Source: Scyliorhinus canicula | Lineage: Eukaryota | NCBI RefSeq assembly: GCF_902713615.1 | Contig: NC_052163.1 | Span: 11,852,248-11,916,247 of the forward strand | Reading direction: 5' to 3' | DNA length: 64,000 bases | Part shown: positions 1 through 64,000 of the stretch, in pieces | Numbering within the stretch: position 1 is the first letter of the stretch | How the letters are laid out: each line of letters begins with the position of its first letter | The notes under the pieces: generated by a model | What the model was told of the DNA's origin: nothing | The model's input: the letters and a program-made list of their open reading frames with translations, nothing else | Database searches by the model: none | Position numbers and translations under genes: made by a program

Positions 1-1659
1 ACAATTACATTCTGGACGGTGGGAGGAAAACAGACACTATGGAATGTTGCTGCTCCACTTTGCTCCTTCTGGGCTGTTTCACAGATATCTCCCATCCAGC
101 AAACAATGACGTTGTTTCAGCATTGGGAGGCGTGGCTCTGACTAATGCATGCAGTCCACATGACTGACAACACACCACTTTAACATTCCACCAACAATAC
201 TTTCAAACACAGCAACACTGTCTTGTTGCTTTACACTAATCGCAGATTTTAAAATGCTGGTGGGGGGTTGGAGAAGAGAGAGAGAGAATTATTTTTTATT
301 TGGAAATCTCACTTTAACCTGCCAATTTTAAAAGTCATGCTTCAGACATCCAAGATTTGAATGACTTTAAATCCTGGCAGAGCTTTTTAACTAGGCTCTT
401 CGCCAGAGGCCAAACGCCTTGCAATGGTACTTGGGCGAGGTATTTGAGTTATGAAACAGTTATACCAGAGCATTATAGGGTCAGGGTTTCAGAGCAACAG
501 GAGGACATCTCGCAGGCCACTGATCCATCCATTTTATTTGTCATGGCTATACTATTATTTTAATCTCCATATCTCACTGCTCTGCACAAACCTTAAAACT
601 CTTAGCTCTCTCAAGTGAACATCTACTCCATTTTTAGATACCTTAACTGATTGTGAATCCACCACCTCTTCAACCCACCACCTCTTCAACATGCTGAAAC
701 CTTCAATACCCTCCAACCCTCAATAGCTGCGAGGGGAATGTGCACGACCATTCAACATCTTTCCACAATGGGTTGCTGGCCAACTGAAGCAGGTGTCAGG
801 AATGGGTTGTGGTCCGGATGGGGAGGCAGTGAGATTGGGCTTTTGGAAAAATGTAGTCCAAATGGATTTCTTCATCCAGATTAACCTGGTCAATGTTTGG
901 CTCAGAGGCTTTCACCTCCTGACCTGGGTTAGGTCTGTTTCTCGCTGGGGGAATACAAGTCACGAGCAAGCGTTTTGACGTGATCACCAAACTAAGCAAA
1001 CTGCCTCAGGGAATATTAGTGACCAGTTTTCAAAGCACACAGGGGAAAGAGTTCAAGCAATGGAGACACGACAGTTAAAGCAATTTCAGAAGGAGCCTCA
1101 GCGGGTAAAAAATAAAATCCTAACCCTTTCCCCCGTGTAAATTAGAATCACTGAACAGATCTAACCTTCCAATGGTCAGAACACAACTCCTCACAAGTGG
1201 CTGGAAATACAAGAAAGCTGCTGAAATCAAAATGAGATCTTAACAGTAGATGCTGAGAGGTGGTCTCCCCCTGACTGGGCACTCTACAATGGGTTTATAA
1301 TCTCGGGATACGGGGAGTCTTCACTCAAGAGGTTTGTAAACCTTTGGAACTCACTACCCCAGTGCACGATCAGTCAATGAGTATATTCAAGCCCGAGATT
1401 GACAGACTATCAGAATCGTGGGATCGAGTGAGAAGGGAAGTGGAGATAGAAGCTTAACCATGATCTTCTATAACGGCAGAGCAAGCTTGATAGGCTGTCT
1501 GGCCTCCTCTCCTGTTTCTAGCGCCTACTTCACATCTGCTAATAACAAAATATATTCAAAGACTCCCTCAGCTAATTGACCGTCTCTTTTTAGCCCCCCA
1601 CCCCGGACAAATGCAGACAACACATAGTCCATCTCCACCTCTCTGCCCAAAACACCTAC

Positions 1660-1744
1660 TGGGCATCTCCCTGTCGAATCAGGTCACAGATCTGCAGGAT
1701 GGATTCCCAATCGGTTTCCAGAAGTAACTGGCTGGTTGCTTTGT
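1660..1744 (-). CDS. HGS: HGS coding exon 2 (85 nt)
   Basis: aaacag| (D)KATSQLLLETDWESILQICDLIRQGDAQ |gtaggt; phase consistent with exon 1. Confidence 0.95.
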
Positions 1745-3906
1745 CTGTTTGGGGAGAAGAAGAAAAACCTTAAACACACAAACAAGGATGAACTAAATGT
1801 TCCTAGCTCTACCACATGTAGACAGGCTTTCTCATGAGTATCTGTTAAAATAGATGAGGGGAACTCTATGAAGCAGTGGCAGCGAGATTCTTAGGCTCAG
1901 TAAGTGTTGTAGCATGGGTCAGTCACTCAACCAAAATTTGAGCTGAAAATGGCCATGGTTCTTATTTTCTGCAGGAGGATTATCCTTTCCTTCTGCCTGA
2001 TTACAATTACCATAGAACGGAAAACAATAGAGATAATGGACAAAGCATTAACCTCACCCCAATAAGCCAAACACCACAAATCACAATTTCAGGATCAGAG
2101 CTACAGGAGCAAAACAGTAGAACAAGAAAATAAACTTTCAAAAAAAAACCCCCAGCTCATTCACATTTATAAATATTAATTTGTAATATTTTAATTACGT
2201 TTCTTTCAAAATGTAATTCTTTAAAGTGCATAAATTTGACAATAGCAGTTGATTACTTTGCTAATTGAGTCTAGCCACTTAAAATCCCTCTAGTTCGTCA
2301 AACAAAGACACAATTTCTTCAATTCGCTGGTTACTATGTCTGAGAGAAGCCCGGTCAGATTTTGCTGCTCTCCCAGTCTAACTTACAGTCACAATAACCA
2401 ACCCAGACAGTACCTAACTGCCGCTAATTAAAGGGAGAGTGAACAGCAGGTTAATTCTTCCTCTGGCTGGAAGTACAAACACAGGTTCGAAATCTTCCCA
2501 AAACAAGTGATCATGTGGGGCAGACACAAGGGACAGAGTTTAGAACATACAGTGCAGAAGGAGGCCATTCGGCCCATCAAGGCTGCACCAAACCACTTAA
2601 GCCCTCACTTCCACCCTATCCCCGTAACCCAATAACCCCACCTAACATTTTTGGACACCAAGGGCAATTTAGCATGGCCAATCCCCCTATCCTTGTACAA
2701 AAGCAGAGGATGGACTGGATATCGCCAATGACAACTACACAGAAGACTAGTCTCTGAATGCATAAGCATAGGTAGATAGAAACAGGAGTGGGTTATTTAG
2801 CCTCTCTATTCTGTCCCACCAGCCAATGATCAGCAATCTGCTCCTAGTTCATTTATTTTACAGGTAATCTCAAAACACGGTCAGGACAGGTTGGCATCTT
2901 TGTTACCCAGACAATAAATCTCCTGTATAAAATGAGACAAATGCGGGCCGATTAATGCATGGGCCTATGGAGTTCATGGCCAGCGATCTAGCTCAATATG
3001 GACAGCATTTAAACCTGATCTATGGCGATAGGAATTTGCTTTGTTTTTTTTAAATTTTAGAGTACCCAATTCTTTTTCTTCCCAATTAAGGGGCAATTTA
3101 GCCTGGCCAATCCACCTACCCTGCACATCTTTGGGTTGTGGAGGCGAAACCCACACAAACACGGAGAGAATGTGCAAACTCCACATAGACAGTGACCCAG
3201 GGCCGGGATCGAACCTGGGACCTCGGCGCCGTGAGGCCGCAGTGCTAACCCACTGCGTCACTGCGCTGCCTGAATTTGCTTTGTTATTGACACAAACATG
3301 GAATAATTGATGTAAACATTCTAAGGTTCTATTTCTTCATGCACTTTCCGGCGCTCAATCTTCACACTGTGTCCAGAACTAAATAAACAGAGATGGCAGG
3401 ACAGGGGAAGGCCATTTGGGCTCTGGTTGGTGCCTGCTCCTCTGCTCAACACCATCATGCCGGATTCAAATACATCCATCGGTCCTTGGACCCCTTGTCC
3501 AGAAAAATCCATCCTGTTCATTGAGCTTTCTGCAGGGGGGGGGGGGGGGGTTCAGAGGGTCAGTACAGACTGGATGGGCAGAGTGGCCTCCTCCTACACT
3601 GCAGGGATTCTCTGATTCCCTGTTCTTGTTTCAGGGGTAGCTGGTTTCTGGAGATTCCTCCCCGGGGGCTGGGTAAGATTGACAGCCCAGCCAGCCGCCG
3701 GGCCCGGCTCACCCCCGCCGCCCAGGCTCCCGGGGCACCCCGGCCGCCCAGGCCCGGGGCCCCGCACCCGGCTCACCCCCGCCGCCCAGGCCTCGGGTTG
3801 TGAAATGGCGGCCGTCCGCTCCCTGCAGTAGTGGCGGCGGCGGCTCCCTCCCCGCCTTCTCTCTCTCACCGAGAAGCCTCTCGAAGGGGCCGCTGCCTTT
3901 GCCCAT
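1660..3906 (-). CDS. HGS: HGS (hepatocyte growth factor-regulated tyrosine kinase substrate, ESCRT-0), 5' part: complement(join(1660..1744,3870..3906)); gene continues left of the window
   Basis: Spliced translation MGKGSGPFERLL-DKATSQLLLETDWESILQICDLIRQGDAQ matches the VHS-domain N-terminus of vertebrate HGS; GT-AG sites; head-to-head with ARL16 as in human. Confidence 0.95.
3045..3270 (-). mobile_element. Short V-SINE subfamily (copies also ~7950-8176 -, 14182-14410 -, 33038-33255 +, 35345-35570 -, 47640-47785 -, 50190-50417 -, 51252-51470 +, 53819-54035 +, 56587-57077 -)
   Basis: Shared head GGCGCCGAGGTCCCAGGTTCGATCCCGG, GTGGAGTTTGCACATTCTCC, and tail AATTGCCCCTTAATTGG..AATTGGGTACTCTAAA. 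Confidence 0.88.
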
Positions 3907-4275
3907 CCTTCCGCCTCCCGCTGCTCCGTTCTCCAGCGACACCCTGCCGGCAGCTCCGCAGCCTCCTCACCCCTGCTGACACCCGGGGTCCTCCCGCGGG
4001 GGGCGGCGCTGCGTGGTGACGTCGGCGGGAGCCGCCTCCCAGCGCGGGCGCACTTGGGTGACGTCACAACCGAGCGAAGACCCGGGAGGCTCCACTGCGG
4101 GGGAAAAAAAGATAAAATAACGGGACTGGTATCGGGATTGGGCTGGGGCTGCCGGGAGATCAACATCAATAACCGCTGTTAATAGATCTCCTGGCGATGG
4201 AAGGACGCGTTCTGACAACGTCATAAGGCAGCGACACTGCCCCGTTGCCCAGCGACCGACTCCGGGCTCGGTTAA
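3660..4275. promoter_or_regulatory. CpG island / bidirectional HGS-ARL16 promoter
   Basis: Very GC- and CpG-rich; full CRE TGACGTCA at 4059-4066, near-CRE at ~4017, YY1-like AAATGGCGGC at 3803-3812, X-box-like GTTGCCCAGCGAC at 4244-4256. Confidence 0.8.
3870..3906 (-). CDS. HGS: HGS coding exon 1 (37 nt)
   Basis: ATG at 3906, MGKGSGPFERLL+G, donor GTGAGA at 3869; inside CpG island. Confidence 0.93.
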
Positions 4276-4276
4276 A

Positions 4277-5300
4277 GTTTCCAGGCCGGGTTGGGGTTTC
4301 CAGGCCGGGTTGGGGTTGGGGTATCCAGGCAGGGTTGGGGTTGGGGTTTCCAGGCCGGGTTGGGGTTTCCAGGCCGGGTTGGGGTTTCCAGGCCGGGTTG
4401 ACGTTTCCAGGCCGGGTTGGGGTTGGGGTTGGGGTATCCAGGCCGGGTTGGGGTTGGGGTTGGGGTATCCAGGCCGGGTTGGGGTTGGGGTTTCCAGGCC
4501 GGGTTGGGGTTGGGGTTGGGGTTGGGGTTTCCAGGCCGGGTTGGGGTTGGGGTTTCCAGGCCGGGTTGGGGTTTCCAGGCTGGGTTGGGGTTGGGGTTGG
4601 GGTATCCAGGCCGGGTTGGGGTTTCCAGGCCGGGTTGACGTTTCCAGGCCAGGTTGGGGTTGACGTTTCCAGGCCGGGTTGGGGTTGACGTATCCAGGCC
4701 GGGTTGGAGTTGACGTATCCAGGCCGGGTTGGGGTTGGGTTTTCCAGGCCGGGTTGGGGTTGACGTTTCCAGGCCGGGTTGGGGTTGACGTTTCCAGGCC
4801 GGGTTGGGGTTGACGTTTCCAAGCCGGGTTGGGGTTTCCAGGCCGGGTTGGGGTTGACGTTTCCAGGCCGGGTTGGGGTTGACGTTTTCAGGCCGGGTTG
4901 GGGTTGGGTTTTCCAGGCCGGGTTGGGGTTGACGTTTCCAGGCCGGGTTGGGGTTGACGTTTCCAGGCCGGGTTGGGTTTGACGTTTCCAGGCCGGGTTG
5001 GGGTTGGGTTTTCCAGGCCGGGTTGGGGTTGACGTTTCCAGGCCGGGTTGGGGTTGGGGTTGACGTATCCAGGCCGGGTTGGGGTTTCCAGGCCGGGCTG
5101 GGGTTGACATTTCCAGGCCGGGTTGGGTTTGACGTTTCCAGGCCGCGTTGGGGTTGACATTCCAGGCCGGGTTGGGGTTGACGTTTCCAGGCCGGGTTGG
5201 GGTTGGGTTTTCCAGGCCGGGTTGGGTTTGACGTTTCCAGGCCGCGTTGGGGTTGATGTATCCAGGCCGGGTTGGGTTTGACGTTTCCAGGCCGGGTGGG
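4277..5300 (+). repeat. G-rich minisatellite built from TTTCCAGGCCGGG / (GGGGTT)n / TGACG modules between the CpG island and the ARL16 ATG
   Basis: Direct inspection; about 19-37 bp variable units; produces the PTRPG/QPQPG repeat ORFs. Confidence 0.95.
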
Positions 5301-5398
5301 GATTTAACGGCCAGTGTTTCCTGTGCGACAATCGAGCAGCGACTTCTGACAACAATAATTATTAATTCTCCATCCCGCCGCCGATCAGCCCCGAGACA

Positions 5399-5459
5399 AT
5401 GTGTCTCCTGCTGGGAGTGACTGGAGTCGGCAAAACCCTGCTGCTGAAGAGACTGTACA
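5399..5459 (+). CDS. ARL16: ARL16 exon 1 (61 nt), ends at a U12 AT donor
   Basis: MCLLLGVTGVGKTLLLKRLY+A then |ATATCCTTC at 5460. Confidence 0.92.
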
Positions 5460-8400
5460 ATATCCTTCAAAATGTCCAAAATCCTTTAAACTGTACAACA
5501 TCCTTAAAACTGTACAACATCCTTAAAACTGTACAACATCCTTTAAACTGTACAATATCCTTTAAACTGTTCAGACTGTCCAATAACCTTTAAACTGTAC
5601 AATATCCTTTAAACTGTGCAGACTGTGTACAATATCCTTTACACTGTACAGACTGTCCAATATCCTTTAAACATTAAAGACTGTCCAATATCCCTTACAC
5701 TGTACAGACTGTCCAATACCCTTTAAACTGTACAGACTGTCCAATACCCTTTAAACTGTACAGACTGTCCAATATCCTTTAAACTGTACAAAATATCCAA
5801 TATCCTTTAAACTGTACAGCCTGTCCAATACCCTTTAAACTGTACAGAGTGTCCAATATCCTTTACACTGTACAGAGTGTCCAATACCCTTTAAACTGTA
5901 CAAACTGTCCAATATCTTTTAAACTGTACAGACTGTACAATATCCTTTAAACTGTACAGACTGTCCAATATCCTTTAAACTGTACAAAATATCCTTTAAA
6001 CTGTACAAAATATCCAATATCCTTTAAACTGTACATACTGTACAATATCCTTTAAACTGTACAGACTACAATATCCTTTACACTGTACAGACTGTCCAAT
6101 ACCCTTTACACTGTACAGTCTGTCCAATATCCTTTAAACTGTACAGACTGTCCAATATTCTTTAAACTGTACACAGTGCAATATCCTTTAAGCTGTACAG
6201 ACTGTCCAATATCCTTTACACTGTACAGACTGTCCAATATCCTTTAAACTGTACAGACTGTCCAATATCCTTTAAACTGTACAAAATATCCAATATCCTT
6301 TAAACTGTACAGCCTGTCCAATACCCTTTAAACTGTACAGAGTGTCCAATATCCTTTACACTGTACAGAGTGTCCAATACCCTTTAAACTGTACAAACTG
6401 TCCAATATCCTTTAAACTGTACAGACTGTACAATATCCTTTAAACTGTACAGACTGTCCAATATCCTTTAAACTGTACAAAATATCCAATATCCTTTAAA
6501 CTGTACAAAATATCCAATATCCTTTAAACTGTACATACTGTACAATATCCTTTAAACTGTACAGACTACAATATCCTTTACACTGTACAGACTGTCCAAT
6601 ACCCTTTACACTGTACAGTCTGTCCAATATCCTTTAAACTGTACAGACTGTCCAATATTCTTTAAACTGTACACAGTGCAATATCCTTTAAGCTGTACAG
6701 ACTGTCCAATATCCTTTACACTGTACAGACTGTCCAATATCCTTTAAACTGTACAGACTGTCCAATATCCTTTACACTGTACAGACTGTCCAATATCCTT
6801 TAAACTGTACAGACTGTCCAATATCCTTTACACTGTACAGAGTGTCCAATACCCTTTAAACTGTACAGACTGTACAATATCCTTTAAACCATAGAGACTC
6901 TCCAATATCCTTTACACTGTACAGTGTGTACAATATCTGTTGAACTGTACAGAGTATACAATATCCTTTAAACCATAGATACTATATAAGATCCTTTAAA
7001 CTACAGAGTCTACAATATCCTTTCACCTGTACAGACTGTCCAATATTCTTTAAACTGTACACAGTGCAATATCCTTTAAGCTGTACAGACTGTCCAATAT
7101 CCTTTACACTGTACAGACTGTCCAATATCCTTTAAACTGTACAGACTGTCCAATATCCTTTACACTGTACAGACTATCCAATATCCTTTAAACTGTACAG
7201 ACTGTCCAATATCCTTTACACTGTACAGAGTGTCCAATACCCTTTAAACTGTACAGACTGTACAATATCCTTTAAACCATAGAGACTCTCCAATATCCTT
7301 TACACTGTACAGTGTGTACAATATTTGTTGAACTGTACAGAGTATACAATATCCTTTAAACCATAGATACTATATAAGATCCTTTAAACTACAGAGTCTA
7401 CAATATCCTTTCACCTGTACAGACTGTACGATATCCTTTAAACTATAGAGACTACAATATTATTTAAACTATACAGGCTGTACAATATCCGTTAACCATA
7501 CAGACTGTACAGTATCCTTTAAATATCATTTTAAATAACATTCAGTCTGTGATTTTAAATAGCTTTCAGTCTGACTGATTTTAAGTAGTATTCTGTCCTA
7601 TGGTAATTTTCAACAGCATTCATTCTGACTGTAATTTAAAATCGCATTTGATCTGATTGTTTTTAAATAGGATTCCGCTTGACTGATTTTAAATAATATT
7701 CAGAATCAGTCTGTTATTTTAAATATCCCTCAGCCTGGGTGTGATTTTAAATTGCATTCAGTCTGATTTTGATTTGAAATAACATTCATTCTGACTGTGA
7801 TTGGAAATAGCATTCAGTCTGACTGTGATTGGAAATAGTATTCAGTCTGACTGTGATTGGAAATAGTATTCAGTCTGACTGTGATTGGAAATAGCATTAA
7901 TTCGGCATGAGACTTTAAATACTATTCAATCTGAATGAGATTTTTTTTTTCTTTTTTTTAAAATTTAGATTAGCCAATTATTTTTTCCAATTAAGGGGCA
8001 ATTTAGCGTGGCCAATCCACCTACTCTGCACATTTTTGGGTTGTGGGGGCGAAACCCACACAGACATGGGGAGAACGTGCAAACTCCACACGGACAGTGA
8101 CCCAGAGCCGGGATCGAACCTGGGACCTCAGCGCCGTGAGGCGGCTGTGCTAACCACTAGGCCACCGTGCTGCCCTCCTGAATGAGATTTTAAATAGCAT
8201 TCAGTCTGGGGGAGATTTTACAAAACTATTAAGTATTTGTGTGCCATTTTTTTGCAACCTCGGGGTTTTCCAAAGTGCTTTAGTCAATGAAGTACTCATG
8301 AAGTATTGTCACTGTTCCAAGCGGAGTGTGATTATAAACTTTACACAAACTATTATTTGCCATGCAAATTGTGTGATTTTAAATACCAGACCACTTGAAA

Positions 8401-11400
8401 CGTGGTATTTTAGAGTGCATGCTATAATTGATGTAATCTATTTGTGTTACTGTGCTGTTACATGTGACTGCGATGAAAGTAATACACGACTCTCTGTTAC
8501 AACAGCTTTCTGCACTTAATATGATTTAATTCTTTTAAAACTGGAACCTTTTTTAGAATTTCGATTGCAGCCCTGGCATTGACTAAGTCAGCACAAACTA
8601 GAGATTGAGCCTGGGGCCTTCCGGACTCAGCTATTTACAGGAGAAATCTGCTGGATTGTAGGAGGCACTTACATCTGCTTCATAAATATGACCCAAAAGT
8701 GTTGGACTATTGCTGCTAAATTGTTCAGTCGATTATTATAGCGCTATAATAAAATGTAAAGTAGCATTTAAGTAACAGCGCACAAAGCAATACCTATAGC
8801 ACCTTTTACATTCCCAGGTTGTCCCAAAGCACCCCACAGCCAATGAGATAAAGTGTATTCACTGTCGTGATGTAGCAAACCAGGCAGCTAATTTATGCAA
8901 AGCAGGATCCCACAGACGGAAACACTGCAATGACCTGATGGTCTGTTGTTGTGATGTTGATTCGGGACACTGCGGATAATTCCACTCTCCTACAAAATAG
9001 CGCAATGGAATCTTTTACAATCAACTGGCGGAGGAGGCGGGGTCTTGTTTACCATCTCTGAAAGATGAGGAAGGAACATTGTCGCTTCTTCCAATAGTTA
9101 AAAATGATGGGTGGCATTCATGTGTCTTAGTGCTTGTCTAATGGTGCAACCATTGGAGGGCTGTGAGGATGTCACTTGCCTGAGACGATGGATGATGGGA
9201 AACTAAAGAGGAGAACTATACTGGAGGAATAAAATCATCAGTGTCGATAAAAATCCACAAAAAGGGAAGACTTGCATTTATATAATGCCTTTCACAACCT
9301 CAGAACTTGTTAAAGTGCTTCACAGGCAATGAAGTAGCTTTGAAGTGTAGTCACTGATGTAAGATAACCAACTTGTCTGCAGCAAAGACTTAAAATCCGA
9401 ATCAGATAGTCTGTTGTAGACTTTGGTTGAGGTACAGACATTGGCCAGGTAGTTCCACTGCTGTTCTTTGAAATAGTACAGTGGGATCTTTCACCCTCAG
9501 CTGAGAGAGAAGACGAGAGCTTGGAGGTTTCATGTTTCATCCAAAAGACGGCACCTCCGACAGTGCAGAGGTCCCTCAGTACAGCACTGGGTACAGCAGT
9601 GGTGTGTCAGCTGAGGGTCCTGTGTTCACTAGTGACTAGTGCCCACAGCCCCCGTAAAGGTGGTACAAGCGACACCAGCTTCATGTGAAGGAGCAGTCAC
9701 TTTCAACTTTGAATATTTAAACACGTCACAGATTGTGAGATGTGAATTTATCCAATTTTAGGCAGACATTCCATATTTTTAAATCCTTGACTGGGATGCA
9801 CAGATGAGTTCGAAAGAAAGCACTGGTGAACTAGGAGAGCCTCCACCCACACTTCCCACGGTACATTCACACTGGCTATCAAATGTGTTCAATAGAAGAC
9901 TCGGGTGGGATTTTCCAGCCCCGCCGATGTCTTCGCCATTTTGTGTGGCTTGACGGCCCCCCACCCCTCTGCCGGCGAGGGGGGGTGGGGATGGGGGGAA
10001 TGGGGGTGTCCCCTTCAGTGGGACTAGAATATCTTGCTGGTGGGAAGGATCGGAAAATCCCGTCCTTTTAGTTAAGGTCTGCTATCCTGGATTTGTTACA
10101 TTTTTTAGAAATATCCATTTAAAAACACTGGATTCAGACGGCAGCATCATGCTTCAATATGTATTATGAGTGGTAATCCTTAGAATGTCCTAAGCGAGGT
10201 GATGGATAACACACATTTTCACCTTGAATCAATCGCAATCTGTCACCGCTTTATCAGCCGTTGCGATTTATGGTGTTTAATTCCCCATTAACCTCTCCTC
10301 ATAAGTTGGCTTCAGCCTCTTCGTCTTTTTAAGGAACTGGCACAGGCTGCTTGAACACAGTGGTTGCTTCAGCTGAATACCATTGTCTTTCACACTGATT
10401 GCTTGACCATCCCCATAGTGTCAGGAGCAGAGAGCAGGCCACCTCAGTACAATTAACATCAATACATTCCAAACACCTTGTTTTAAATTGGGAGAACGTA
10501 GGCAAAAGGGCCGAGGACCATTGGAAAAGCCCCTCGCATTGTTAAACTGCAGCAAAATGCAGAGTGTGGTAAATGAAGACAGGGTGATGAGATGATGCCA
10601 TACCTGTGCTCTCTGAGCTGGCAGCAGAGGTGGGCTGGTACTTGAAGAGCTTGACAATTCGGGAAGGATTGAGTTCCGATGAGAATCTGCAATGAGTCAC
10701 TTGAGAATGTAAATGGCTCAGAGAACATTATAGCGCATATTATAACAGAAATGTTATAGCGCAGAAGGAGGCCATTTGGCCCCTCAGGTCCATTCTAGCT
10801 CTCCAAACGTGCATGCTGACTTAGTGACAATCCCCTGCCTTTTCCCCGTACCCTGCACATCGCTTTTATTCAAATAATCATCTAATGTCCTCTTGAATGC
10901 CTCGATTGAACTTGCCTCCACCACACTTCCAGGCTCGATTCACTCGCTGTGCGAAAAGGTTTTCCTCACATAACATTTGCTTCTTTTGCAAATCACTTTA
11001 AATCTGTGTCCTCTCCTTCTCGATCCTTTTCCGAGCGGGAACAGTTTCTCCCCGTCTACTCTGTCAGCCCCCTCATGATCTTGAACGCCTCTATCAAATC
11101 TCCTCTCACCCCTCTTCTCTCCAAGGAGAATTTAACATTCAATCAACCGCCAGAGTTATTTACAGCGCTGAAGGAGAGCATTTGGCCCATCACGTTCATG
11201 CTGCCCAGCCTCGAGCAGGCCAGTCAGCCCTGGCCCCAGCTCCACCCCTTTGCAGCTTTACCCCCCTCAAGTGACCATCCACTTTCCTTTTGAATTAATT
11301 CATGCCACCACCCGAGCAGGCAGCGTGTTCCAGGTCCCTGTGGAAAAATAGTTCTAGTCAACACCATTTCAAACTTCTTTACCCAGACTGTGAAACTTGT

Positions 11401-24142: not shown

Positions 24143-27100
24143 AGTAACCACACTGGAGGATGGGGTATGCGACGACAAGTGAAGGAACGGCGATATATTT
24201 CCAGGTCATTGTTATGGGCCAGGGTTTAGAGAACCCCAAAGTGCATCATGGAGTTCACCTGACCCACAACTTTAAATAGATTGTGGTATGGGAAGCACAT
24301 GGCCCACTCTACACGTGTGGTACAGCAAAAATGGACCAGTATTTTAAAAAACAAAATAATGTTTATTCTATGAACTCAAGTTAACCTTTTTAAAACAAAC
24401 AGTGAATATCTTAGCAACCATTAATTCAAAGATAACCCCCAAAGAATACAACACTAAAGTAATCCTTTAAGCGGTCCTTTTAACATCCAAAAGACTTAAC
24501 AAACCTTTAAACAGGAGCACATTAGGTTCACATTCACTACGGAGAACATTTATAATTCTGAATTCACCCAAATGATCCAGAGACAGTCTTTGGATGGCAG
24601 AGATCAACAGGACAGCTCTTTAACCTCAGCTGCAGCTCACTGGAAAACCCAGACACATAGAACATAGAACAGTACAGCACAGAACAGGCCCTTCGGCCCT
24701 CAATGTTGTGCCGAGCAATGATCACCCTACTCAAGTCAACGTATCCACCCTATACCAGTAACCCAACAGCCCCCCACATTAACCTTATAAAAAAAAATAT
24801 TTATTTTTTTTTAAATAAAAAGAATTAAAAAAAAAAAAATTCTTTTTTTTTTTATGACTTGATCTTGGTGGGCCGCATAAAGACCTTTGGCGGGCCGCAT
24901 GCGGCCCGTAGTTTGCCCACCCCTGGTGTAGAGCTTAGAGTGTTGTTGGAGCTGCACTCATTAAGGCAATTGGAAAGTATTCAATCACAATCCTAGCTTG
25001 TATTCTGTAGATGGCAGACAGGCTACTGGGAATCAGGTGTCGAGTTGCCCAGCGCAGGATACCTGGCCTCTGACCTGCTCTCATAGCCACAGCATTTATA
25101 CGGCTTGTCTAGTTCAGTTGCCTGTCAAATGATAATCACCAGGATATTGATAGTGGTGGATTCAGTGGTGGCAATGCAAGTGAACGTCAAGGGACGATGA
25201 ACATTGCCTGGCACTTATGTGGTATGAATGTAACTTGCCATTTATCAACCTGGATATTGTCCAGGTCTTGCTGCATTTGGACAAGGACGGCTTCATTATC
25301 CAAGGAGTCACAAATGGTGCTAAACATCGAGTAATCATCAGCGAACATCTCCACTTATGACACGCCCAAGCTTTTCTCAAAATGAAACTAAAAGGCAGAA
25401 CCAGAGCTCAGCTCCACCCACACTCTGACATCACTGCAGTAACATGGGCAGCTAACCATTTCTTAAAGCGACATTCTCATGACATCAGGATGGCGTGTGG
25501 CTTTGAGCAAAGTTTGCAGGTGGTGGTGGTGTTCCCGGTTATCTGCCACCCGTCTCCTTTTAGGTAGCGGTCGTGGGTTTGGAAGGTGCTGCCAAAGGAG
25601 CCTTGGGTGAGTTACTGCAGTGCATCTTGGGAGACAGTACACAAAGCTGCCACTGTGCCGATTGCGGAGAGTGTGAATGTTTAAAAGGTGATGGATGAGG
25701 TGCTGATCAAGCAGCCCATGTTAGCAATAAAAGGCAAAAAAAAAATGTTTTGTTTACACTGGGAGGTACAAATTCAGGAGATATACCCAGATTCTAAACA
25801 ATCCCGTCCGGTAACCAAGGCAGCATCATGAGGGAAAAAGAGAAATGGCAATTTCGGACGAGAGGGAGTCTCTGACTAACCAGGGAAGCAGAGATTTATC
25901 GGTTAAGTACTGGCAAATTCAACATGGAGCTCGATAGTGTTTTGGAGGAAAGAAGCAATAGAGTTATTAGAGAATGTTTAGATAGTTGCGGCTGTGGACG
26001 GAGATGGAATTAAATTCCAATTACTGAACGCAGCGGAATCACTGGACCCCATAGGGGGAAAAACTGGCCGAATTAAAGCTGGTCCAATCCCAGCCTACAG
26101 CAAGAGGGATTAGTGAAGTTTCCACTTACCTTCTAACACACGCTGGTACAGCTTGTCACAAACATATTCAACAGCAGGGAAATTCAAACCACTCTGCAAC
26201 TGCACGATAACCGTACCGTAATCAGAAATCTGAGACACAAAAAGAAGTGGGTTAGGATTCCACTGCTTTCAGCCTCCTCACAGCTCATTAATCTCCACAG
26301 GTATGCAGCATAAAGGGTTAAGCGACGCAAGTACAAAATGATTTATGAGGTGTCATTTTGGATTGATAGCAGCGAGTGTTAGTTTGTTTTTGGAAAAATA
26401 TTTTACTGAGGCGTTTAAATTTTAACGCAATGAAGAGGAACACAACTCCAAACCAGCCAACATGGCTATACGTTACCAGCTCAACAACTACAATTCCCCA
26501 CCGACCTGCCCCCACCTTACCCAACTCCTCCACTTTTAACCCCCCCCCCCCCCCCCCCAAACTGCTGGCAGCTTAATTTTTCCCAAAGTCGTCGCTAAAT
26601 GCTGCCTCCCCCGGGCTAATTCTTCCACTGAGCCCCTGAAGCCCAACTTTATTTTCTCTAGCCTGAGAAACCCCCACCATGTCAATCACCCACACCCCCA
26701 ACTTTGGGGGGTCCGAGTCCCTTCATTCTAGCAAGATCCGTCTCCGGGCCACCAGGGAGGCAAAGGCCAAGGCATCGGCCTCTCTCGCCCCCCTGGACTC
26801 CCGGGTCTTCTGACACACCAGAAAAAAAATCACCACCTCTGGACTCATGACCACCCTCACTTTCAGAACCTCCGTCGGCAAACCCCTGCCAGAATCCCCC
26901 CCAAGCTTTGGACACGCCAAGAACATGTGGACATGGCTCGTGGGCCCACCCGCACATCGCCCCCATCTACCCTCCACTCCCTCAAAACATCTGCTCATCC
27001 TGGCCACAGTCATGTGCACCCTGTGGACCACCTTGAACTGTAGAAAGCCAAACCTTTCAACGAGGATGCAGCCCAGCCTCCCAACTCCCTACCCAACTCT

Positions 27101-30100
27101 TCCTCCCATTTACGCTTCACCTCCCCTATCGGGGCTCCCCTCCAGTCCATCAGTTCCTTACATGCAGTGGGTGTTAGTTGACGAACAACGTTTGTGACCC
27201 TCCTCTGAATACAACGCTGCTCTGTTGGGAAAGCAGTGTAAACGATGAACCAATTACTGTGCTGTAGATCTCTGACCATCCCCAGATTGTTGGTGTAAGA
27301 TCATAGAATTTACAGTGCAGAAGGAGGCCATTCGGCCCATCAAGTCTGCACTGGCCCTTGGAAAGAGCAGACCCAGGGAGAATGTGCAGACTCTGCACAG
27401 ACAGTGATCCAAGCCAGAATCGAGCCTGGGGCCCTGGAGCTGTGAAGCAACAGTACTAACCACCGTGCTGCCCCAAGATTATCAGGTTACTAACTAGAAT
27501 ATTAAATGGTTAAATCTAGCATTATTGGAAATCAGCATCCACCCTAGTTTTTGATTAACAGACTTCATACTATCCTCCAGAAAAAGTGCATCCGAACAAA
27601 AAAGAGAGACTATTACCTTAATCTCGGGTCTGGCGATGTTAAAAAACAGGATTGTCCCAGACAAAGCAATTCCAGCCAGAATTCCATATTGAATTTCCCA
27701 AAAACAGCCCAGGAATGATGCCAGGAAAGGCAGCAGGTCCAACCCTGGAGAAAACAAGCAACAAAGCAGAGGCTGATTGGACGTCCCGAGTTATTCCACC
27801 GTGCAAAACCCAGCACCCAGGGAAAGGTTGCAGTGAAGAGAGAGGACACTACACATTTCAACCACACGAGGGCAACCTCCAACACTGCTTAATAAGAGTG
27901 GCTGCAGGGAAAAGCTGGCCCGAGGGACACAGAGACTTGCATTTATATAGCACCTATAGTCATGCCACTAAAGTGCAATTACACTGTGCTCTTACAGTTG
28001 TAATGTCGGAAATGTGGCCCCTAATTGTGCACAGCAAGCTCCCAAACACAGCCACATTGACCAGATAATCTGTTCTTGTGATGTTAACGGAGAGGTGGCT
28101 ATTGGGTCTGGACACCTGGTAGAACTCCCTCGAAATCGCACAGTGGGATCATCTACCCACACCCCAAGGGGAGCTGGGCCTGCTGCCCCCACCCCTGTCC
28201 TGGCTAGATTAGGTGCTCGTGCGTTTGGAGTGGGGCTGGAATTTCGGACATTCCCACTCCGGACGTGGAGTACGATTCCCGAGCCGAGACCAAGAGGCAA
28301 GTTCGCCTGCCAAGCAGAGAGATTGAGAAAAACGGTTTTATCTGCACGGCAGGAGATTCAGAAGCCACAGCGACCAGATGAAACGCATCGGGGCGTGACC
28401 AGAGTAAAACACGCCGACACCTACTGTTCACCCTCCAGAGCGTGACGACGATCTTCAAGTCAAAGACGGCGGAGACGGCGCAGATGATCACAGCTGCCAG
28501 AGCTGCTTTCGGGATGTAGAAGAACAGAGGAGTGAGGAAAGCCAGAGACAGCAGCACAACAACACCTGGGAAAAATAAATCAAAGAACGTGCACCGTCAG
28601 ACAACACAGTGGAAGGACCGGAGACAAACTCTGGTTGATGGGGCGGCAGGGCGGCGCAGTGGTTAGCACTACAGTCTCATGGCGCCGAATGTCATGGGCA
28701 GCACAGGTGGCTAGCACTGTGGCTTCACAGCGCCAGGGTCCCAGGTTCAATTCCCGGCTTGGGTCACTGTCTGTGCGGAGTCTGCACGTTCTCCCCGTGT
28801 CTGCGTGGGTTTCCTCCGGGTGCTCCGGTTTCCTCCCACAGTCCAAAGATGTGCAGGTTAGGTGGATTGACCACGATAGATTGCCCATTGAGACCAAAAA
28901 AAAAGGTTAGGAGGGGCTATTGGGTTCCGGGGACAGGTTGGAAGTGAGGGCTTAAGTGTGTCAGTGCAGACTCGATGGGCCAAATGGCCTCCTTCTGCAC
29001 TGTATGTTCTATGATCCCGGCTCTGGGTCACTGTCCGTGTGGAGTTTGCACACTATCCCCGTGTATGCGGGGGTTTCGCTCCCACAACCCAAAAGATGTG
29101 CAGGGTTCATGGATTGGCCACGCTAATTTGCCCCTTAAGTGGAAAAAAAATGAATTGGGTACTCTAAATTTATATATAAAGAAAAACACATTACTGACTC
29201 ACCAGTGGCTATTCCTCCAGCGGGGCTGCGCACACCAGTTTGCGAATTCACAGCAGTCCTAGAGTTTAGAAAAAACAGTTTAAGTTACAGCAGAAACTAC
29301 AGGCAGTGGGATCTTCAGCTGTGACACTGACCCCTGACGCAGTGTCACCAGTGATGGGCAGCTTACTCCAGTTGACACATCGGACCACCTACTGCGGTCT
29401 TTGCTGCTGTTATGGGAGAGGTATATTCAGAACCCCAAAATGTATCATGGAGTTCAACCAACCCCCCCTTTAATGGATTGTTGCTTTTGAAGCACACGGC
29501 TTGTTCCCCAGGTGTAGTATTACAATTATGGACACGTGGGTTTTAAAACAAAACACTGTTTATTCCATGAACTCAAGTTAACCTTTTAAATAAACATTGG
29601 ATCTCTTAACACTCCTAACTTCAAAGATAACCCCGAAAATAATACAACACTACCCAATCCTGCAAACTATTCCTTCACACATCCAAAAGACTTAACAAAT
29701 CCTTCAAACAGAAGCACATTAGATTTATATTTAATACTGAGGCCTTTTTACAATTCCGATTTCACCAAAGGATTAAGAGTTAGTCCTTCATGGCAGTGAT
29801 CACCAGCAATGCAGCTCATAGCCACACCCAAGCTTTCTTCAAACTGAAACTAAAACTCCCCAAAAGGCAGAAGTGAGCTTAGTTCCCTCCCCCCCCGTGA
29901 CATCACTTCAGTAATAGAATCAGCTTCATTTCTTAAAGGTACATTTCTTAAAACGTCCAATTCTTAAAGGCACTCTCACATGGCACTGGCGGAACAGCTG
30001 AAGGTTCATTCTCCTCCCACTGGTCCCCAAAACAGAGCTCTGTTCCCCACTCTTAACCCCCCCCTCCCCGCCCACAGTCAGTGCTACCCATATCGCCCCA

Positions 30101-33100
30101 CAGCAGTGGTTAGCACTGCTGCCTTACAGTGCCAAGGACCCAGGTTCAGTTCCGATCGTGGGTGCGGAGTCTGCACGGGTTTCTTCCGGGTGCTCCGGTT
30201 TCTTCCCACAGTCCAAAGATGTGCAGGTTAGGTGGATTGGCCATTATTACAGGGATAGGGCAGGGGAGTGGCCCTAGGTAGGGTGCTCTTTCAGAGGGTT
30301 GGTACAGACCCGATGGGCTGAGTGGCCTCCTTCTGCACTGTAGGGACTCTGTGGAACCCCCCCCCCCCCAATGTTCCTTTTGTGCCAGTTTTACCTGACA
30401 CCGCTATCTACCTGTGGGCTGAGGGGAACGGGGATCAGTTCCGATGGTTGGTGATTGAAGTTTTCCATGGTTAAACCCGCGCCAAGAGTGGGAAATCTCC
30501 AAATTCTGGCCAACCTCCTTGCCCATTCCCCACACCTCTCCCCCCCCCCCCCATCCCAAAAAAAACAAAACAACTACACCCCCCCCCCCCCCCCCCCCCC
30601 CTCTCCCTCTAATCCATCACTCACCCACCCGCCAATCTCCAACTGTGACTTACCTTCCAAAACTCCCGGTTACTGGGTAGGATGAAAGAAAAGAGCCCAG
30701 AATGTTCGCACTGCCTGAAATCCAAAACAAGACATAGTCAGAATGGAGTCACAGCCAAGGGTCAGTCGGTCTGTCTGTCTGTCTGTCTATCCCAGGGTAG
30801 GGAGAGTGGGGACACAGGGTAGGGGCCCACTGATTCCTGTAGAGGGTTAAAAAAGAAACCAGGGTCAAATCTGGAATCCCCAAATATCAATCACTGTCCG
30901 GAGCAGCAATGGAAGTCAGTTCAGTGTCACCGGTTCCAATTCCTCCCCCGGAAGATACAAGATCTATTTTTAGGGTTTCTGTGCTCGACCGTCAATCAGT
31001 CGGTGTTCATTCCACAAGGAAGTGGGTGTGAGGAATTTAGAATCTACTCTGAAACCAGCCGGTTCCGATGTCGATGGAGAGTCACTCCAGCTTCTCGGAG
31101 CGCCTGGGTACAGTTCACCTTCCCTTCAATCCTAGAGTTTCAAAATTCAGAAACTCAACAGAACAAACGCTTCATCTTAGCCAAGATGCCGGGGGGAGGG
31201 GCTGGAGGGAAAACAAACTCTTTTAGGCACACCTATTGAGGGAATAAACGATCACCCAGGCATTGGCACCAAGTTCACTGCTCCCATAGTGGGGCTGGTT
31301 TAGCACACTGGGCTAAATCACTGGCTTTGGAAGCAGACCAAGGCAGGCCAGCAGCACGGTTCAATTCCCGTACCAGCCTCCCTGAACAGGCGCCGGAATG
31401 TGACAACTAGGGGCTTTACACAGTAACTTTATTGAAGCCTACTCGTGACAAAAAGCGATTTTCATTTCATTTTTTCATCAATAAAAATGCCCAACAGCAG
31501 ATTCTTGAAACAGGGAAGTGAATAAACAACCTTTCTCTCCCCTCTCCCCCCTCCCCTTTTATCAGCTGGGCAACATTAATATAAACAGCCACTCTTACCT
31601 ATTGCAATGAGTTCCTGATTCGGGTCAATTCGGTAATTGTTCTGACTGGCTGCAAGAGACAGAAAACCCATCAAAGTGAAACTTCTGCTAGCCACCAAAC
31701 CCCCCTGGGTGTTAAGAGCTTCTGAAGGCTTTTAGCTTTTATAGGTAGAGGAATTGAGTTTCGGAGCCCTGAGGTCATGTTGCAGTTGTACAAAACTCTG
31801 GAGCGGCCACATTTGGAGTACTGCGTGCAATTCTGGTCGCCGCATTATAGGAAGGATGTGGAAGCATTGCAAAAGGGTACAGAGGGTACAAGGGTAGGGG
31901 AATGTCAACTGGACTTTAAGGCTGAGATTGACCGGTTTTGTTGGGTTAAAAGTGGGTGGGGAGCAGTGATGACCAATAGGGAGTCGAGGTGCAGGCCAGA
32001 CATGGTATAATGGAGGGATCGGAGGGGCTGAATGGCTTCTTCCCATTGTTACTTAATACAGCTTTGTCTCAGAGATGGAATAGGCCACGTAAATCAAGCT
32101 GGCCTGCTCGCAGCTTGACAACAGGTCACTTGTGCTGACGACTCACCAAAAGCTTTCGCTATCGCAATACTTTCCAGAAATCCAACCAGAGGCACCACAG
32201 CTAGTCCTGCGCCAAAGTTCTAGAAAGATCAAAGAGGGCTCAATAAATAAATATCGGGATCAATTTAACAGTCCAATTATGGATCATCCCTGCATTTTAT
32301 TCCAGAAACCTGGTAGTCATTTAACCAGTCAACTATTTATTTACAGAGGGAAACGTCGCAAGCATACACCTCTTAACTCGACCACACCTTCAGTAAGTCT
32401 CTCTTTATATATGCTCAAGTGAAATGCTAATTAATGCCACCAACCTGAATAATAAATCAATATGCAATCAAAACTCAGATATCCAAGCATTTAGTGGAAA
32501 ATGGTGCAGAATCTTGAAATTACATTATATTTACTTTCTTCCAAGGCGTCAGCTCGAAAACAGTTCCTTGGCGATCTGGATCATGCCAGGATTTTAGCAG
32601 TGAGCAGGGTGAAATCTACCTCAGCTGGAACAGGGATTAGACCCGGTGTTGCTGGCACTGATCTGATCCACGTGCGAGCAGACAAGAAAATGGAGTTAAC
32701 TGTTCATCCCAGCTTACACATTTAGGGTGCATCCTCGATTTCTTCACTGGTTAATTCACTTCACTCTGAATCATACTGTGGCTTTGTTGTGATCGTTGAG
32801 TGTTCAATAACAGCTGATTTAATCCGGACTGGGTTGCAAGTTAGAAACCTTATAACCGCATACAAGCTCCCAGTAAAACCCCAATCAGCGTTTTTAGTAT
32901 TATTGGGGGGGGGGGGGGGGGGGGGGTCAAGGAATTGGCCTGGGGAATGCACTAGAGAATGGCTGGCATCCTGACTGGTTTGAATAAGCAAAGCTTGCCA
33001 GTTAACGGTTAACCATCAGTTAACTGTTGCATTCTGAGGGCAGCACAATGGTGAACTGGTTAGCACTGCTGCCTCACGGCGCCGAGGACCCGGGTTCGAT

Positions 33101-36100
33101 CCCGGCCCCGGGTCACACTCCATGTGGAGTTTGCACTCCCGTGTCTGGGTGGGTTTCGCCCCCACACCCCAAAGATGTGCAGGGTAGGTGGATGGGCCAC
33201 GCTAAATTGTCCCTTGATTGGGAAAAAAATAATTGGGTCCTCTTATAAATTTTGTTTTTAAAAACTGGTGCTTTCTCCATGGCAACACCTCTAAGAGTCC
33301 ACTTGTCAGCCAATCAGCACTCTCTTCTCAAGAAATACAAATTGTTGTTCCCTTTGCATTTGGTGTTCTTGCGATAAGAGTCCAAAACTAAAAGCTTTTT
33401 TTAAAAAAATGTTTTTATTGGTTTTGCATACAACATTTCTGAAATAAATTTAAATATACAACAAACTGTCCAAAGACACAGTATAAACGTAGCAAAAACA
33501 GGGAAACAAAAGTGGTCCGGTCTAGATACATGCGGCCCTGTGGTATTAGAACATACAGGGATTTGCTCGGGGTCCCCCAGGTGCGCCCTCTTCTTGTTGC
33601 TGTGGACCCCCCCCCCCCCCCCCCCCCACCTAGGTTCTCCCCTTCAGTGCCCTTCTTCTCCCGTACTCTGGTAGGTGTCCCCTCCCCCCGTCCTTTATCT
33701 GATCCGGTCCAGTTCTCTCTCTCTCCCCCCTCCCCTCACCCCACCCTCCTTAATGGTTGCTGGTCATGAACAGAGGTCCTCGAACAGGTTGGTGAATTGC
33801 TTCCATCTATTGCGGGATCTCTCCTCCGATCCCGAAAGTCTGCGGCCCTGATCTCCAGCCGAGCAAGGGTCTCCGGCAGGCGATCAGGGAGACAAAGGCG
33901 AGGGCTGCTGCCCCTATCCGCATAAAGAGTTCTGGCTGTTCAAATATCCGGCAGACCACCACGTGGACCCGGTTCCACCCTCATCCCCACAACCCTGGAC
34001 ATGGACTCAAAAAAAAAGGTAGTCCCGTACCCCACAAGTCTGGGGCAAGACCAGAACATGTGGGCGTGGTTGGCTGGCCCTCCTTGGCACTGTTCACATT
34101 TGTCCTCCACCTCCAGGAACAACTCGCTCAGGCATGTTCAGGTGCGCCTTCCATTAGCGGTGTTACGCTCAGCCCTCTGCAGGAGGAGGTGACGTTCTCC
34201 CTCTGCAGTGCTTCAATCCAGAGTCCACCCCTTTCTCTAGAAGGCAAAGCTTTGGCATGTCTTCCCCCCTCCCCCCAAACAATACTCAATTGAATCATGT
34301 TCGATTTTGCCCAGGACTGCCTTACAGGTCAACCCTTACCTGAAGCATCTCAGTAAAGCAAATGGTCCCATTGGATGCAGAATCGGAAAAGGACGGCAGC
34401 CGGAAGGGTGGGAGGCCACGAGCCGTTTTCCCGGTCAGGGTGAACACGTGCTGATCTTGACTTTCAAAGCTGTAAGCGACAAGACTGGCAGCCACCACTA
34501 CCACAGCATTCCGGGCTGTAGAAAAAGCAGCATCATTACAACTAAACCCCAACAATGTGTCCTTAAATATAAAAGGGAGAACTCCACATCAAGTTGTTAC
34601 ACGTTTGTGCTTTCTTCCCTCTGCGCCTGTTTGGTTACTCACTAAAATATTCTGTTTCAATCGGTGTTGAAACCCCGTTCGATTCTTCCTGCATTTGTAT
34701 TTTGGCCTGAAGTTGACCGACAAAACATTACTCCTGTTTCCAGTGGGCAGCACGGTAGCATTGTGGATAGCACAATCGCTTCACAGCTCCAGGGTCGCAG
34801 GTTCAATTCCAGCTTGGGTCACTGTCTGTGTGGAGTCTGCACATCCTCCCCGTGTGTGCGTGGGTTTCCTCCGGGTGCTCCGGTTTCCCCCCCACAGTCC
34901 AAAGATGTGCAGGTTATGTGGATTGGCCATGATAAATTGACCTTAGTGTCCAAAATTGCCCTTAGTGTTGGCTGGGGTTACTGGTTTATGGAGATGGGTG
35001 GAGGTGTTAACCTTGGGTAGGGTGCTCTTTCCAGGAGCCGGTGCAGATTAGATGGGCCGAATGGCCTCCTTCTGTACTTTAAATTCTATGAATTCCTCAG
35101 ATCTCACATTCCACCCTACCCCACATTGCAGTTGGTCAGGGAACCTTGTGCGATTCTTTCACACGGACCGGGATCGCAAACTAACCACGCACAGACACAT
35201 TCCTCAACTCTCATTCCCTCCCCCCCCCCCCTCCTCGCCAAATTACACTTCTCCCATCCCTCAGCTCATGTTTTGAGAAAAGAACAGAAATAAAACTTGC
35301 CCTGGAAACACCGCAGAGGATAATAAAACCACAATATAGATTTTTTTTTTAAATTTAGAGGACCCAATTATTTTTTTTCCCCCCCAATTAAGAGGCAACT
35401 TAACGTGGCCAATCCACCTAACCTGCACGTCTTTGGGTTGTGGGGGTGAAACACACGCGAACACGGGGAGAATGTGCAAACTCCACACGGACAGTGACCC
35501 AGAGCCGGGATTGAACCTGGGACCTCAGCGCTGCAGTCCCAGTGCTAACCACTGCGGCACCGTGCTGTCCTAGCCATTTATATATTAATAGAATTGTCGC
35601 CAACTAAAAGCAAAATAAATATTCATACATTGGACACAGAGGGAAGTGCACAGCTCTTGCATTCGATGTTGTGAGCGATCAGCACGTGAGGGAGAACTTT
35701 ACGTGCAAACTTCAGTCATGGTGGTAGGGGGAAAAATCACATGGACGGAAATCACTGGAACGTGGCAACCCTGAACGTGGGCAACGGTCAATGAAGCTAA
35801 ATGGGCCGCATGTGGCCTGCCACTGGTTTACAGTAAGGAAACACCCAAGGAGTGTAGCTCATCAGAAATCTTACCTGGAGAGAGCACGGGCGAGAGCTCA
35901 AATGGACAGAAAGATCAGATTGCTTCAGAAATTCAATTCCTCATTTGAGGGAGAGGCTGGTTTCACAAGATTAGTTTCGGGAAATGGGAATTGCTGACTC
36001 GCCCATCATTGTGGCTACAGTGACATCCTTTCATAGTCACATGCACTAATCCGAGTAGCAAATGCCCTTCAAACTCTCAAAAAGAACTAGCACCACTCAG

Positions 36101-39100
36101 GAAAGCAAGGAATAAAAGCACCCACAGTTAAAAAAAAAGAAGAAAACACTTTCTCCTAAACTAGGGTTGCCAATTCTGCTTTGACATATTCCTGGAGAAT
36201 GTTTGGAGAGACACATGATCACATGACACATGAATTTGTTCATCGTTTACAAATGTTATTGCGTTTGTTTTAGCAAGTCCTTTAATATTCCTGGGCTCGG
36301 ACTAAAATTTTGACTTAATCTTAATTCAATTGCTCTCAAATCCCACAACGGAATTCCGGGGGATGAATTGCTCGAATCCTGGGGCAGGACACACATTACA
36401 AAGCGAGTTCCAATGATCACAGATCTGTAATGTTGATTGTTTTTCGCTCTCTCTCTCTCTATAGATACTGCCATACCTGCCGAGTACCTCTAGCATTTTC
36501 TGTTTTTTGTTTGTTATGTGCAGAAAATACGGAGGCTGGGGATTGAGGGTGATTTAGAGATGTGGATCAGAAATTGGCTAGTTGAAAGAAGACAGAGAGT
36601 GGTAGTTGATGGAAATGTTCAGAATGGAGTTCAGTTACGAGTGGCGTACCACAAGGATCTGTTCTGGGGCCGTTGCTGTTTGTCATTTTTATAAATGACC
36701 TAGAGGAGGGCGCAGAAGGATGGGTGAGTAAATTTGCAGACGACACTAAAGTCGGTGGAGTTGTAGACAGTGCGGAAGGATATTGCAGGTTACAGAGGGA
36801 CATAGATAAGCTGCAGAGCTGGGCTGAGAGGTGGCAAATGGAGTTTAATGTGGAGAAGTGTGAAGTGATTCACTTTGGAAAGAATAACAGGAATGCGGAA
36901 TATTTGGCTAATGGTAAAATTCTTGGTAGTGTGGATGAGCAGAGGGATCTCGGTGTCCATGTACATAGATCCCTGAAAGTTGCCACCCAGGTTGATAGGG
37001 TTGTGAAGAAGGCCTATGGTGTGTTGGCCTTTATTGGTAGAGGGATTGAGTTCCGGAGCCATGAGGTCATGTTGCAGTTGTACAAAACTCTAGTACGGCC
37101 GCATTTGGAGTATTGCGTACAGTTCTGGTCGCCTCATTATAGGAAGGACGTGGAAGCCTTGGAACGGGTGCAGAGGAGATTTACCAGGATGTTGCCTGGT
37201 ATGGAGGGAAAATCTTATGAGGAAAGGCTGATGGACTCGAGGTTGTTTTCGTTAGAGAGAAGAAGGTTAAGAGGTGACTTAATAGAGGCATACAAAATGA
37301 TAAGAGGGTTAGATAGGGTGGACAGCGAGAGCCTTCTCCCGCGGATGGAGGTGGCTAGCACGAGGGGACATAGCCTTAAATTGAGGGGTAATAGATATAG
37401 GACAGAGGTCAGAGGTGGGTTTTTTACGCAAAGAGTGGTGAGGCCGTGGAATGCCCTACCTGCAACAGTAGTGAACTCGCCAACATTGAGGGCATTTAAA
37501 AGTTTATTGGATAAGCATATGGATGATAAGGGCATAGTGTAGGTTAGATGGCCTTTAGTTTTTTTCCAGGTCGGTGCAACATCGAGGGCCGAAGGGCCTG
37601 TACTGCGCTGTATCGTTCTATGTTCTATACCGCAATGAGAAGCAGTCTCTCCTTCTCCCCATCGTTCAAATTTGTCTTCCCCTCAGTAATTGACATGCAC
37701 AAATCAGGAATGTTTCTTTCAAATCATCAAATATCGCTCGAGGGATCAGTCATTCTGGGAGACACTGGATAAGGAATCTCACAAAACCCAAGGTTTACAC
37801 ACTTGCACCACGTGTGTACAAGTACTGAAATGCCCAACAGTATCCAACCCATTTATTTCAAATGCAAAATGCAACTAGCCAACCTGCGATTGCTCAGTTC
37901 GTGACCAGAGCGCTGGTCAGACCCTGGCAGAAAAGTGGGCTTCATTCTGGAGTAGCTGCTGCTAAGCCAGACGTCCCGACTGCCGGCGAATGGGGAGCTG
38001 CCCCCTCCCCCAACACGGGCAGAGTGACTGGCGTGTGAATGGGGAGCTGCCCCCCCCACGGGCAGAGTGACTGGCGTGTGAATGGGGAGCTGCTCCCCTC
38101 CCGCCCCCTCACAAGGGCAGAGTGACTGGCAGCGAATGGAGAGCTGCCCCCCCCCCCCACCCCCCACAGGCAGAGTGAGTGGCGTGTGAATGGGGAGCTG
38201 CCCCTACAGGCAGAGTGACTGGCGGCGAATGGGGAGCTGCCCCCTCCCCCAACACGGGCAGAGTGACTGGCGTGTGAATGGGGAGCTGCCCCCTCCCCCA
38301 ACACGGGCAGAGTGACTGGCGTGTGAATGGAGAGCTGCCCCCCCCCCCCCCAACGCGGGCAGAGTGACTGGCGTGTGAATGGGGAGCTGCCCCCCCACGG
38401 GCAGAGTGACTGGCGTGTGAATGGGGAGCTGCCCCCCCCACGGGCAGAGTGAGTGGCGTGTGAATGGAGAGCTGCCCCCCCCCCCCCCAACGCGGGCAGA
38501 GTGACTGGCGTGTGAATGGAGAGCTGCCCCCCCACGGGCAGAGTGAGTGGCGTGTGAATGGAGAGCTGCTCCCCCACGGGCAGAGTGACTGGCGGAGAAT
38601 GGAGAGCTGCCCCCCCCACCCAACACGGGCAGAGTGACTGGCGTGTGAATGGAGAGCTGCCCCCCCCCCCAACGTGGGCAGAGTGACTGGCGTGTGAATG
38701 GAGAGCTGCTCCCCCACGGGCAGAGTGACATGGCGGAGAATGGAGAGCTGCAGAGCTGCCCCCCCCCCCCACAGGCAGAGTGACTGGCGTGTGAATGGAG
38801 AGCTGCCCCCCACAGGCAGAGTGACTGGCGTGTGAATGGAGAGCTGCTCCCCTCCCACCCCCCCCCCCCCCCCCCCCCCACCCCACAGGCAGAGTGACTG
38901 GCGGCGAATGGAGAGCTGCCCCCCCCCCACCCCCACAGGCAGAGTGACTGGCGGCGAATGGAGAGCTGCCCCCCCCCCCAACCCCCCCCACCCCCACAGG
39001 CAGAGTGAGTGGCGTGTGAATGGAGAGCTGCCCCCCCCCACGGGCAGAGTGACTGGCGGTGAATGGCGAGCTGCCCCCCCCCCCCCCAGGCAGAGTGACT

Positions 39101-42100
39101 GGCGGTGAATGGAGAGCTGCCCCCCCACGGGCAGAGTGACTAGCGGAGAATGGAGAGCTGCCCCCCCCCCCCCACGGGCAGAGTGACTGGCGTGTGAATT
39201 GAGAGCTGCCCCCCCCCACGGGCAGAGTGACTGGCGTGTGAATGGAGAGCTGCCCCCACCCCCCCCCACGGGCAGAGTGACTGGCGTGTGAATGGAGAGC
39301 TGCCCCCCCCCCACGGGCAGAGTGACTAACGGAGAATGGAGAGCTGCCCCCCCCCCCCACGGGCAGAGTGACTGGCGTGTGAATGGAGAGCTGCCCCCCC
39401 CCCCCCCCCCCACGGGCAGAGTGACTGGCGTGTGAATGGAGAGCTGCCCCCCCCCCCCCCCCCCCACGGGCAGAGTGACTAGCGGTGAATGGAGAGCTGC
39501 CCCCCCCCCCCCCCACACAGGCAGAGTAAGTGGCGTGTGAATGGAGAGCTGCCCCCCCACGGGCAGAGTGACTGGCGTGTGAATGGGGAGCTGCCCCCCC
39601 CACGGGCAGAGTGACTGGCGTGTGAATGGCGAGCTGCCCCCCCCCCCCCCCCCCACGGGCAGAGTGACTAGCGGTGAATGGAGAGCTGCCCCCCCCCCCC
39701 CCCCCCCCACACAGGCAGAGTAAGTGGCGTGTGAATGGAGAGCTGCCCCCCACGGCAGAGTGACTGGCGTGTGAATGGGAGCTGCCCCCCCACGGGCAGA
39801 GTGACTGGCGTGTGAATGGCGAGCTGCCCCCCCCACGGGCAGAGTGACTGGCGTGTGAATGGAGAGCTGCCCCCCCCCCCCCCCCCCCCACGGGCAGAGT
39901 GACTGGCGGAGAATGGAGAGCTGCCCCAACACGGGCAGAGTGAGTGGCGTGTGAATGGCGAGCTGCCCCCCCCCACGGGCAGAGTGACTGGCGGAGATGG
40001 AGAGCTGCCCCCCCACGGGCAGAGTGACTGGCGTGTGAATGGGGAGCTGCCCCCCCCACGGGCAGAGTGAGTGGCGTGTGAATGGAGAGCTGCCCCCCCC
40101 CCCCCACGGGCAGAGTGACTGGCGGAGAATGGAGAGCTGCCCCCCCCCACGGGCAGAGTGACTGGCGTGTGAATGGAGAGCTGCCCCCCCACGGGCAGAG
40201 TGACTGGCGGAGAATGGAGAGCTGCCCCCCCCCCCACGGGCAGAGTGACTGGCGTGTGAATGGAGAGCTGCCCCCCCCCCCCACGGGCAGAGTGACTGGC
40301 GTGTGAATTGAGAGCTGCCCCCCCCCACGGGCAGAGTGACTGGCGTGTGAATGGAGAGCTGCCCCCACCCCCCCCCACGGGCAGAGTGACTGGCGTGTGA
40401 ATGGAGAGCTGCCCCCCCCCCCACGGGCAGAGTGACTAACGGAGAATGGAGAGCTGCCCCCCCCCCCCACGGGCAGAGTGACTGGCGTGTGAAGGGAGAG
40501 CTGCCCCCCCCCCCCCCCCACGGGCAGAGTGACTAGCGGTGAATGGAGAGCTGCCCCCCCCCCCACACAGGCAGAGTAAGTGGCGTGTGAATGGAGAGCT
40601 GCCCCCCCACGGGCAGAGTGACTGGCGTGTGAATGGGGAGCTGCCCCCCCCACGGGCAGAGTGACTGGCGTGTGAATGGCGAGCTGCCCCCCCCACGGGC
40701 AGAGTGACTGGCGTGTGAATGGAGAGCTGCCCCCCCCCCCCACGGGCAGAGTGACTGGCGGAGAATGGAGAGCTGCCCCCAACACGGGCAGAGTGAGTGG
40801 CGTGTGAATGGCGAGCTGCCCCCCCCACGGGCAGAGTGACTGGCGGAGAATGGAGAGCTGCCCCCCCCACGGGCAGAGTGACTGGCGTGTGAATGGGGAG
40901 CTGCCCCCCCCACGGGCAGAGTGAGTGGCGTGTGAATGGAGAGCTGCCCCCCCCCCCACGGGCAGAGTGACTGGCGGAGAATGGAGAGCTGCCCCCCCCC
41001 ACGGGCAGAGTGACTGGCGTGTGAATGGAGAGCTGCCCCCCCACGGGCAGAGTGACTGGCGGAGAATGGAGAGCTGCCCCCCCCCCCCACGGGCAGAGTG
41101 ACTGGCGTGTGAATGGAGAGCTGCCCCCCCCCCCCCCCCCCCCCACGGGCAGAGTGGTGAAACCAGCCCCAGATTTAGATCAAATGCCACCACATCCATT
41201 GAGAAGATGCAACCCTTCAAACTCGTTGGACACGTTAATGTCTCTGATCAGAAATGACAGCTCCCATTGTGGTAAGAGTGGGATGCAATGATTCACAAAC
41301 CTGTCCCGGTAAAGCGGACGATGTTCGAACACACCCTGTTCAGGAACGGCTGGTGGCCGGATTGTTCCGGAAGCTGGTTCTTCATCATTTTCAGCAGCAC
41401 AAGCAGGAAGAGACAGACCAGGCCTAGCACGAGGTCACCGATCCTGCAGCAAGGTGGAGGGCAAAGTAAAGCAATACATGGAAACTGAAACAGAAGGGCC
41501 ACCCAGCCCATCAAGGCTGTGCTAGCTCAAAACCCGTTTTCCTTCTATTCCATTATCACCTAATTTCCTCTTAAAAAGACAAAGATTGACTTGCGCTGTG
41601 GTAACATGCTCCATTTTATCAACTGAAAATAATTCTTCAACCTCCTGCTTAGCGTTTATGGTATTGTTACCGACTTAATTCGACCCCAGTTCCCCAGCAA
41701 CTGTTGGTGATTTACCACCAACCCCCCCCCCCCCCCCCCCCCAACATTGTAGTCAGTTTACCGGCACAAAGAGGCCTTTCAGCCCATCGTGTCTGGGCTA
41801 GCCATCGAGCACCCATTTTCCAGTACTTGGTCCTTGTATGCCATGCCGTTGAGATCGAAATGCTTCCCAAATGTTTCAGGTTCCCACCTCTACCAGCGAG
41901 TTCCAGGTTCCCACCTCCCTCTGGGTGAAAACATTTTTTCTTCAAATCCTCTGCCCCTCACTTTAATCTATGCCCCCTGGTTATTGACCCCTCTACTAAA
42001 GGGGCCCCTGCATAGTTTGTCAGTAAGCCCCTGCCGGCTAGCTCCGCCCACAGGGAGCAGTATAAATATCCATGAGGTCTCCCGAGCTGCCATTTTACAG

Positions 42101-45100
42101 CTCCACTTGAGGGAATAACATCTCACGGTAATAAAGCCTCTTTTGTACCGTTTCGTGTTTCCGTGTGCAATTGTTAGCGTATCGTTTCTCTGTTTTTTTA
42201 AAATTAAGTACTCACTCTCTCCTCCTCTCTCCTCCTCTCTCTCCTCCTCTCTCTCCTCCTCCTCTCTCTCCTCCTCTCTCCCCCCCCTCCCCCCCCCCCC
42301 CCCCCTCTCCTCCTGTCCCTGCACTTTCCATTTCAGGGCTTCCACTGTTTTTGAGGCCCATGTATCTGCCATAAGCCTCCCTTTTTTCCCTTATCCAATC
42401 AGGACTTCGACTCGTTGGTCCCACCCTTTTACAGGAAAATGTACTGTCTACTCCTCATAGCCAATACCCTCCAGACCAGGCAACATCCTGGTAAACCTCA
42501 TCTGTCCCCTCTCCAAATCACCCACATCCTTCTGGTCGTGTGGCAATATTCTAAGTGTGGCCTAACCAAGGTTCTGTACAGCTGCAGCATGACTTGCCAG
42601 TTTTCATACTCGATGCCCCGACCAATGAAGGCAAGCGTGCCGTATGCCTGCCTGACCACCTTCTCTACCAGTGTTGCCACTTTCCGTGATCTGTGTACTT
42701 GCAATCTCTCTGCCCGTCAATTCTCCCAAGAGTTCTGCCATTTACTGTATAATTCCCACCTGTATTAGACCTTTCCAGTATTATGCTCTCGGATTAGGGG
42801 GTGCTGGTTTTCTGCTCTCAGTCTGGGCAGCACATCTGATTTCAATCCCAATCACATCAACACAAGGTGAAAATTCAGGCAGCTCTTATAAATTCCCTCT
42901 CGGCAATTTAACGCCTGGCAGAGAGCGAGTTAGAAACACAACCCCCTTACCCCCTCCATGATATCACAAATGAATTTGACCCTACCTTTCCAGGCGCCTG
43001 GCACACCCCACATCACGATACAACACTGGGTGGGCATGCCCGTCTGTGGGAAACCCCTGCCTGATACCGAAGGACCGATTAAGGCAAAATGCTGTCATTT
43101 TAAAGGGATTGTGTGTTTTGTGGTGAATGTAATGTAGTAATTCACACTGTATTTACCAATACCATTGTAAGCGCAGTAGCGTTATCCGACCACTAGGGGG
43201 AGTAGCTCTGGGAATGCTCAGGAGTTTGTACAAGGCTCCACCCTTGGCTCCGCCCACGACTCCTCCCCCTTGACTGCTGTATAAATAACCGTGTCCAGGG
43301 CCAACCTGCAGTTCATCGAGAGTTCAACGGGTAACAGGCTGGCTCTGTAGTAAGTAGATTAAAACCACTGTTCATATCTTAAAACACGTGTCTCGTGAAT
43401 TGATGGTTCCATCACGTTTTTATGCTCAGCTCATAGGGCTGAACACACAGGCAGGTGGGGGACTGAGCTGCTCGAAATCCAGAGTGGGATAGGAGACAGA
43501 GGCGAACTGCTCGTTGTGGACGTGCCTTTGGCAATTACAGACAGTCTGGTTTCCTCAGGGAACCACTGCACTCAAATTGGGAGGCCCAACTCCTTAAGAG
43601 GCATTTTAGGGGTTAGTCAGTATTATAGAGAGAGGCCTGTCGGCCCATCGAGTCTGCACCAGCCCTTGGAAAGGGCACCCCACACCCCCATCCTATTCCC
43701 ATAATCCCATAACCCAGTAACCCCACCTAACCATTTTTGGACACTTAAGGGGCAATTTAGCATGGCCAATCCACCTAACCCGCACATCTTTGGACTGTGG
43801 GAGGAAACCGGAGCACCCGGAGGAAACCCACGCAGACACGGGGAGAGAACGTGCAGACTCTGCACAGACAGTGACCCAGCGGGGAATCGAACCTGGGACC
43901 CTCGAGCTGTGAAGCAACAGTGTTAACCACTGTGCTACCGTGCCGCCCTAGTAGAAACAGAAACTCTCTTAATCCAGTCGCGCTCGTTCTGTCTCCCTTT
44001 TCCTTGCTGCTCTTTGACTCGGATACTCTGTTGAGCCGGAACGTCCGGGATGGGAAGCGGGAAGAAGAGGATAACGTCCAGTTTCACTCCTTCCAGAGGG
44101 TGAGAAATGTCTGCATTCTGCACCTTCGTTACACAGGTGGCAGAGATACAGGACCTCTCCACATGGACACCCTCTGACCCGAGTGTCACGGCAACCAGTA
44201 AACAAGACAAGCCTCGACTGGGGAATCGGGGATTTCTTTCTCAAACCCTCACTCGACCAGAAATGCTGCAACTGAGGAAAAACGCAATTCCCTCCTCGTC
44301 TGTACATTCAGAGAATTGAACGGGACGCCTTCGGCCTGCATGGTGCAGTTAGTCACGGAGCCTCTGGAGTTTGTGACCATTGATAAAAGCTGGAATGCCT
44401 ACCTTGTCTCAGCAATGTTATGGAACGTGTAGTAAACTTCCCGGAAGAATTGGCGGGGAATGTCACAGAGGCCGAGGATATTCTGGATCAAACGACAAAG
44501 AGCGTCAGAATTAAAATTCAGATACAACGCAGCAAATCCCTGCCCAACCCCATCATCCCTCAGAACCACCTGACTGAACAGACTGGGCTGAGGCTTTGCG
44601 AATGCAGCAGCCTCACAGAACCCAAACAGTCTCTTTTTATAAATATTAATTCACGGGTTGCAGGTTACAGAGATTAACAGCAGCATTTATAACCCTTCGC
44701 TAACAGCCTGAGAGAGCGTGGCGATGCACTGTTGCCTTGAGCAACTACCAGTGTAGATAGTTACATCAAAGTTCGATGAAAAACAGTAGCTGGCTAGGCC
44801 ATTTCAGAGGTGGCAACTAAAGTCTGACAAATTTCCTTTCATTTTTTTTCTTAAAATTGAGAGTACCCAGGGCAGCATCTGGCGCAGTGGTTGGCACTGG
44901 GTTTGCGGCGCCGAGGACCCGGGTTCGAATCCTGGCCCTGGGTCACTGTCCGTGTGGGCCAAATCAAATAAACTGATGACAAATTAGAGAGTGACAGTCC
45001 CTCAAAGAGATGCTGCCTTAAACTAAAAAGCAAATCACAAAAACAAAAAACTTAAACATCAAGCCAGAACACCAGAACGTTATTAAGGGGAGGGGTGGGC

Positions 45101-48100
45101 AGCACGGTAGCATTGTGGATAACACAATTGCTTCACAGCTCCAGGGTCCCAGGTTCAATACCGGCTTGGGCCACTGTCTGTGCGGAGTCTGCACATCCTC
45201 CCCGTGTGTGCGTGGGTTTCCTCCGGGTGCTCCGGTTTCCCCCCCACAGTCCAAAGATGTGCAGGTTAGGTGGATTGGCCGTGATAAATTGCCCTTAGTG
45301 TCTAAAATTGCCCTTAGTTTTGGGTGGGGTTACTGGGTTATGGGGATGGGGTGGAGGTGTTGACCTTGGGTAGGGTGCTCTTTCCAAGAGCCGGTGCAGA
45401 CTCGATGGGCCGAATGGCCTCCTTCTGTACTGTAAATTCTATGATAAGGCACCCCCAGTCCTCGCGGTACCCACCGAGCACGGAAGGCCCCGATGGTGCC
45501 GGTGGATATTGTGCGCTCAGAGATACGCGGTACCAACAGTAGGCAGGCATTTCCTTTGTTCAGGTCTGGGCCAGTTGTTGATTAATTGACAAGTCAACAG
45601 CTTTATCATATTTCATGGGACTATCAGGATGGTGGGAACGGAGCTCATTAAAACTTTGATCTTTGCTTATTTAGTAGTCGTCATTTTAAGTCGTGAGCTC
45701 TCAATATTCACATTAACACTCAACCATCCTTCTCCAAAAGGCTCGACTCCAATTAACTTCCCATTTGCCTGGTAACTCCATCCATCTCCCCAATTGGACT
45801 CACACACAGCAAGTCATTCTCAAGCGTAGCTGGGATGAAGGAGGCGGCATTCCTTCCCATCACATTCTGCTGCTGTCCCCCCACCCCTCCAATCCCTTGC
45901 CTCCAATAGTTGTCCTCTCACTGCCTCTCGGCCAGTTATTGAGCGAGGAGATTGTTAAAGGGTCATTGAACAAAGCCAGCCGCACGTCTTGCTGCCTGCA
46001 CCAGGAAACCCTTGCATCCATTTCAAGAGCCCTTCTCACGGGAAAGTCTCTTAATCCTCTGAAATCCCATCAGCGTGTTCGCCCAAGCGAGCACTTGACC
46101 CGCTTTAGGGATGTCAAATGGAGTTACAAAGGCTTCACCGGGTCCACGAGGTACGAGAACCTTGACTTTTCCGACTGCTGCCATCGGGTTGGAGGCTCGA
46201 AACAAAGCAGGATTTGATTCTGGATTTCTGGATGGGGTGAGCAGTGGCAGAGTACTCCCAATGGAATTTGGGAGGAAGGGGAAACCAGGAGAAGCAAGGG
46301 ACAATCATAGCGTCCCAAGTCAAGTGGAATACTGGAGAGATTCACCTCTCCTCGTTTAGCACAGTGGGCTAAACAGCTGGCTTGCAATGCAGAACAATGC
46401 CAGCAGCGCGGGTTCGATTCCCGTAGAGGCCTCCCCGAACAGGCGCCGGAATGTGGCGACTAGGGGCTTTTCACAGTAACTTCATCGAAGCCTACTTGTG
46501 ACAATAAGCGATTATTATAAATAATTCTCCCCTCGTAAATGGGGAAAGTGAGAGAGAAACATTCACTGTAGTGACATTAATGTTATCTGAACTGATGGTA
46601 CTGGGACTAAAGTGAGAAATATAGAAATGTGTTTTTCTATTCCAATAATCATTTGGTAGTACTGAACTCTGCAGACGTTTCTCATCTTGCACCCATCAGG
46701 ATAACTTACAAAAACACCAATTGTAAAAAGGGAGCAACAATTTGTGCTGCACGAGAAGAGTGTGCTGATTGGTCAGCAAGTGGACTCTGATTGGTAGAGA
46801 CGTTGCCACGGAGACTGAATCAGAAAATGGCTGTTGCCTATTTTGCTTAGTTGAAAAGGTGCAATGAGTGTATATGTTCTGTCTGCAAAGCGCAGGGCCC
46901 TGTGCACGTGACTTCTAGCATGTGTAAATGAGCCACACTGCGTGCCCGACTGAATCTGTTCCCTTTACAGTTGGTATTTTTGTGAATTGCCCTGGTGAGT
47001 GCAAGTTGAAAAGCTTTGACGACATGTGCCTTTTTCAGACACTTTCTACTCTATTCGGATGCTGTTATTTTGTTTGACGGGAGCTACTGAGAGAATGCTC
47101 CCTCCCTCCTGCCATTCGAGAATAATATTGATAACGGGGCAAGTTCTCAAATCGGTAGACCCTCCCAAACTCCTGCCTCTCAAAACATTTCCCAGATAGG
47201 GTCCAGAGAGCAGGACAAATCAACACCAAACGAGAGACAGGGGCTGTTTCATACGGAATATTAACCTTGCTTTGCTTAGAAACACAAGTCAACATCGAAC
47301 AAAACCCACGGCCTCTTCATCGACTCGATGCTCACCTTCACTTGTCCAAAGCCAATGGTTAGAGCAGCAGAGGAAGTGAATCCCTTTATTACAGGATAGG
47401 AAATAAAATCAACCAGGAAACCTAGGGAGAAATGGGAATGGAATTATTTAACCATCTTAACCAGCAGCCTGATCTGGAGAGAGAACACACTGTCTCACCT
47501 CCGGAGTTTACAAACAGGAGCGAGCATTCAGGGAACAAGCGAAGATTAACGCACTCACTCGAGCCGAGCGATTAGGACAGACGCAAAGGCGAAGAGTCAA
47601 TGGGTGGACACCAGGCGGTTTGTAAGCATTTTTTGATTTTTCCGATTCAGGGGCAATTTAGGCAATCCACCCACCTTTGGGTTGTGGGGGTGAGACCCAC
47701 ACAGACACGGGAGAATCCTCACGGACAGTGTCCCATAGCCGGGATCGAACCCGGATCCTCGGCGCCGTGAGGCAGCAGTGCTAACAAGTTGTCCATTACA
47801 CCAGTATGATCAGGGGCAAGGCGAAATACAATGTAAACACTTGCATTTATAAAGCGCCTTTCACACCATTAGAATTCCCCACTGTGCTTCACAGTCAGAG
47901 GCAAGTGTAGCCGTTGTTGTATGAAGGAAACATGGAGGCGAGTCACCACACCACAGGGGCTGGTTTAGCTCACTGAGCTAAATCGCTGGCTTTTAAAGCA
48001 GACCAAGCAGGCCAGCAGCACGGTTCGATTCCCGTACCAGCCTCCCCGGACAGGCGCCGGAATGTGGCGACTAGGGGCTTTTCACAGTAACTTCATTGAA

Positions 48101-48786
48101 GCCTACTCGTGACAATAAGCGATTTTCATTTTTTTTTTTCCACACAGCAAGATCCCACAAATAACAATGTGGCGATAACCAGGTAATCTGTTCTGATCAA
48201 TGTCAACTCTGACACCAGGAAGAACTCTCCTGCTCTTTTGCAAATGGTACCACGGGTACGTTCATGTCCACTTGAAGGCAGACAGTGCCATGGCTGAACG
48301 CCTCCTCTGACAATGCAGCACTCCCTCAGTGTTGCACTGCAAGTGTTGACCCAGACCTTGTTTCTGGAGTGGGACCCGAACCCACAGCCTGCTGGACTCA
48401 GCCGAGTGAGACAGAACTGTGACCCAATGCTTGGGGTAGGGTGGGTCACAGCCTGCTGGACTCAGGCGAGTGAGACAGAGCTGTGACCCAATGCTTGGGG
48501 CAGGGTGGGTCACAGCCTGCTGGACTCAGCCGAGTGAGACAGAGCTGTGACCCAATGCTTGGGGCAGGGTGGGTCACAGCCTGCTGGACTCAGCCGAGTG
48601 AGACAGAGCTGTGACCCAATGCTTGGGGCAGGGTGGGTCACAGCCTGCTGGACTCAGCCGAGTGAGACAGAGCTGTGACCCAATGCTTGGGGCAGGGTGG
48701 GTCACAGCCTGCGATGTCGTTGCTCTGTCAGTCACCACCTCCCATCCCCAAGGAGAGATCATGGGGCAGCAATGGATTGAATTCAG

Positions 48787-48822
<36 letters not shown>

Positions 48823-51800
48823 CTTACCGAGATGCAGGATTCCCATTGCCAGTTGGATGCAGCCACAGAGGAAAGCCAGCAACACAGCGTACACCGGGTC
48901 ATGATAGGCATATGAAGCAACGAGGAGGGACATGATCGCTGTGGGACCCAGAGTGATGTCTTTGGAGGTACCAAGGAAGCAGTACACAAAACAGCCCATG
49001 AATGATGAATAAAGCCCATACTGCACAGAGAGAGAGAGAGATTTTATTCACAGAAAACATCCTTCCCTTCAGGCTGGCAATACAGGATAGAGGTCAGGAC
49101 AGTCGCAGGAGCATCGGGAGGCCATTCAGCCCATCAGGCCTGTCCCAATTTGCCACATCTGTTCTGCAGCTTAACTCCATCCTTACCATTACCACAAAAC
49201 AAAGCATAGTCTGAACTTTAATACAGCTGAATAAAAGTCTACTTACTCTCCTCCCCCTGCAATCCCAGCTCCTGTATAACTGAACACAGCCTCGAGAGTC
49301 ACCCTCCCACCCCAACCCCTACTCCTCCAGGTGCACCAGGCCTCTGTTGGACAGTGTTTTGTTGGTCCAGACTTTGCTCACAAGGCAGCCAACGAGCAAT
49401 CTCCGAGGGGTCTGCCCGAGAAAGGCAAAAGCGGAAACTTATAGAGACCACACGTACTTGTGTAAAAGTTGACTCATGACTTTCAGCTTTAGGAAAAAAA
49501 CGATTTTCAATGACCCAGTATAAAACCAAGAGGGATTTTCCGGGAAAAGTTTCAGAACCAAAGTTTAATCCTGGAAATGTAACCGAGATGATCAAATTGT
49601 AAACGTATAAATAATGAATCAAAGTAAACAAATAAATGTCAGGTAATGGATATGAAATGTGATTGCGACTGTCTTTTGTGATTTCACTTCGGCCCAATCA
49701 AGAACATTGGTCAACCTCGAAATCATTGTCCGTACAAAATTCAACCCGATTTTTGATTATGTCCTAGAAAGACTAGGCTCAAAAAGAAAAAAACCTTTTA
49801 CACAAGTGGATACAGTATTTATGGGATGCCACGGTCAGGGGACAGTTGTAAATATCAGGTCAGTGACCTTGATTTATGCATATTTCCACCCAGGCCCCTC
49901 TGCCAGGGCTCCTTCAGAATTGTACGTACTGTATCTGCATTTTTCTTGCCAAAGTGAGTCACTTCACACGTCTCTGCATTAAAATATCACAGAGAAATAC
50001 AGCAGTTTCTGCTTTGCAGGCGTTCACACGTCCCACACAAGTTTATTCTATTCAAATTATCTTTTGCCCCTGTCCCCATGTTCCCTTCTCCCTCAACAAT
50101 GTGATTTGTTCCAAGATTCCACGTGGCATCGGCACGCTAAGAAATTCCTCCCACATTCTTTATTTGATCTGTCAGCGCGCATCTTTTTTTCCCAAATTTA
50201 GAGTGCCCAATTCTATTTTTTTTTCCCAATTAAGGGGCAATTTAGCGTGGCCAATCCACCTACCCTGCACATCTTTGGGTTGTGGGGGTGTGAGACCCAT
50301 GCAAACACGGGGAGAATGTGCAAACTCCACACGGACAGTGACCCGGGGCCAGGATTGAACCCGGGTCCTCAGCGCCGTGAGGCAGCAATGCTAACCACTG
50401 TGCCACCGTGCCGCCCCGTCAGCGTGCATCCTGCGTGTTTATTACCTCGCTTTGTTCCAGAACACCCTCACCCGTCCAACAGTGTGTTTAGGTCCAAGTG
50501 TAAAATGAAATGAAATGAAATGAAAATCGCTTATTGTCACGAGTAGGCTTCAAATGAAGTTACTGTGAAAAGCCCCTAGTCGCCACATTCCGGCGCCTGT
50601 TCGGGGAGGCTGGTACGGGAATCGAACCGTGCTGCTGGCCTGCTTTCAAAGCCAGTGATTTAGCCCAGTGAGCTAAACCAGCCCCTTGGAGGGTGCCCCT
50701 GAATACCTCTTCAATCAGAATGACTAATCTGCCCGATGTGTACAAACAGAATTGTCATTGGTTTCACGGTGTAGCTCACGGTGCAGCTCACGGTGCAGCT
50801 CACGGTGCAGCTCACGGTGCAGCTCACGGTGCAGCTCACGGTGCAGCTCACGGTGCAGCTCACGGTGCAGCTCACGGTGCAGCTCACGGTGCAGCTCACG
50901 GTGCAGCTCACGGTGCAGCTCACGGTGCAGCTCACGGTGCAGCTCACGGTGCAGCTCACGGTGCAGCTCACGGTGCAGCTCAGAAACACTGGCTGGTGAG
51001 GCCATTCAAAGAGAAAACAGCAGCAAATGTCCAAATTATTAAACTTGTTTAATCTGAAATCAACACTGAACTATCAAAGGTAGACTTTCTACAGTAACTT
51101 TTGACAACCTCAGGACATCTCAAACCAGTTCTACGTAGTCACTGCTGTAATGTAGGAAATTTGGCAGCTATTTTGCACACAGCAAGATCCCACAATGTGA
51201 TACTGACCAACAATCTAAGACACTGGGGATTTCTTTAAAATAGTGCCTTTTGGGGCAGCACGGTGGCACAGTGGTTAGCAGTGTTGCCGACGGCGAGGAG
51301 GACCCGGGTTCGAATCCCGGCCCTGGGTCACTGTCCGTGTGGAGTTTGCACATTCTCCCCGTGTCTCCGTGTGTTTCACCCCCACAACCCAAAAGATGTG
51401 CATGGATTGGCCACGCTAAATTGCCCCCTAATTCGAAAAAAATAATTGGGTACTCTAAATTTATATTTTTTTTTTAAAAAAGTGCCTTGGGATCTTTTGT
51501 ACCCATCCCCCCGCCCCCACCACCCCCTCATCATCCCATCCAGACAGTGGCTCCAACAGCGCAATGCCCCCTCGGTACTGCACTGTGCAGTCCAGGCGCG
51601 AGGTTTGAATGTATGAGTGTGCGGCCAAGTTCCCCCAGAGCTCCAAAATGTGGCTGTTTCTTTCTCCACAGATGCTGAAGCATTTCTCGTTTTAAAAAAA
51701 AACATTGAAACCCCACCCCAAAAACCTTTTCCCCTCCCTCAAGAGCCGGCCTGGATTAATCCCATACGAGAGGTGCCTACCTGAACAGGGAGCCCAGCTA

Positions 51801-51966
51801 TTTCAGCGTAGGCTAGAGCCTGGGGAACCACCGTCAGTCCCACCGTCACGCCCGCCAGTAGATCCATTCGCAACCATTGAAAAGTATACTGAGGCAGCCA
51901 GGCTAGAATCGGTAACCTCCTCTTCAAGGTGCGATAGGAGCAACATTTCCTCACTACGGACGCCAT
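19119..51966 (-). CDS. SLC26A11: SLC26A11 (sodium-independent sulfate/anion transporter), complete: 16 coding exons, 1770 nt, 589 aa
   Basis: Exons 51781-51966, 48828-49020, 47336-47421, 44403-44482, 41301-41443, 34340-34515, 32147-32219, 31599-31649, 30654-30714, 29203-29258, 28425-28565, 27617-27744, 26130-26229, 23488-23621, 22426-22513, 19119-19192; all GT-AG with consistent phases; SulP motifs ([42 protein letters not shown]) and STAS domain ([14 protein letters not shown]); head-to-head with SGSH as in human. Confidence 0.96.
19528..21255 (+). mobile_element. 5'-truncated CR1-clade LINE (HER1-like) ORF2 RT, one frameshift at ~20281, V-SINE at ~20968-21170 inside its 3' UTR
   Basis: ORFs 19559-20299 and 20338-20934: [44 protein letters not shown]; 3' tail GGGCCGAAGGGCCTGTTCTGTGCTGTA(TTCTCTATA)-type repeat. 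Confidence 0.95.
21586..22340 (+). mobile_element. L1/Tx1-clade LINE 3' fragment (zf-RVT-like CxxC...H..W.C)
   Basis: ORF 21711-22019 [24 protein letters not shown]; G/T-rich 3' UTR. Confidence 0.8.
22426..22513 (-). CDS. SLC26A11: SLC26A11 coding exon 15 (88 nt)
   Basis: ttag| [29 protein letters not shown] |gtaaca. Confidence 0.85.
22651..23408. repeat. 42-bp minisatellite x~18 filling most of SLC26A11 intron 14
   Basis: Unit CTGTGTACCCTGTACCTCTGACAATGCAGAGCTCAGACAGGG; 14-aa periodicity in the ORF track. Confidence 0.95.
23488..23621 (-). CDS. SLC26A11: SLC26A11 coding exon 14 (134 nt)
   Basis: (A)[44 protein letters not shown] |gtacgt. Confidence 0.95.
26130..26229 (-). CDS. SLC26A11: SLC26A11 coding exon 13 (100 nt)
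   Basis: [33 protein letters not shown] |gtaagt (start of STAS domain). Confidence 0.93.
26380..27120 (-). mobile_element. L1/Tx1-clade LINE 3' fragment
   Basis: HRVHMT...[31 protein letters not shown]. Confidence 0.75.
27617..27744 (-). CDS. SLC26A11: SLC26A11 coding exon 12 (128 nt)
   Basis: (R)[42 protein letters not shown] |gtaata. Confidence 0.95.
28425..28565 (-). CDS. SLC26A11: SLC26A11 coding exon 11 (141 nt)
   Basis: (G)[46 protein letters not shown] |gtaggt. Confidence 0.95.
28641..29175 (+). mobile_element. Nested SINEs: a full V-SINE (~28696-29012) inserted in the head of a short V-SINE
   Basis: Outer head ends GGCGCCGA at ~28688 and resumes GATCCCGGCTCTGGGTCAC at ~29013. Confidence 0.75.
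29203..29258 (-). CDS. SLC26A11: SLC26A11 coding exon 10 (56 nt)
   Basis: [18 protein letters not shown] |gtgagt. Confidence 0.95.
29408..29985 (-). mobile_element. Solo-LTR-like element; a related copy at ~24209-25485 is split by later insertions
   Basis: TGTTATGGG...CA termini; shared GAACCCCAAA..TCATGGAGTTCA, GAACTCAAGTTAACC, TTCTTAAAG blocks; TTTATT (minus-strand AATAAA). Confidence 0.55.
30654..30714 (-). CDS. SLC26A11: SLC26A11 coding exon 9 (61 nt)
   Basis: (G)[19 protein letters not shown](R) |gtaagt. Confidence 0.95.
31291..31475 (+). mobile_element. Second short tRNA-derived SINE family (copies ~46350-46520 +, 47956-48130 +, 50505-50685 -)
   Basis: GGGGCTGGTTTAGC head, GGTTCGATTCCCGTACCAGCC, tail CACAGTAACTTCATTGAAGCCTACTCGTGACAATAAGCG(ATTTC)n. 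Confidence 0.85.
31599..31649 (-). CDS. SLC26A11: SLC26A11 coding exon 8 (51 nt)
   Basis: (A)[16 protein letters not shown] |gtaaga. Confidence 0.95.
   Translation of the reverse strand, partial: PVRTITELTRIRNSLQ
32147..32219 (-). CDS. SLC26A11: SLC26A11 coding exon 7 (73 nt)
   Basis: [24 protein letters not shown] |gtgagt. Confidence 0.95.
33400..34230 (-). mobile_element. L1/Tx1-clade LINE 3' fragment
   Basis: [21 protein letters not shown]; minus-strand AATAAA/poly(A) end at ~33400-33420. Confidence 0.75.
34340..34515 (-). CDS. SLC26A11: SLC26A11 coding exon 6 (176 nt)
   Basis: (A)[17 protein letters not shown]...[11 protein letters not shown]...[11 protein letters not shown] |gtaagg. 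Confidence 0.95.
34745..35092 (+). mobile_element. HE1/V-SINE-type SINE (related copies ~45096-45443 +, 43625-43948 -, 30100-30352 +, 17440-17728 -, 27300-27475 -)
   Basis: GGGCAGCACGGTAGCA head, V-core, GATGGGCCGAATGGCCTCCTTCTG tail. Confidence 0.88.
36515..37628 (+). mobile_element. 5'-truncated CR1-clade LINE, C-terminal ORF2 open (36673-37542)
   Basis: [28 protein letters not shown]; (TGTTCTA)n tail. Confidence 0.95.
37978..41156. repeat. 3.2-kb minisatellite, 35-bp core plus variable C-run (G-run on the SLC26A11 sense strand), roughly 65-70 copies
   Basis: ACGGGCAGAGTGACTGGCGTGTGAATGGAGAGCTG(C)n. Confidence 0.95.
41301..41443 (-). CDS. SLC26A11: SLC26A11 coding exon 5 (143 nt)
   Basis: [25 protein letters not shown]...NIVRFTGT |gtttgt. 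Confidence 0.93.
43119..43414 (+). mobile_element. Solo LTR (~296 bp)
   Basis: TG...CA termini, 5-bp flanks TGTTT/CGTTT, internal TATAAATA and ATTAAA. Confidence 0.65.
44403..44482 (-). CDS. SLC26A11: SLC26A11 coding exon 4 (80 nt)
   Basis: [26 protein letters not shown](R) |gtaggc. Confidence 0.94.
47336..47421 (-). CDS. SLC26A11: SLC26A11 coding exon 3 (86 nt)
   Basis: (G)[28 protein letters not shown] |gtgagc. Confidence 0.95.
48382..48711. repeat. 64-bp minisatellite x5
   Basis: CTGTGACCCAATGCTTGGGG recurs at 48417, 48481, 48545, 48609, 48673. Confidence 0.93.
48828..49020 (-). CDS. SLC26A11: SLC26A11 coding exon 2 (193 nt)
   Basis: [33 protein letters not shown]...MGILHL |gtaaga. Confidence 0.96.
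50764..50981. repeat. 12-bp perfect tandem repeat (CACGGTGCAGCT) x~18
   Basis: Direct inspection; HGAA/ELHR periodic ORFs. Confidence 0.95.
51781..51966 (-). CDS. SLC26A11: SLC26A11 coding exon 1
   Basis: [62 protein letters not shown] |gtaggc; in-frame stop upstream at 52039-52041. Confidence 0.92.
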
Positions 51967-52399
51967 GCCACGATGAAGCCCTCTCCCAGTTTCAGATAGA
52001 GAGGGCTCGTTCCTCTGCTGGAGCCTCGGTTGTGCCGGTTATCCCGAAGCTCTTTCCCCAACTGACAGGACTCTGGATGGATCGGACTCTTCAGGGTGAC
52101 ACAGTCCACTTGCTCGTAGCCCAACCTTCACGGATAGTTACAGATGGTCTCCCGACTCCTCCCAGGACATCGGAATGTTAAGCCAGAGCTTTGACAATCA
52201 CAAATTACTTGGAAAGATGCAGATTCGGAGGCTTTAAGGCAAGTTCAGAACATTAGAAAGACTCTTAATAGGTTAAGATAAGTATAAAATTCTCAGACTT
52301 AGGTCAGAGTAAATGGTGAGAAGCTGTTTCTCCTGTCTGGAGTCTCTGGAAAGTGTGTGTGGGTGTGTGTGGGTGTGTGTGGGTGTGTGTGTGTGTGTG

Positions 52400-53110
52400 T
52401 CATCACAGTTTCAGGTGATACTTGACCTCCTCACACCCTCACTTCCTGGAGGGACCCATTCCATCTGCCACTTTCTCCACCTCCCTTCCATCTGATCCGA
52501 TGATGCTACCGTCTGACAGGACTTCCTTTATCCCGAGCCAAGTTCCCCCCTCCCCTGCCCAGAGGCCGACAGGGTCCTCAATCCGGTCTAACCTATTGAC
52601 CATATCTCGGCCCTCACCCCTTCCCCACCCTCCCAGAAACATGACAGGGTCCCTCGTCCTCACCTTTCACTCCACCAGCCTCCGTATTGAAAGGCTCAAC
52701 CTCCGCCAATTCCAGCATGTCATCACACCCAACTCCCCATCCCACCTTCCCACACAGCCGCAGACAGGGCAACACCTGCCTCTTTACCGTTCAAGGCCCC
52801 AGGCGCTCTTTTCAGGTTGAGCAGCATTTCACTTGCACCTCCCTCAACCTGGTTTATTGGATTCAAAGTTGGTCTATTGTATTTGCTGCACCCAATGCGG
52901 TCTCCTCTACACCAGGGAGGCTAAGCACAGACTGCTTTGTGGAACACCTTCGCTCCGTCCACAAACATGACCACCCCCCCCCCCCCCCCCCCAAACCTTC
53001 CTGTCACTCGTCATCTTAATGCAGCATCTTGCTCTCAGGCCCACATATCTATCCTTGGCCTGTTTGCAATGCTCCAGGGAAGCAACACGGAGTTCAGCAA
53101 CTTCAATGTG
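52400..53110 (+). mobile_element. Penelope-like element remnant (GIY-YIG endonuclease region)
   Basis: Broken frames LVLTFH, FQVEQHFTCTSLNLVY, CTQCGLLY, FVEHLRSV are typical of the PLE C-terminus. Confidence 0.7.
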
Positions 53111-53111
53111 G

Positions 53112-53446
53112 AACATAGAACATAGAACAGTACAGCACAGAACAGGCCCTTCGGCCCTCAATGTTGTGCCGAGCCATGATCACCCCACTTAAACCCACGT
53201 AACCCGCATACCCGTAACCCAACAATCCCCCCATTAACCTTACACTACGGGCAATTTAGCATGGCCAATCCACCTAACCCGCACATCTTTGGACTGTGGG
53301 AGGAAACCGGAGCACCCGGAGGAAACCCACGCACACACGGGGAGGACGTGCAGACTCCACACAGACAGTGACCCAGCCGGGAATCAAACCTGGGACCCTG
53401 GAGCTGTGAAGCATTGATGCTAACCACCATGCTACCGTGAGGCCCC
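53112..53446 (-). mobile_element. HE1/V-SINE-type SINE
   Basis: Same architecture as 12600-12933. Confidence 0.9.
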
Positions 53447-55149
53447 AGTAGAGTCCCAGTGGAGTAGAGTCATGGTCTGATTTATATTTTCATTTCCTGA
53501 GCCCCCTCCACAAGGCCAGTCTGCATTCATTCCCCTGATTTGCCTTCAGAGTGCTGACCCTTGTCCAGCTATTAACACACCCTGCTCTTGCACCACACCT
53601 GCCTTTCGTCTTTAACACTATCCTTACTGCTTGCTGTCCTTGGCCCTCCAAAGTTCAAAACATTCCTCCCTCTCTTCAGCTCGGTAGGATAGTCGTGAGG
53701 ACTCGAAACATTAACTCTGTCCCCCTCCGCAGAGGCTGCCACACCTACTGAGTTGATCCAGCATTTTCTGCCTTTGCTCAGTCTCGGGATAGGAGGGCAG
53801 CAAATTAGGACATAGACAGGGGCAGCACGGTGGCACAGTGGGTTAGCCCTGCTGCCTCACTGCGCCGAGGTCCCAGGTTCGATCCTGGCTCTGGGTCACT
53901 GTCCGTGTGGAGTTTGCACATTCTCCCCACGTTTGCATGGATTTCACCCCCAAAGATGTGCAGGGTAGGTGGATTGGCCACGCTAAATCTTCTCTTAATT
54001 GGAAAAAATGAATTGGGTACTCTAAATTTTTTTTTACAAATGTAGGAGGGAGATAAATCAGCACTTTGAGAATCAGAAACTGTTGGAAGTCGCTGCCAAA
54101 CACACAATTTGGTGCCCGAGTATATTCAACACAGACTGCACGCAGATAAAATTACTGCGGATGCTGGAATCTGAAACAGAAAATACTGAGATAATCTCAG
54201 TAGGTCTGACAGCCTCTGGAGGGGGAAGAGTTAATGTTTGGGATCTGTGGCTGTCATTGGGTGAGCGGGTAAAATTAATATTTTCCTTCTCTCAGCCCTC
54301 CTCCACACCATGGTCTTCTCTAATGATGACAATGCATTTAAAACAAAGGAACAGGCCACTCGGCCCAACTGCTCCATATTGGTCCATTCAAACCTCCTCT
54401 CCCCACTTTTCATTTCACCCCCATCAGATTCACCTTCGATTCCTTTTGACAGAGTCATCCAGACGCAACAAGTTAGCTCCGTTCTCTCTCTCCACAGAAA
54501 TCAATCAGTCAGGGGGAGTGGACAGGGGATGGGCTGAATGGTCTCCTGCGTTCTCCCTAAAGTTGAGCCAGGTCGCTGCAAAACATCAGCACCAAGGGGA
54601 CGGAAGTTGGGAGACACACACACACACACACTCCTCCAGACAGGATACAGACTCAGTGTTATGGGGAAGATGTAGCAATTCGAGGTTTCTGAATAGATCC
54701 GACCAGTGACCACAAATTAACTGATTAGACACACAAGGAGGGAAATGCAAGAGATAGGATTTCAGATAGCAGAAACAGACAGATTTCAGATAACAGAGAC
54801 AGACAGATCACAAACCCACATCAGACTTCGCAGCCTCGTCAATATCAACACGGGTTTATAATACACCCCCCCAAAAACAAATCACCAGGCCTGGTCAATA
54901 CAACAGACAGGAAGACATTGAAAAACAAAACAAAGGCAATCGCAAAAATAAGCTGCACATTTTTTAAAAAGTGAAATGGGATATCTTTCATTGCAGGCAA
55001 AGAATTCCAAAGCAAACTTGAACAAGCTTTTGATCAATTACCCGGCTCTGAGCTCAGCACAAAGCGGCTGTTTAAAATCACTGCCCCCCCCCCCCCCCCC
55101 CAATAATTCAACATAAAAATTTGCTTTTATAAAAAAAAATCCCACTCAC

Positions 55150-55210
55150 TGCCCCCCAGCATCGATCCACGGAGTCAGGGTGAAGCACTGGGGGAGTATG
55201 TGGAGATTTG
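55150..55210 (-). other. SLC26A11: Probable non-coding first exon of SLC26A11 (5' boundary approximate)
   Basis: Strong minus-strand donor GGCA|GTGAGT at 55149 immediately next to the shared promoter. Confidence 0.5.
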
Positions 55211-55443
55211 TCACATGACTGTCCCTCGCTCTCATGTGACACAAGAAAATGTATCTTTCACTTCCGGGAAATTGCAGGATTTCCAGGGGAGGGGATCGCT
55301 TTAATTAAGTTGATTGGATTTGGGCTTTATTGAGTTTGTGGTTGAGTCACGGTCGGTTAGAGAGGAGAATCAGGGATTGTACAGCCAGTGGAGTAGAGGC
55401 AATCCCCCGTCCCCCTGATTGAAGTTATACTGTGTCTGAGGGA
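55200..55443. promoter_or_regulatory. Bidirectional SLC26A11-SGSH promoter with two MiT/TFE-type E-boxes (CLEAR/M-box-like), ETS, CCAAT and AP-1-like sites
   Basis: GTCACATGAC 55210-55219, TCATGTGAC 55232-55240, CACTTCCGG 55259-55267, ATTGG ~55313, TGAGTCA 55343-55349. Confidence 0.7.
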
Positions 55444-55531
55444 ATGTTGCCAATCTGCATTCTGTTACTGACAGCAGTGGCTAATTCCTGCGGGGCGAAA
55501 CAGCAGAGGCGGAACCTGCTCCTCATCATTG
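55444..55531 (+). CDS. SGSH: SGSH exon 1
   Basis: [29 protein letters not shown] |gtgagt. Confidence 0.92.
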
Positions 55532-58500
55532 GTGAGTGGACCATTCCTATTTTCCTCCTTCCACCCCCCTCCCCATGGTCTTCTCCAATGATTACAATGC
55601 CTTTACAGCATAGTAACAGGCCATTCGGCCCAACTGCTCCATGTTGGTCCATTCCAACCTACTCACACCTCACCCTATCAGATTCACCTTCGATACCCTT
55701 GTCCCTCGTGTTGATCTGTCTTCCCCACAAGCACATCTGGCCCTGGAATTGCCAACGTGCCGGTCCTGCTCCTGGGCTCCAGCACCAGAATCCAGGCTAA
55801 CTTTGCAGAGTCCTGATGTGGAGATGCCAGCGTTGGACTGGGGTGGGCAGAGTAAGAAGCCTTACTAACACCAGGTTAAAGTCCAACAGCTTTGTTTCGA
55901 ATCACTAGCTTTTGGAGCGCTGCTCCTCAGAGGAAGGAGCTGCGCTCCGAAGGCTAGTGATTCGAAACAAACCTGTTGGACTTTAACCTGGTGTTGTAAG
56001 ATTTCTGGAGTCCAACAGAAGAGTTAGGAGCAGAGTAGGCAATTCAGACCCTTTGAGCCTCCTCCGCCATTCAATCAGATCACGGCTGATCATGTGCTGG
56101 TTTCAAATCCACCTACCTATCTGTTCCCCATATCCCTTTAACCCATGGGGGTGCTGTGCTACCAAGGGTGGTATGGGGGAGGGGGCAGGGGTAGTGGAGG
56201 GGGGCAGTGCTGCCAGGGGGGGTTGTTCAATGTGATTGGCGAGCGTAGTTTAGATTGTACTCACTGACAATGATTTGCTTTTCAATAATCTCTCCATTGT
56301 GTGTGCTGTGACAGCTGATGACGCTGGCTTTGAGACTGAGGTGTATAACAACACTGCCATCAGGACCCCGAACCTCAACCAATTGGCAAAACGCAGCGTC
56401 ATCTTCCGAAATGCCTTCTCGTCCGTCAGCAGCTGCTCGCCCAGTCGTTCTGCCATTTTAACAGGCCTGCCACAGGTACGGACACTGACCCTCCGCCATT
56501 TTAACTGGCCTGTCACAGGTACGGACACTGACCCTCCGCCATTTTAACTGGCCTGTCGCAGGTACGGACACTGACCCTCCGCCATTTAAAAAAATTTAGA
56601 GTACCCAATTATTTTTTCCCAGTTAAGGGGCAATCTAGCGTGGCCAATCCATCTAACCTGCACATCTTTGGGTTGTGGGGGTGAGACCCACGCAGACACG
56701 GGGAGAACGAGCAAACTCCATTTTGTGAGGGGCACGAAGAATCCAGCCCGAGTTTTCAGGATACAAAGAAAAAAACATTTATTTACAATAACATATATAC
56801 AGCAGCAACAACTTCCCTTGCTGCTCACTCCTCTCTCTCTGCTGGTTCCAAACTGGCCAGCTCTATTTATGCAGGGAGTCTGCTAATGATTTCTCTGCCC
56901 CCCTCATTGGGGAAGCTCATACTCCCACAGGATTGTGGGATTGTCATTAGTCTCCAGCCAATGGTAAGCAGGCAGGTTGTAACACTCCACACGGACAGTG
57001 ACCCGGGGCTGGGATTGAACCCGGGTCCTCGGCGCCGTGTGGCAGCAGTGCTAACCACTGCGTCACCGTACCGCCCCACCCTCCACCATTTTAACTGGCC
57101 TCCCAGTGGTATGTTCGCTGACTAAATGTTAACCTCCGGCTCCAGTCACTGCTGTGTTTAGCGGATCACCACAGCCCTGAAAGTTGGGTCAAAGCTTTTG
57201 CTGGTTGTCTACAAGGAGGGCGTCCAGTTCCCGTCGCTCACTTAACGAATGCTTTAAGCAGGTTCTAGCAGTATTTACGTCACCCGCACCGGGGACATAC
57301 ATCTGAGACTTGGAGCCCTCCGTTCACAAACAGCCCGGGTCCAGTGGGCCCTTTTTCTGAGTGAGGCAGTTGGGGTTTTGGGGATGTGAAGTAAAGCTGG
57401 CTCGATGGAGTTGAGGTGACGATCGAGCAAGGTTGATGCAAGAGGCTGGCTGGGCAGCTCTGAGGGGCTGAATGGCCTCCACCTTGATGGCAGTTTTGTG
57501 CTCGGTGAGATGTTGTGATTGATGTTGTGACCCCGGGGAGGAAAGAATCAGCCTTGTGTCCTCTTCCCCCCCCCCCCCCCCCCAGAGGACGCAGGCCACC
57601 CTGTGTAGAGACCCCCTCCGTGGCCACATTTATTTATAATATTGATTTTTGAAGCCTCCATTTCAAGGTGCGCTCGCCCGCCCCTTCCTACCCTACCTCT
57701 GCTCACTCCCCTTCTGGGAAAAACTGTGCCAGTGTGCAGTAGTCGGGCTCCGTCAAGGACCCAAGAAGAAATGCTGGAAAATCTCAGCAGGTCTGGCAGC
57801 ATCTGCAGGGAGAGAAAAGAGCTAACGTTTCAAGTCCAGGTGACTCTTTGTCAAAGCTAACATCAAGGACCTGGAAATAGCGCTTGCCCGGGTTTAGAAA
57901 CAAAGCAATAAGATTGGGGACCGAGTGGAGCTCAGTACCTGACAAGACAGTCTGTGCGGGTTACATGTAGCGTTAACTGAAATGGAGAGAGGTTTTGAGG
58001 ATGCGAGGGTGATTGATTGGCTGGGTTTGTGATTGCAGCATCAGAATGGGATGTATGGACTGCATCAGGCTGTTCACCATTTCAATTCCTTCGACACTGT
58101 CAGAAGTTTGCCATTTCTGCTCAGACAGTCACAGATCAGGACAGGTAAGGGTTTGGACATTGGCACAGAGACTCCATTTCTAAAATGCTTTCAACTTTCA
58201 CTCTGTTTAAAATGTTACCTGAATCCCACTTCTTTCACAGCGAATAACATACTCCCACGCCGCGTCTTGCCCTGCCTGTGACACGTTACTGCACCATGTG
58301 TTACCCTGCGTGTGACATGCTACTGCACCATGTTACCTTGCACGCGACACACTCCTGCCCCGTGTGTTAGCCTGCGTGACATGCTCCTGCCTGCGTGTGG
58401 CATACCCCTGCCCTTGCCCCATGTGTTGCCCTGTATGTAGAATGCCCCTGCCCGCTGTTTGCCTGGCGTGTGGCACGTCCGTTTCCCGTGTATTATTAGG

Positions 58501-61500
58501 TATTTATCCCCGATTCTTGTGGAGATGTGACATTGCTTAAGACATCATTGAAAGTTGCCCCTCTGTTAATTCGTTGAACTGTAAATTCCCTTTGCTGCAA
58601 ATATTAATCTGTCTTCACAAATACTCTTTTATGTTTTCGGTCTCAATTATAATTTGTAGTTTTATTTATTTTTCTATATGTACGGCCTGGCCCCGAATGA
58701 CCATTGTTCCTCTCGTTTCTCCTCATTTATTTTGATCATTCAGTTGTACTCTTTTTCAGGAATAATCGGGAAGAAGCACATTGGCCCTGAATCGGTCTAT
58801 CCCTTCGATTATTCAGAGACGGAAGAAAACCATTCTATCCTGCAGGTGGGGAGGAATATCACAAAAATCAAACTGCTCGTCCGGGAGTTCCTGCACAGCA
58901 CCGGAGACAGGTATAACCTCCCAACACCGGAGACAGGTATAACCCCAACACCGGAGACAGGTATAACCTCCCAACACCGGAGACAGGTATAACCTCCCAA
59001 CACCGGAGACAGGTATAACCTCCCAACACCGGAGACAGGTATAACCTCCCAACACCGGAGACAGGTATAACCTCCCAACACCGGAGACAGGTATAACCCC
59101 AACACCGGAGACAGGTATAACCCGGGCAGCTCCCAACACCGGAGACAGGTATAACCCGGGCACCTCCCAACACTGGAGACAGGTATAACCTCCCAACACC
59201 GGAGACAGGTATAACCTCCCAACACCGGAGACAGGTATAACCCCAACACCGGAGACAGGTATAACCCGGGCAGCTCCCAACACCGGAGACAGGTATAACC
59301 CGGGCACCTCCCAACACTGGAGACAGGTATAACCTCCCAACACCGGAGACAGGTATAACCTCCCAACACCGAGACAGGTATAACCTCCCAACACCGGAGA
59401 CAGGTATAACCCCAACACCGGAGACAGGTATAACCCCAACACCGGGGACAGGTATAACCTCCCAACACCGGGGACAGGTATAACCTCCCAACACCGGAGA
59501 CAGGTATAACCCCAACACCGGAGACAGGTATAACCCCAACACCGGAGACAGGTATAACCTCCCAACACCGGAGACAGGTATAACCTCCCAACACCGGAGA
59601 CAGGTATAACCTCCCAACACCGGAGACAGGTATAACCTCCCAACACCGGAGAAAGGTATAACCTCCCAACACCGGAGACAGGTATAACCTCCCAACACCG
59701 GAGACAGGTATAACCCCAACACCGGAGACAGGTATAACCTCCCAACACCGGAGACAGGTATAACCTCCCAACACCGGAGACAGGTATAACCCCAACACCA
59801 GGAGACAGGTATAACCCCAACACCGGAGACAGGTATAACCTCCCATCACCGGAGACAGGTATAACCACCCAACACCGGAGACAGGTATAACCTCCCAACA
59901 CCGGAGACAGGTGTAACCTCCCAGCACCGGAGACAGGTGTAACCTCCCAACACCGGAGACAGGTATAACCTCCCAACACCGGAGACAGGTATAACCCGGG
60001 CAGCTCCCAACACCGGGGACAGGTATAACCTCCGAGCACCGGAGACAGGTGTAACCTCCCAGCACCGGAGACAGGTATAACCCGGGCAGCTCCCAACACC
60101 GGGGACAGGTATAACCTCCCAACACCGGGGACAGGTATAACCTCCCAACACCGGAGACAGGTATAACCTCCCAACACCGGAGACAGGTATAACCTCCCAG
60201 CACCGGAGACACGTATAACCTCCCAACACCGGAGACAGGTATAACCTCCCAGCACCGGAGACAGGTATAACCTCCCAACACCGGAGACAGGTATAACCTC
60301 CCAACACCAGAGACAGGTATAACCTCCCAATACCGGAGACAGGTATAACCTCCCAACACCGGAGACAGGTATAACCCGGGCAGCTCCCAACACCGGGGAC
60401 AGGTATAACCTCCCAACACCGGGGACAGGTATAACCTCCCAACACCGGAGACAGGTATAACCTCCCATCACCGGAGACAGGTATAACCACCCAACACCGG
60501 AGACAGGTATAACCTCCCAACACCGGAGACAGGTATAACCTCCCAACACCGGAGACAGGTATAACCTCCCAACACCGGAGACAGGTATAACCCGGGCAGC
60601 TCCCAACACCGGGGACAGGTATAACCTCCGAGCACCGGAGACAGGTGTAACCTCCCAGCACCGGAGACAGGTATAACCCGGGCAGCTCCCAACACCGGGG
60701 ACAGGTATAACCTCCCAACACCGGGGACAGGTATAACCTCCCAACACCGGAGACAGGTATAACCTCCCAACACCGGAGACAGGTATAACCTCCCAATACC
60801 GGAGACAGGTATAACCTCCCAACACCGGGGACAGGTATAACCTCCCAACACCGGAGACAGGTATAACCCCAACACCGGAGACAGGTATAACCCCAACACC
60901 GGAGACAGGTATAACCCCAACACCGGAGACAGGTATAACCTCCCAGCACCGGAGACACGTATAACCTCCCAGCACCGGAGACAGGTATAACCTCCCAACA
61001 CCGGAGACAGGTATAACCTCCCAACACCAGAGACAGGTATAACCTCCCAATACCGGAGACAGGTATAACCTCCCAACACCGGAGACAGGTATAACCTCCC
61101 AACACCGGAGACAGGTATAACCCGTGCAGCTCCCAACACCGGAGACAGGTATAACCTCCCAACACCGGAGACAGGTGTAACCTCCCAGCACCGGAGACAG
61201 GTATAACCTCCCAGCACCGGAGACAGGTATAACCTCCCAACACCGGGGACAGGTATAACCTCCCAACACCGGAGACAGGTGTAACCTCCCAGCACCGGAG
61301 ACAGGTATAACCCGGGCAGCTCCCAACACCGGGGACAGGTATAACCTCCCAACACCGGGGACAGGTATAACCTCCCAACACCGGAGACAGGTGTAACCTC
61401 CCAGCACCGGAGACAGGTATAACCTCCCAGCACCGGAGACAGGTATAACCTCCCAACACCGGGGACAGGTATAACCTCCCAACACCGGAGACAGGTATAA

Positions 61501-63758
61501 CCCGGGCAGCTCCCAACACCGGAGACAGGTATAACCTCCCAACACCGGAGACAGGTATAACCTCCCAACACCGGAGACAGGTATAACCTCCCAACACCGG
61601 CAACAGGTATAACCTCCCAACACCGGAGACAGGTATAACCTCCCAACACCGGAGACAGGTATAACCTCCCAACACCGGGGACAGGTATAACCTCCCAACA
61701 CCGGGGACAGGTATAACCCCAACACCGGAGACAGGTATAACCCCAACACCGGAGACAGGTATAACCTCCCAGCACCGGAGACGGGTATAATCCCAACACC
61801 GGAGACAGGTATAACCTCCCAGCACCGGAGACAGGTATAACCCCAACACCAGAGACAGGTATAACCTCCCAGCACCAGAGACAGGTATAACCTCCCAACA
61901 CCGGAGACAGGTATAACCTCCCAACACCGGAGACAGGTATAACCTCCCAACACCGGGGACAGGTATAACCTCCCAGCACCGGAGACAGGTATTACCTCCC
62001 AACACCGGAGACAGGTATAACCTCCCAACACCGGAGACGGGTATAACCCCAGCACCGGAGACAGGTATAACCTCCCAACACCGGAGACAGGTATAACCTC
62101 CCAACACCGGAGACAGGTATAACCTCCCAACACCGGGGACAGGTATAACCTCCCAGCACCGGAGACAGGTATAACCTCCCAGCACCGGAGACAGGTATAA
62201 CCCGGGCAGCTCCCAACGCCTCCAGTTTCATTGATCCAAATCTCACAGCAGCCTCGGGGGAGGACGGGGCAGTGTGTCCGAATCCTGGGTTTGGGGGGAT
62301 GTAGAGATCTACCTTGCGAACACTAAAACTCAGTTGAAATTTGAGTTAACACATCGGTGCAAACAAGAATTGTTTATTGCCTCTGTTTGATCACAATTGA
62401 GAATCACTTAAATCTTATACTCTAACAGGTCTGGCTGGCAAAAGGACCCAAAGAGAAGTAATTTGTAGACAATTTAACTTTCAAATGATACAGAAATGAT
62501 TTTTTTCCTTACGGCAAACAGTTTGCATTTACTTCAAGAGTTAGAGTGGAAAAGTGAAAATGTAGAGATAGAGAATAGTTTCAATCAAAGTATGGAATGA
62601 TCCAGGATAAAGATGGCTGTACGGACTATCAGAGTTATACTAAATAATGTCAGTCTTTAGCCATCTAGCTACACCCCTATGTAATCCTATTTGGTTTGGG
62701 TTAAAACCAAATGAGTTTGATTTGATGGTTAGCTGTCAGTCTTTAATGTGCAACATTAACTTGAAATGTTTCATAAATGAATTCTTGTACGTGTTATGGA
62801 ATGCGATTTTCTGCTGTTATCGCGACTGGCTTGAACTGACATCTTGCTGACTTAGCTGTTATCAACATTGAGAACATTTGGGGGCCTCACGGTAGCATGG
62901 TGGTTAGCATCAATGCTTCACAGCTCCAGGGTCCCAGGTTCGATTCCCGGCTGGGTCACTGTCTGTGTGGAGTCTGCACGTCCTCCCTGTGTGTGCGTGG
63001 GTTTCCTCCGGGTGCTCCGGTTTCCTCCCACAGTCCAAAGATGTGCGGGTTAGGTGGATTGGCCATGCTAAATTGCCCGTAGTGTAAGGTTAATGGGGGA
63101 TTGTTGGGTTACGGGTATACGGGTTACGTGGGTTTAAGTAGGGTGATCATTGCTCGGCACAACATCGAGGGCCGAAGGGCCTGTTCTGTGCTGTACTGTT
63201 CTATAAATTCTATAAAACAATGGTGCCTTGATATTACCATGTTGTTGCTATGCTGTTGCCATAGAGCCTGCCCTGTCCTTGGACACTGTCTTGTCAAAGT
63301 GTTTGTTTTAATCTATCAGGTTCTTCTGTGTTTCTGTTGAATTGTGTGTTTTCTACATCATTTAAATTTGTGAATTTAAATTTGTGCGGTGTCATGCTGT
63401 TTTGTAAGCAGTATGTTTTGAGATGACCTGAGGTTGAGTGAATGTAAAATGGGTATTTAGTAAGACGGGGGTTAATGTTTAGCTAACTTTTACCTGTTAG
63501 GTGTGTTAGAAAACAGTTGGTGTCTACAGGGGGGTGGGCTCTGGGCGATTCTCCCAGTGTCTCAGGCACCCCGTTTATCTCTCTCTGCTTTTTATTTCTA
63601 GGCCATTCTTCCTATACGTTGCCTTCCATGACCCGCACCGGTGCGGACATTCCCACCCCCAGTACGGGAACTTCTGTGAGAAGTTTGGGAATGGGGAGAG
63701 TGGAATGGGCTGGATTCCAGACTGGCAGCCACAGCATTACACATCGGAGCAGGTCAAG
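55444..63758 (+). CDS. SGSH: SGSH (N-sulfoglucosamine sulfohydrolase, sulfamidase), 5' part: join(55444..55531,56315..56475,58039..58144,58760..58910,63602..63758); continues right of the window
   Basis: Signal peptide, NLLLIIADDAGFE, sulfatase formylglycine motif [47 protein letters not shown]; exon sizes 88/161/106/151/157 in phase. Confidence 0.97.
55814..56000. mobile_element. Penelope-like terminal-repeat derivative forming a ~140-bp inverted repeat (55861-56000)
   Basis: AACACCAGGTTAAAGTCCAACAG...GAATCACTAGC arm and its reverse complement; central degenerate hammerhead-like cores. Confidence 0.65.
56315..56475 (+). CDS. SGSH: SGSH exon 2 (contains the CSPSR active-site motif at 56434-56448)
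   Basis: (A)[20 protein letters not shown]...[16 protein letters not shown] |gtacgg. Confidence 0.97.
56449..56588 (+). repeat. 43-bp tandem triplication of the SGSH exon 2 end plus donor
   Basis: CAG|GTACGG at 56476, 56519 and 56562. Confidence 0.92.
56724..56983 (-). mobile_element. Solo-LTR-like element nested in a SINE in SGSH intron 2
   Basis: TGT...ACA termini; minus-strand ATAAATA and AATAAA; interrupts the SINE at AAACTCCA/CTCCACACGG. Confidence 0.55.
58039..58144 (+). CDS. SGSH: SGSH exon 3
   Basis: [35 protein letters not shown] |gtaagg. Confidence 0.97.
58760..58910 (+). CDS. SGSH: SGSH exon 4
   Basis: (G)[49 protein letters not shown](R) |gtataa. Confidence 0.96.
58899..62217 (+). 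repeat. 3.3-kb minisatellite of the SGSH exon 4 junction (26-bp unit CACCGGAGACAG|GTATAACCTCCCAA, with 24- and 34-bp variants), ~125 copies
   Basis: First unit overlaps the last 12 nt of exon 4. Confidence 0.97.
62880..63203 (+). mobile_element. HE1/V-SINE-type SINE
   Basis: Same architecture; identical 61-aa pseudo-ORF to the copy at 53245-53430 except one residue. Confidence 0.9.
63602..63758 (+). CDS. SGSH: SGSH exon 5
   Basis: [52 protein letters not shown] |gtaaga. Confidence 0.97.
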
Positions 63759-63777
63759 GTAAGAATAGGGACAAACC

Positions 63778-64000
63778 GTCACACACAGTCACACTGAGAG
63801 TGACACAGTCACACACAGTCACACTGAGGGTGACACAGTCACACTGAGAGTGACACAGTCACATACAGTCACACTGAGGGTGACACAGTCACATACAGTC
63901 ACACTGAGGGTGACACAGTCACACACAGTCACACTGAGAGTGACACAGTCACACACAGTCACACTGAGGGTGACACAGTCACACACAGTCACACTGAGGG
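63778..64000. repeat. 20/30-bp minisatellite (GTCACACACAGTCACACTGAGRGTGACACA) starting 20 nt after the SGSH exon 5 donor, runs off the window
   Basis: Direct inspection. Confidence 0.93.

What the first reader, a model, noticed from the sequence alone, without database searches (positions are those of the whole stretch)
5450..7522. About 50 tandem copies of the minor-spliceosome (U12) 5' splice site directly behind the real AT-AC donor of ARL16
Seen: the 2-kb array is an amplification of the exon1/intron1 junction (AGACTGTACA|ATATCCTT). About 50 units (manual count) carry RTATCCTTT, a better match to the U12 donor consensus than the authentic site (ATATCCTTC). Each unit's TCCTTTAAAC/TCCTTTACAC also loosely resembles the U12 branch consensus (TCCTTRAC) and is followed within ~10 nt by AC dinucleotides. 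The first perfect decoy (5555) would shift the frame, and all later ones lie past the in-frame TAA at 5591-5593, so decoy use is unproductive. Established: tandem U12-type 5'ss motifs (the USSE of SNRNP48 and RNPC3) bind U11 snRNP without being spliced and control mRNA fate; minor snRNPs are scarce and rate-limiting. Inference: this could be a giant USSE-like element, a U11/U12 landing pad or sponge, an NMD-coupled rheostat tying ARL16 output to minor-spliceosome level, or a substrate for stepwise minor splicing. It could also be a tolerated neutral expansion.
Basis: partly seen in the sequence, partly recalled or inferred. Interest (0 to 1): 0.85.

Follow-up and report, generated by a model that had tools for sequence, protein, structure and literature searches.

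The report
Minor-spliceosome donor copied into intron minisatellite
In the catshark ARL16 gene, the last bases of exon 1 plus its rare AT-AC (U12-type) splice donor have been copied about 72 times into the intron, leaving 50 perfect spare donors, yet RNA reads show only the first, true donor in use, so this looks like a tolerated repeat expansion rather than a regulator.

Summary
A 19/28-bp minisatellite at 5452-7523 (about 72 units) is built from the last 8 nt of ARL16 exon 1 plus the first 11 nt of its AT-AC intron. RTATCCTTT occurs exactly 50 times, all on the + strand inside the array, against 0.75 expected.

The intron (5460-9801) has full U12 signals. In three oligo-dT RNA-seq runs, all 11 partly laid reads join exon 1 at the true donor to exon 2. 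No read ended at a decoy and none showed a joint inside the array. Array depth is about 5% of exon 1 depth.

New mutations hit the donor motif as often as the rest of the unit (1.56 against 1.58 distinct variants per position). Much of the copy number comes from two very recent block duplications (98.4% and 99.5% identical).

The 64-kb window holds about 11 minisatellites. Two others also amplify an exon end plus an ordinary GT donor, both in SGSH. Earlier notes of this scan report the same architecture at other U2-type donors of this genome (LAMTOR1, FPGT and others), but none at a U12 donor.

Best reading: a tolerated exon-boundary minisatellite like the human F7 intron 7 VNTR, here for the first time at a minor-spliceosome donor. 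A USSE-like or U11-sponge role is unsupported but not excluded, because nonsense-mediated decay (NMD) could hide decoy products.

The parts
5399..5459 (+). ARL16 exon 1 (ATG to the last exon base; 61 nt, phase 1)
   Evidence: Translation gives MCLLLGVTGVGKTLLLKRLY. RNA reads cover it and continue into exon 2.
5460..5468 (+). Authentic U12-type AT donor, ATATCCTTC
   Evidence: Sequence. All 11 partly laid reads of three RNA runs leave the stretch here and continue as exon 2.
5452..5570 (+). Proximal, older 19-bp units. The first unit is the true junction. The next four have position +2 of the donor mutated (AAATCC once, ACATCC three times).
   Evidence: TRF period 19; unit list; 76% identity to the consensus over 5452-5650.
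5591..5593 (+). First in-frame stop (TAA) if exon 1 is read on into the intron
   Evidence: Translation.
5547..7523 (+). Main 28-bp minisatellite, about 72 copies, consensus ACTGTCCAATATCCTTTAAACTGTACAG. It holds 50 RTATCCTTT motifs.
5764..6756 (+). Recent block duplication: 5764-6256 and 6257-6756 are 98.4% identical
6647..7422 (+). Second recent block duplication: 6647-7034 and 7035-7422 are 99.5% identical (386 of 388)
7539..7943 (+). Adjacent, unrelated 28/84-bp minisatellite in the same intron
   Evidence: TRF. No unit homology to the donor array beyond shuffles: 40% of shuffles score as well.
9784..9791 (+). U12 branch-site motif TCCTTGAC, with its branch A 11 nt before the intron end
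   Evidence: Sequence.
9800..9801 (+). Terminal AC of the AT-AC intron (intron 5460-9801, 4342 nt)
   Evidence: Sequence; junction confirmed by RNA loose ends.
9802..9860 (+). ARL16 exon 2 (59 nt), followed by a GT donor
   Evidence: The overhang of the loose ends matches it.
11707..16228 (+). ARL16 exons 3-5 (11707-11823, 15384-15499, 16051-16228 including the stop), all with GT-AG introns
   Evidence: The protein aligns end to end with shark ARL16.

Best explanation
This is an exon-boundary minisatellite (VNTR). A short tandem duplication spanning the ARL16 exon 1 / intron 1 junction (8 nt of exon plus 11 nt of intron, 19 bp) arose in a genome region that makes minisatellites very readily. 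The unit grew to 28 bp by a 9-bp internal duplication. The array then expanded by unequal exchange, most recently through two block duplications of about 0.5 and 0.4 kb. Because the seed contained a U12-type AT donor, the intron now carries 50 consensus minor-spliceosome donors.

The gene tolerates them because the spliceosome uses the first donor, the one behind the real, cap-proximal, purine-rich exon. This matches the human F7 intron 7 VNTR, where the downstream pseudo-donors are functional but silent. Any decoy use would add a frameshift or a premature stop, so its products would be removed by NMD.

Shown: the anatomy, the block duplications, exclusive detection of the authentic junction, and parallel arrays at GT donors. 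Inferred: the birth mechanism, the first-donor rule for U11/U12, and NMD of decoy products.
For: - Structure and motif count.
- RNA: loose ends occur only at 5460 and continue as exon 2, with 3+3+5 reads. These are all the partly laid reads of the three runs, so no read ended at a decoy. There are no joints. Array depth is about 5% of exon 1 depth, on the sense strand. A spliced contig has depth 35 in a fourth run.
- Mutation pattern: 14 distinct variants over 9 motif positions against 30 over the 19 other positions (1.56 against 1.58 per position, binomial p = 1.0). Singletons are 0.78 against 0.47 per position.
- Recent dynamics: blocks 98.4% and 99.5% identical, with more diverged edges (76-83%) and a homogenised centre (92-96%).
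- Context: about 11 arrays cover roughly 18% of the window. Two more arrays amplify an exon end plus a GT donor in SGSH: 56452-56587 (43 bp x 3.2) and 58899-62202 (26 bp x 125). Earlier scan notes list more in this genome.
- Precedent: F7 IVS7 (PMC1557585).
- The array RNA has no strong fold that would hide the decoys (z = -2.0, motifs unpaired).
Against: - In copy-weighted terms the donor 9-mer is the best-kept 9-nt window of the unit. It is intact 49 times, against 24-43 for windows outside it, and carries 4.1 non-consensus copies per position against 9.8 for the rest. Selection on the motif could produce this. So could the chance amplification of about six old variants and the internal ACTGTNCA duplication.
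- Only 11 junction reads were available, and NMD would deplete decoy products. Moderate decoy use at synthesis is therefore not excluded.
- Runs of another species (organism C) hold 6-7% of the array's 31-mers, so the array or its unit may be older than the species.
- Three of about 11 arrays in one window start at a donor junction. That is more than random placement predicts, so 'purely neutral and random' may be incomplete.
Confidence: 0.72

Rival explanations
1. Giant USSE-like element or U11/U12 landing pad or sponge. The 50 consensus donors bind U11 (or the U11/U12 di-snRNP) without being spliced. They hold the pre-mRNA in the nucleus or titrate minor snRNPs, tying ARL16 output (or minor splicing in general) to U11 level.
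For: - There are 50 perfect U12 donor motifs in tandem.
- USSE shows that tandem U12 donors can bind U11 without being spliced and can cause nuclear retention (PMC5473595).
- In copy-weighted terms the donor motif is the best-kept part of the unit.
- An unspliced exon 1-intron contig is present at depth 14 against 35 for the spliced form in run X1.
Against: - The same architecture arises at ordinary GT donors in this window and elsewhere in this genome, so no U12-specific reason is needed.
- Distinct mutations are uniform over the unit, and a donor-killing variant (ATACCC) has spread to 10 or more units.
- Copy number nearly doubled by very recent block duplications.
- USSE works by activating an upstream U2-type 3' splice site. 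No such joint was seen.
- ARL16 is not a minor-spliceosome component, so there would be no feedback logic.
- snRNP abundance as a limiting factor is disputed.
Confidence: 0.1
2. NMD-coupled rheostat or stepwise minor splicing. A share of transcripts uses decoy donors, or splices within the array, and yields products with premature stops that are degraded. This lowers ARL16 output.
For: - The decoys match the consensus at least as well as the true site, and they share its -8 to -1 context.
- Every decoy product would be frameshifted or carry the TAA at 5591, so steady-state RNA under-reports them.
- About 15 sense reads lie inside the array.
Against: - None of the 11 junction-type reads comes from a decoy. 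No joints or loose ends occur inside the array in three runs.
- The array depth of about 5% is within what plain intron retention of a slowly spliced minor intron would give.
- In the F7 precedent, functional pseudo-donors do not compete with the first site.
Confidence: 0.12
3. Assembly artefact: the array or its length is an error of the assembler.
For: Short-read contigs cannot span 2 kb of repeat, so the copy number rests on the assembly alone.
Against: - Array words are held by DNA runs of two samples, by four runs of unclassified library type (study P6), and by contigs of run X1 (labelled 'RNA?'). Those contigs match with 0-2 differences, including one across the exon 1-array boundary.
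- The degenerate edges and block structure are typical of real arrays.
Confidence: 0.03

Closest known systems
Human F7 intron 7 VNTR (37-bp minisatellite whose first unit spans the exon 7 / intron 7 boundary; Borensztajn et al. 2006, PMC1557585)
   Same: The first repeat unit is the real exon-intron junction. Downstream units carry donor copies identical to or better than the real one. Only the most upstream donor is used.
   Different: F7 has a handful of U2-type GT donors read by U1. Here there are about 72 units with 50 consensus U12-type AT donors read by U11/U12, which recognise the donor and the branch site cooperatively. Whether an 'oriented scanning' rule holds for the minor spliceosome has not been shown.
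[quoted passage not shown]
   Same: Tandem U12-type 5' splice-site motifs that are not themselves spliced.
   Different: USSE has two copies, is ultraconserved, and sits in genes for U11/U12 proteins. It acts by activating an upstream U2-type 3' splice site in a feedback loop. The array here has 50 copies, is evolving quickly, and sits directly behind the true donor of an unrelated gene. It shows no activated 3' splice site.
Other splice-donor minisatellites of the catshark genome (SGSH in this window; LAMTOR1, FPGT, PDCD11, TAF5L in earlier scan notes)
   Same: The same build: exon end plus donor, copied in tandem into the intron, from 3 to about 270 copies.
   Different: All of those are GT (U2-type) donors. 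This is the only one at a minor-spliceosome AT-AC donor.

Membership tests
U12-type (AT-AC) intron | 5' splice site /ATATCCTT | tested here: met
   ATATCCTTC at 5460.
U12-type (AT-AC) intron | Branch motif TCCTTRAC about 10-15 nt upstream of the 3' end, with terminal AC | tested here: met
   TCCTTGAC at 9784-9791. The branch A at 9790 lies 11 nt before the last intron base; AC is at 9800-9801.
U12-type (AT-AC) intron | The junction is used in RNA | tested here: met
   11 reads in three runs and one contig join 5459/5460 to exon 2.
U12-type (AT-AC) intron | The orthologous gene is a known minor-intron gene | tested here: met
   Human ARL16 is listed among minor-intron genes with retention on ZCRB1 loss (PMC13216214). 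Which human intron is the minor one was not checked.
Exon-boundary (splice-donor) minisatellite, F7 IVS7 type | The first unit spans the exon-intron boundary | tested here: met
   The unit is 8 nt of exon tail plus the intron start, and the first unit is the true junction.
Exon-boundary (splice-donor) minisatellite, F7 IVS7 type | Downstream units carry intact donor copies | tested here: met
   50 RTATCCTTT motifs.
Exon-boundary (splice-donor) minisatellite, F7 IVS7 type | Only the most upstream donor is used | tested here: met
   11 of 11 junction reads, and none at decoys. The depth is low and NMD was not blocked.
Exon-boundary (splice-donor) minisatellite, F7 IVS7 type | Copy number varies between individuals (VNTR) | tested here: inconclusive
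   Word shares differ between samples (0.59 against 0.41) but do not measure length.
USSE | Tandem U12-type 5' splice-site motifs | tested here: met
USSE | Located in SNRNP48 or RNPC3 as part of a feedback loop on the minor spliceosome | tested here: not met
   The host gene is ARL16.
USSE | Activates an upstream U2-type 3' splice site (alternative exon or long 3'UTR) | tested here: not met
   No joints in or into the array. The array follows exon 1 directly.
USSE | Deep evolutionary conservation | not testable with these tools
Within the array, 98.4-99.5% identical blocks and uniform mutation argue for fast turnover.
USSE | U11 snRNP binding | not testable with these tools
   Needs CLIP or pull-down.

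The most novel reading that the evidence does not exclude
Splice-donor junctions are hot spots for minisatellite birth in the catshark genome. Three of about 11 arrays in this one 64-kb window start with an exon end plus its donor: ARL16 (U12 type) and two in SGSH (U2 type). Under random placement, with at most about 40 donors and a 50-bp tolerance, I estimate this at roughly P = 0.005. If real, some process tied to 5' splice-site recognition on nascent RNA (for example R-loops or breaks at the donor) seeds tandem duplications, whichever spliceosome reads the site. The ARL16 array would then also be a ready-made natural test of how U11/U12 choose among 50 identical donors.
Probability: 0.2. 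Interest if true: 0.75.

Novelty: new variant of a known kind. Interest (0 to 1): 0.5.

Why it matters
U12-type donors carry so much sequence information that sequence alone is often assumed to define them. Here an expressed, correctly spliced gene carries 50 consensus copies downstream of the true site. Position and exon context, not motif quality, must therefore decide minor-spliceosome donor choice in this intron.

That makes an open question testable: does the first-donor rule shown for U1 in F7 also hold for U11/U12? Minigenes with 0, 5 or 50 units would answer it.

The case also belongs to a recurrent and unexplained class of donor-junction minisatellites in the catshark genome. It shows that the class does not depend on which spliceosome reads the site.

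No paper in the searched library combined 'U12-type' with 'VNTR'.

Tried and rejected
Exon 2 could therefore be seen only as the overhang of loose ends, not as a joint.
- The ARL16 loci of basking shark and bamboo shark were found, but no DNA was served because the files are too large. Intron 1 could not be compared across chondrichthyans. Only the CDS spans are known: 7.1 kb and 10.6 kb, against 10.8 kb here.
- The full catshark protein could not be passed to the search tools without typing it. I used exon pieces by reference, plus an alignment.
- Rfam found nothing in 1-20000.
- The neighbouring 28-bp array (7539-7943) is not a decayed part of the donor array.
- RNA structure masking the decoys is rejected. 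The fold is weak and the motifs stay unpaired.
- Purifying selection on the motif is not shown. The event-based test is flat, and the copy-weighted excess rests on about six amplified variants, only one of them in the motif.
- Literature searches for a U12 donor VNTR or decoy array found none.

Full report
**Observation**

- Tandem Repeats Finder gives a 19-bp array at 5452-5570 (6.3 copies) that runs into a 28-bp array at 5547-7523 (71.7 copies, 84% matches).
- RTATCCTTT occurs exactly 50 times in the 64-kb window. All hits are on the + strand between 5555 and 7520, against 0.75 expected and at most 4 in shuffles.
- A 22-nt unit probe with up to 3 mismatches hits 69 times, and every hit is inside the array.
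- Unit by unit, the repeat is ACTGT(A/C)CA + ATATCCTTT + AA(ACTGTACAG). That is the last 8 nt of exon 1, then the start of the intron, then in the 28-bp form a 9-bp partial re-duplication.
- The first unit is the true junction, so the array is an amplification of the exon 1 / intron 1 boundary.

**Gene and intron**

- The ATG is at 5399 and exon 1 ends at 5459.
- The intron starts ATATCCTTC at 5460. It carries TCCTTGAC at 9784-9791, with the branch A 11 nt before the terminal AC at 9800-9801. Exon 2 is 9802-9860.
- With exons 3-5 (11707-11823, 15384-15499, 16051-16228, all GT-AG) the product is 176 aa. It is 90% identical to Cetorhinus ARL16 and 81-82% identical to the two orectolobiform ARL16 proteins.
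- Human ARL16 is treated as a minor-intron gene in PMC13216214.
- Reading exon 1 on into the intron meets TAA at 5591-5593. The first perfect decoy (5555) changes the phase.

**Which donor is used**

One call of read laying was lost to a filter at 8048-8103. The second covered 5300-8040 in three oligo-dT RNA-seq runs and one contig run.
- In each raw run, the only loose ends are at 5460, and the overhang reads as exon 2. There are 3, 3 and 5 such reads.
- These numbers equal the total of 'only partly laid' reads in each run, so no read ended at any decoy.
- No joints were found inside the array.
- Depth is 2.3-5.1 over exon 1 and the 5'UTR, and mostly 0 in the array. About 15 sense-strand reads lie over 2 kb, roughly 5% of exon 1 density.
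- In run X1, a spliced contig (depth 35) and an unspliced exon 1-intron contig (depth 14) coexist.
- At steady state the authentic donor is therefore the only one detected.
- Limits: there are only 11 junction reads, and decoy products would be NMD targets. Moderate decoy use at synthesis is not excluded.

**Is the motif protected?**

I aligned the whole array to the 28-mer consensus with a wrap-around alignment, so that no motif-based anchoring biased the result.
- Counted as events, the mutations are uniform. There are 14 distinct substitution variants over the 9 motif positions and 30 over the other 19 (1.56 against 1.58 per position, binomial p = 1.0). Singletons are, if anything, commoner in the motif (0.78 against 0.47 per position).
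- Counted by copies, the motif is better kept. It has 4.1 non-consensus copies per position against 9.8. The donor 9-mer is intact 49 times, against 24-43 for windows away from it.
- The copy-weighted difference rests on about six variants that were amplified to 8-23 copies, only one of which (T to C at +4, ATACCC, 10 copies) lies in the motif. My binomial estimate for one or fewer of six is about 0.38. The variable positions also lie in the ACTGTNCA segment, which occurs twice per unit.
- The test is therefore inconclusive and leans neutral.
- The four copies nearest the true donor all have position +2 mutated (AAATCC once, ACATCC three times). This could reflect selection against close competitors, but it amounts to only two mutational events.

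**Dynamics**

- Block 5764-6256 is 98.4% identical to 6257-6756. Block 6647-7034 is 99.5% identical to 7035-7422 (386 of 388).
- The edges of the array are more diverged (76-83% to the consensus) than the centre (92-96%). This is ordinary minisatellite behaviour.
- A large part of the '50' is very young.
- Array 31-mers are held by DNA runs of two samples of the species. Runs of another, coded species hold 6-7% of them, so some form of the array or its unit may predate the species.

**Context**

- The window holds about 11 arrays, roughly 18% of its length. Among them are a G-rich 25-bp array that ends 98 nt before the ARL16 ATG, and kilobase arrays at 38007-41132 and 58899-62202.
- Two of these repeat the same build at ordinary GT donors of SGSH.
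  - At 56452-56587, the end of the exon that carries the sulfatase CSPSR motif (Pfam Sulfatase, E = 4e-10) plus GTACGG is present 3.2 times.
- At 58899-62202, CACCGGAGACAG|GTATAAC is present about 125 times, directly behind an open exon.
- Earlier notes of this scan name the genome as the small-spotted catshark. They list further donor arrays in LAMTOR1, FPGT, PDCD11, TAF5L and others, all U2-type. Apart from the SGSH cases, these are leads I did not test.
- The architecture is therefore generic in this genome and not tied to the minor spliceosome.

**Explanation**

The best-supported reading is a tolerated exon-boundary minisatellite.
- The known precedent is the human F7 intron 7 VNTR. Its first unit spans the exon boundary, and its downstream pseudo-donors are functional yet never compete with the first site (PMC1557585).
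- By analogy, U11/U12 engage the first donor that emerges behind the real, cap-proximal exon, which ends in a purine-rich GAAGAGA stretch. This step is inferred.
- The array RNA has no fold that would hide the decoys.

The USSE comparison fails on its defining features. USSE has two copies, is deeply conserved, sits in SNRNP48 and RNPC3, and works by activating an upstream U2-type 3' splice site. None of this is seen here. The claim that minor snRNPs are limiting is itself disputed in the review.

**Novelty and score**

- I found no paper that combines U12-type introns with a VNTR or a decoy array.
- This is a new variant of a known kind: the first donor-junction minisatellite at an AT-AC donor.
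- It is a useful natural substrate for asking how the minor spliceosome chooses among identical donors.
- It adds to an apparent excess of donor-seeded arrays in this genome: three of about 11 in this window, which my rough estimate puts at about 0.005 under random placement.
- Interest is 0.5.

Noticed in passing
window 58899-62202: A 26-bp unit repeated about 125 times (CACCGGAGACAG|GTATAACCTCCCAA). It sits directly behind an open SGSH exon that ends ...[10 protein letters not shown], and is a U2-type splice-donor minisatellite of 3.3 kb.
   Followed up: partly
window 56452-56587: A 43-bp unit repeated 3.2 times. It consists of the last 24 nt of the SGSH exon with the sulfatase CSPSR motif plus 19 nt of intron (CACAG|GTACGG). 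It looks like a young donor-junction duplication, possibly the starting state of the large arrays.
   Followed up: partly
window 4277-5301: A G-rich 25-bp minisatellite (GGGTTGGGGTTGACGTTTCCAGGCC, about 41 copies) ends 98 nt before the ARL16 ATG. RNA reads run over position 5300, so the 5'UTR or promoter abuts or enters the array. In other sharks HGS lies head to head about 200 bp from ARL16.
   Followed up: no
window 9821: The window has A (codon ACT, Thr), but the loose-end consensus of all three raw RNA runs has G (GCT, Ala). This may be a polymorphism or A-to-I editing. No DNA from the same animals was checked.
   Followed up: no
window 5377 and 5395: G>A differences in the ARL16 5'UTR appear in some RNA runs and in the X1 contig. 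They are probably SNPs.
   Followed up: no
window 38007-41132: A 43-bp unit repeated about 68 times, containing a long C run followed by ACGGGCAG|AGTG. This looks like an acceptor. Open reading continues after the last unit (41132 onward), so it may be an acceptor-junction array.
   Followed up: no
window 8000-8180: A tRNA-derived SINE-like element sits inside ARL16 intron 1.
   Followed up: no
window 5547-7523 (every unit): Each 28-bp unit contains the perfect 8-nt palindrome CTGTACAG, and the exon tail itself holds TGTACA. This may favour slippage or hairpins at the DNA level. As RNA it gives only weak pairing between units.
   Followed up: partly

What the first reader, a model, noticed from the sequence alone, without database searches (positions are those of the whole stretch)
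5450..64000. Window-wide pattern: minisatellites are polarised to the 5' (donor) ends of introns in transcript orientation, on both strands
Seen: arrays begin 0 nt (ARL16 exon 1, SGSH exons 2 and 4), 20 nt (SGSH exon 5), ~80 nt (SLC26A11 exon 14), ~116 nt (SLC26A11 exon 2) and ~144 nt (SLC26A11 exon 5) downstream of donors. Their units are unrelated to each other. Exceptions are the 34-mer before ARL16 exon 4, the 12-mer at 50764 and the promoter array. Inference: a transcription- or splicing-coupled mutational process (pausing, R-loops or break repair at exon-intron boundaries), or selection, seeds tandem amplification at donors in this lineage. This would be an unappreciated route to intron expansion and decoy splice sites.
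Basis: partly seen in the sequence, partly recalled or inferred. Interest (0 to 1): 0.7.

Follow-up and report, generated by a model that had tools for sequence, protein, structure and literature searches.

The report
Splice-donor minisatellites clustered in three shark genes
In this catshark region, three tandem repeats are copies of an exon end plus its splice donor, a repeat type already known from human genes. This makes the repeats look crowded at intron starts, but the other repeats show no secure bias, so a general donor-driven process is not shown.

Summary
The window holds catshark ARL16 (+), SLC26A11 (-) and SGSH (+). Minisatellites make up 18.7% of it.

**What holds up**
- Three arrays start 8, 24 and 12 nt inside the exon (ARL16 exon 1, SGSH exons 2 and 4), not at 0 nt. 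Their unit is therefore the exon end plus the donor.
- These arrays carry 50 U12-type donors, 3 CAGGTACGG donors and 112 CAGGTATAA donors.
- RNA assemblies from two studies use only the first SGSH donor.

**Statistics**
- Placed at random within their own introns, the ten developed arrays are skewed to the donor side (P about 0.007).
- That signal comes from the three junction arrays (P about 0.003 for three or more).
- The other seven are not significantly skewed (P = 0.18).
- One "donor-side" array simply fills a 974-nt intron.
- Microsatellites and two-copy repeats are spread evenly.

**Mechanism**
- I found no G skew of the kind that favours R-loops.
- Growth is not anchored at the donor end.
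- The other units are unrelated to their junctions.

**Best reading**
These are F7-type boundary minisatellites in a repeat-rich region. They are tolerated because the first donor is chosen.

The scan has already noted such donor arrays at ten or more other genes of this genome.

The parts
5399..5459 (+). ARL16 coding exon 1. It ends in phase 1 directly before the U12-type donor ATATCCTT at 5460.
   Evidence: intron termini are AT-AC, a TCCTTGAC branch site lies about 12 nt before the AC at 9800-9801, and the reading frame continues into exon 2. Human ARL16 is listed as a minor-intron gene (PMC13216214).
5452..7523 (+). 19/28-nt array whose unit contains the ARL16 exon 1 end plus the U12 donor. 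It holds 50 copies of ATATCCTT. The first intact decoy is at 5555; nearer units read ACATCCTT.
   Evidence: Only 2 copies of the motif occur in the rest of the window, both strands counted.
7539..7943 (+). Adjoining degenerate 28/84-nt array. Together with the previous array it fills 57% of ARL16 intron 1 (5460-9801).
   Evidence: 70-74% matches.
15195..15333 (+). 34-nt array, 4.1 copies, 50 nt before the acceptor of ARL16 exon 4. This is an exception to the pattern.
   Evidence: relative position 0.985.
22651..23408 (-). 42-nt array, 18 copies, in SLC26A11 intron 14 (23487-22514). It fills 78% of the intron, with 79 nt to the donor and 137 nt to the acceptor.
38007..41144 (-). 43-nt G/C-rich array, about 68 copies, in SLC26A11 intron 5 (41300-34516), 156-168 nt after the donor. 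Its unit is unrelated to the junction.
48383..48712 (-). 64-nt array, 5.2 copies, in SLC26A11 intron 2, 115 nt after the donor at 48827. A (CT)15 tract lies between donor and array.
50764..50982 (-). 12-nt array, 18 copies, in SLC26A11 intron 1, 798 nt after the donor (relative position 0.31).
56452..56587 (+). 43-nt array, 3.2 copies: the last 24 nt of SGSH exon 2, the donor CAG|GTACGG and 19 nt of intron. The exon ends at 56475.
   Evidence: RNA contigs of two studies join 56475 to 58039, which is the first donor.
58270..58390 (+). Weak 34-nt array, 3.3 copies, 70-74% matches, in SGSH intron 3, 125 nt after the donor.
58899..62202 (+). 26-nt array, about 125 copies: the last 12 nt of SGSH exon 4 plus the donor CAG|GTATAA. 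It holds 112 intact CAGGTATAA and fills 70% of intron 4 (58911-63601).
   Evidence: RNA contigs leave the genome at 58910/11, which is the first donor. The exon 4/5 junction matches the conserved ...DR|PFF... junction.
63778..64000 (+). 30-nt array starting 19 nt after the SGSH exon 5 donor (AAG|GTAAGA at 63759). It runs off the window, and its unit is unrelated to the junction.
4277..5301 (+). 25-nt G-rich array 98 nt upstream of the ARL16 ATG. It is not intronic and so lies outside the pattern.

Best explanation
The apparent polarity has two separate sources.

(1) The region is very rich in minisatellites. Three of them arose as tandem duplications of a short segment that happened to include an exon end and its 5' splice site: two U2-type sites and one U12-type site. 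Such duplications are harmless, because splicing joins the first donor and removes the other copies with the intron. Duplications inside exons, or across acceptors, are mostly purged. The survivors then grew by ordinary internal unequal exchange or slippage, to as many as 125 copies. This is the known F7-type boundary minisatellite.

(2) The remaining arrays are ordinary intronic minisatellites. Their mild lean towards donors is within chance for seven arrays.

What is shown: the anatomy, use of the first donor in SGSH, the statistics, and the absence of R-loop-type composition and of donor-anchored growth.

What is inferred: the tolerance filter, and the purging of acceptor-side and exonic duplications.
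For: - The units contain the junction.
- RNA contigs from two studies use the first of 3 donors at SGSH exon 2 and the first of about 113 at exon 4.
- The skew disappears without the straddlers (P = 0.18).
- Small repeats are spread evenly.
- Units of the arrays that do not straddle a donor are unrelated to their junctions.
- Arrays are most homogeneous inside and degenerate at the edges, as in ordinary unequal-exchange arrays.
- There is no G skew on the transcript strand.
- Human precedents exist, together with the rule that the most upstream donor is chosen (PMC1557585).
- 18.7% of the window is minisatellite.
- The scan's notes list 16 donor findings against 1 acceptor finding in this genome. 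These notes are unchecked.
Against: - A filter alone removes arrays elsewhere. It does not raise the density at donors above that of intron interiors, yet 3 straddlers are seen where 0.37 are expected (P = 0.003).
- With a post-hoc cut-off of 170 nt or less, 4 of the 7 arrays that do not straddle a donor lie near donors against 1.5 expected (P = 0.015). SGSH intron 5 adds a fifth, at 19 nt.
- Both U2-type and U12-type donors are affected. This points to the function of the site, not to a sequence motif.
- Other windows also carry two donor arrays side by side (PDCD11 and TAF5; MHC class I).
- Contigs drop rare variants, so minor use of decoy donors is not excluded.
Confidence: 0.6

Rival explanations
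1. A mutational process coupled to transcription or splicing seeds or drives tandem amplification at 5' splice sites in this lineage. Candidates are polymerase pausing, R-loops, or break repair at exon-intron boundaries.
For: - Straddlers exceed the expectation under even placement (3 against 0.37).
- Five further arrays lie 19-168 nt after donors.
- Donors of both spliceosomes are involved.
- Many donor arrays are noted elsewhere in this genome (unchecked).
Against: - Arrays are C-skewed or neutral on the transcript strand, not G-rich as R-loop formers are.
- Homogeneity does not rise towards the donor.
- Two-copy and micro repeats, the expected early products, are spread evenly.
- Arrays that do not straddle a donor share nothing with their junctions.
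- The per-window P value is weakened because many windows have been read.
Confidence: 0.15
2. The arrays are kept by selection because rows of U1 or U11 binding sites are useful. They might protect long, transposon-laden introns from premature cleavage and polyadenylation. They might strengthen the upstream donor. For the U12 array, they might act like a giant U11-binding splicing enhancer that regulates ARL16.
For: - 112 of about 125 units in SGSH and 50 units in ARL16 keep an intact donor core.
- Tandem U12 5' splice sites are a known regulatory element in the U11-48K and U11/U12-65K genes. PMC5473595 (abstract) describes U11 binding to a conserved enhancer. That this enhancer consists of tandem sites is my own knowledge.
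Against: - Motif retention is expected anyway in young, homogenised arrays.
- Unit lengths of 26, 28 and 43 nt shift the reading frame if a decoy is used.
- No alternative isoform appears in the RNA contigs.
- Most introns here, including long ones, have no such array.
- Conservation across species could not be tested.
Confidence: 0.1
3. The donor-proximal arrays that do not straddle a donor are old donor-seeded arrays. Their edge units have decayed into a spacer and their core units have drifted, so all donor-side arrays share one origin.
For: Array edges are the least homogeneous parts. The spacers are short, at 19-168 nt.
Against: Neither the spacers nor the exon ends show significant similarity to the unit consensus. 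The only hit merely extends the boundary of the intron 5 array.
Confidence: 0.08

Closest known systems
Boundary-spanning minisatellites of human genes: F7 IVS7 (37 bp), IFI6/6-16 intron 2, CBS IVS13, LMNB2 and PDGF intron 4 (PMC1557585)
   Same: The first unit spans the exon-intron boundary, so the authentic donor is followed by identical pseudo-donors. The most upstream donor is the one used (SGSH).
   Different: - Copy numbers are far higher here (about 72 and 125, against 5-25).
- Three such arrays sit within 59 kb.
- One is built on a U12-type AT-AC donor.
- Copy-number polymorphism was not tested here.
U11 snRNP-binding splicing enhancer (tandem U12-type 5' splice sites in the U11-48K and U11/U12-65K genes)
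   Same: The ARL16 array carries tandem copies of the U12 5' splice-site core: 50 copies of ATATCCTT.
   Different: The known enhancer has two deeply conserved copies and a shown regulatory output. Here there is a 2-kb unstable-looking array directly behind a real donor, and neither conservation nor any output was tested.
Human hypervariable minisatellites with polar mutation next to a recombination hotspot (MS32 and CEB1 type; my own knowledge)
   Same: They are minisatellites with 10-64-nt units, clustered regionally. The human orthologues of these genes lie near a chromosome end (my own knowledge).
   Different: No polarity of homogeneity towards the exon-side end was seen. Germline mutation data are lacking.
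Intron gain by tandem duplication across an AGGT proto-splice site (Rogers model; my own knowledge)
   Same: A tandem duplication that includes splice-site sequence yields extra intronic material that is spliced out.
   Different: Here an existing intron is lengthened from its existing donor. No new intron is created.

Membership tests
F7-type boundary-spanning minisatellite | Tandem array of three or more units | tested here: met
   3.2, about 72 and about 125 copies.
F7-type boundary-spanning minisatellite | The first unit spans the exon-intron boundary, so the authentic donor is repeated in the intron | tested here: met
   Met for three arrays: 5452, 56452 and 58899 start 8, 24 and 12 nt inside the exon. 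Not met for the other intronic arrays.
F7-type boundary-spanning minisatellite | The most upstream donor is the one used | tested here: met
   SGSH exons 2 and 4, in RNA contigs of two studies. ARL16 was not tested. Contigs cannot exclude rare use of decoys.
F7-type boundary-spanning minisatellite | Copy number varies between individuals | not tested
U12-type (AT-AC) intron, ARL16 intron 1 | 5' splice site ATATCCTT, a TCCTTRAY branch site 10-15 nt before the 3' end, and AT-AC termini | tested here: met
   Human ARL16 is a minor-intron gene.
R-loop-prone transcribed repeat | G-rich (positive GC skew) on the non-template, transcript-sense strand | tested here: not met
   skew runs from -0.41 to +0.12. 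The three junction arrays are at -0.41, -0.25 and -0.23.
Hotspot-driven polar minisatellite | Turnover concentrated at one end of the array | tested here: inconclusive
   The only proxy available was homogeneity along the array, which shows no rise towards the donor end. Germline mutation data cannot be obtained with these tools.
   Only this window of the genome is readable. Scan notes give 16 donor findings against 1 acceptor finding, but they are unchecked and biased by what readers report.

The most novel reading that the evidence does not exclude
In the catshark, and perhaps in elasmobranchs generally, 5' splice sites of both the major and the minor spliceosome act as preferred seeds or growth points for minisatellites, beyond what tolerance alone allows. 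This would be a lineage-specific, splicing-linked route of intron expansion that leaves hundreds of decoy donors.
Probability: 0.2. Interest if true: 0.75.

Novelty: new member of a known kind. Interest (0 to 1): 0.42.

Why it matters
If donor-junction arrays prove to be common in shark genomes, three things follow.
- They are a measurable source of intron growth. Here they make up about half to three quarters of four introns.
- They are natural test cases for how the spliceosome picks one site among up to 125 identical ones, including a U12-type series, for which I found no description.
- They matter for gene annotation, because decoy donors can mislead gene predictors.

As it stands, the window shows a cluster of a known repeat type. 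It does not show a new mutational process.

Tried and rejected
- **GT donor for ARL16 exon 1.** I first read the donor as CT|GTACAA. That gives a stop codon after splicing. The AT-AC reading, a lead from scan note s1-240114, gives a frame collinear with the orthologue.
- **Comparison with other species.** Full-length SLC26A11 relatives were either not on record or came from an intron-less transcript contig. The closest SGSH exon 4 fragment sits on a 67-kb contig whose DNA could not be served. Two others proved to be invertebrate genes with tiny introns and no arrays. Orthologous shark introns were therefore not compared.
- **Literature.** Searches for a described genome-wide donor bias of tandem repeats, for shark intron minisatellites, and for U12 donor arrays found nothing relevant.
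- **Exon joining.** Exons were searched singly by reference, and phases were checked by arithmetic only.
- **Mammalian hits.** Some proteins look mammalian. I fetched no contig for them.
Full report
**Locus**

- The window holds three genes. Scan notes place it in the small-spotted catshark.
- ARL16 lies on the + strand, with 5 coding exons from 5399 to 16228.
- SLC26A11 lies on the - strand, with 15 coding exons from 51966 to 22426.
- SGSH lies on the + strand, with exons 1-5 from 55444 to 63758, and runs off the window.
- SLC26A11 exons were placed with tblastn, using full-length relatives found with one exon as query. One of those relatives carries the Sulfate_transp and STAS domains.
- SGSH and ARL16 exons were read from conserved peptides and splice sites.
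- All 22 complete introns are GT-AG except ARL16 intron 1, and exon phases are consistent.
- RNA assemblies from two studies lie on 56314-56475, 58039-58144 and 58760-58910/11 with GT..AG joints.

**The arrays**

- Tandem Repeats Finder gives 13 arrays with period of 10 or more and 3 or more copies. Lowering the score threshold adds none.
- Together they cover 11,977 nt, which is 18.7% of the window.
- Distances from the donor in transcript orientation are listed in the observation check.
The three \"0 nt\" arrays in fact begin 8, 24 and 12 nt inside the exon, so their unit is the exon end plus the donor.
- ARL16 intron 1 is U12-type. It has an A|ATATCCTT donor, a TCCTTGAC branch site about 12 nt before the terminal AC, and a frame collinear with the orthologue. 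Human ARL16 is a minor-intron gene (PMC13216214).
- The ARL16 array holds 50 copies of ATATCCTT, against 2 in the rest of the window.
- The SGSH arrays hold 3 copies of CAGGTACGG and 112 copies of CAGGTATAA.

**Is the polarity more than chance?**

- Each array was placed at random within its own intron.
- The ten arrays in introns of known length have a mean relative position of 0.28 (P = 0.007).
- Three or more arrays containing a donor has P = 0.003 against 0.37 expected.
- Without those three, the other seven give P = 0.18 by relative position.
- Only a post-hoc cut-off of 170 nt or less gives P = 0.015.
- The SLC26A11 intron 14 array fills 78% of a 974-nt intron and is almost as close to the acceptor as to the donor.
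- As a control, 32 microsatellites, homopolymers and two-copy repeats are spread evenly along the introns (mean 0.57).
- The scan has read 1348 windows of this genome, so a per-window P of 0.003 could arise a few times by chance.

**Mechanism tests**

- *First donor.* The assembled SGSH mRNA in two studies uses the first donor at exon 2 and at exon 4. Contigs cannot exclude rare use of decoys.
- *R-loops.* No array is G-rich on the transcript strand.
- *Donor-anchored growth.* Homogeneity is highest inside the arrays and lower at both edges, including the donor edge. This is what ordinary unequal exchange produces.
- *Common origin.* The units of arrays that do not straddle a donor match neither their exon ends nor their spacers.
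- *Unit relatedness.* Units are mostly unrelated to each other, with one weak similarity between the two non-junction SGSH units.

**Comparison with what is known**

- Minisatellites whose first unit spans an exon-intron boundary are described for human F7, IFI6, CBS, LMNB2 and PDGF. In F7 only the most upstream donor is used (PMC1557585).
- The three junction arrays meet the tested features of that class.
- I found no paper describing a genome-wide donor bias, shark intron minisatellites, or an array of U12 donors.
- The scan's own notes list similar donor arrays at FPGT, LAMTOR1, MHC class I, PDCD11, TAF5, ZFYVE1-like and HEI10.
- By word count those notes give 16 donor findings against 1 acceptor finding (ERGIC3). 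They are unchecked and biased by what readers report.

**Verdict**

Its statistical weight rests on three boundary minisatellites of a known kind.
- A tolerance filter (first donor chosen; acceptor-side and exonic duplications purged) in a very repeat-rich region explains the asymmetry between donors and acceptors.
- That filter does not by itself explain why junction arrays exceed the expectation under even placement in this window.
- Whether that excess reflects clustering, looking at many windows, or a true donor-linked bias needs the genome-wide count.

Noticed in passing
window 5460-5555: The units nearest the real ARL16 U12 donor read ACATCCTT, which is disabled at position +2. The first intact ATATCCTT decoy lies 95 nt downstream, as if the closest decoys had been disarmed.
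   Followed up: partly
window 4277-5301: A 25-nt G-rich array rich in GGGTTG, about 41 copies, ends 98 nt upstream of the ARL16 start codon. It could form four-stranded DNA on the sense strand.
   Followed up: no
   Followed up: partly
window 56588-56780, 56976-57072, 57752-57848: SINE-like dispersed repeats in SGSH intron 2 draw enormous RNA word depth and many chimeric joints from copies elsewhere in the genome.
   Followed up: no
window 48790-48819 and 30579-30601: In transcript orientation, a (CT)15 tract starts 8 nt after the SLC26A11 exon 2 donor and a G23 run lies 52 nt after the exon 9 donor.
   Followed up: no
window 58956-59011: One 56-nt low-depth RNA contig lies inside the SGSH decoy array. 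It could be unspliced RNA or rare use of a decoy donor.
   Followed up: no
window 19559-20934 and 36673-37542: Reverse-transcriptase open reading frames of LINE-like elements lie on the + strand. One is downstream of the last mapped SLC26A11 coding exon and the other is inside intron 5. Both are antisense to the gene.
   Followed up: no
window 51966-55444: SLC26A11 and SGSH lie head to head about 3.5 kb apart, with a (GT)24 tract at 52353-52400. As I recall, the human orthologues have the same arrangement.
   Followed up: no

What the first reader, a model, noticed from the sequence alone, without database searches (positions are those of the whole stretch)
58899..62217. About 125 copies of the SGSH exon 4 donor junction (CAG|GTATAA) fill 3.3 kb of intron 4
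Seen: the repeat unit is the last 12 nt of exon 4 plus the first 14 nt of the intron, so most decoys have the same -12..+14 context as the true donor. Donors 2-4 (+26, +50, +76 nt) change the phase, and all later ones include the TAA at 58990-58992, so only the first donor gives sulfamidase. Established: CAG|GT is the signature of recursive splice sites and of intron gain by tandem duplication; exon definition favours the donor nearest the upstream acceptor; dense U1 sites can suppress premature polyadenylation. Inference: the locus is a natural experiment in donor choice among identical sites, and copy number could tune the level of a lysosomal enzyme.
Basis: partly seen in the sequence, partly recalled or inferred. 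Interest (0 to 1): 0.75.

Follow-up and report, generated by a model that had tools for sequence, protein, structure and literature searches.

The report
Splice-donor minisatellite in shark SGSH intron
The end of exon 4 of a shark lysosomal enzyme gene (SGSH) plus its splice signal has been copied about 125 times in a row into the next intron; this is a very large example of a repeat type already known from human genes, and it is most likely tolerated rather than useful.

Summary
A 26-bp minisatellite lies at 58899-62217 (TRF: 124.8 copies). Its first unit spans the SGSH exon 4/intron 4 junction. It holds 125 GT donors, 112 with the exact CAG|GTATAA.

The frame claims hold: +26, +50 and +76 shift the frame, and an in-frame TAA lies at 58990. 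Only donor 58911 joined to exon 5 (63602) gives a protein colinear with solved sulfamidase.

One claim is overstated. Only 41 of 124 decoys share the full -12..+14 context.

The kind is known. Human F7, IFI6 and CBS carry exon-boundary minisatellites, and in F7 only the most upstream donor is used (PMC1557585). This scan has already reported many such arrays on other pieces of the same genome, and one (ARL16) in this window.

RNA evidence is indirect. Three poly(A) RNA runs cover exons 2-4 on the expected strand, with no read in array units 4-9. The splice-joint tables were swamped by SINE reads, so donor use was not read directly.

DNA word depth in the array is about 30 times the unique depth, against an assembly artefact.

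Nothing here supports recursive splicing, polyadenylation control or dosage tuning.

New here: SGSH exon 2's donor junction is also tandemly copied (3.2 copies).

Verdict: new member of a known kind.

The parts
58760..58910 (+). SGSH exon 4 (151 nt; ends in phase 2 with AG of an Arg codon)
   Evidence: Translation. Aligns to 4mhx_A residues 120-166, E 7.5e-19. Acceptor and donor read. RNA reads lie here on the expected strand.
58908..58916 (+). True donor CAG|GTATAA (GT at 58911-58912). A weak site: 6 contiguous base pairs with the U1 5' end.
   Evidence: duplex -7.2 kcal/mol, against -14.0 for the consensus, -11.5 for the exon 3 donor and -9.5 for the exon 5 donor.
58899..62217 (+). 26-bp minisatellite of 125 units. 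The first unit spans the exon 4/intron 4 junction, followed by 124 decoy donors. Multi-unit blocks are duplicated inside the array.
58990..58992 (+). First in-frame stop (TAA) if reading continues from exon 4. It is included by every donor from the fifth onward.
   Evidence: Sequence; donor offsets.
62218..63601 (+). Unique remainder of intron 4 (1384 nt), ending in a pyrimidine-rich tract and AG at 63600-63601
63602..63758 (+). SGSH exon 5 (157 nt), donor AAG|GTAAGA at 63759
   Evidence: Aligns to 4mhx_A residues 170-216, E 4.8e-26.
56314..56475 (+). SGSH exon 2 (holds the CSPSR active-site motif), donor CAG|GTACGG at 56476
   Evidence: RNA depth about 10-13 in two runs.
56452..56587 (+). Second donor-junction repeat in the same gene. 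The unit is 43 bp (last 24 nt of exon 2 plus first 19 nt of intron 2), 3.2 copies. Decoy donors lie at 56519 (+43) and 56562 (+86), both out of frame.
   Evidence: TRF (96% matches); sequence; U1 pairing is identical for all three sites.
58039..58144 (+). SGSH exon 3 (106 nt), donor CAG|GTAAGG at 58145

Best explanation
This is an exon-boundary (splice-donor) minisatellite.

Origin. A short segment spanning the ancient SGSH exon 4/intron 4 junction was duplicated in tandem. It then expanded inside the intron by replication slippage and unequal exchange to about 125 units, which is 70% of the 4.7-kb intron. Because the first unit stays continuous with the exon, the gene still works as long as the spliceosome takes the most upstream donor.

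How it most likely works. The first donor wins by position, not by sequence. It is the site that pairs across the 151-nt exon with the exon 4 acceptor (exon definition, or 5'-to-3' 'oriented scanning' as shown for human F7). Any use of donors 2-4 shifts the frame. Any later donor includes a stop. Such products would be removed by nonsense-mediated decay. The array itself is most likely neutral or slightly costly baggage, not a regulator.

Shown: the anatomy, the frames, the old age of the junction, the multi-copy state in raw DNA data, and the absence of array sequence from poly(A) RNA.

Inferred: the exclusive or near-exclusive use of the first donor, the growth mechanism, and neutrality.
For: Anatomy:
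- The first unit spans the junction and the donor is reiterated 124 times.

The junction is ancestral, so the repeat derives from it:
- Exons 4 and 5 are colinear with 4mhx_A residues 120-166 and 170-216. The three residues between them are the end of exon 4 plus the split Arg codon.
- Genomic read-through fragments from many other animals end exon 4 at the same place.
- Contig L001 has a 72-nt intron at that position.

Typical minisatellite growth:
- An 8-unit block occurs twice.
- A 300-nt block recurs 596 nt away at 97% identity.
- Several 4-6-unit blocks are repeated.
- The exon-proximal quarter is the most homogeneous.

No selection signal on the decoys:
- GT is kept in 125 of 125 units, but 13 of 26 columns are equally invariant.
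- The donor 9-mer holds 7 of 22 variant types in 9 of 26 columns.

RNA:
- In three oligo-dT RNA runs, reads cover exons 2, 3 and 4 on one strand only. Flanking intron bins are empty.
- Depth is 0 in 58972-59140.
- 72% of simulated 100-nt reads from the rest of the array would map to that stretch.
- By my rough count, stable transcripts carrying large parts of the array are therefore below about 3-5% of SGSH mRNA.

DNA:
- Contig word depth of run X1 is about 2-5.6 in unique parts and 126 in 58972-59070.
- The assembly predicts a mean 31-mer multiplicity of 38 there.

Precedent:
- In human F7 IVS7, identical reiterated donors are functional, yet only the most upstream is used.
- IFI6, CBS, LMNB2 and PDGF carry similar minisatellites (PMC1557585).
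Against: - Donor use was not read directly.
- Only about 15 RNA reads lie on exon 4, so use of donors 2-4 (+26 to +76) at up to roughly a third of transcripts cannot be excluded.
- Nonsense-mediated decay would hide such products anyway.
- In IFI6 and CBS the first two pseudo-sites are used, so some leakage is plausible here.
- Neutrality is inferred from lack of signal in a young, homogenised array, where the test has little power.
- Three of the 12 arrays in this window start at a donor junction, against about 0.06-0.26 expected by chance. Simple random birth of arrays does not explain this.
Confidence: 0.75

Rival explanations
1. Dosage rheostat. A measurable share of transcripts uses decoy donors. 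These products are frameshifted or carry a stop and are destroyed by nonsense-mediated decay. Copy number or splicing-factor levels would then set how much productive SGSH mRNA is made. Alternatively, the dense U1 sites raise splicing or transcription efficiency.
For: - All 125 units keep GT and 112 keep the full 9-mer.
- The true donor is weak (6 bp with U1), so its sequence gives it no advantage over the decoys.
- In IFI6 and CBS the two proximal pseudo-sites are used (PMC1557585).
- The RNA depth here is too low to exclude proximal decoy use.
Against: - No RNA read lies in array units 4-9 in three runs.
- The donor positions show no excess conservation over the other columns.
- In F7, identical pseudo-sites do not compete at all.
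- Earlier notes of this scan report first-donor-only use at several other such arrays in this genome (not tested here).
- A housekeeping lysosomal enzyme has no obvious need for such a device.
Confidence: 0.1
2. Recursive splicing platform. Each unit's CAG|GT acts as a combined acceptor and donor, so the intron is removed stepwise. Splicing from the true donor to any unit's CAG regenerates the same junction, so recursion would leave no trace in mRNA. It could even repair products of decoy use.
For: - Each unit has CAG directly followed by GT.
- Pyrimidine content of the 20 nt upstream of the unit's AG is 0.5, no worse than that of the real exon 3 acceptor (0.5).
Against: - The intron is only 4.7 kb. 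From my own knowledge, vertebrate recursive sites are described in very long introns and have strong pyrimidine tracts.
- The exon 4 and exon 5 acceptors here have pyrimidine content 0.75 and 0.9.
- No nascent-RNA or lariat data were available.
Confidence: 0.04
3. Assembly artefact or dispersed satellite. The array is over-extended by the assembler, or it is a copy of a genome-wide satellite that only by chance resembles the exon end.
For: - Long arrays of near-identical units are hard to assemble.
- No read spanning the whole array was seen here.
- Read laying refuses stretches with more than 12 copies.
Against: - Raw-data word depth of run X1 in the array is about 30 times the unique depth. 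That is close to the multiplicity of 38 predicted from the assembly and not far above it, so there is no large pool of copies elsewhere.
- Twenty runs from 7 studies hold 21-40% of the stretch's words.
- The unit matches the exon end for 12-17 nt, and the exon end is conserved across animals.
- The exact 9-mer occurs nowhere else in the window.
Confidence: 0.04

Closest known systems
Human F7 intron 7 (IVS7) 37-bp VNTR (Borensztajn et al. 2006, PMC1557585)
   Same: - It is a minisatellite whose first monomer spans the exon-intron boundary, so the authentic donor is followed by identical pseudo-donors.
- Only the most upstream donor is used physiologically.
- The donor is non-consensus.
   Different: - F7 has 5-9 copies; here there are 125.
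- The unit is 37 bp with 4 exonic nt; here it is 26 bp with 12.
- The donor is TGG|GTGGGT; here it is CAG|GTATAA.
- F7 was dissected with 50 constructs; here donor use is only inferred.
- F7 is known to be polymorphic; polymorphism was not tested here.
Human IFI6 (6-16) intron 2 and CBS intron 13 minisatellites (as summarised in PMC1557585)
   Same: The splice donor is reiterated many times (25 pseudo-sites in IFI6; 15-20 repeats in CBS) directly behind the true donor.
   Different: [quoted passage not shown] Here, use of +26 or +50 would shift the frame. It was neither seen nor excluded.
Other splice-donor minisatellites noted by this scan in the same genome (LAMTOR1, several MHC class I genes, GEMIN5, TAF5, ARL16)
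   Same: The layout is the same: exon end plus donor copied tens to hundreds of times into the following intron. Those reports say only the first donor is used.
   Different: - The genes and units differ.
- Those are AI notes. I checked only the ARL16 array, by eye, because it lies in this window.
- SGSH is the only case I know of here with two donor junctions of one gene affected.
Intron gain by tandem duplication of an AGGT-containing segment (Hellsten et al. 2011, PMC3265369; potato RdRp, PMC4974935)
   Same: A tandem duplication that includes AG|GT creates extra splice-site copies.
   Different: In those cases the duplication lies inside an exon and creates a new intron. Here the intron is ancient and the duplication only lengthens it.
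Recursive splice sites
   Same: The motif is CAG directly followed by GT.
   Different: No strong pyrimidine tract, a short intron, and no evidence of stepwise removal.

Membership tests
Exon-boundary (splice-donor) minisatellite, F7 IVS7 type | Tandem array with a unit of roughly 10-100 bp | tested here: met
   Period 26, 124.8 copies, score 4986.
Exon-boundary (splice-donor) minisatellite, F7 IVS7 type | The first monomer spans the exon-intron boundary, so the authentic donor sequence is reiterated in the intron | tested here: met
   The unit is 12 exonic plus 14 intronic nt. There are 112 exact copies of the 9-mer and 42 exact copies of the -12..+14 context.
Exon-boundary (splice-donor) minisatellite, F7 IVS7 type | The exon end is the original and the repeat is derived from it | tested here: met
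   Exon 4 and exon 5 are colinear with 4mhx_A. The exon end is the same in fragments from many animals. Contig L001 has an intron at the same position.
Exon-boundary (splice-donor) minisatellite, F7 IVS7 type | mRNA uses the most upstream donor (or only the first few) | tested here: inconclusive
   RNA depth is present on exon 4 and is 0 in 58972-59140 in 3 runs (mapping simulation). The joint tables did not show the SGSH junctions, and about 15 reads cannot resolve donors 2-4.
Exon-boundary (splice-donor) minisatellite, F7 IVS7 type | Copy number varies between individuals (VNTR) | not testable with these tools
   Short-read contigs cannot size a 3.3-kb array, and read laying refuses the full array.
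Intron gain by tandem duplication | The intron is absent at this position in orthologues | tested here: not met
   The intron is present at the same phase-2 position in L001. The exon boundary is shared with other animals.
Recursive splice site | A strong acceptor (pyrimidine tract plus AG) fused to a donor, inside a very long intron | tested here: inconclusive
   Pyrimidine content upstream of the unit's AG is 0.5, against 0.75-0.9 for exons 4 and 5 but 0.5 for exon 3. The intron is 4.7 kb. There are no lariat or nascent-RNA data.
U1 'telescripting' protection of an intron | Cryptic polyadenylation signals in the intron that need suppression | tested here: not met
   No AATAAA or ATTAAA in 58911-63601. 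Variant hexamers were not scanned.

The most novel reading that the evidence does not exclude
In this shark genome, minisatellites may be seeded preferentially at splice junctions by a junction-linked mutational process, not placed at random and merely tolerated. SGSH has two of its donors seeded and a third array starting 20 nt after the exon 5 donor, so it would be a product of that process.

In this window, 3 of 12 arrays begin at a donor junction, against 0.06-0.26 expected by chance. Other reports of this scan list many more such arrays, including some seeded at acceptors.

If the process is real, these arrays would also give a genome-wide series of natural constructs (3 to over 300 identical donors, including a U12 case) for testing positional donor choice.
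Probability: 0.2. Interest if true: 0.65.

Novelty: new member of a known kind. Interest (0 to 1): 0.3.

Why it matters
As a single locus it matters little. It repeats, on a larger scale, what human F7, IFI6 and CBS already show.

Its value is as a data point. With 124 spare donors behind a weak true donor, in an essential lysosomal enzyme gene, it is a stringent natural test of the rule that the most upstream donor wins.

Together with the exon 2 triplication, the ARL16 array in the same window and the arrays reported elsewhere in this genome, it points to an unexplained excess of minisatellites born at exon edges in this shark.

It is also a practical warning for annotation. The array is stop-free on the minus strand, giving ORFs of up to 1106 aa, and it offers 124 false donors to gene predictors.

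Tried and rejected
The SINE copies in intron 2 swamped the joint and loose-end tables, so no exon-exon junction was displayed. In hindsight a narrower stretch would have been better.

2. Comparison with other sharks:
- The genomic ORF across exon 4 was used as a protein query, and then a 179-aa bird fragment. No shark fragment came back.
- The closest hit, P0003 (91% on exon 4), is an AT-rich non-shark contig without an array.
- P0002 lies on an invertebrate-like contig.
- The contig of P0001 gave no DNA.
- The third word search and the large representative search were not spent.

Exons were searched one by one.

4. P0154 looks like a human or primate sequence. I printed it once with other hits and did not use it further.

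5. Zhuo et al. 2007 (PNAS, introns from tandem arrays) is not held. I cite it only as a title seen in reference lists.

6. Selection on the decoy donors was tested by column variability and gave no signal either way.

It was recomputed from the window.

8. The organism name is coded by the run tool. 'Small-spotted catshark' comes from earlier notes of this scan and was not verified by me.
Full report
**What is there**

The window holds exons 2 to 5 of a sulfamidase (SGSH) gene on the + strand:

| Exon | Coordinates | Note |
|---|---|---|
| 2 | 56314-56475 | holds the CSPSR active-site motif |
| 3 | 58039-58144 | |
| 4 | 58760-58910 | |
| 5 | 63602-63758 | |

The exon 4 peptide aligns to residues 120-166 of the solved human enzyme 4mhx_A (E 7.5e-19). 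The exon 5 peptide aligns to residues 170-216 (E 4.8e-26). The three residues in between are the last two codons of exon 4 and the Arg codon split by the intron. The protein is therefore colinear only if the donor at 58911 is joined to the acceptor at 63601/63602.

**The array**

Tandem Repeats Finder reports 58899-62202, period 26, 124.8 copies, 89% matches, score 4986.

- Parsing on the donor motif gives 125 GT sites. Unit lengths are 26 nt (93 units), 24 nt (17), 34 nt (12), 25 nt (2) and a truncated last unit that runs into unique sequence at 62218.
- The unit is the last 12 nt of exon 4 plus the first 14 nt of the intron.
- 112 units carry the exact CAG|GTATAA, a 9-mer found nowhere else in the window.
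- Seven units have GTGTAA, six have other single changes, and all 125 keep GT.
- The array makes up 70% of the 4691-nt intron.
- Donor offsets from the true site are +26, +50, +76, +102 and so on. The first three shift the frame, and the first in-frame stop is the TAA at 58990-58992.
- One statement is too strong. Only 41 of the 124 decoys share the complete -12..+14 context with the true site. 51 share -12..+9 and 111 share the 9-mer.

**Which came first**

The exon end is the original.

- Genomic read-through fragments of exon 4 from many other animals stop at the same codon. Several continue with Arg-Tyr, which implies AG|GTAT.
- One AT-rich, invertebrate-like contig (L001) has a 72-nt intron at exactly this phase-2 position.

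So this is an old intron that has been lengthened, not an intron gained by duplication.

**How the array grew**

- An 8-unit block occurs twice (donors 59963 and 60559).
- A 300-nt stretch at 59816 recurs at 60412 with 97% identity.
- Several 4-6-unit blocks recur.
- The exon-proximal quarter is the most uniform: 52% of units are the commonest type, with 8 types in all. The distal quarter is the most varied: 28% and 15 types.

This is the usual picture of growth by slippage and unequal exchange.

**Is it real DNA**

- Twenty public runs from seven studies of the same coded organism hold 21-40% of the words of 58500-63800.
- In the contigs of run X1, word depth is about 2-5.6 in unique parts and 126 in 58972-59070. 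The assembly predicts a mean 31-mer multiplicity of 38 there.
- The raw data therefore contain the unit at about the assembled copy number, and not far more. This argues against both a gross assembly artefact and a large pool of the same satellite elsewhere.
- The tool warns that summed contig depth is not a copy number, so this is an order-of-magnitude check only. No read spanning the whole array was seen.

**RNA**

The one call allowed was made on 56200-59140 with three oligo-dT RNA runs and X1.

- Reads lie on exons 2, 3 and 4 in one orientation only, and the unique intron bins are empty.
- Exon 4 depth is 1.45, 3.86 and 3.62 in the three runs.
- The bin holding the last 38 nt of the exon and the first two units has depth 1.01, 0.79 and 0.89. 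That is about what reads stopping at 58910 would give.
- The two bins covering units 4-9 have depth 0 in all three runs.
- A simulation shows that 72% of 100-nt reads from the rest of the array would map full-length to the units included. Array-bearing poly(A) RNA from anywhere in the array should therefore have piled up there.
- My rough estimate is that stable transcripts retaining large parts of the array are below about 3-5% of SGSH mRNA.

What I could not get is the direct count of junctions. The joint and loose-end tables were filled by reads from the abundant SINE copies in intron 2. With about 15 reads on exon 4, use of donors 2-4 cannot be excluded, and decay of such products would hide it.

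**Donor strength and selection**

- The true donor and its copies pair with the U1 5' end at only six contiguous positions (-7.2 kcal/mol). The consensus gives -14.0, the exon 3 donor -11.5 and the exon 5 donor -9.5.
- The other duplicated donor, that of exon 2, is equally weak at -7.3.
- Nothing in the local sequence distinguishes the first site beyond position -12 to -17.
- Across the 93 units of 26 nt, the nine donor columns carry 7 of the 22 variant types. That is neither fewer nor more than their share, and 13 of the 26 columns are invariant.
- The decoys are therefore neither being eroded nor visibly preserved.
- There is no AATAAA or ATTAAA in the intron. This removes the obvious reason for U1-mediated protection.

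**Comparison with what is known**

Borensztajn et al. 2006 (PMC1557585) describe exactly this class: minisatellites whose first monomer spans an exon-intron boundary.

| Human gene | Repeat | Donor use reported |
|---|---|---|
| F7 IVS7 | 37 bp, 5-9 copies | only the most upstream |
| IFI6 (6-16) | 25 pseudo-sites | true donor plus the two proximal pseudo-sites |
| CBS IVS13 | 15-20 repeats | true donor plus two pseudo-sites |
| LMNB2 | 100-bp monomer, 10-15 repeats | only the authentic donor |
| PDGF | 81-bp monomer, 16-18 repeats | only the authentic donor |

With 50 constructs they show that the F7 pseudo-sites are functional, yet only the most upstream site is chosen. They call this oriented scanning.

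This scan has also reported the same layout many times on other pieces of this genome. Those reports name it the small-spotted catshark, which I did not verify. They cover LAMTOR1, several MHC class I genes, GEMIN5 and TAF5, plus ARL16 in this very window. Some arrays seeded at acceptors are reported as well. Those notes gave me the lead to the human examples, which I then checked in the paper.

**What is new here**

- SGSH has a second, small donor-junction repeat. The last 24 nt of exon 2 plus the first 19 nt of intron 2 occur 3.2 times, with out-of-frame decoys at +43 and +86.
- Another array begins 20 nt after the exon 5 donor, and one lies 125 nt after the exon 3 donor.
- Minisatellites fill 18.6% of the window.
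- 3 of its 12 arrays start at a donor junction. Random placement would give 0.06-0.26, with P between 4e-5 and 2e-3 depending on the number of donors assumed. This excess is not explained by simple tolerance and remains open.

**Verdict**

- It is a new and very large member of a known kind, most likely tolerated baggage handled by positional choice of the first donor (confidence about 0.75).
- The rheostat reading (0.1), recursion (0.04) and artefact (0.04) are not excluded, but nothing seen here supports them.

Noticed in passing
window 56452-56587: The donor junction of SGSH exon 2 is also tandemly copied. The unit is 43 bp, with 3.2 copies at 96% identity. Decoy donors lie at 56519 and 56562, both out of frame. 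This is a second, young-looking case in the same gene.
   Followed up: partly
window 5452-7523 (and 7539-7943): An array of 19-28-bp units starts directly at the end of a short first exon. The exon begins with an ATG at 5399 and encodes a P-loop N-terminus. Each unit carries ATATCCTT, the U12-type donor motif.
   Followed up: partly
window 63778-64000 (runs off the end): A 30/50-bp tandem array begins only 20 nt after the SGSH exon 5 donor (63759). It does not include the junction.
   Followed up: no
window 58270-58390: A small 32-34-bp array (about 3.4 copies) lies 125 nt after the exon 3 donor.
   Followed up: no
window 58813-62133, minus strand: The minus strand of the array has almost no stop codons. 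The ORF listing gives ORFs of 1106, 779, 536, 503 and 284 aa. This is an artefact of the unit and could mislead gene callers. No RNA read was seen on either strand.
   Followed up: yes
whole window: Minisatellite arrays fill about 18.6% of the 64 kb. Large ones lie at 4277-5301, 22651-23408 (42 bp x 18) and 38007-41132 (43 bp x 68). None of these three has an obvious coding flank.
   Followed up: partly
window 56588-57090 and 57685-57882: SINE-like copies in SGSH intron 2 attract very many RNA reads on both strands and DNA word depths up to about a million. They are members of a highly abundant, transcribed repeat family.
   Followed up: no
protein P0001 (ENA contig of 67 kb, DNA not retrievable): In another, unidentified animal the read-through ORF across SGSH exon 4 shows the start of the exon, with the preceding residues, twice in a row. 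This suggests a tandem duplication at the acceptor side of the same exon.
   Followed up: no
window 56322: A C>T difference in exon 2 appears in RNA reads (4 of 13 in X23, 1 of 1 in X22, 0 of 12 in X24). It is probably a polymorphism between individuals.
   Followed up: no
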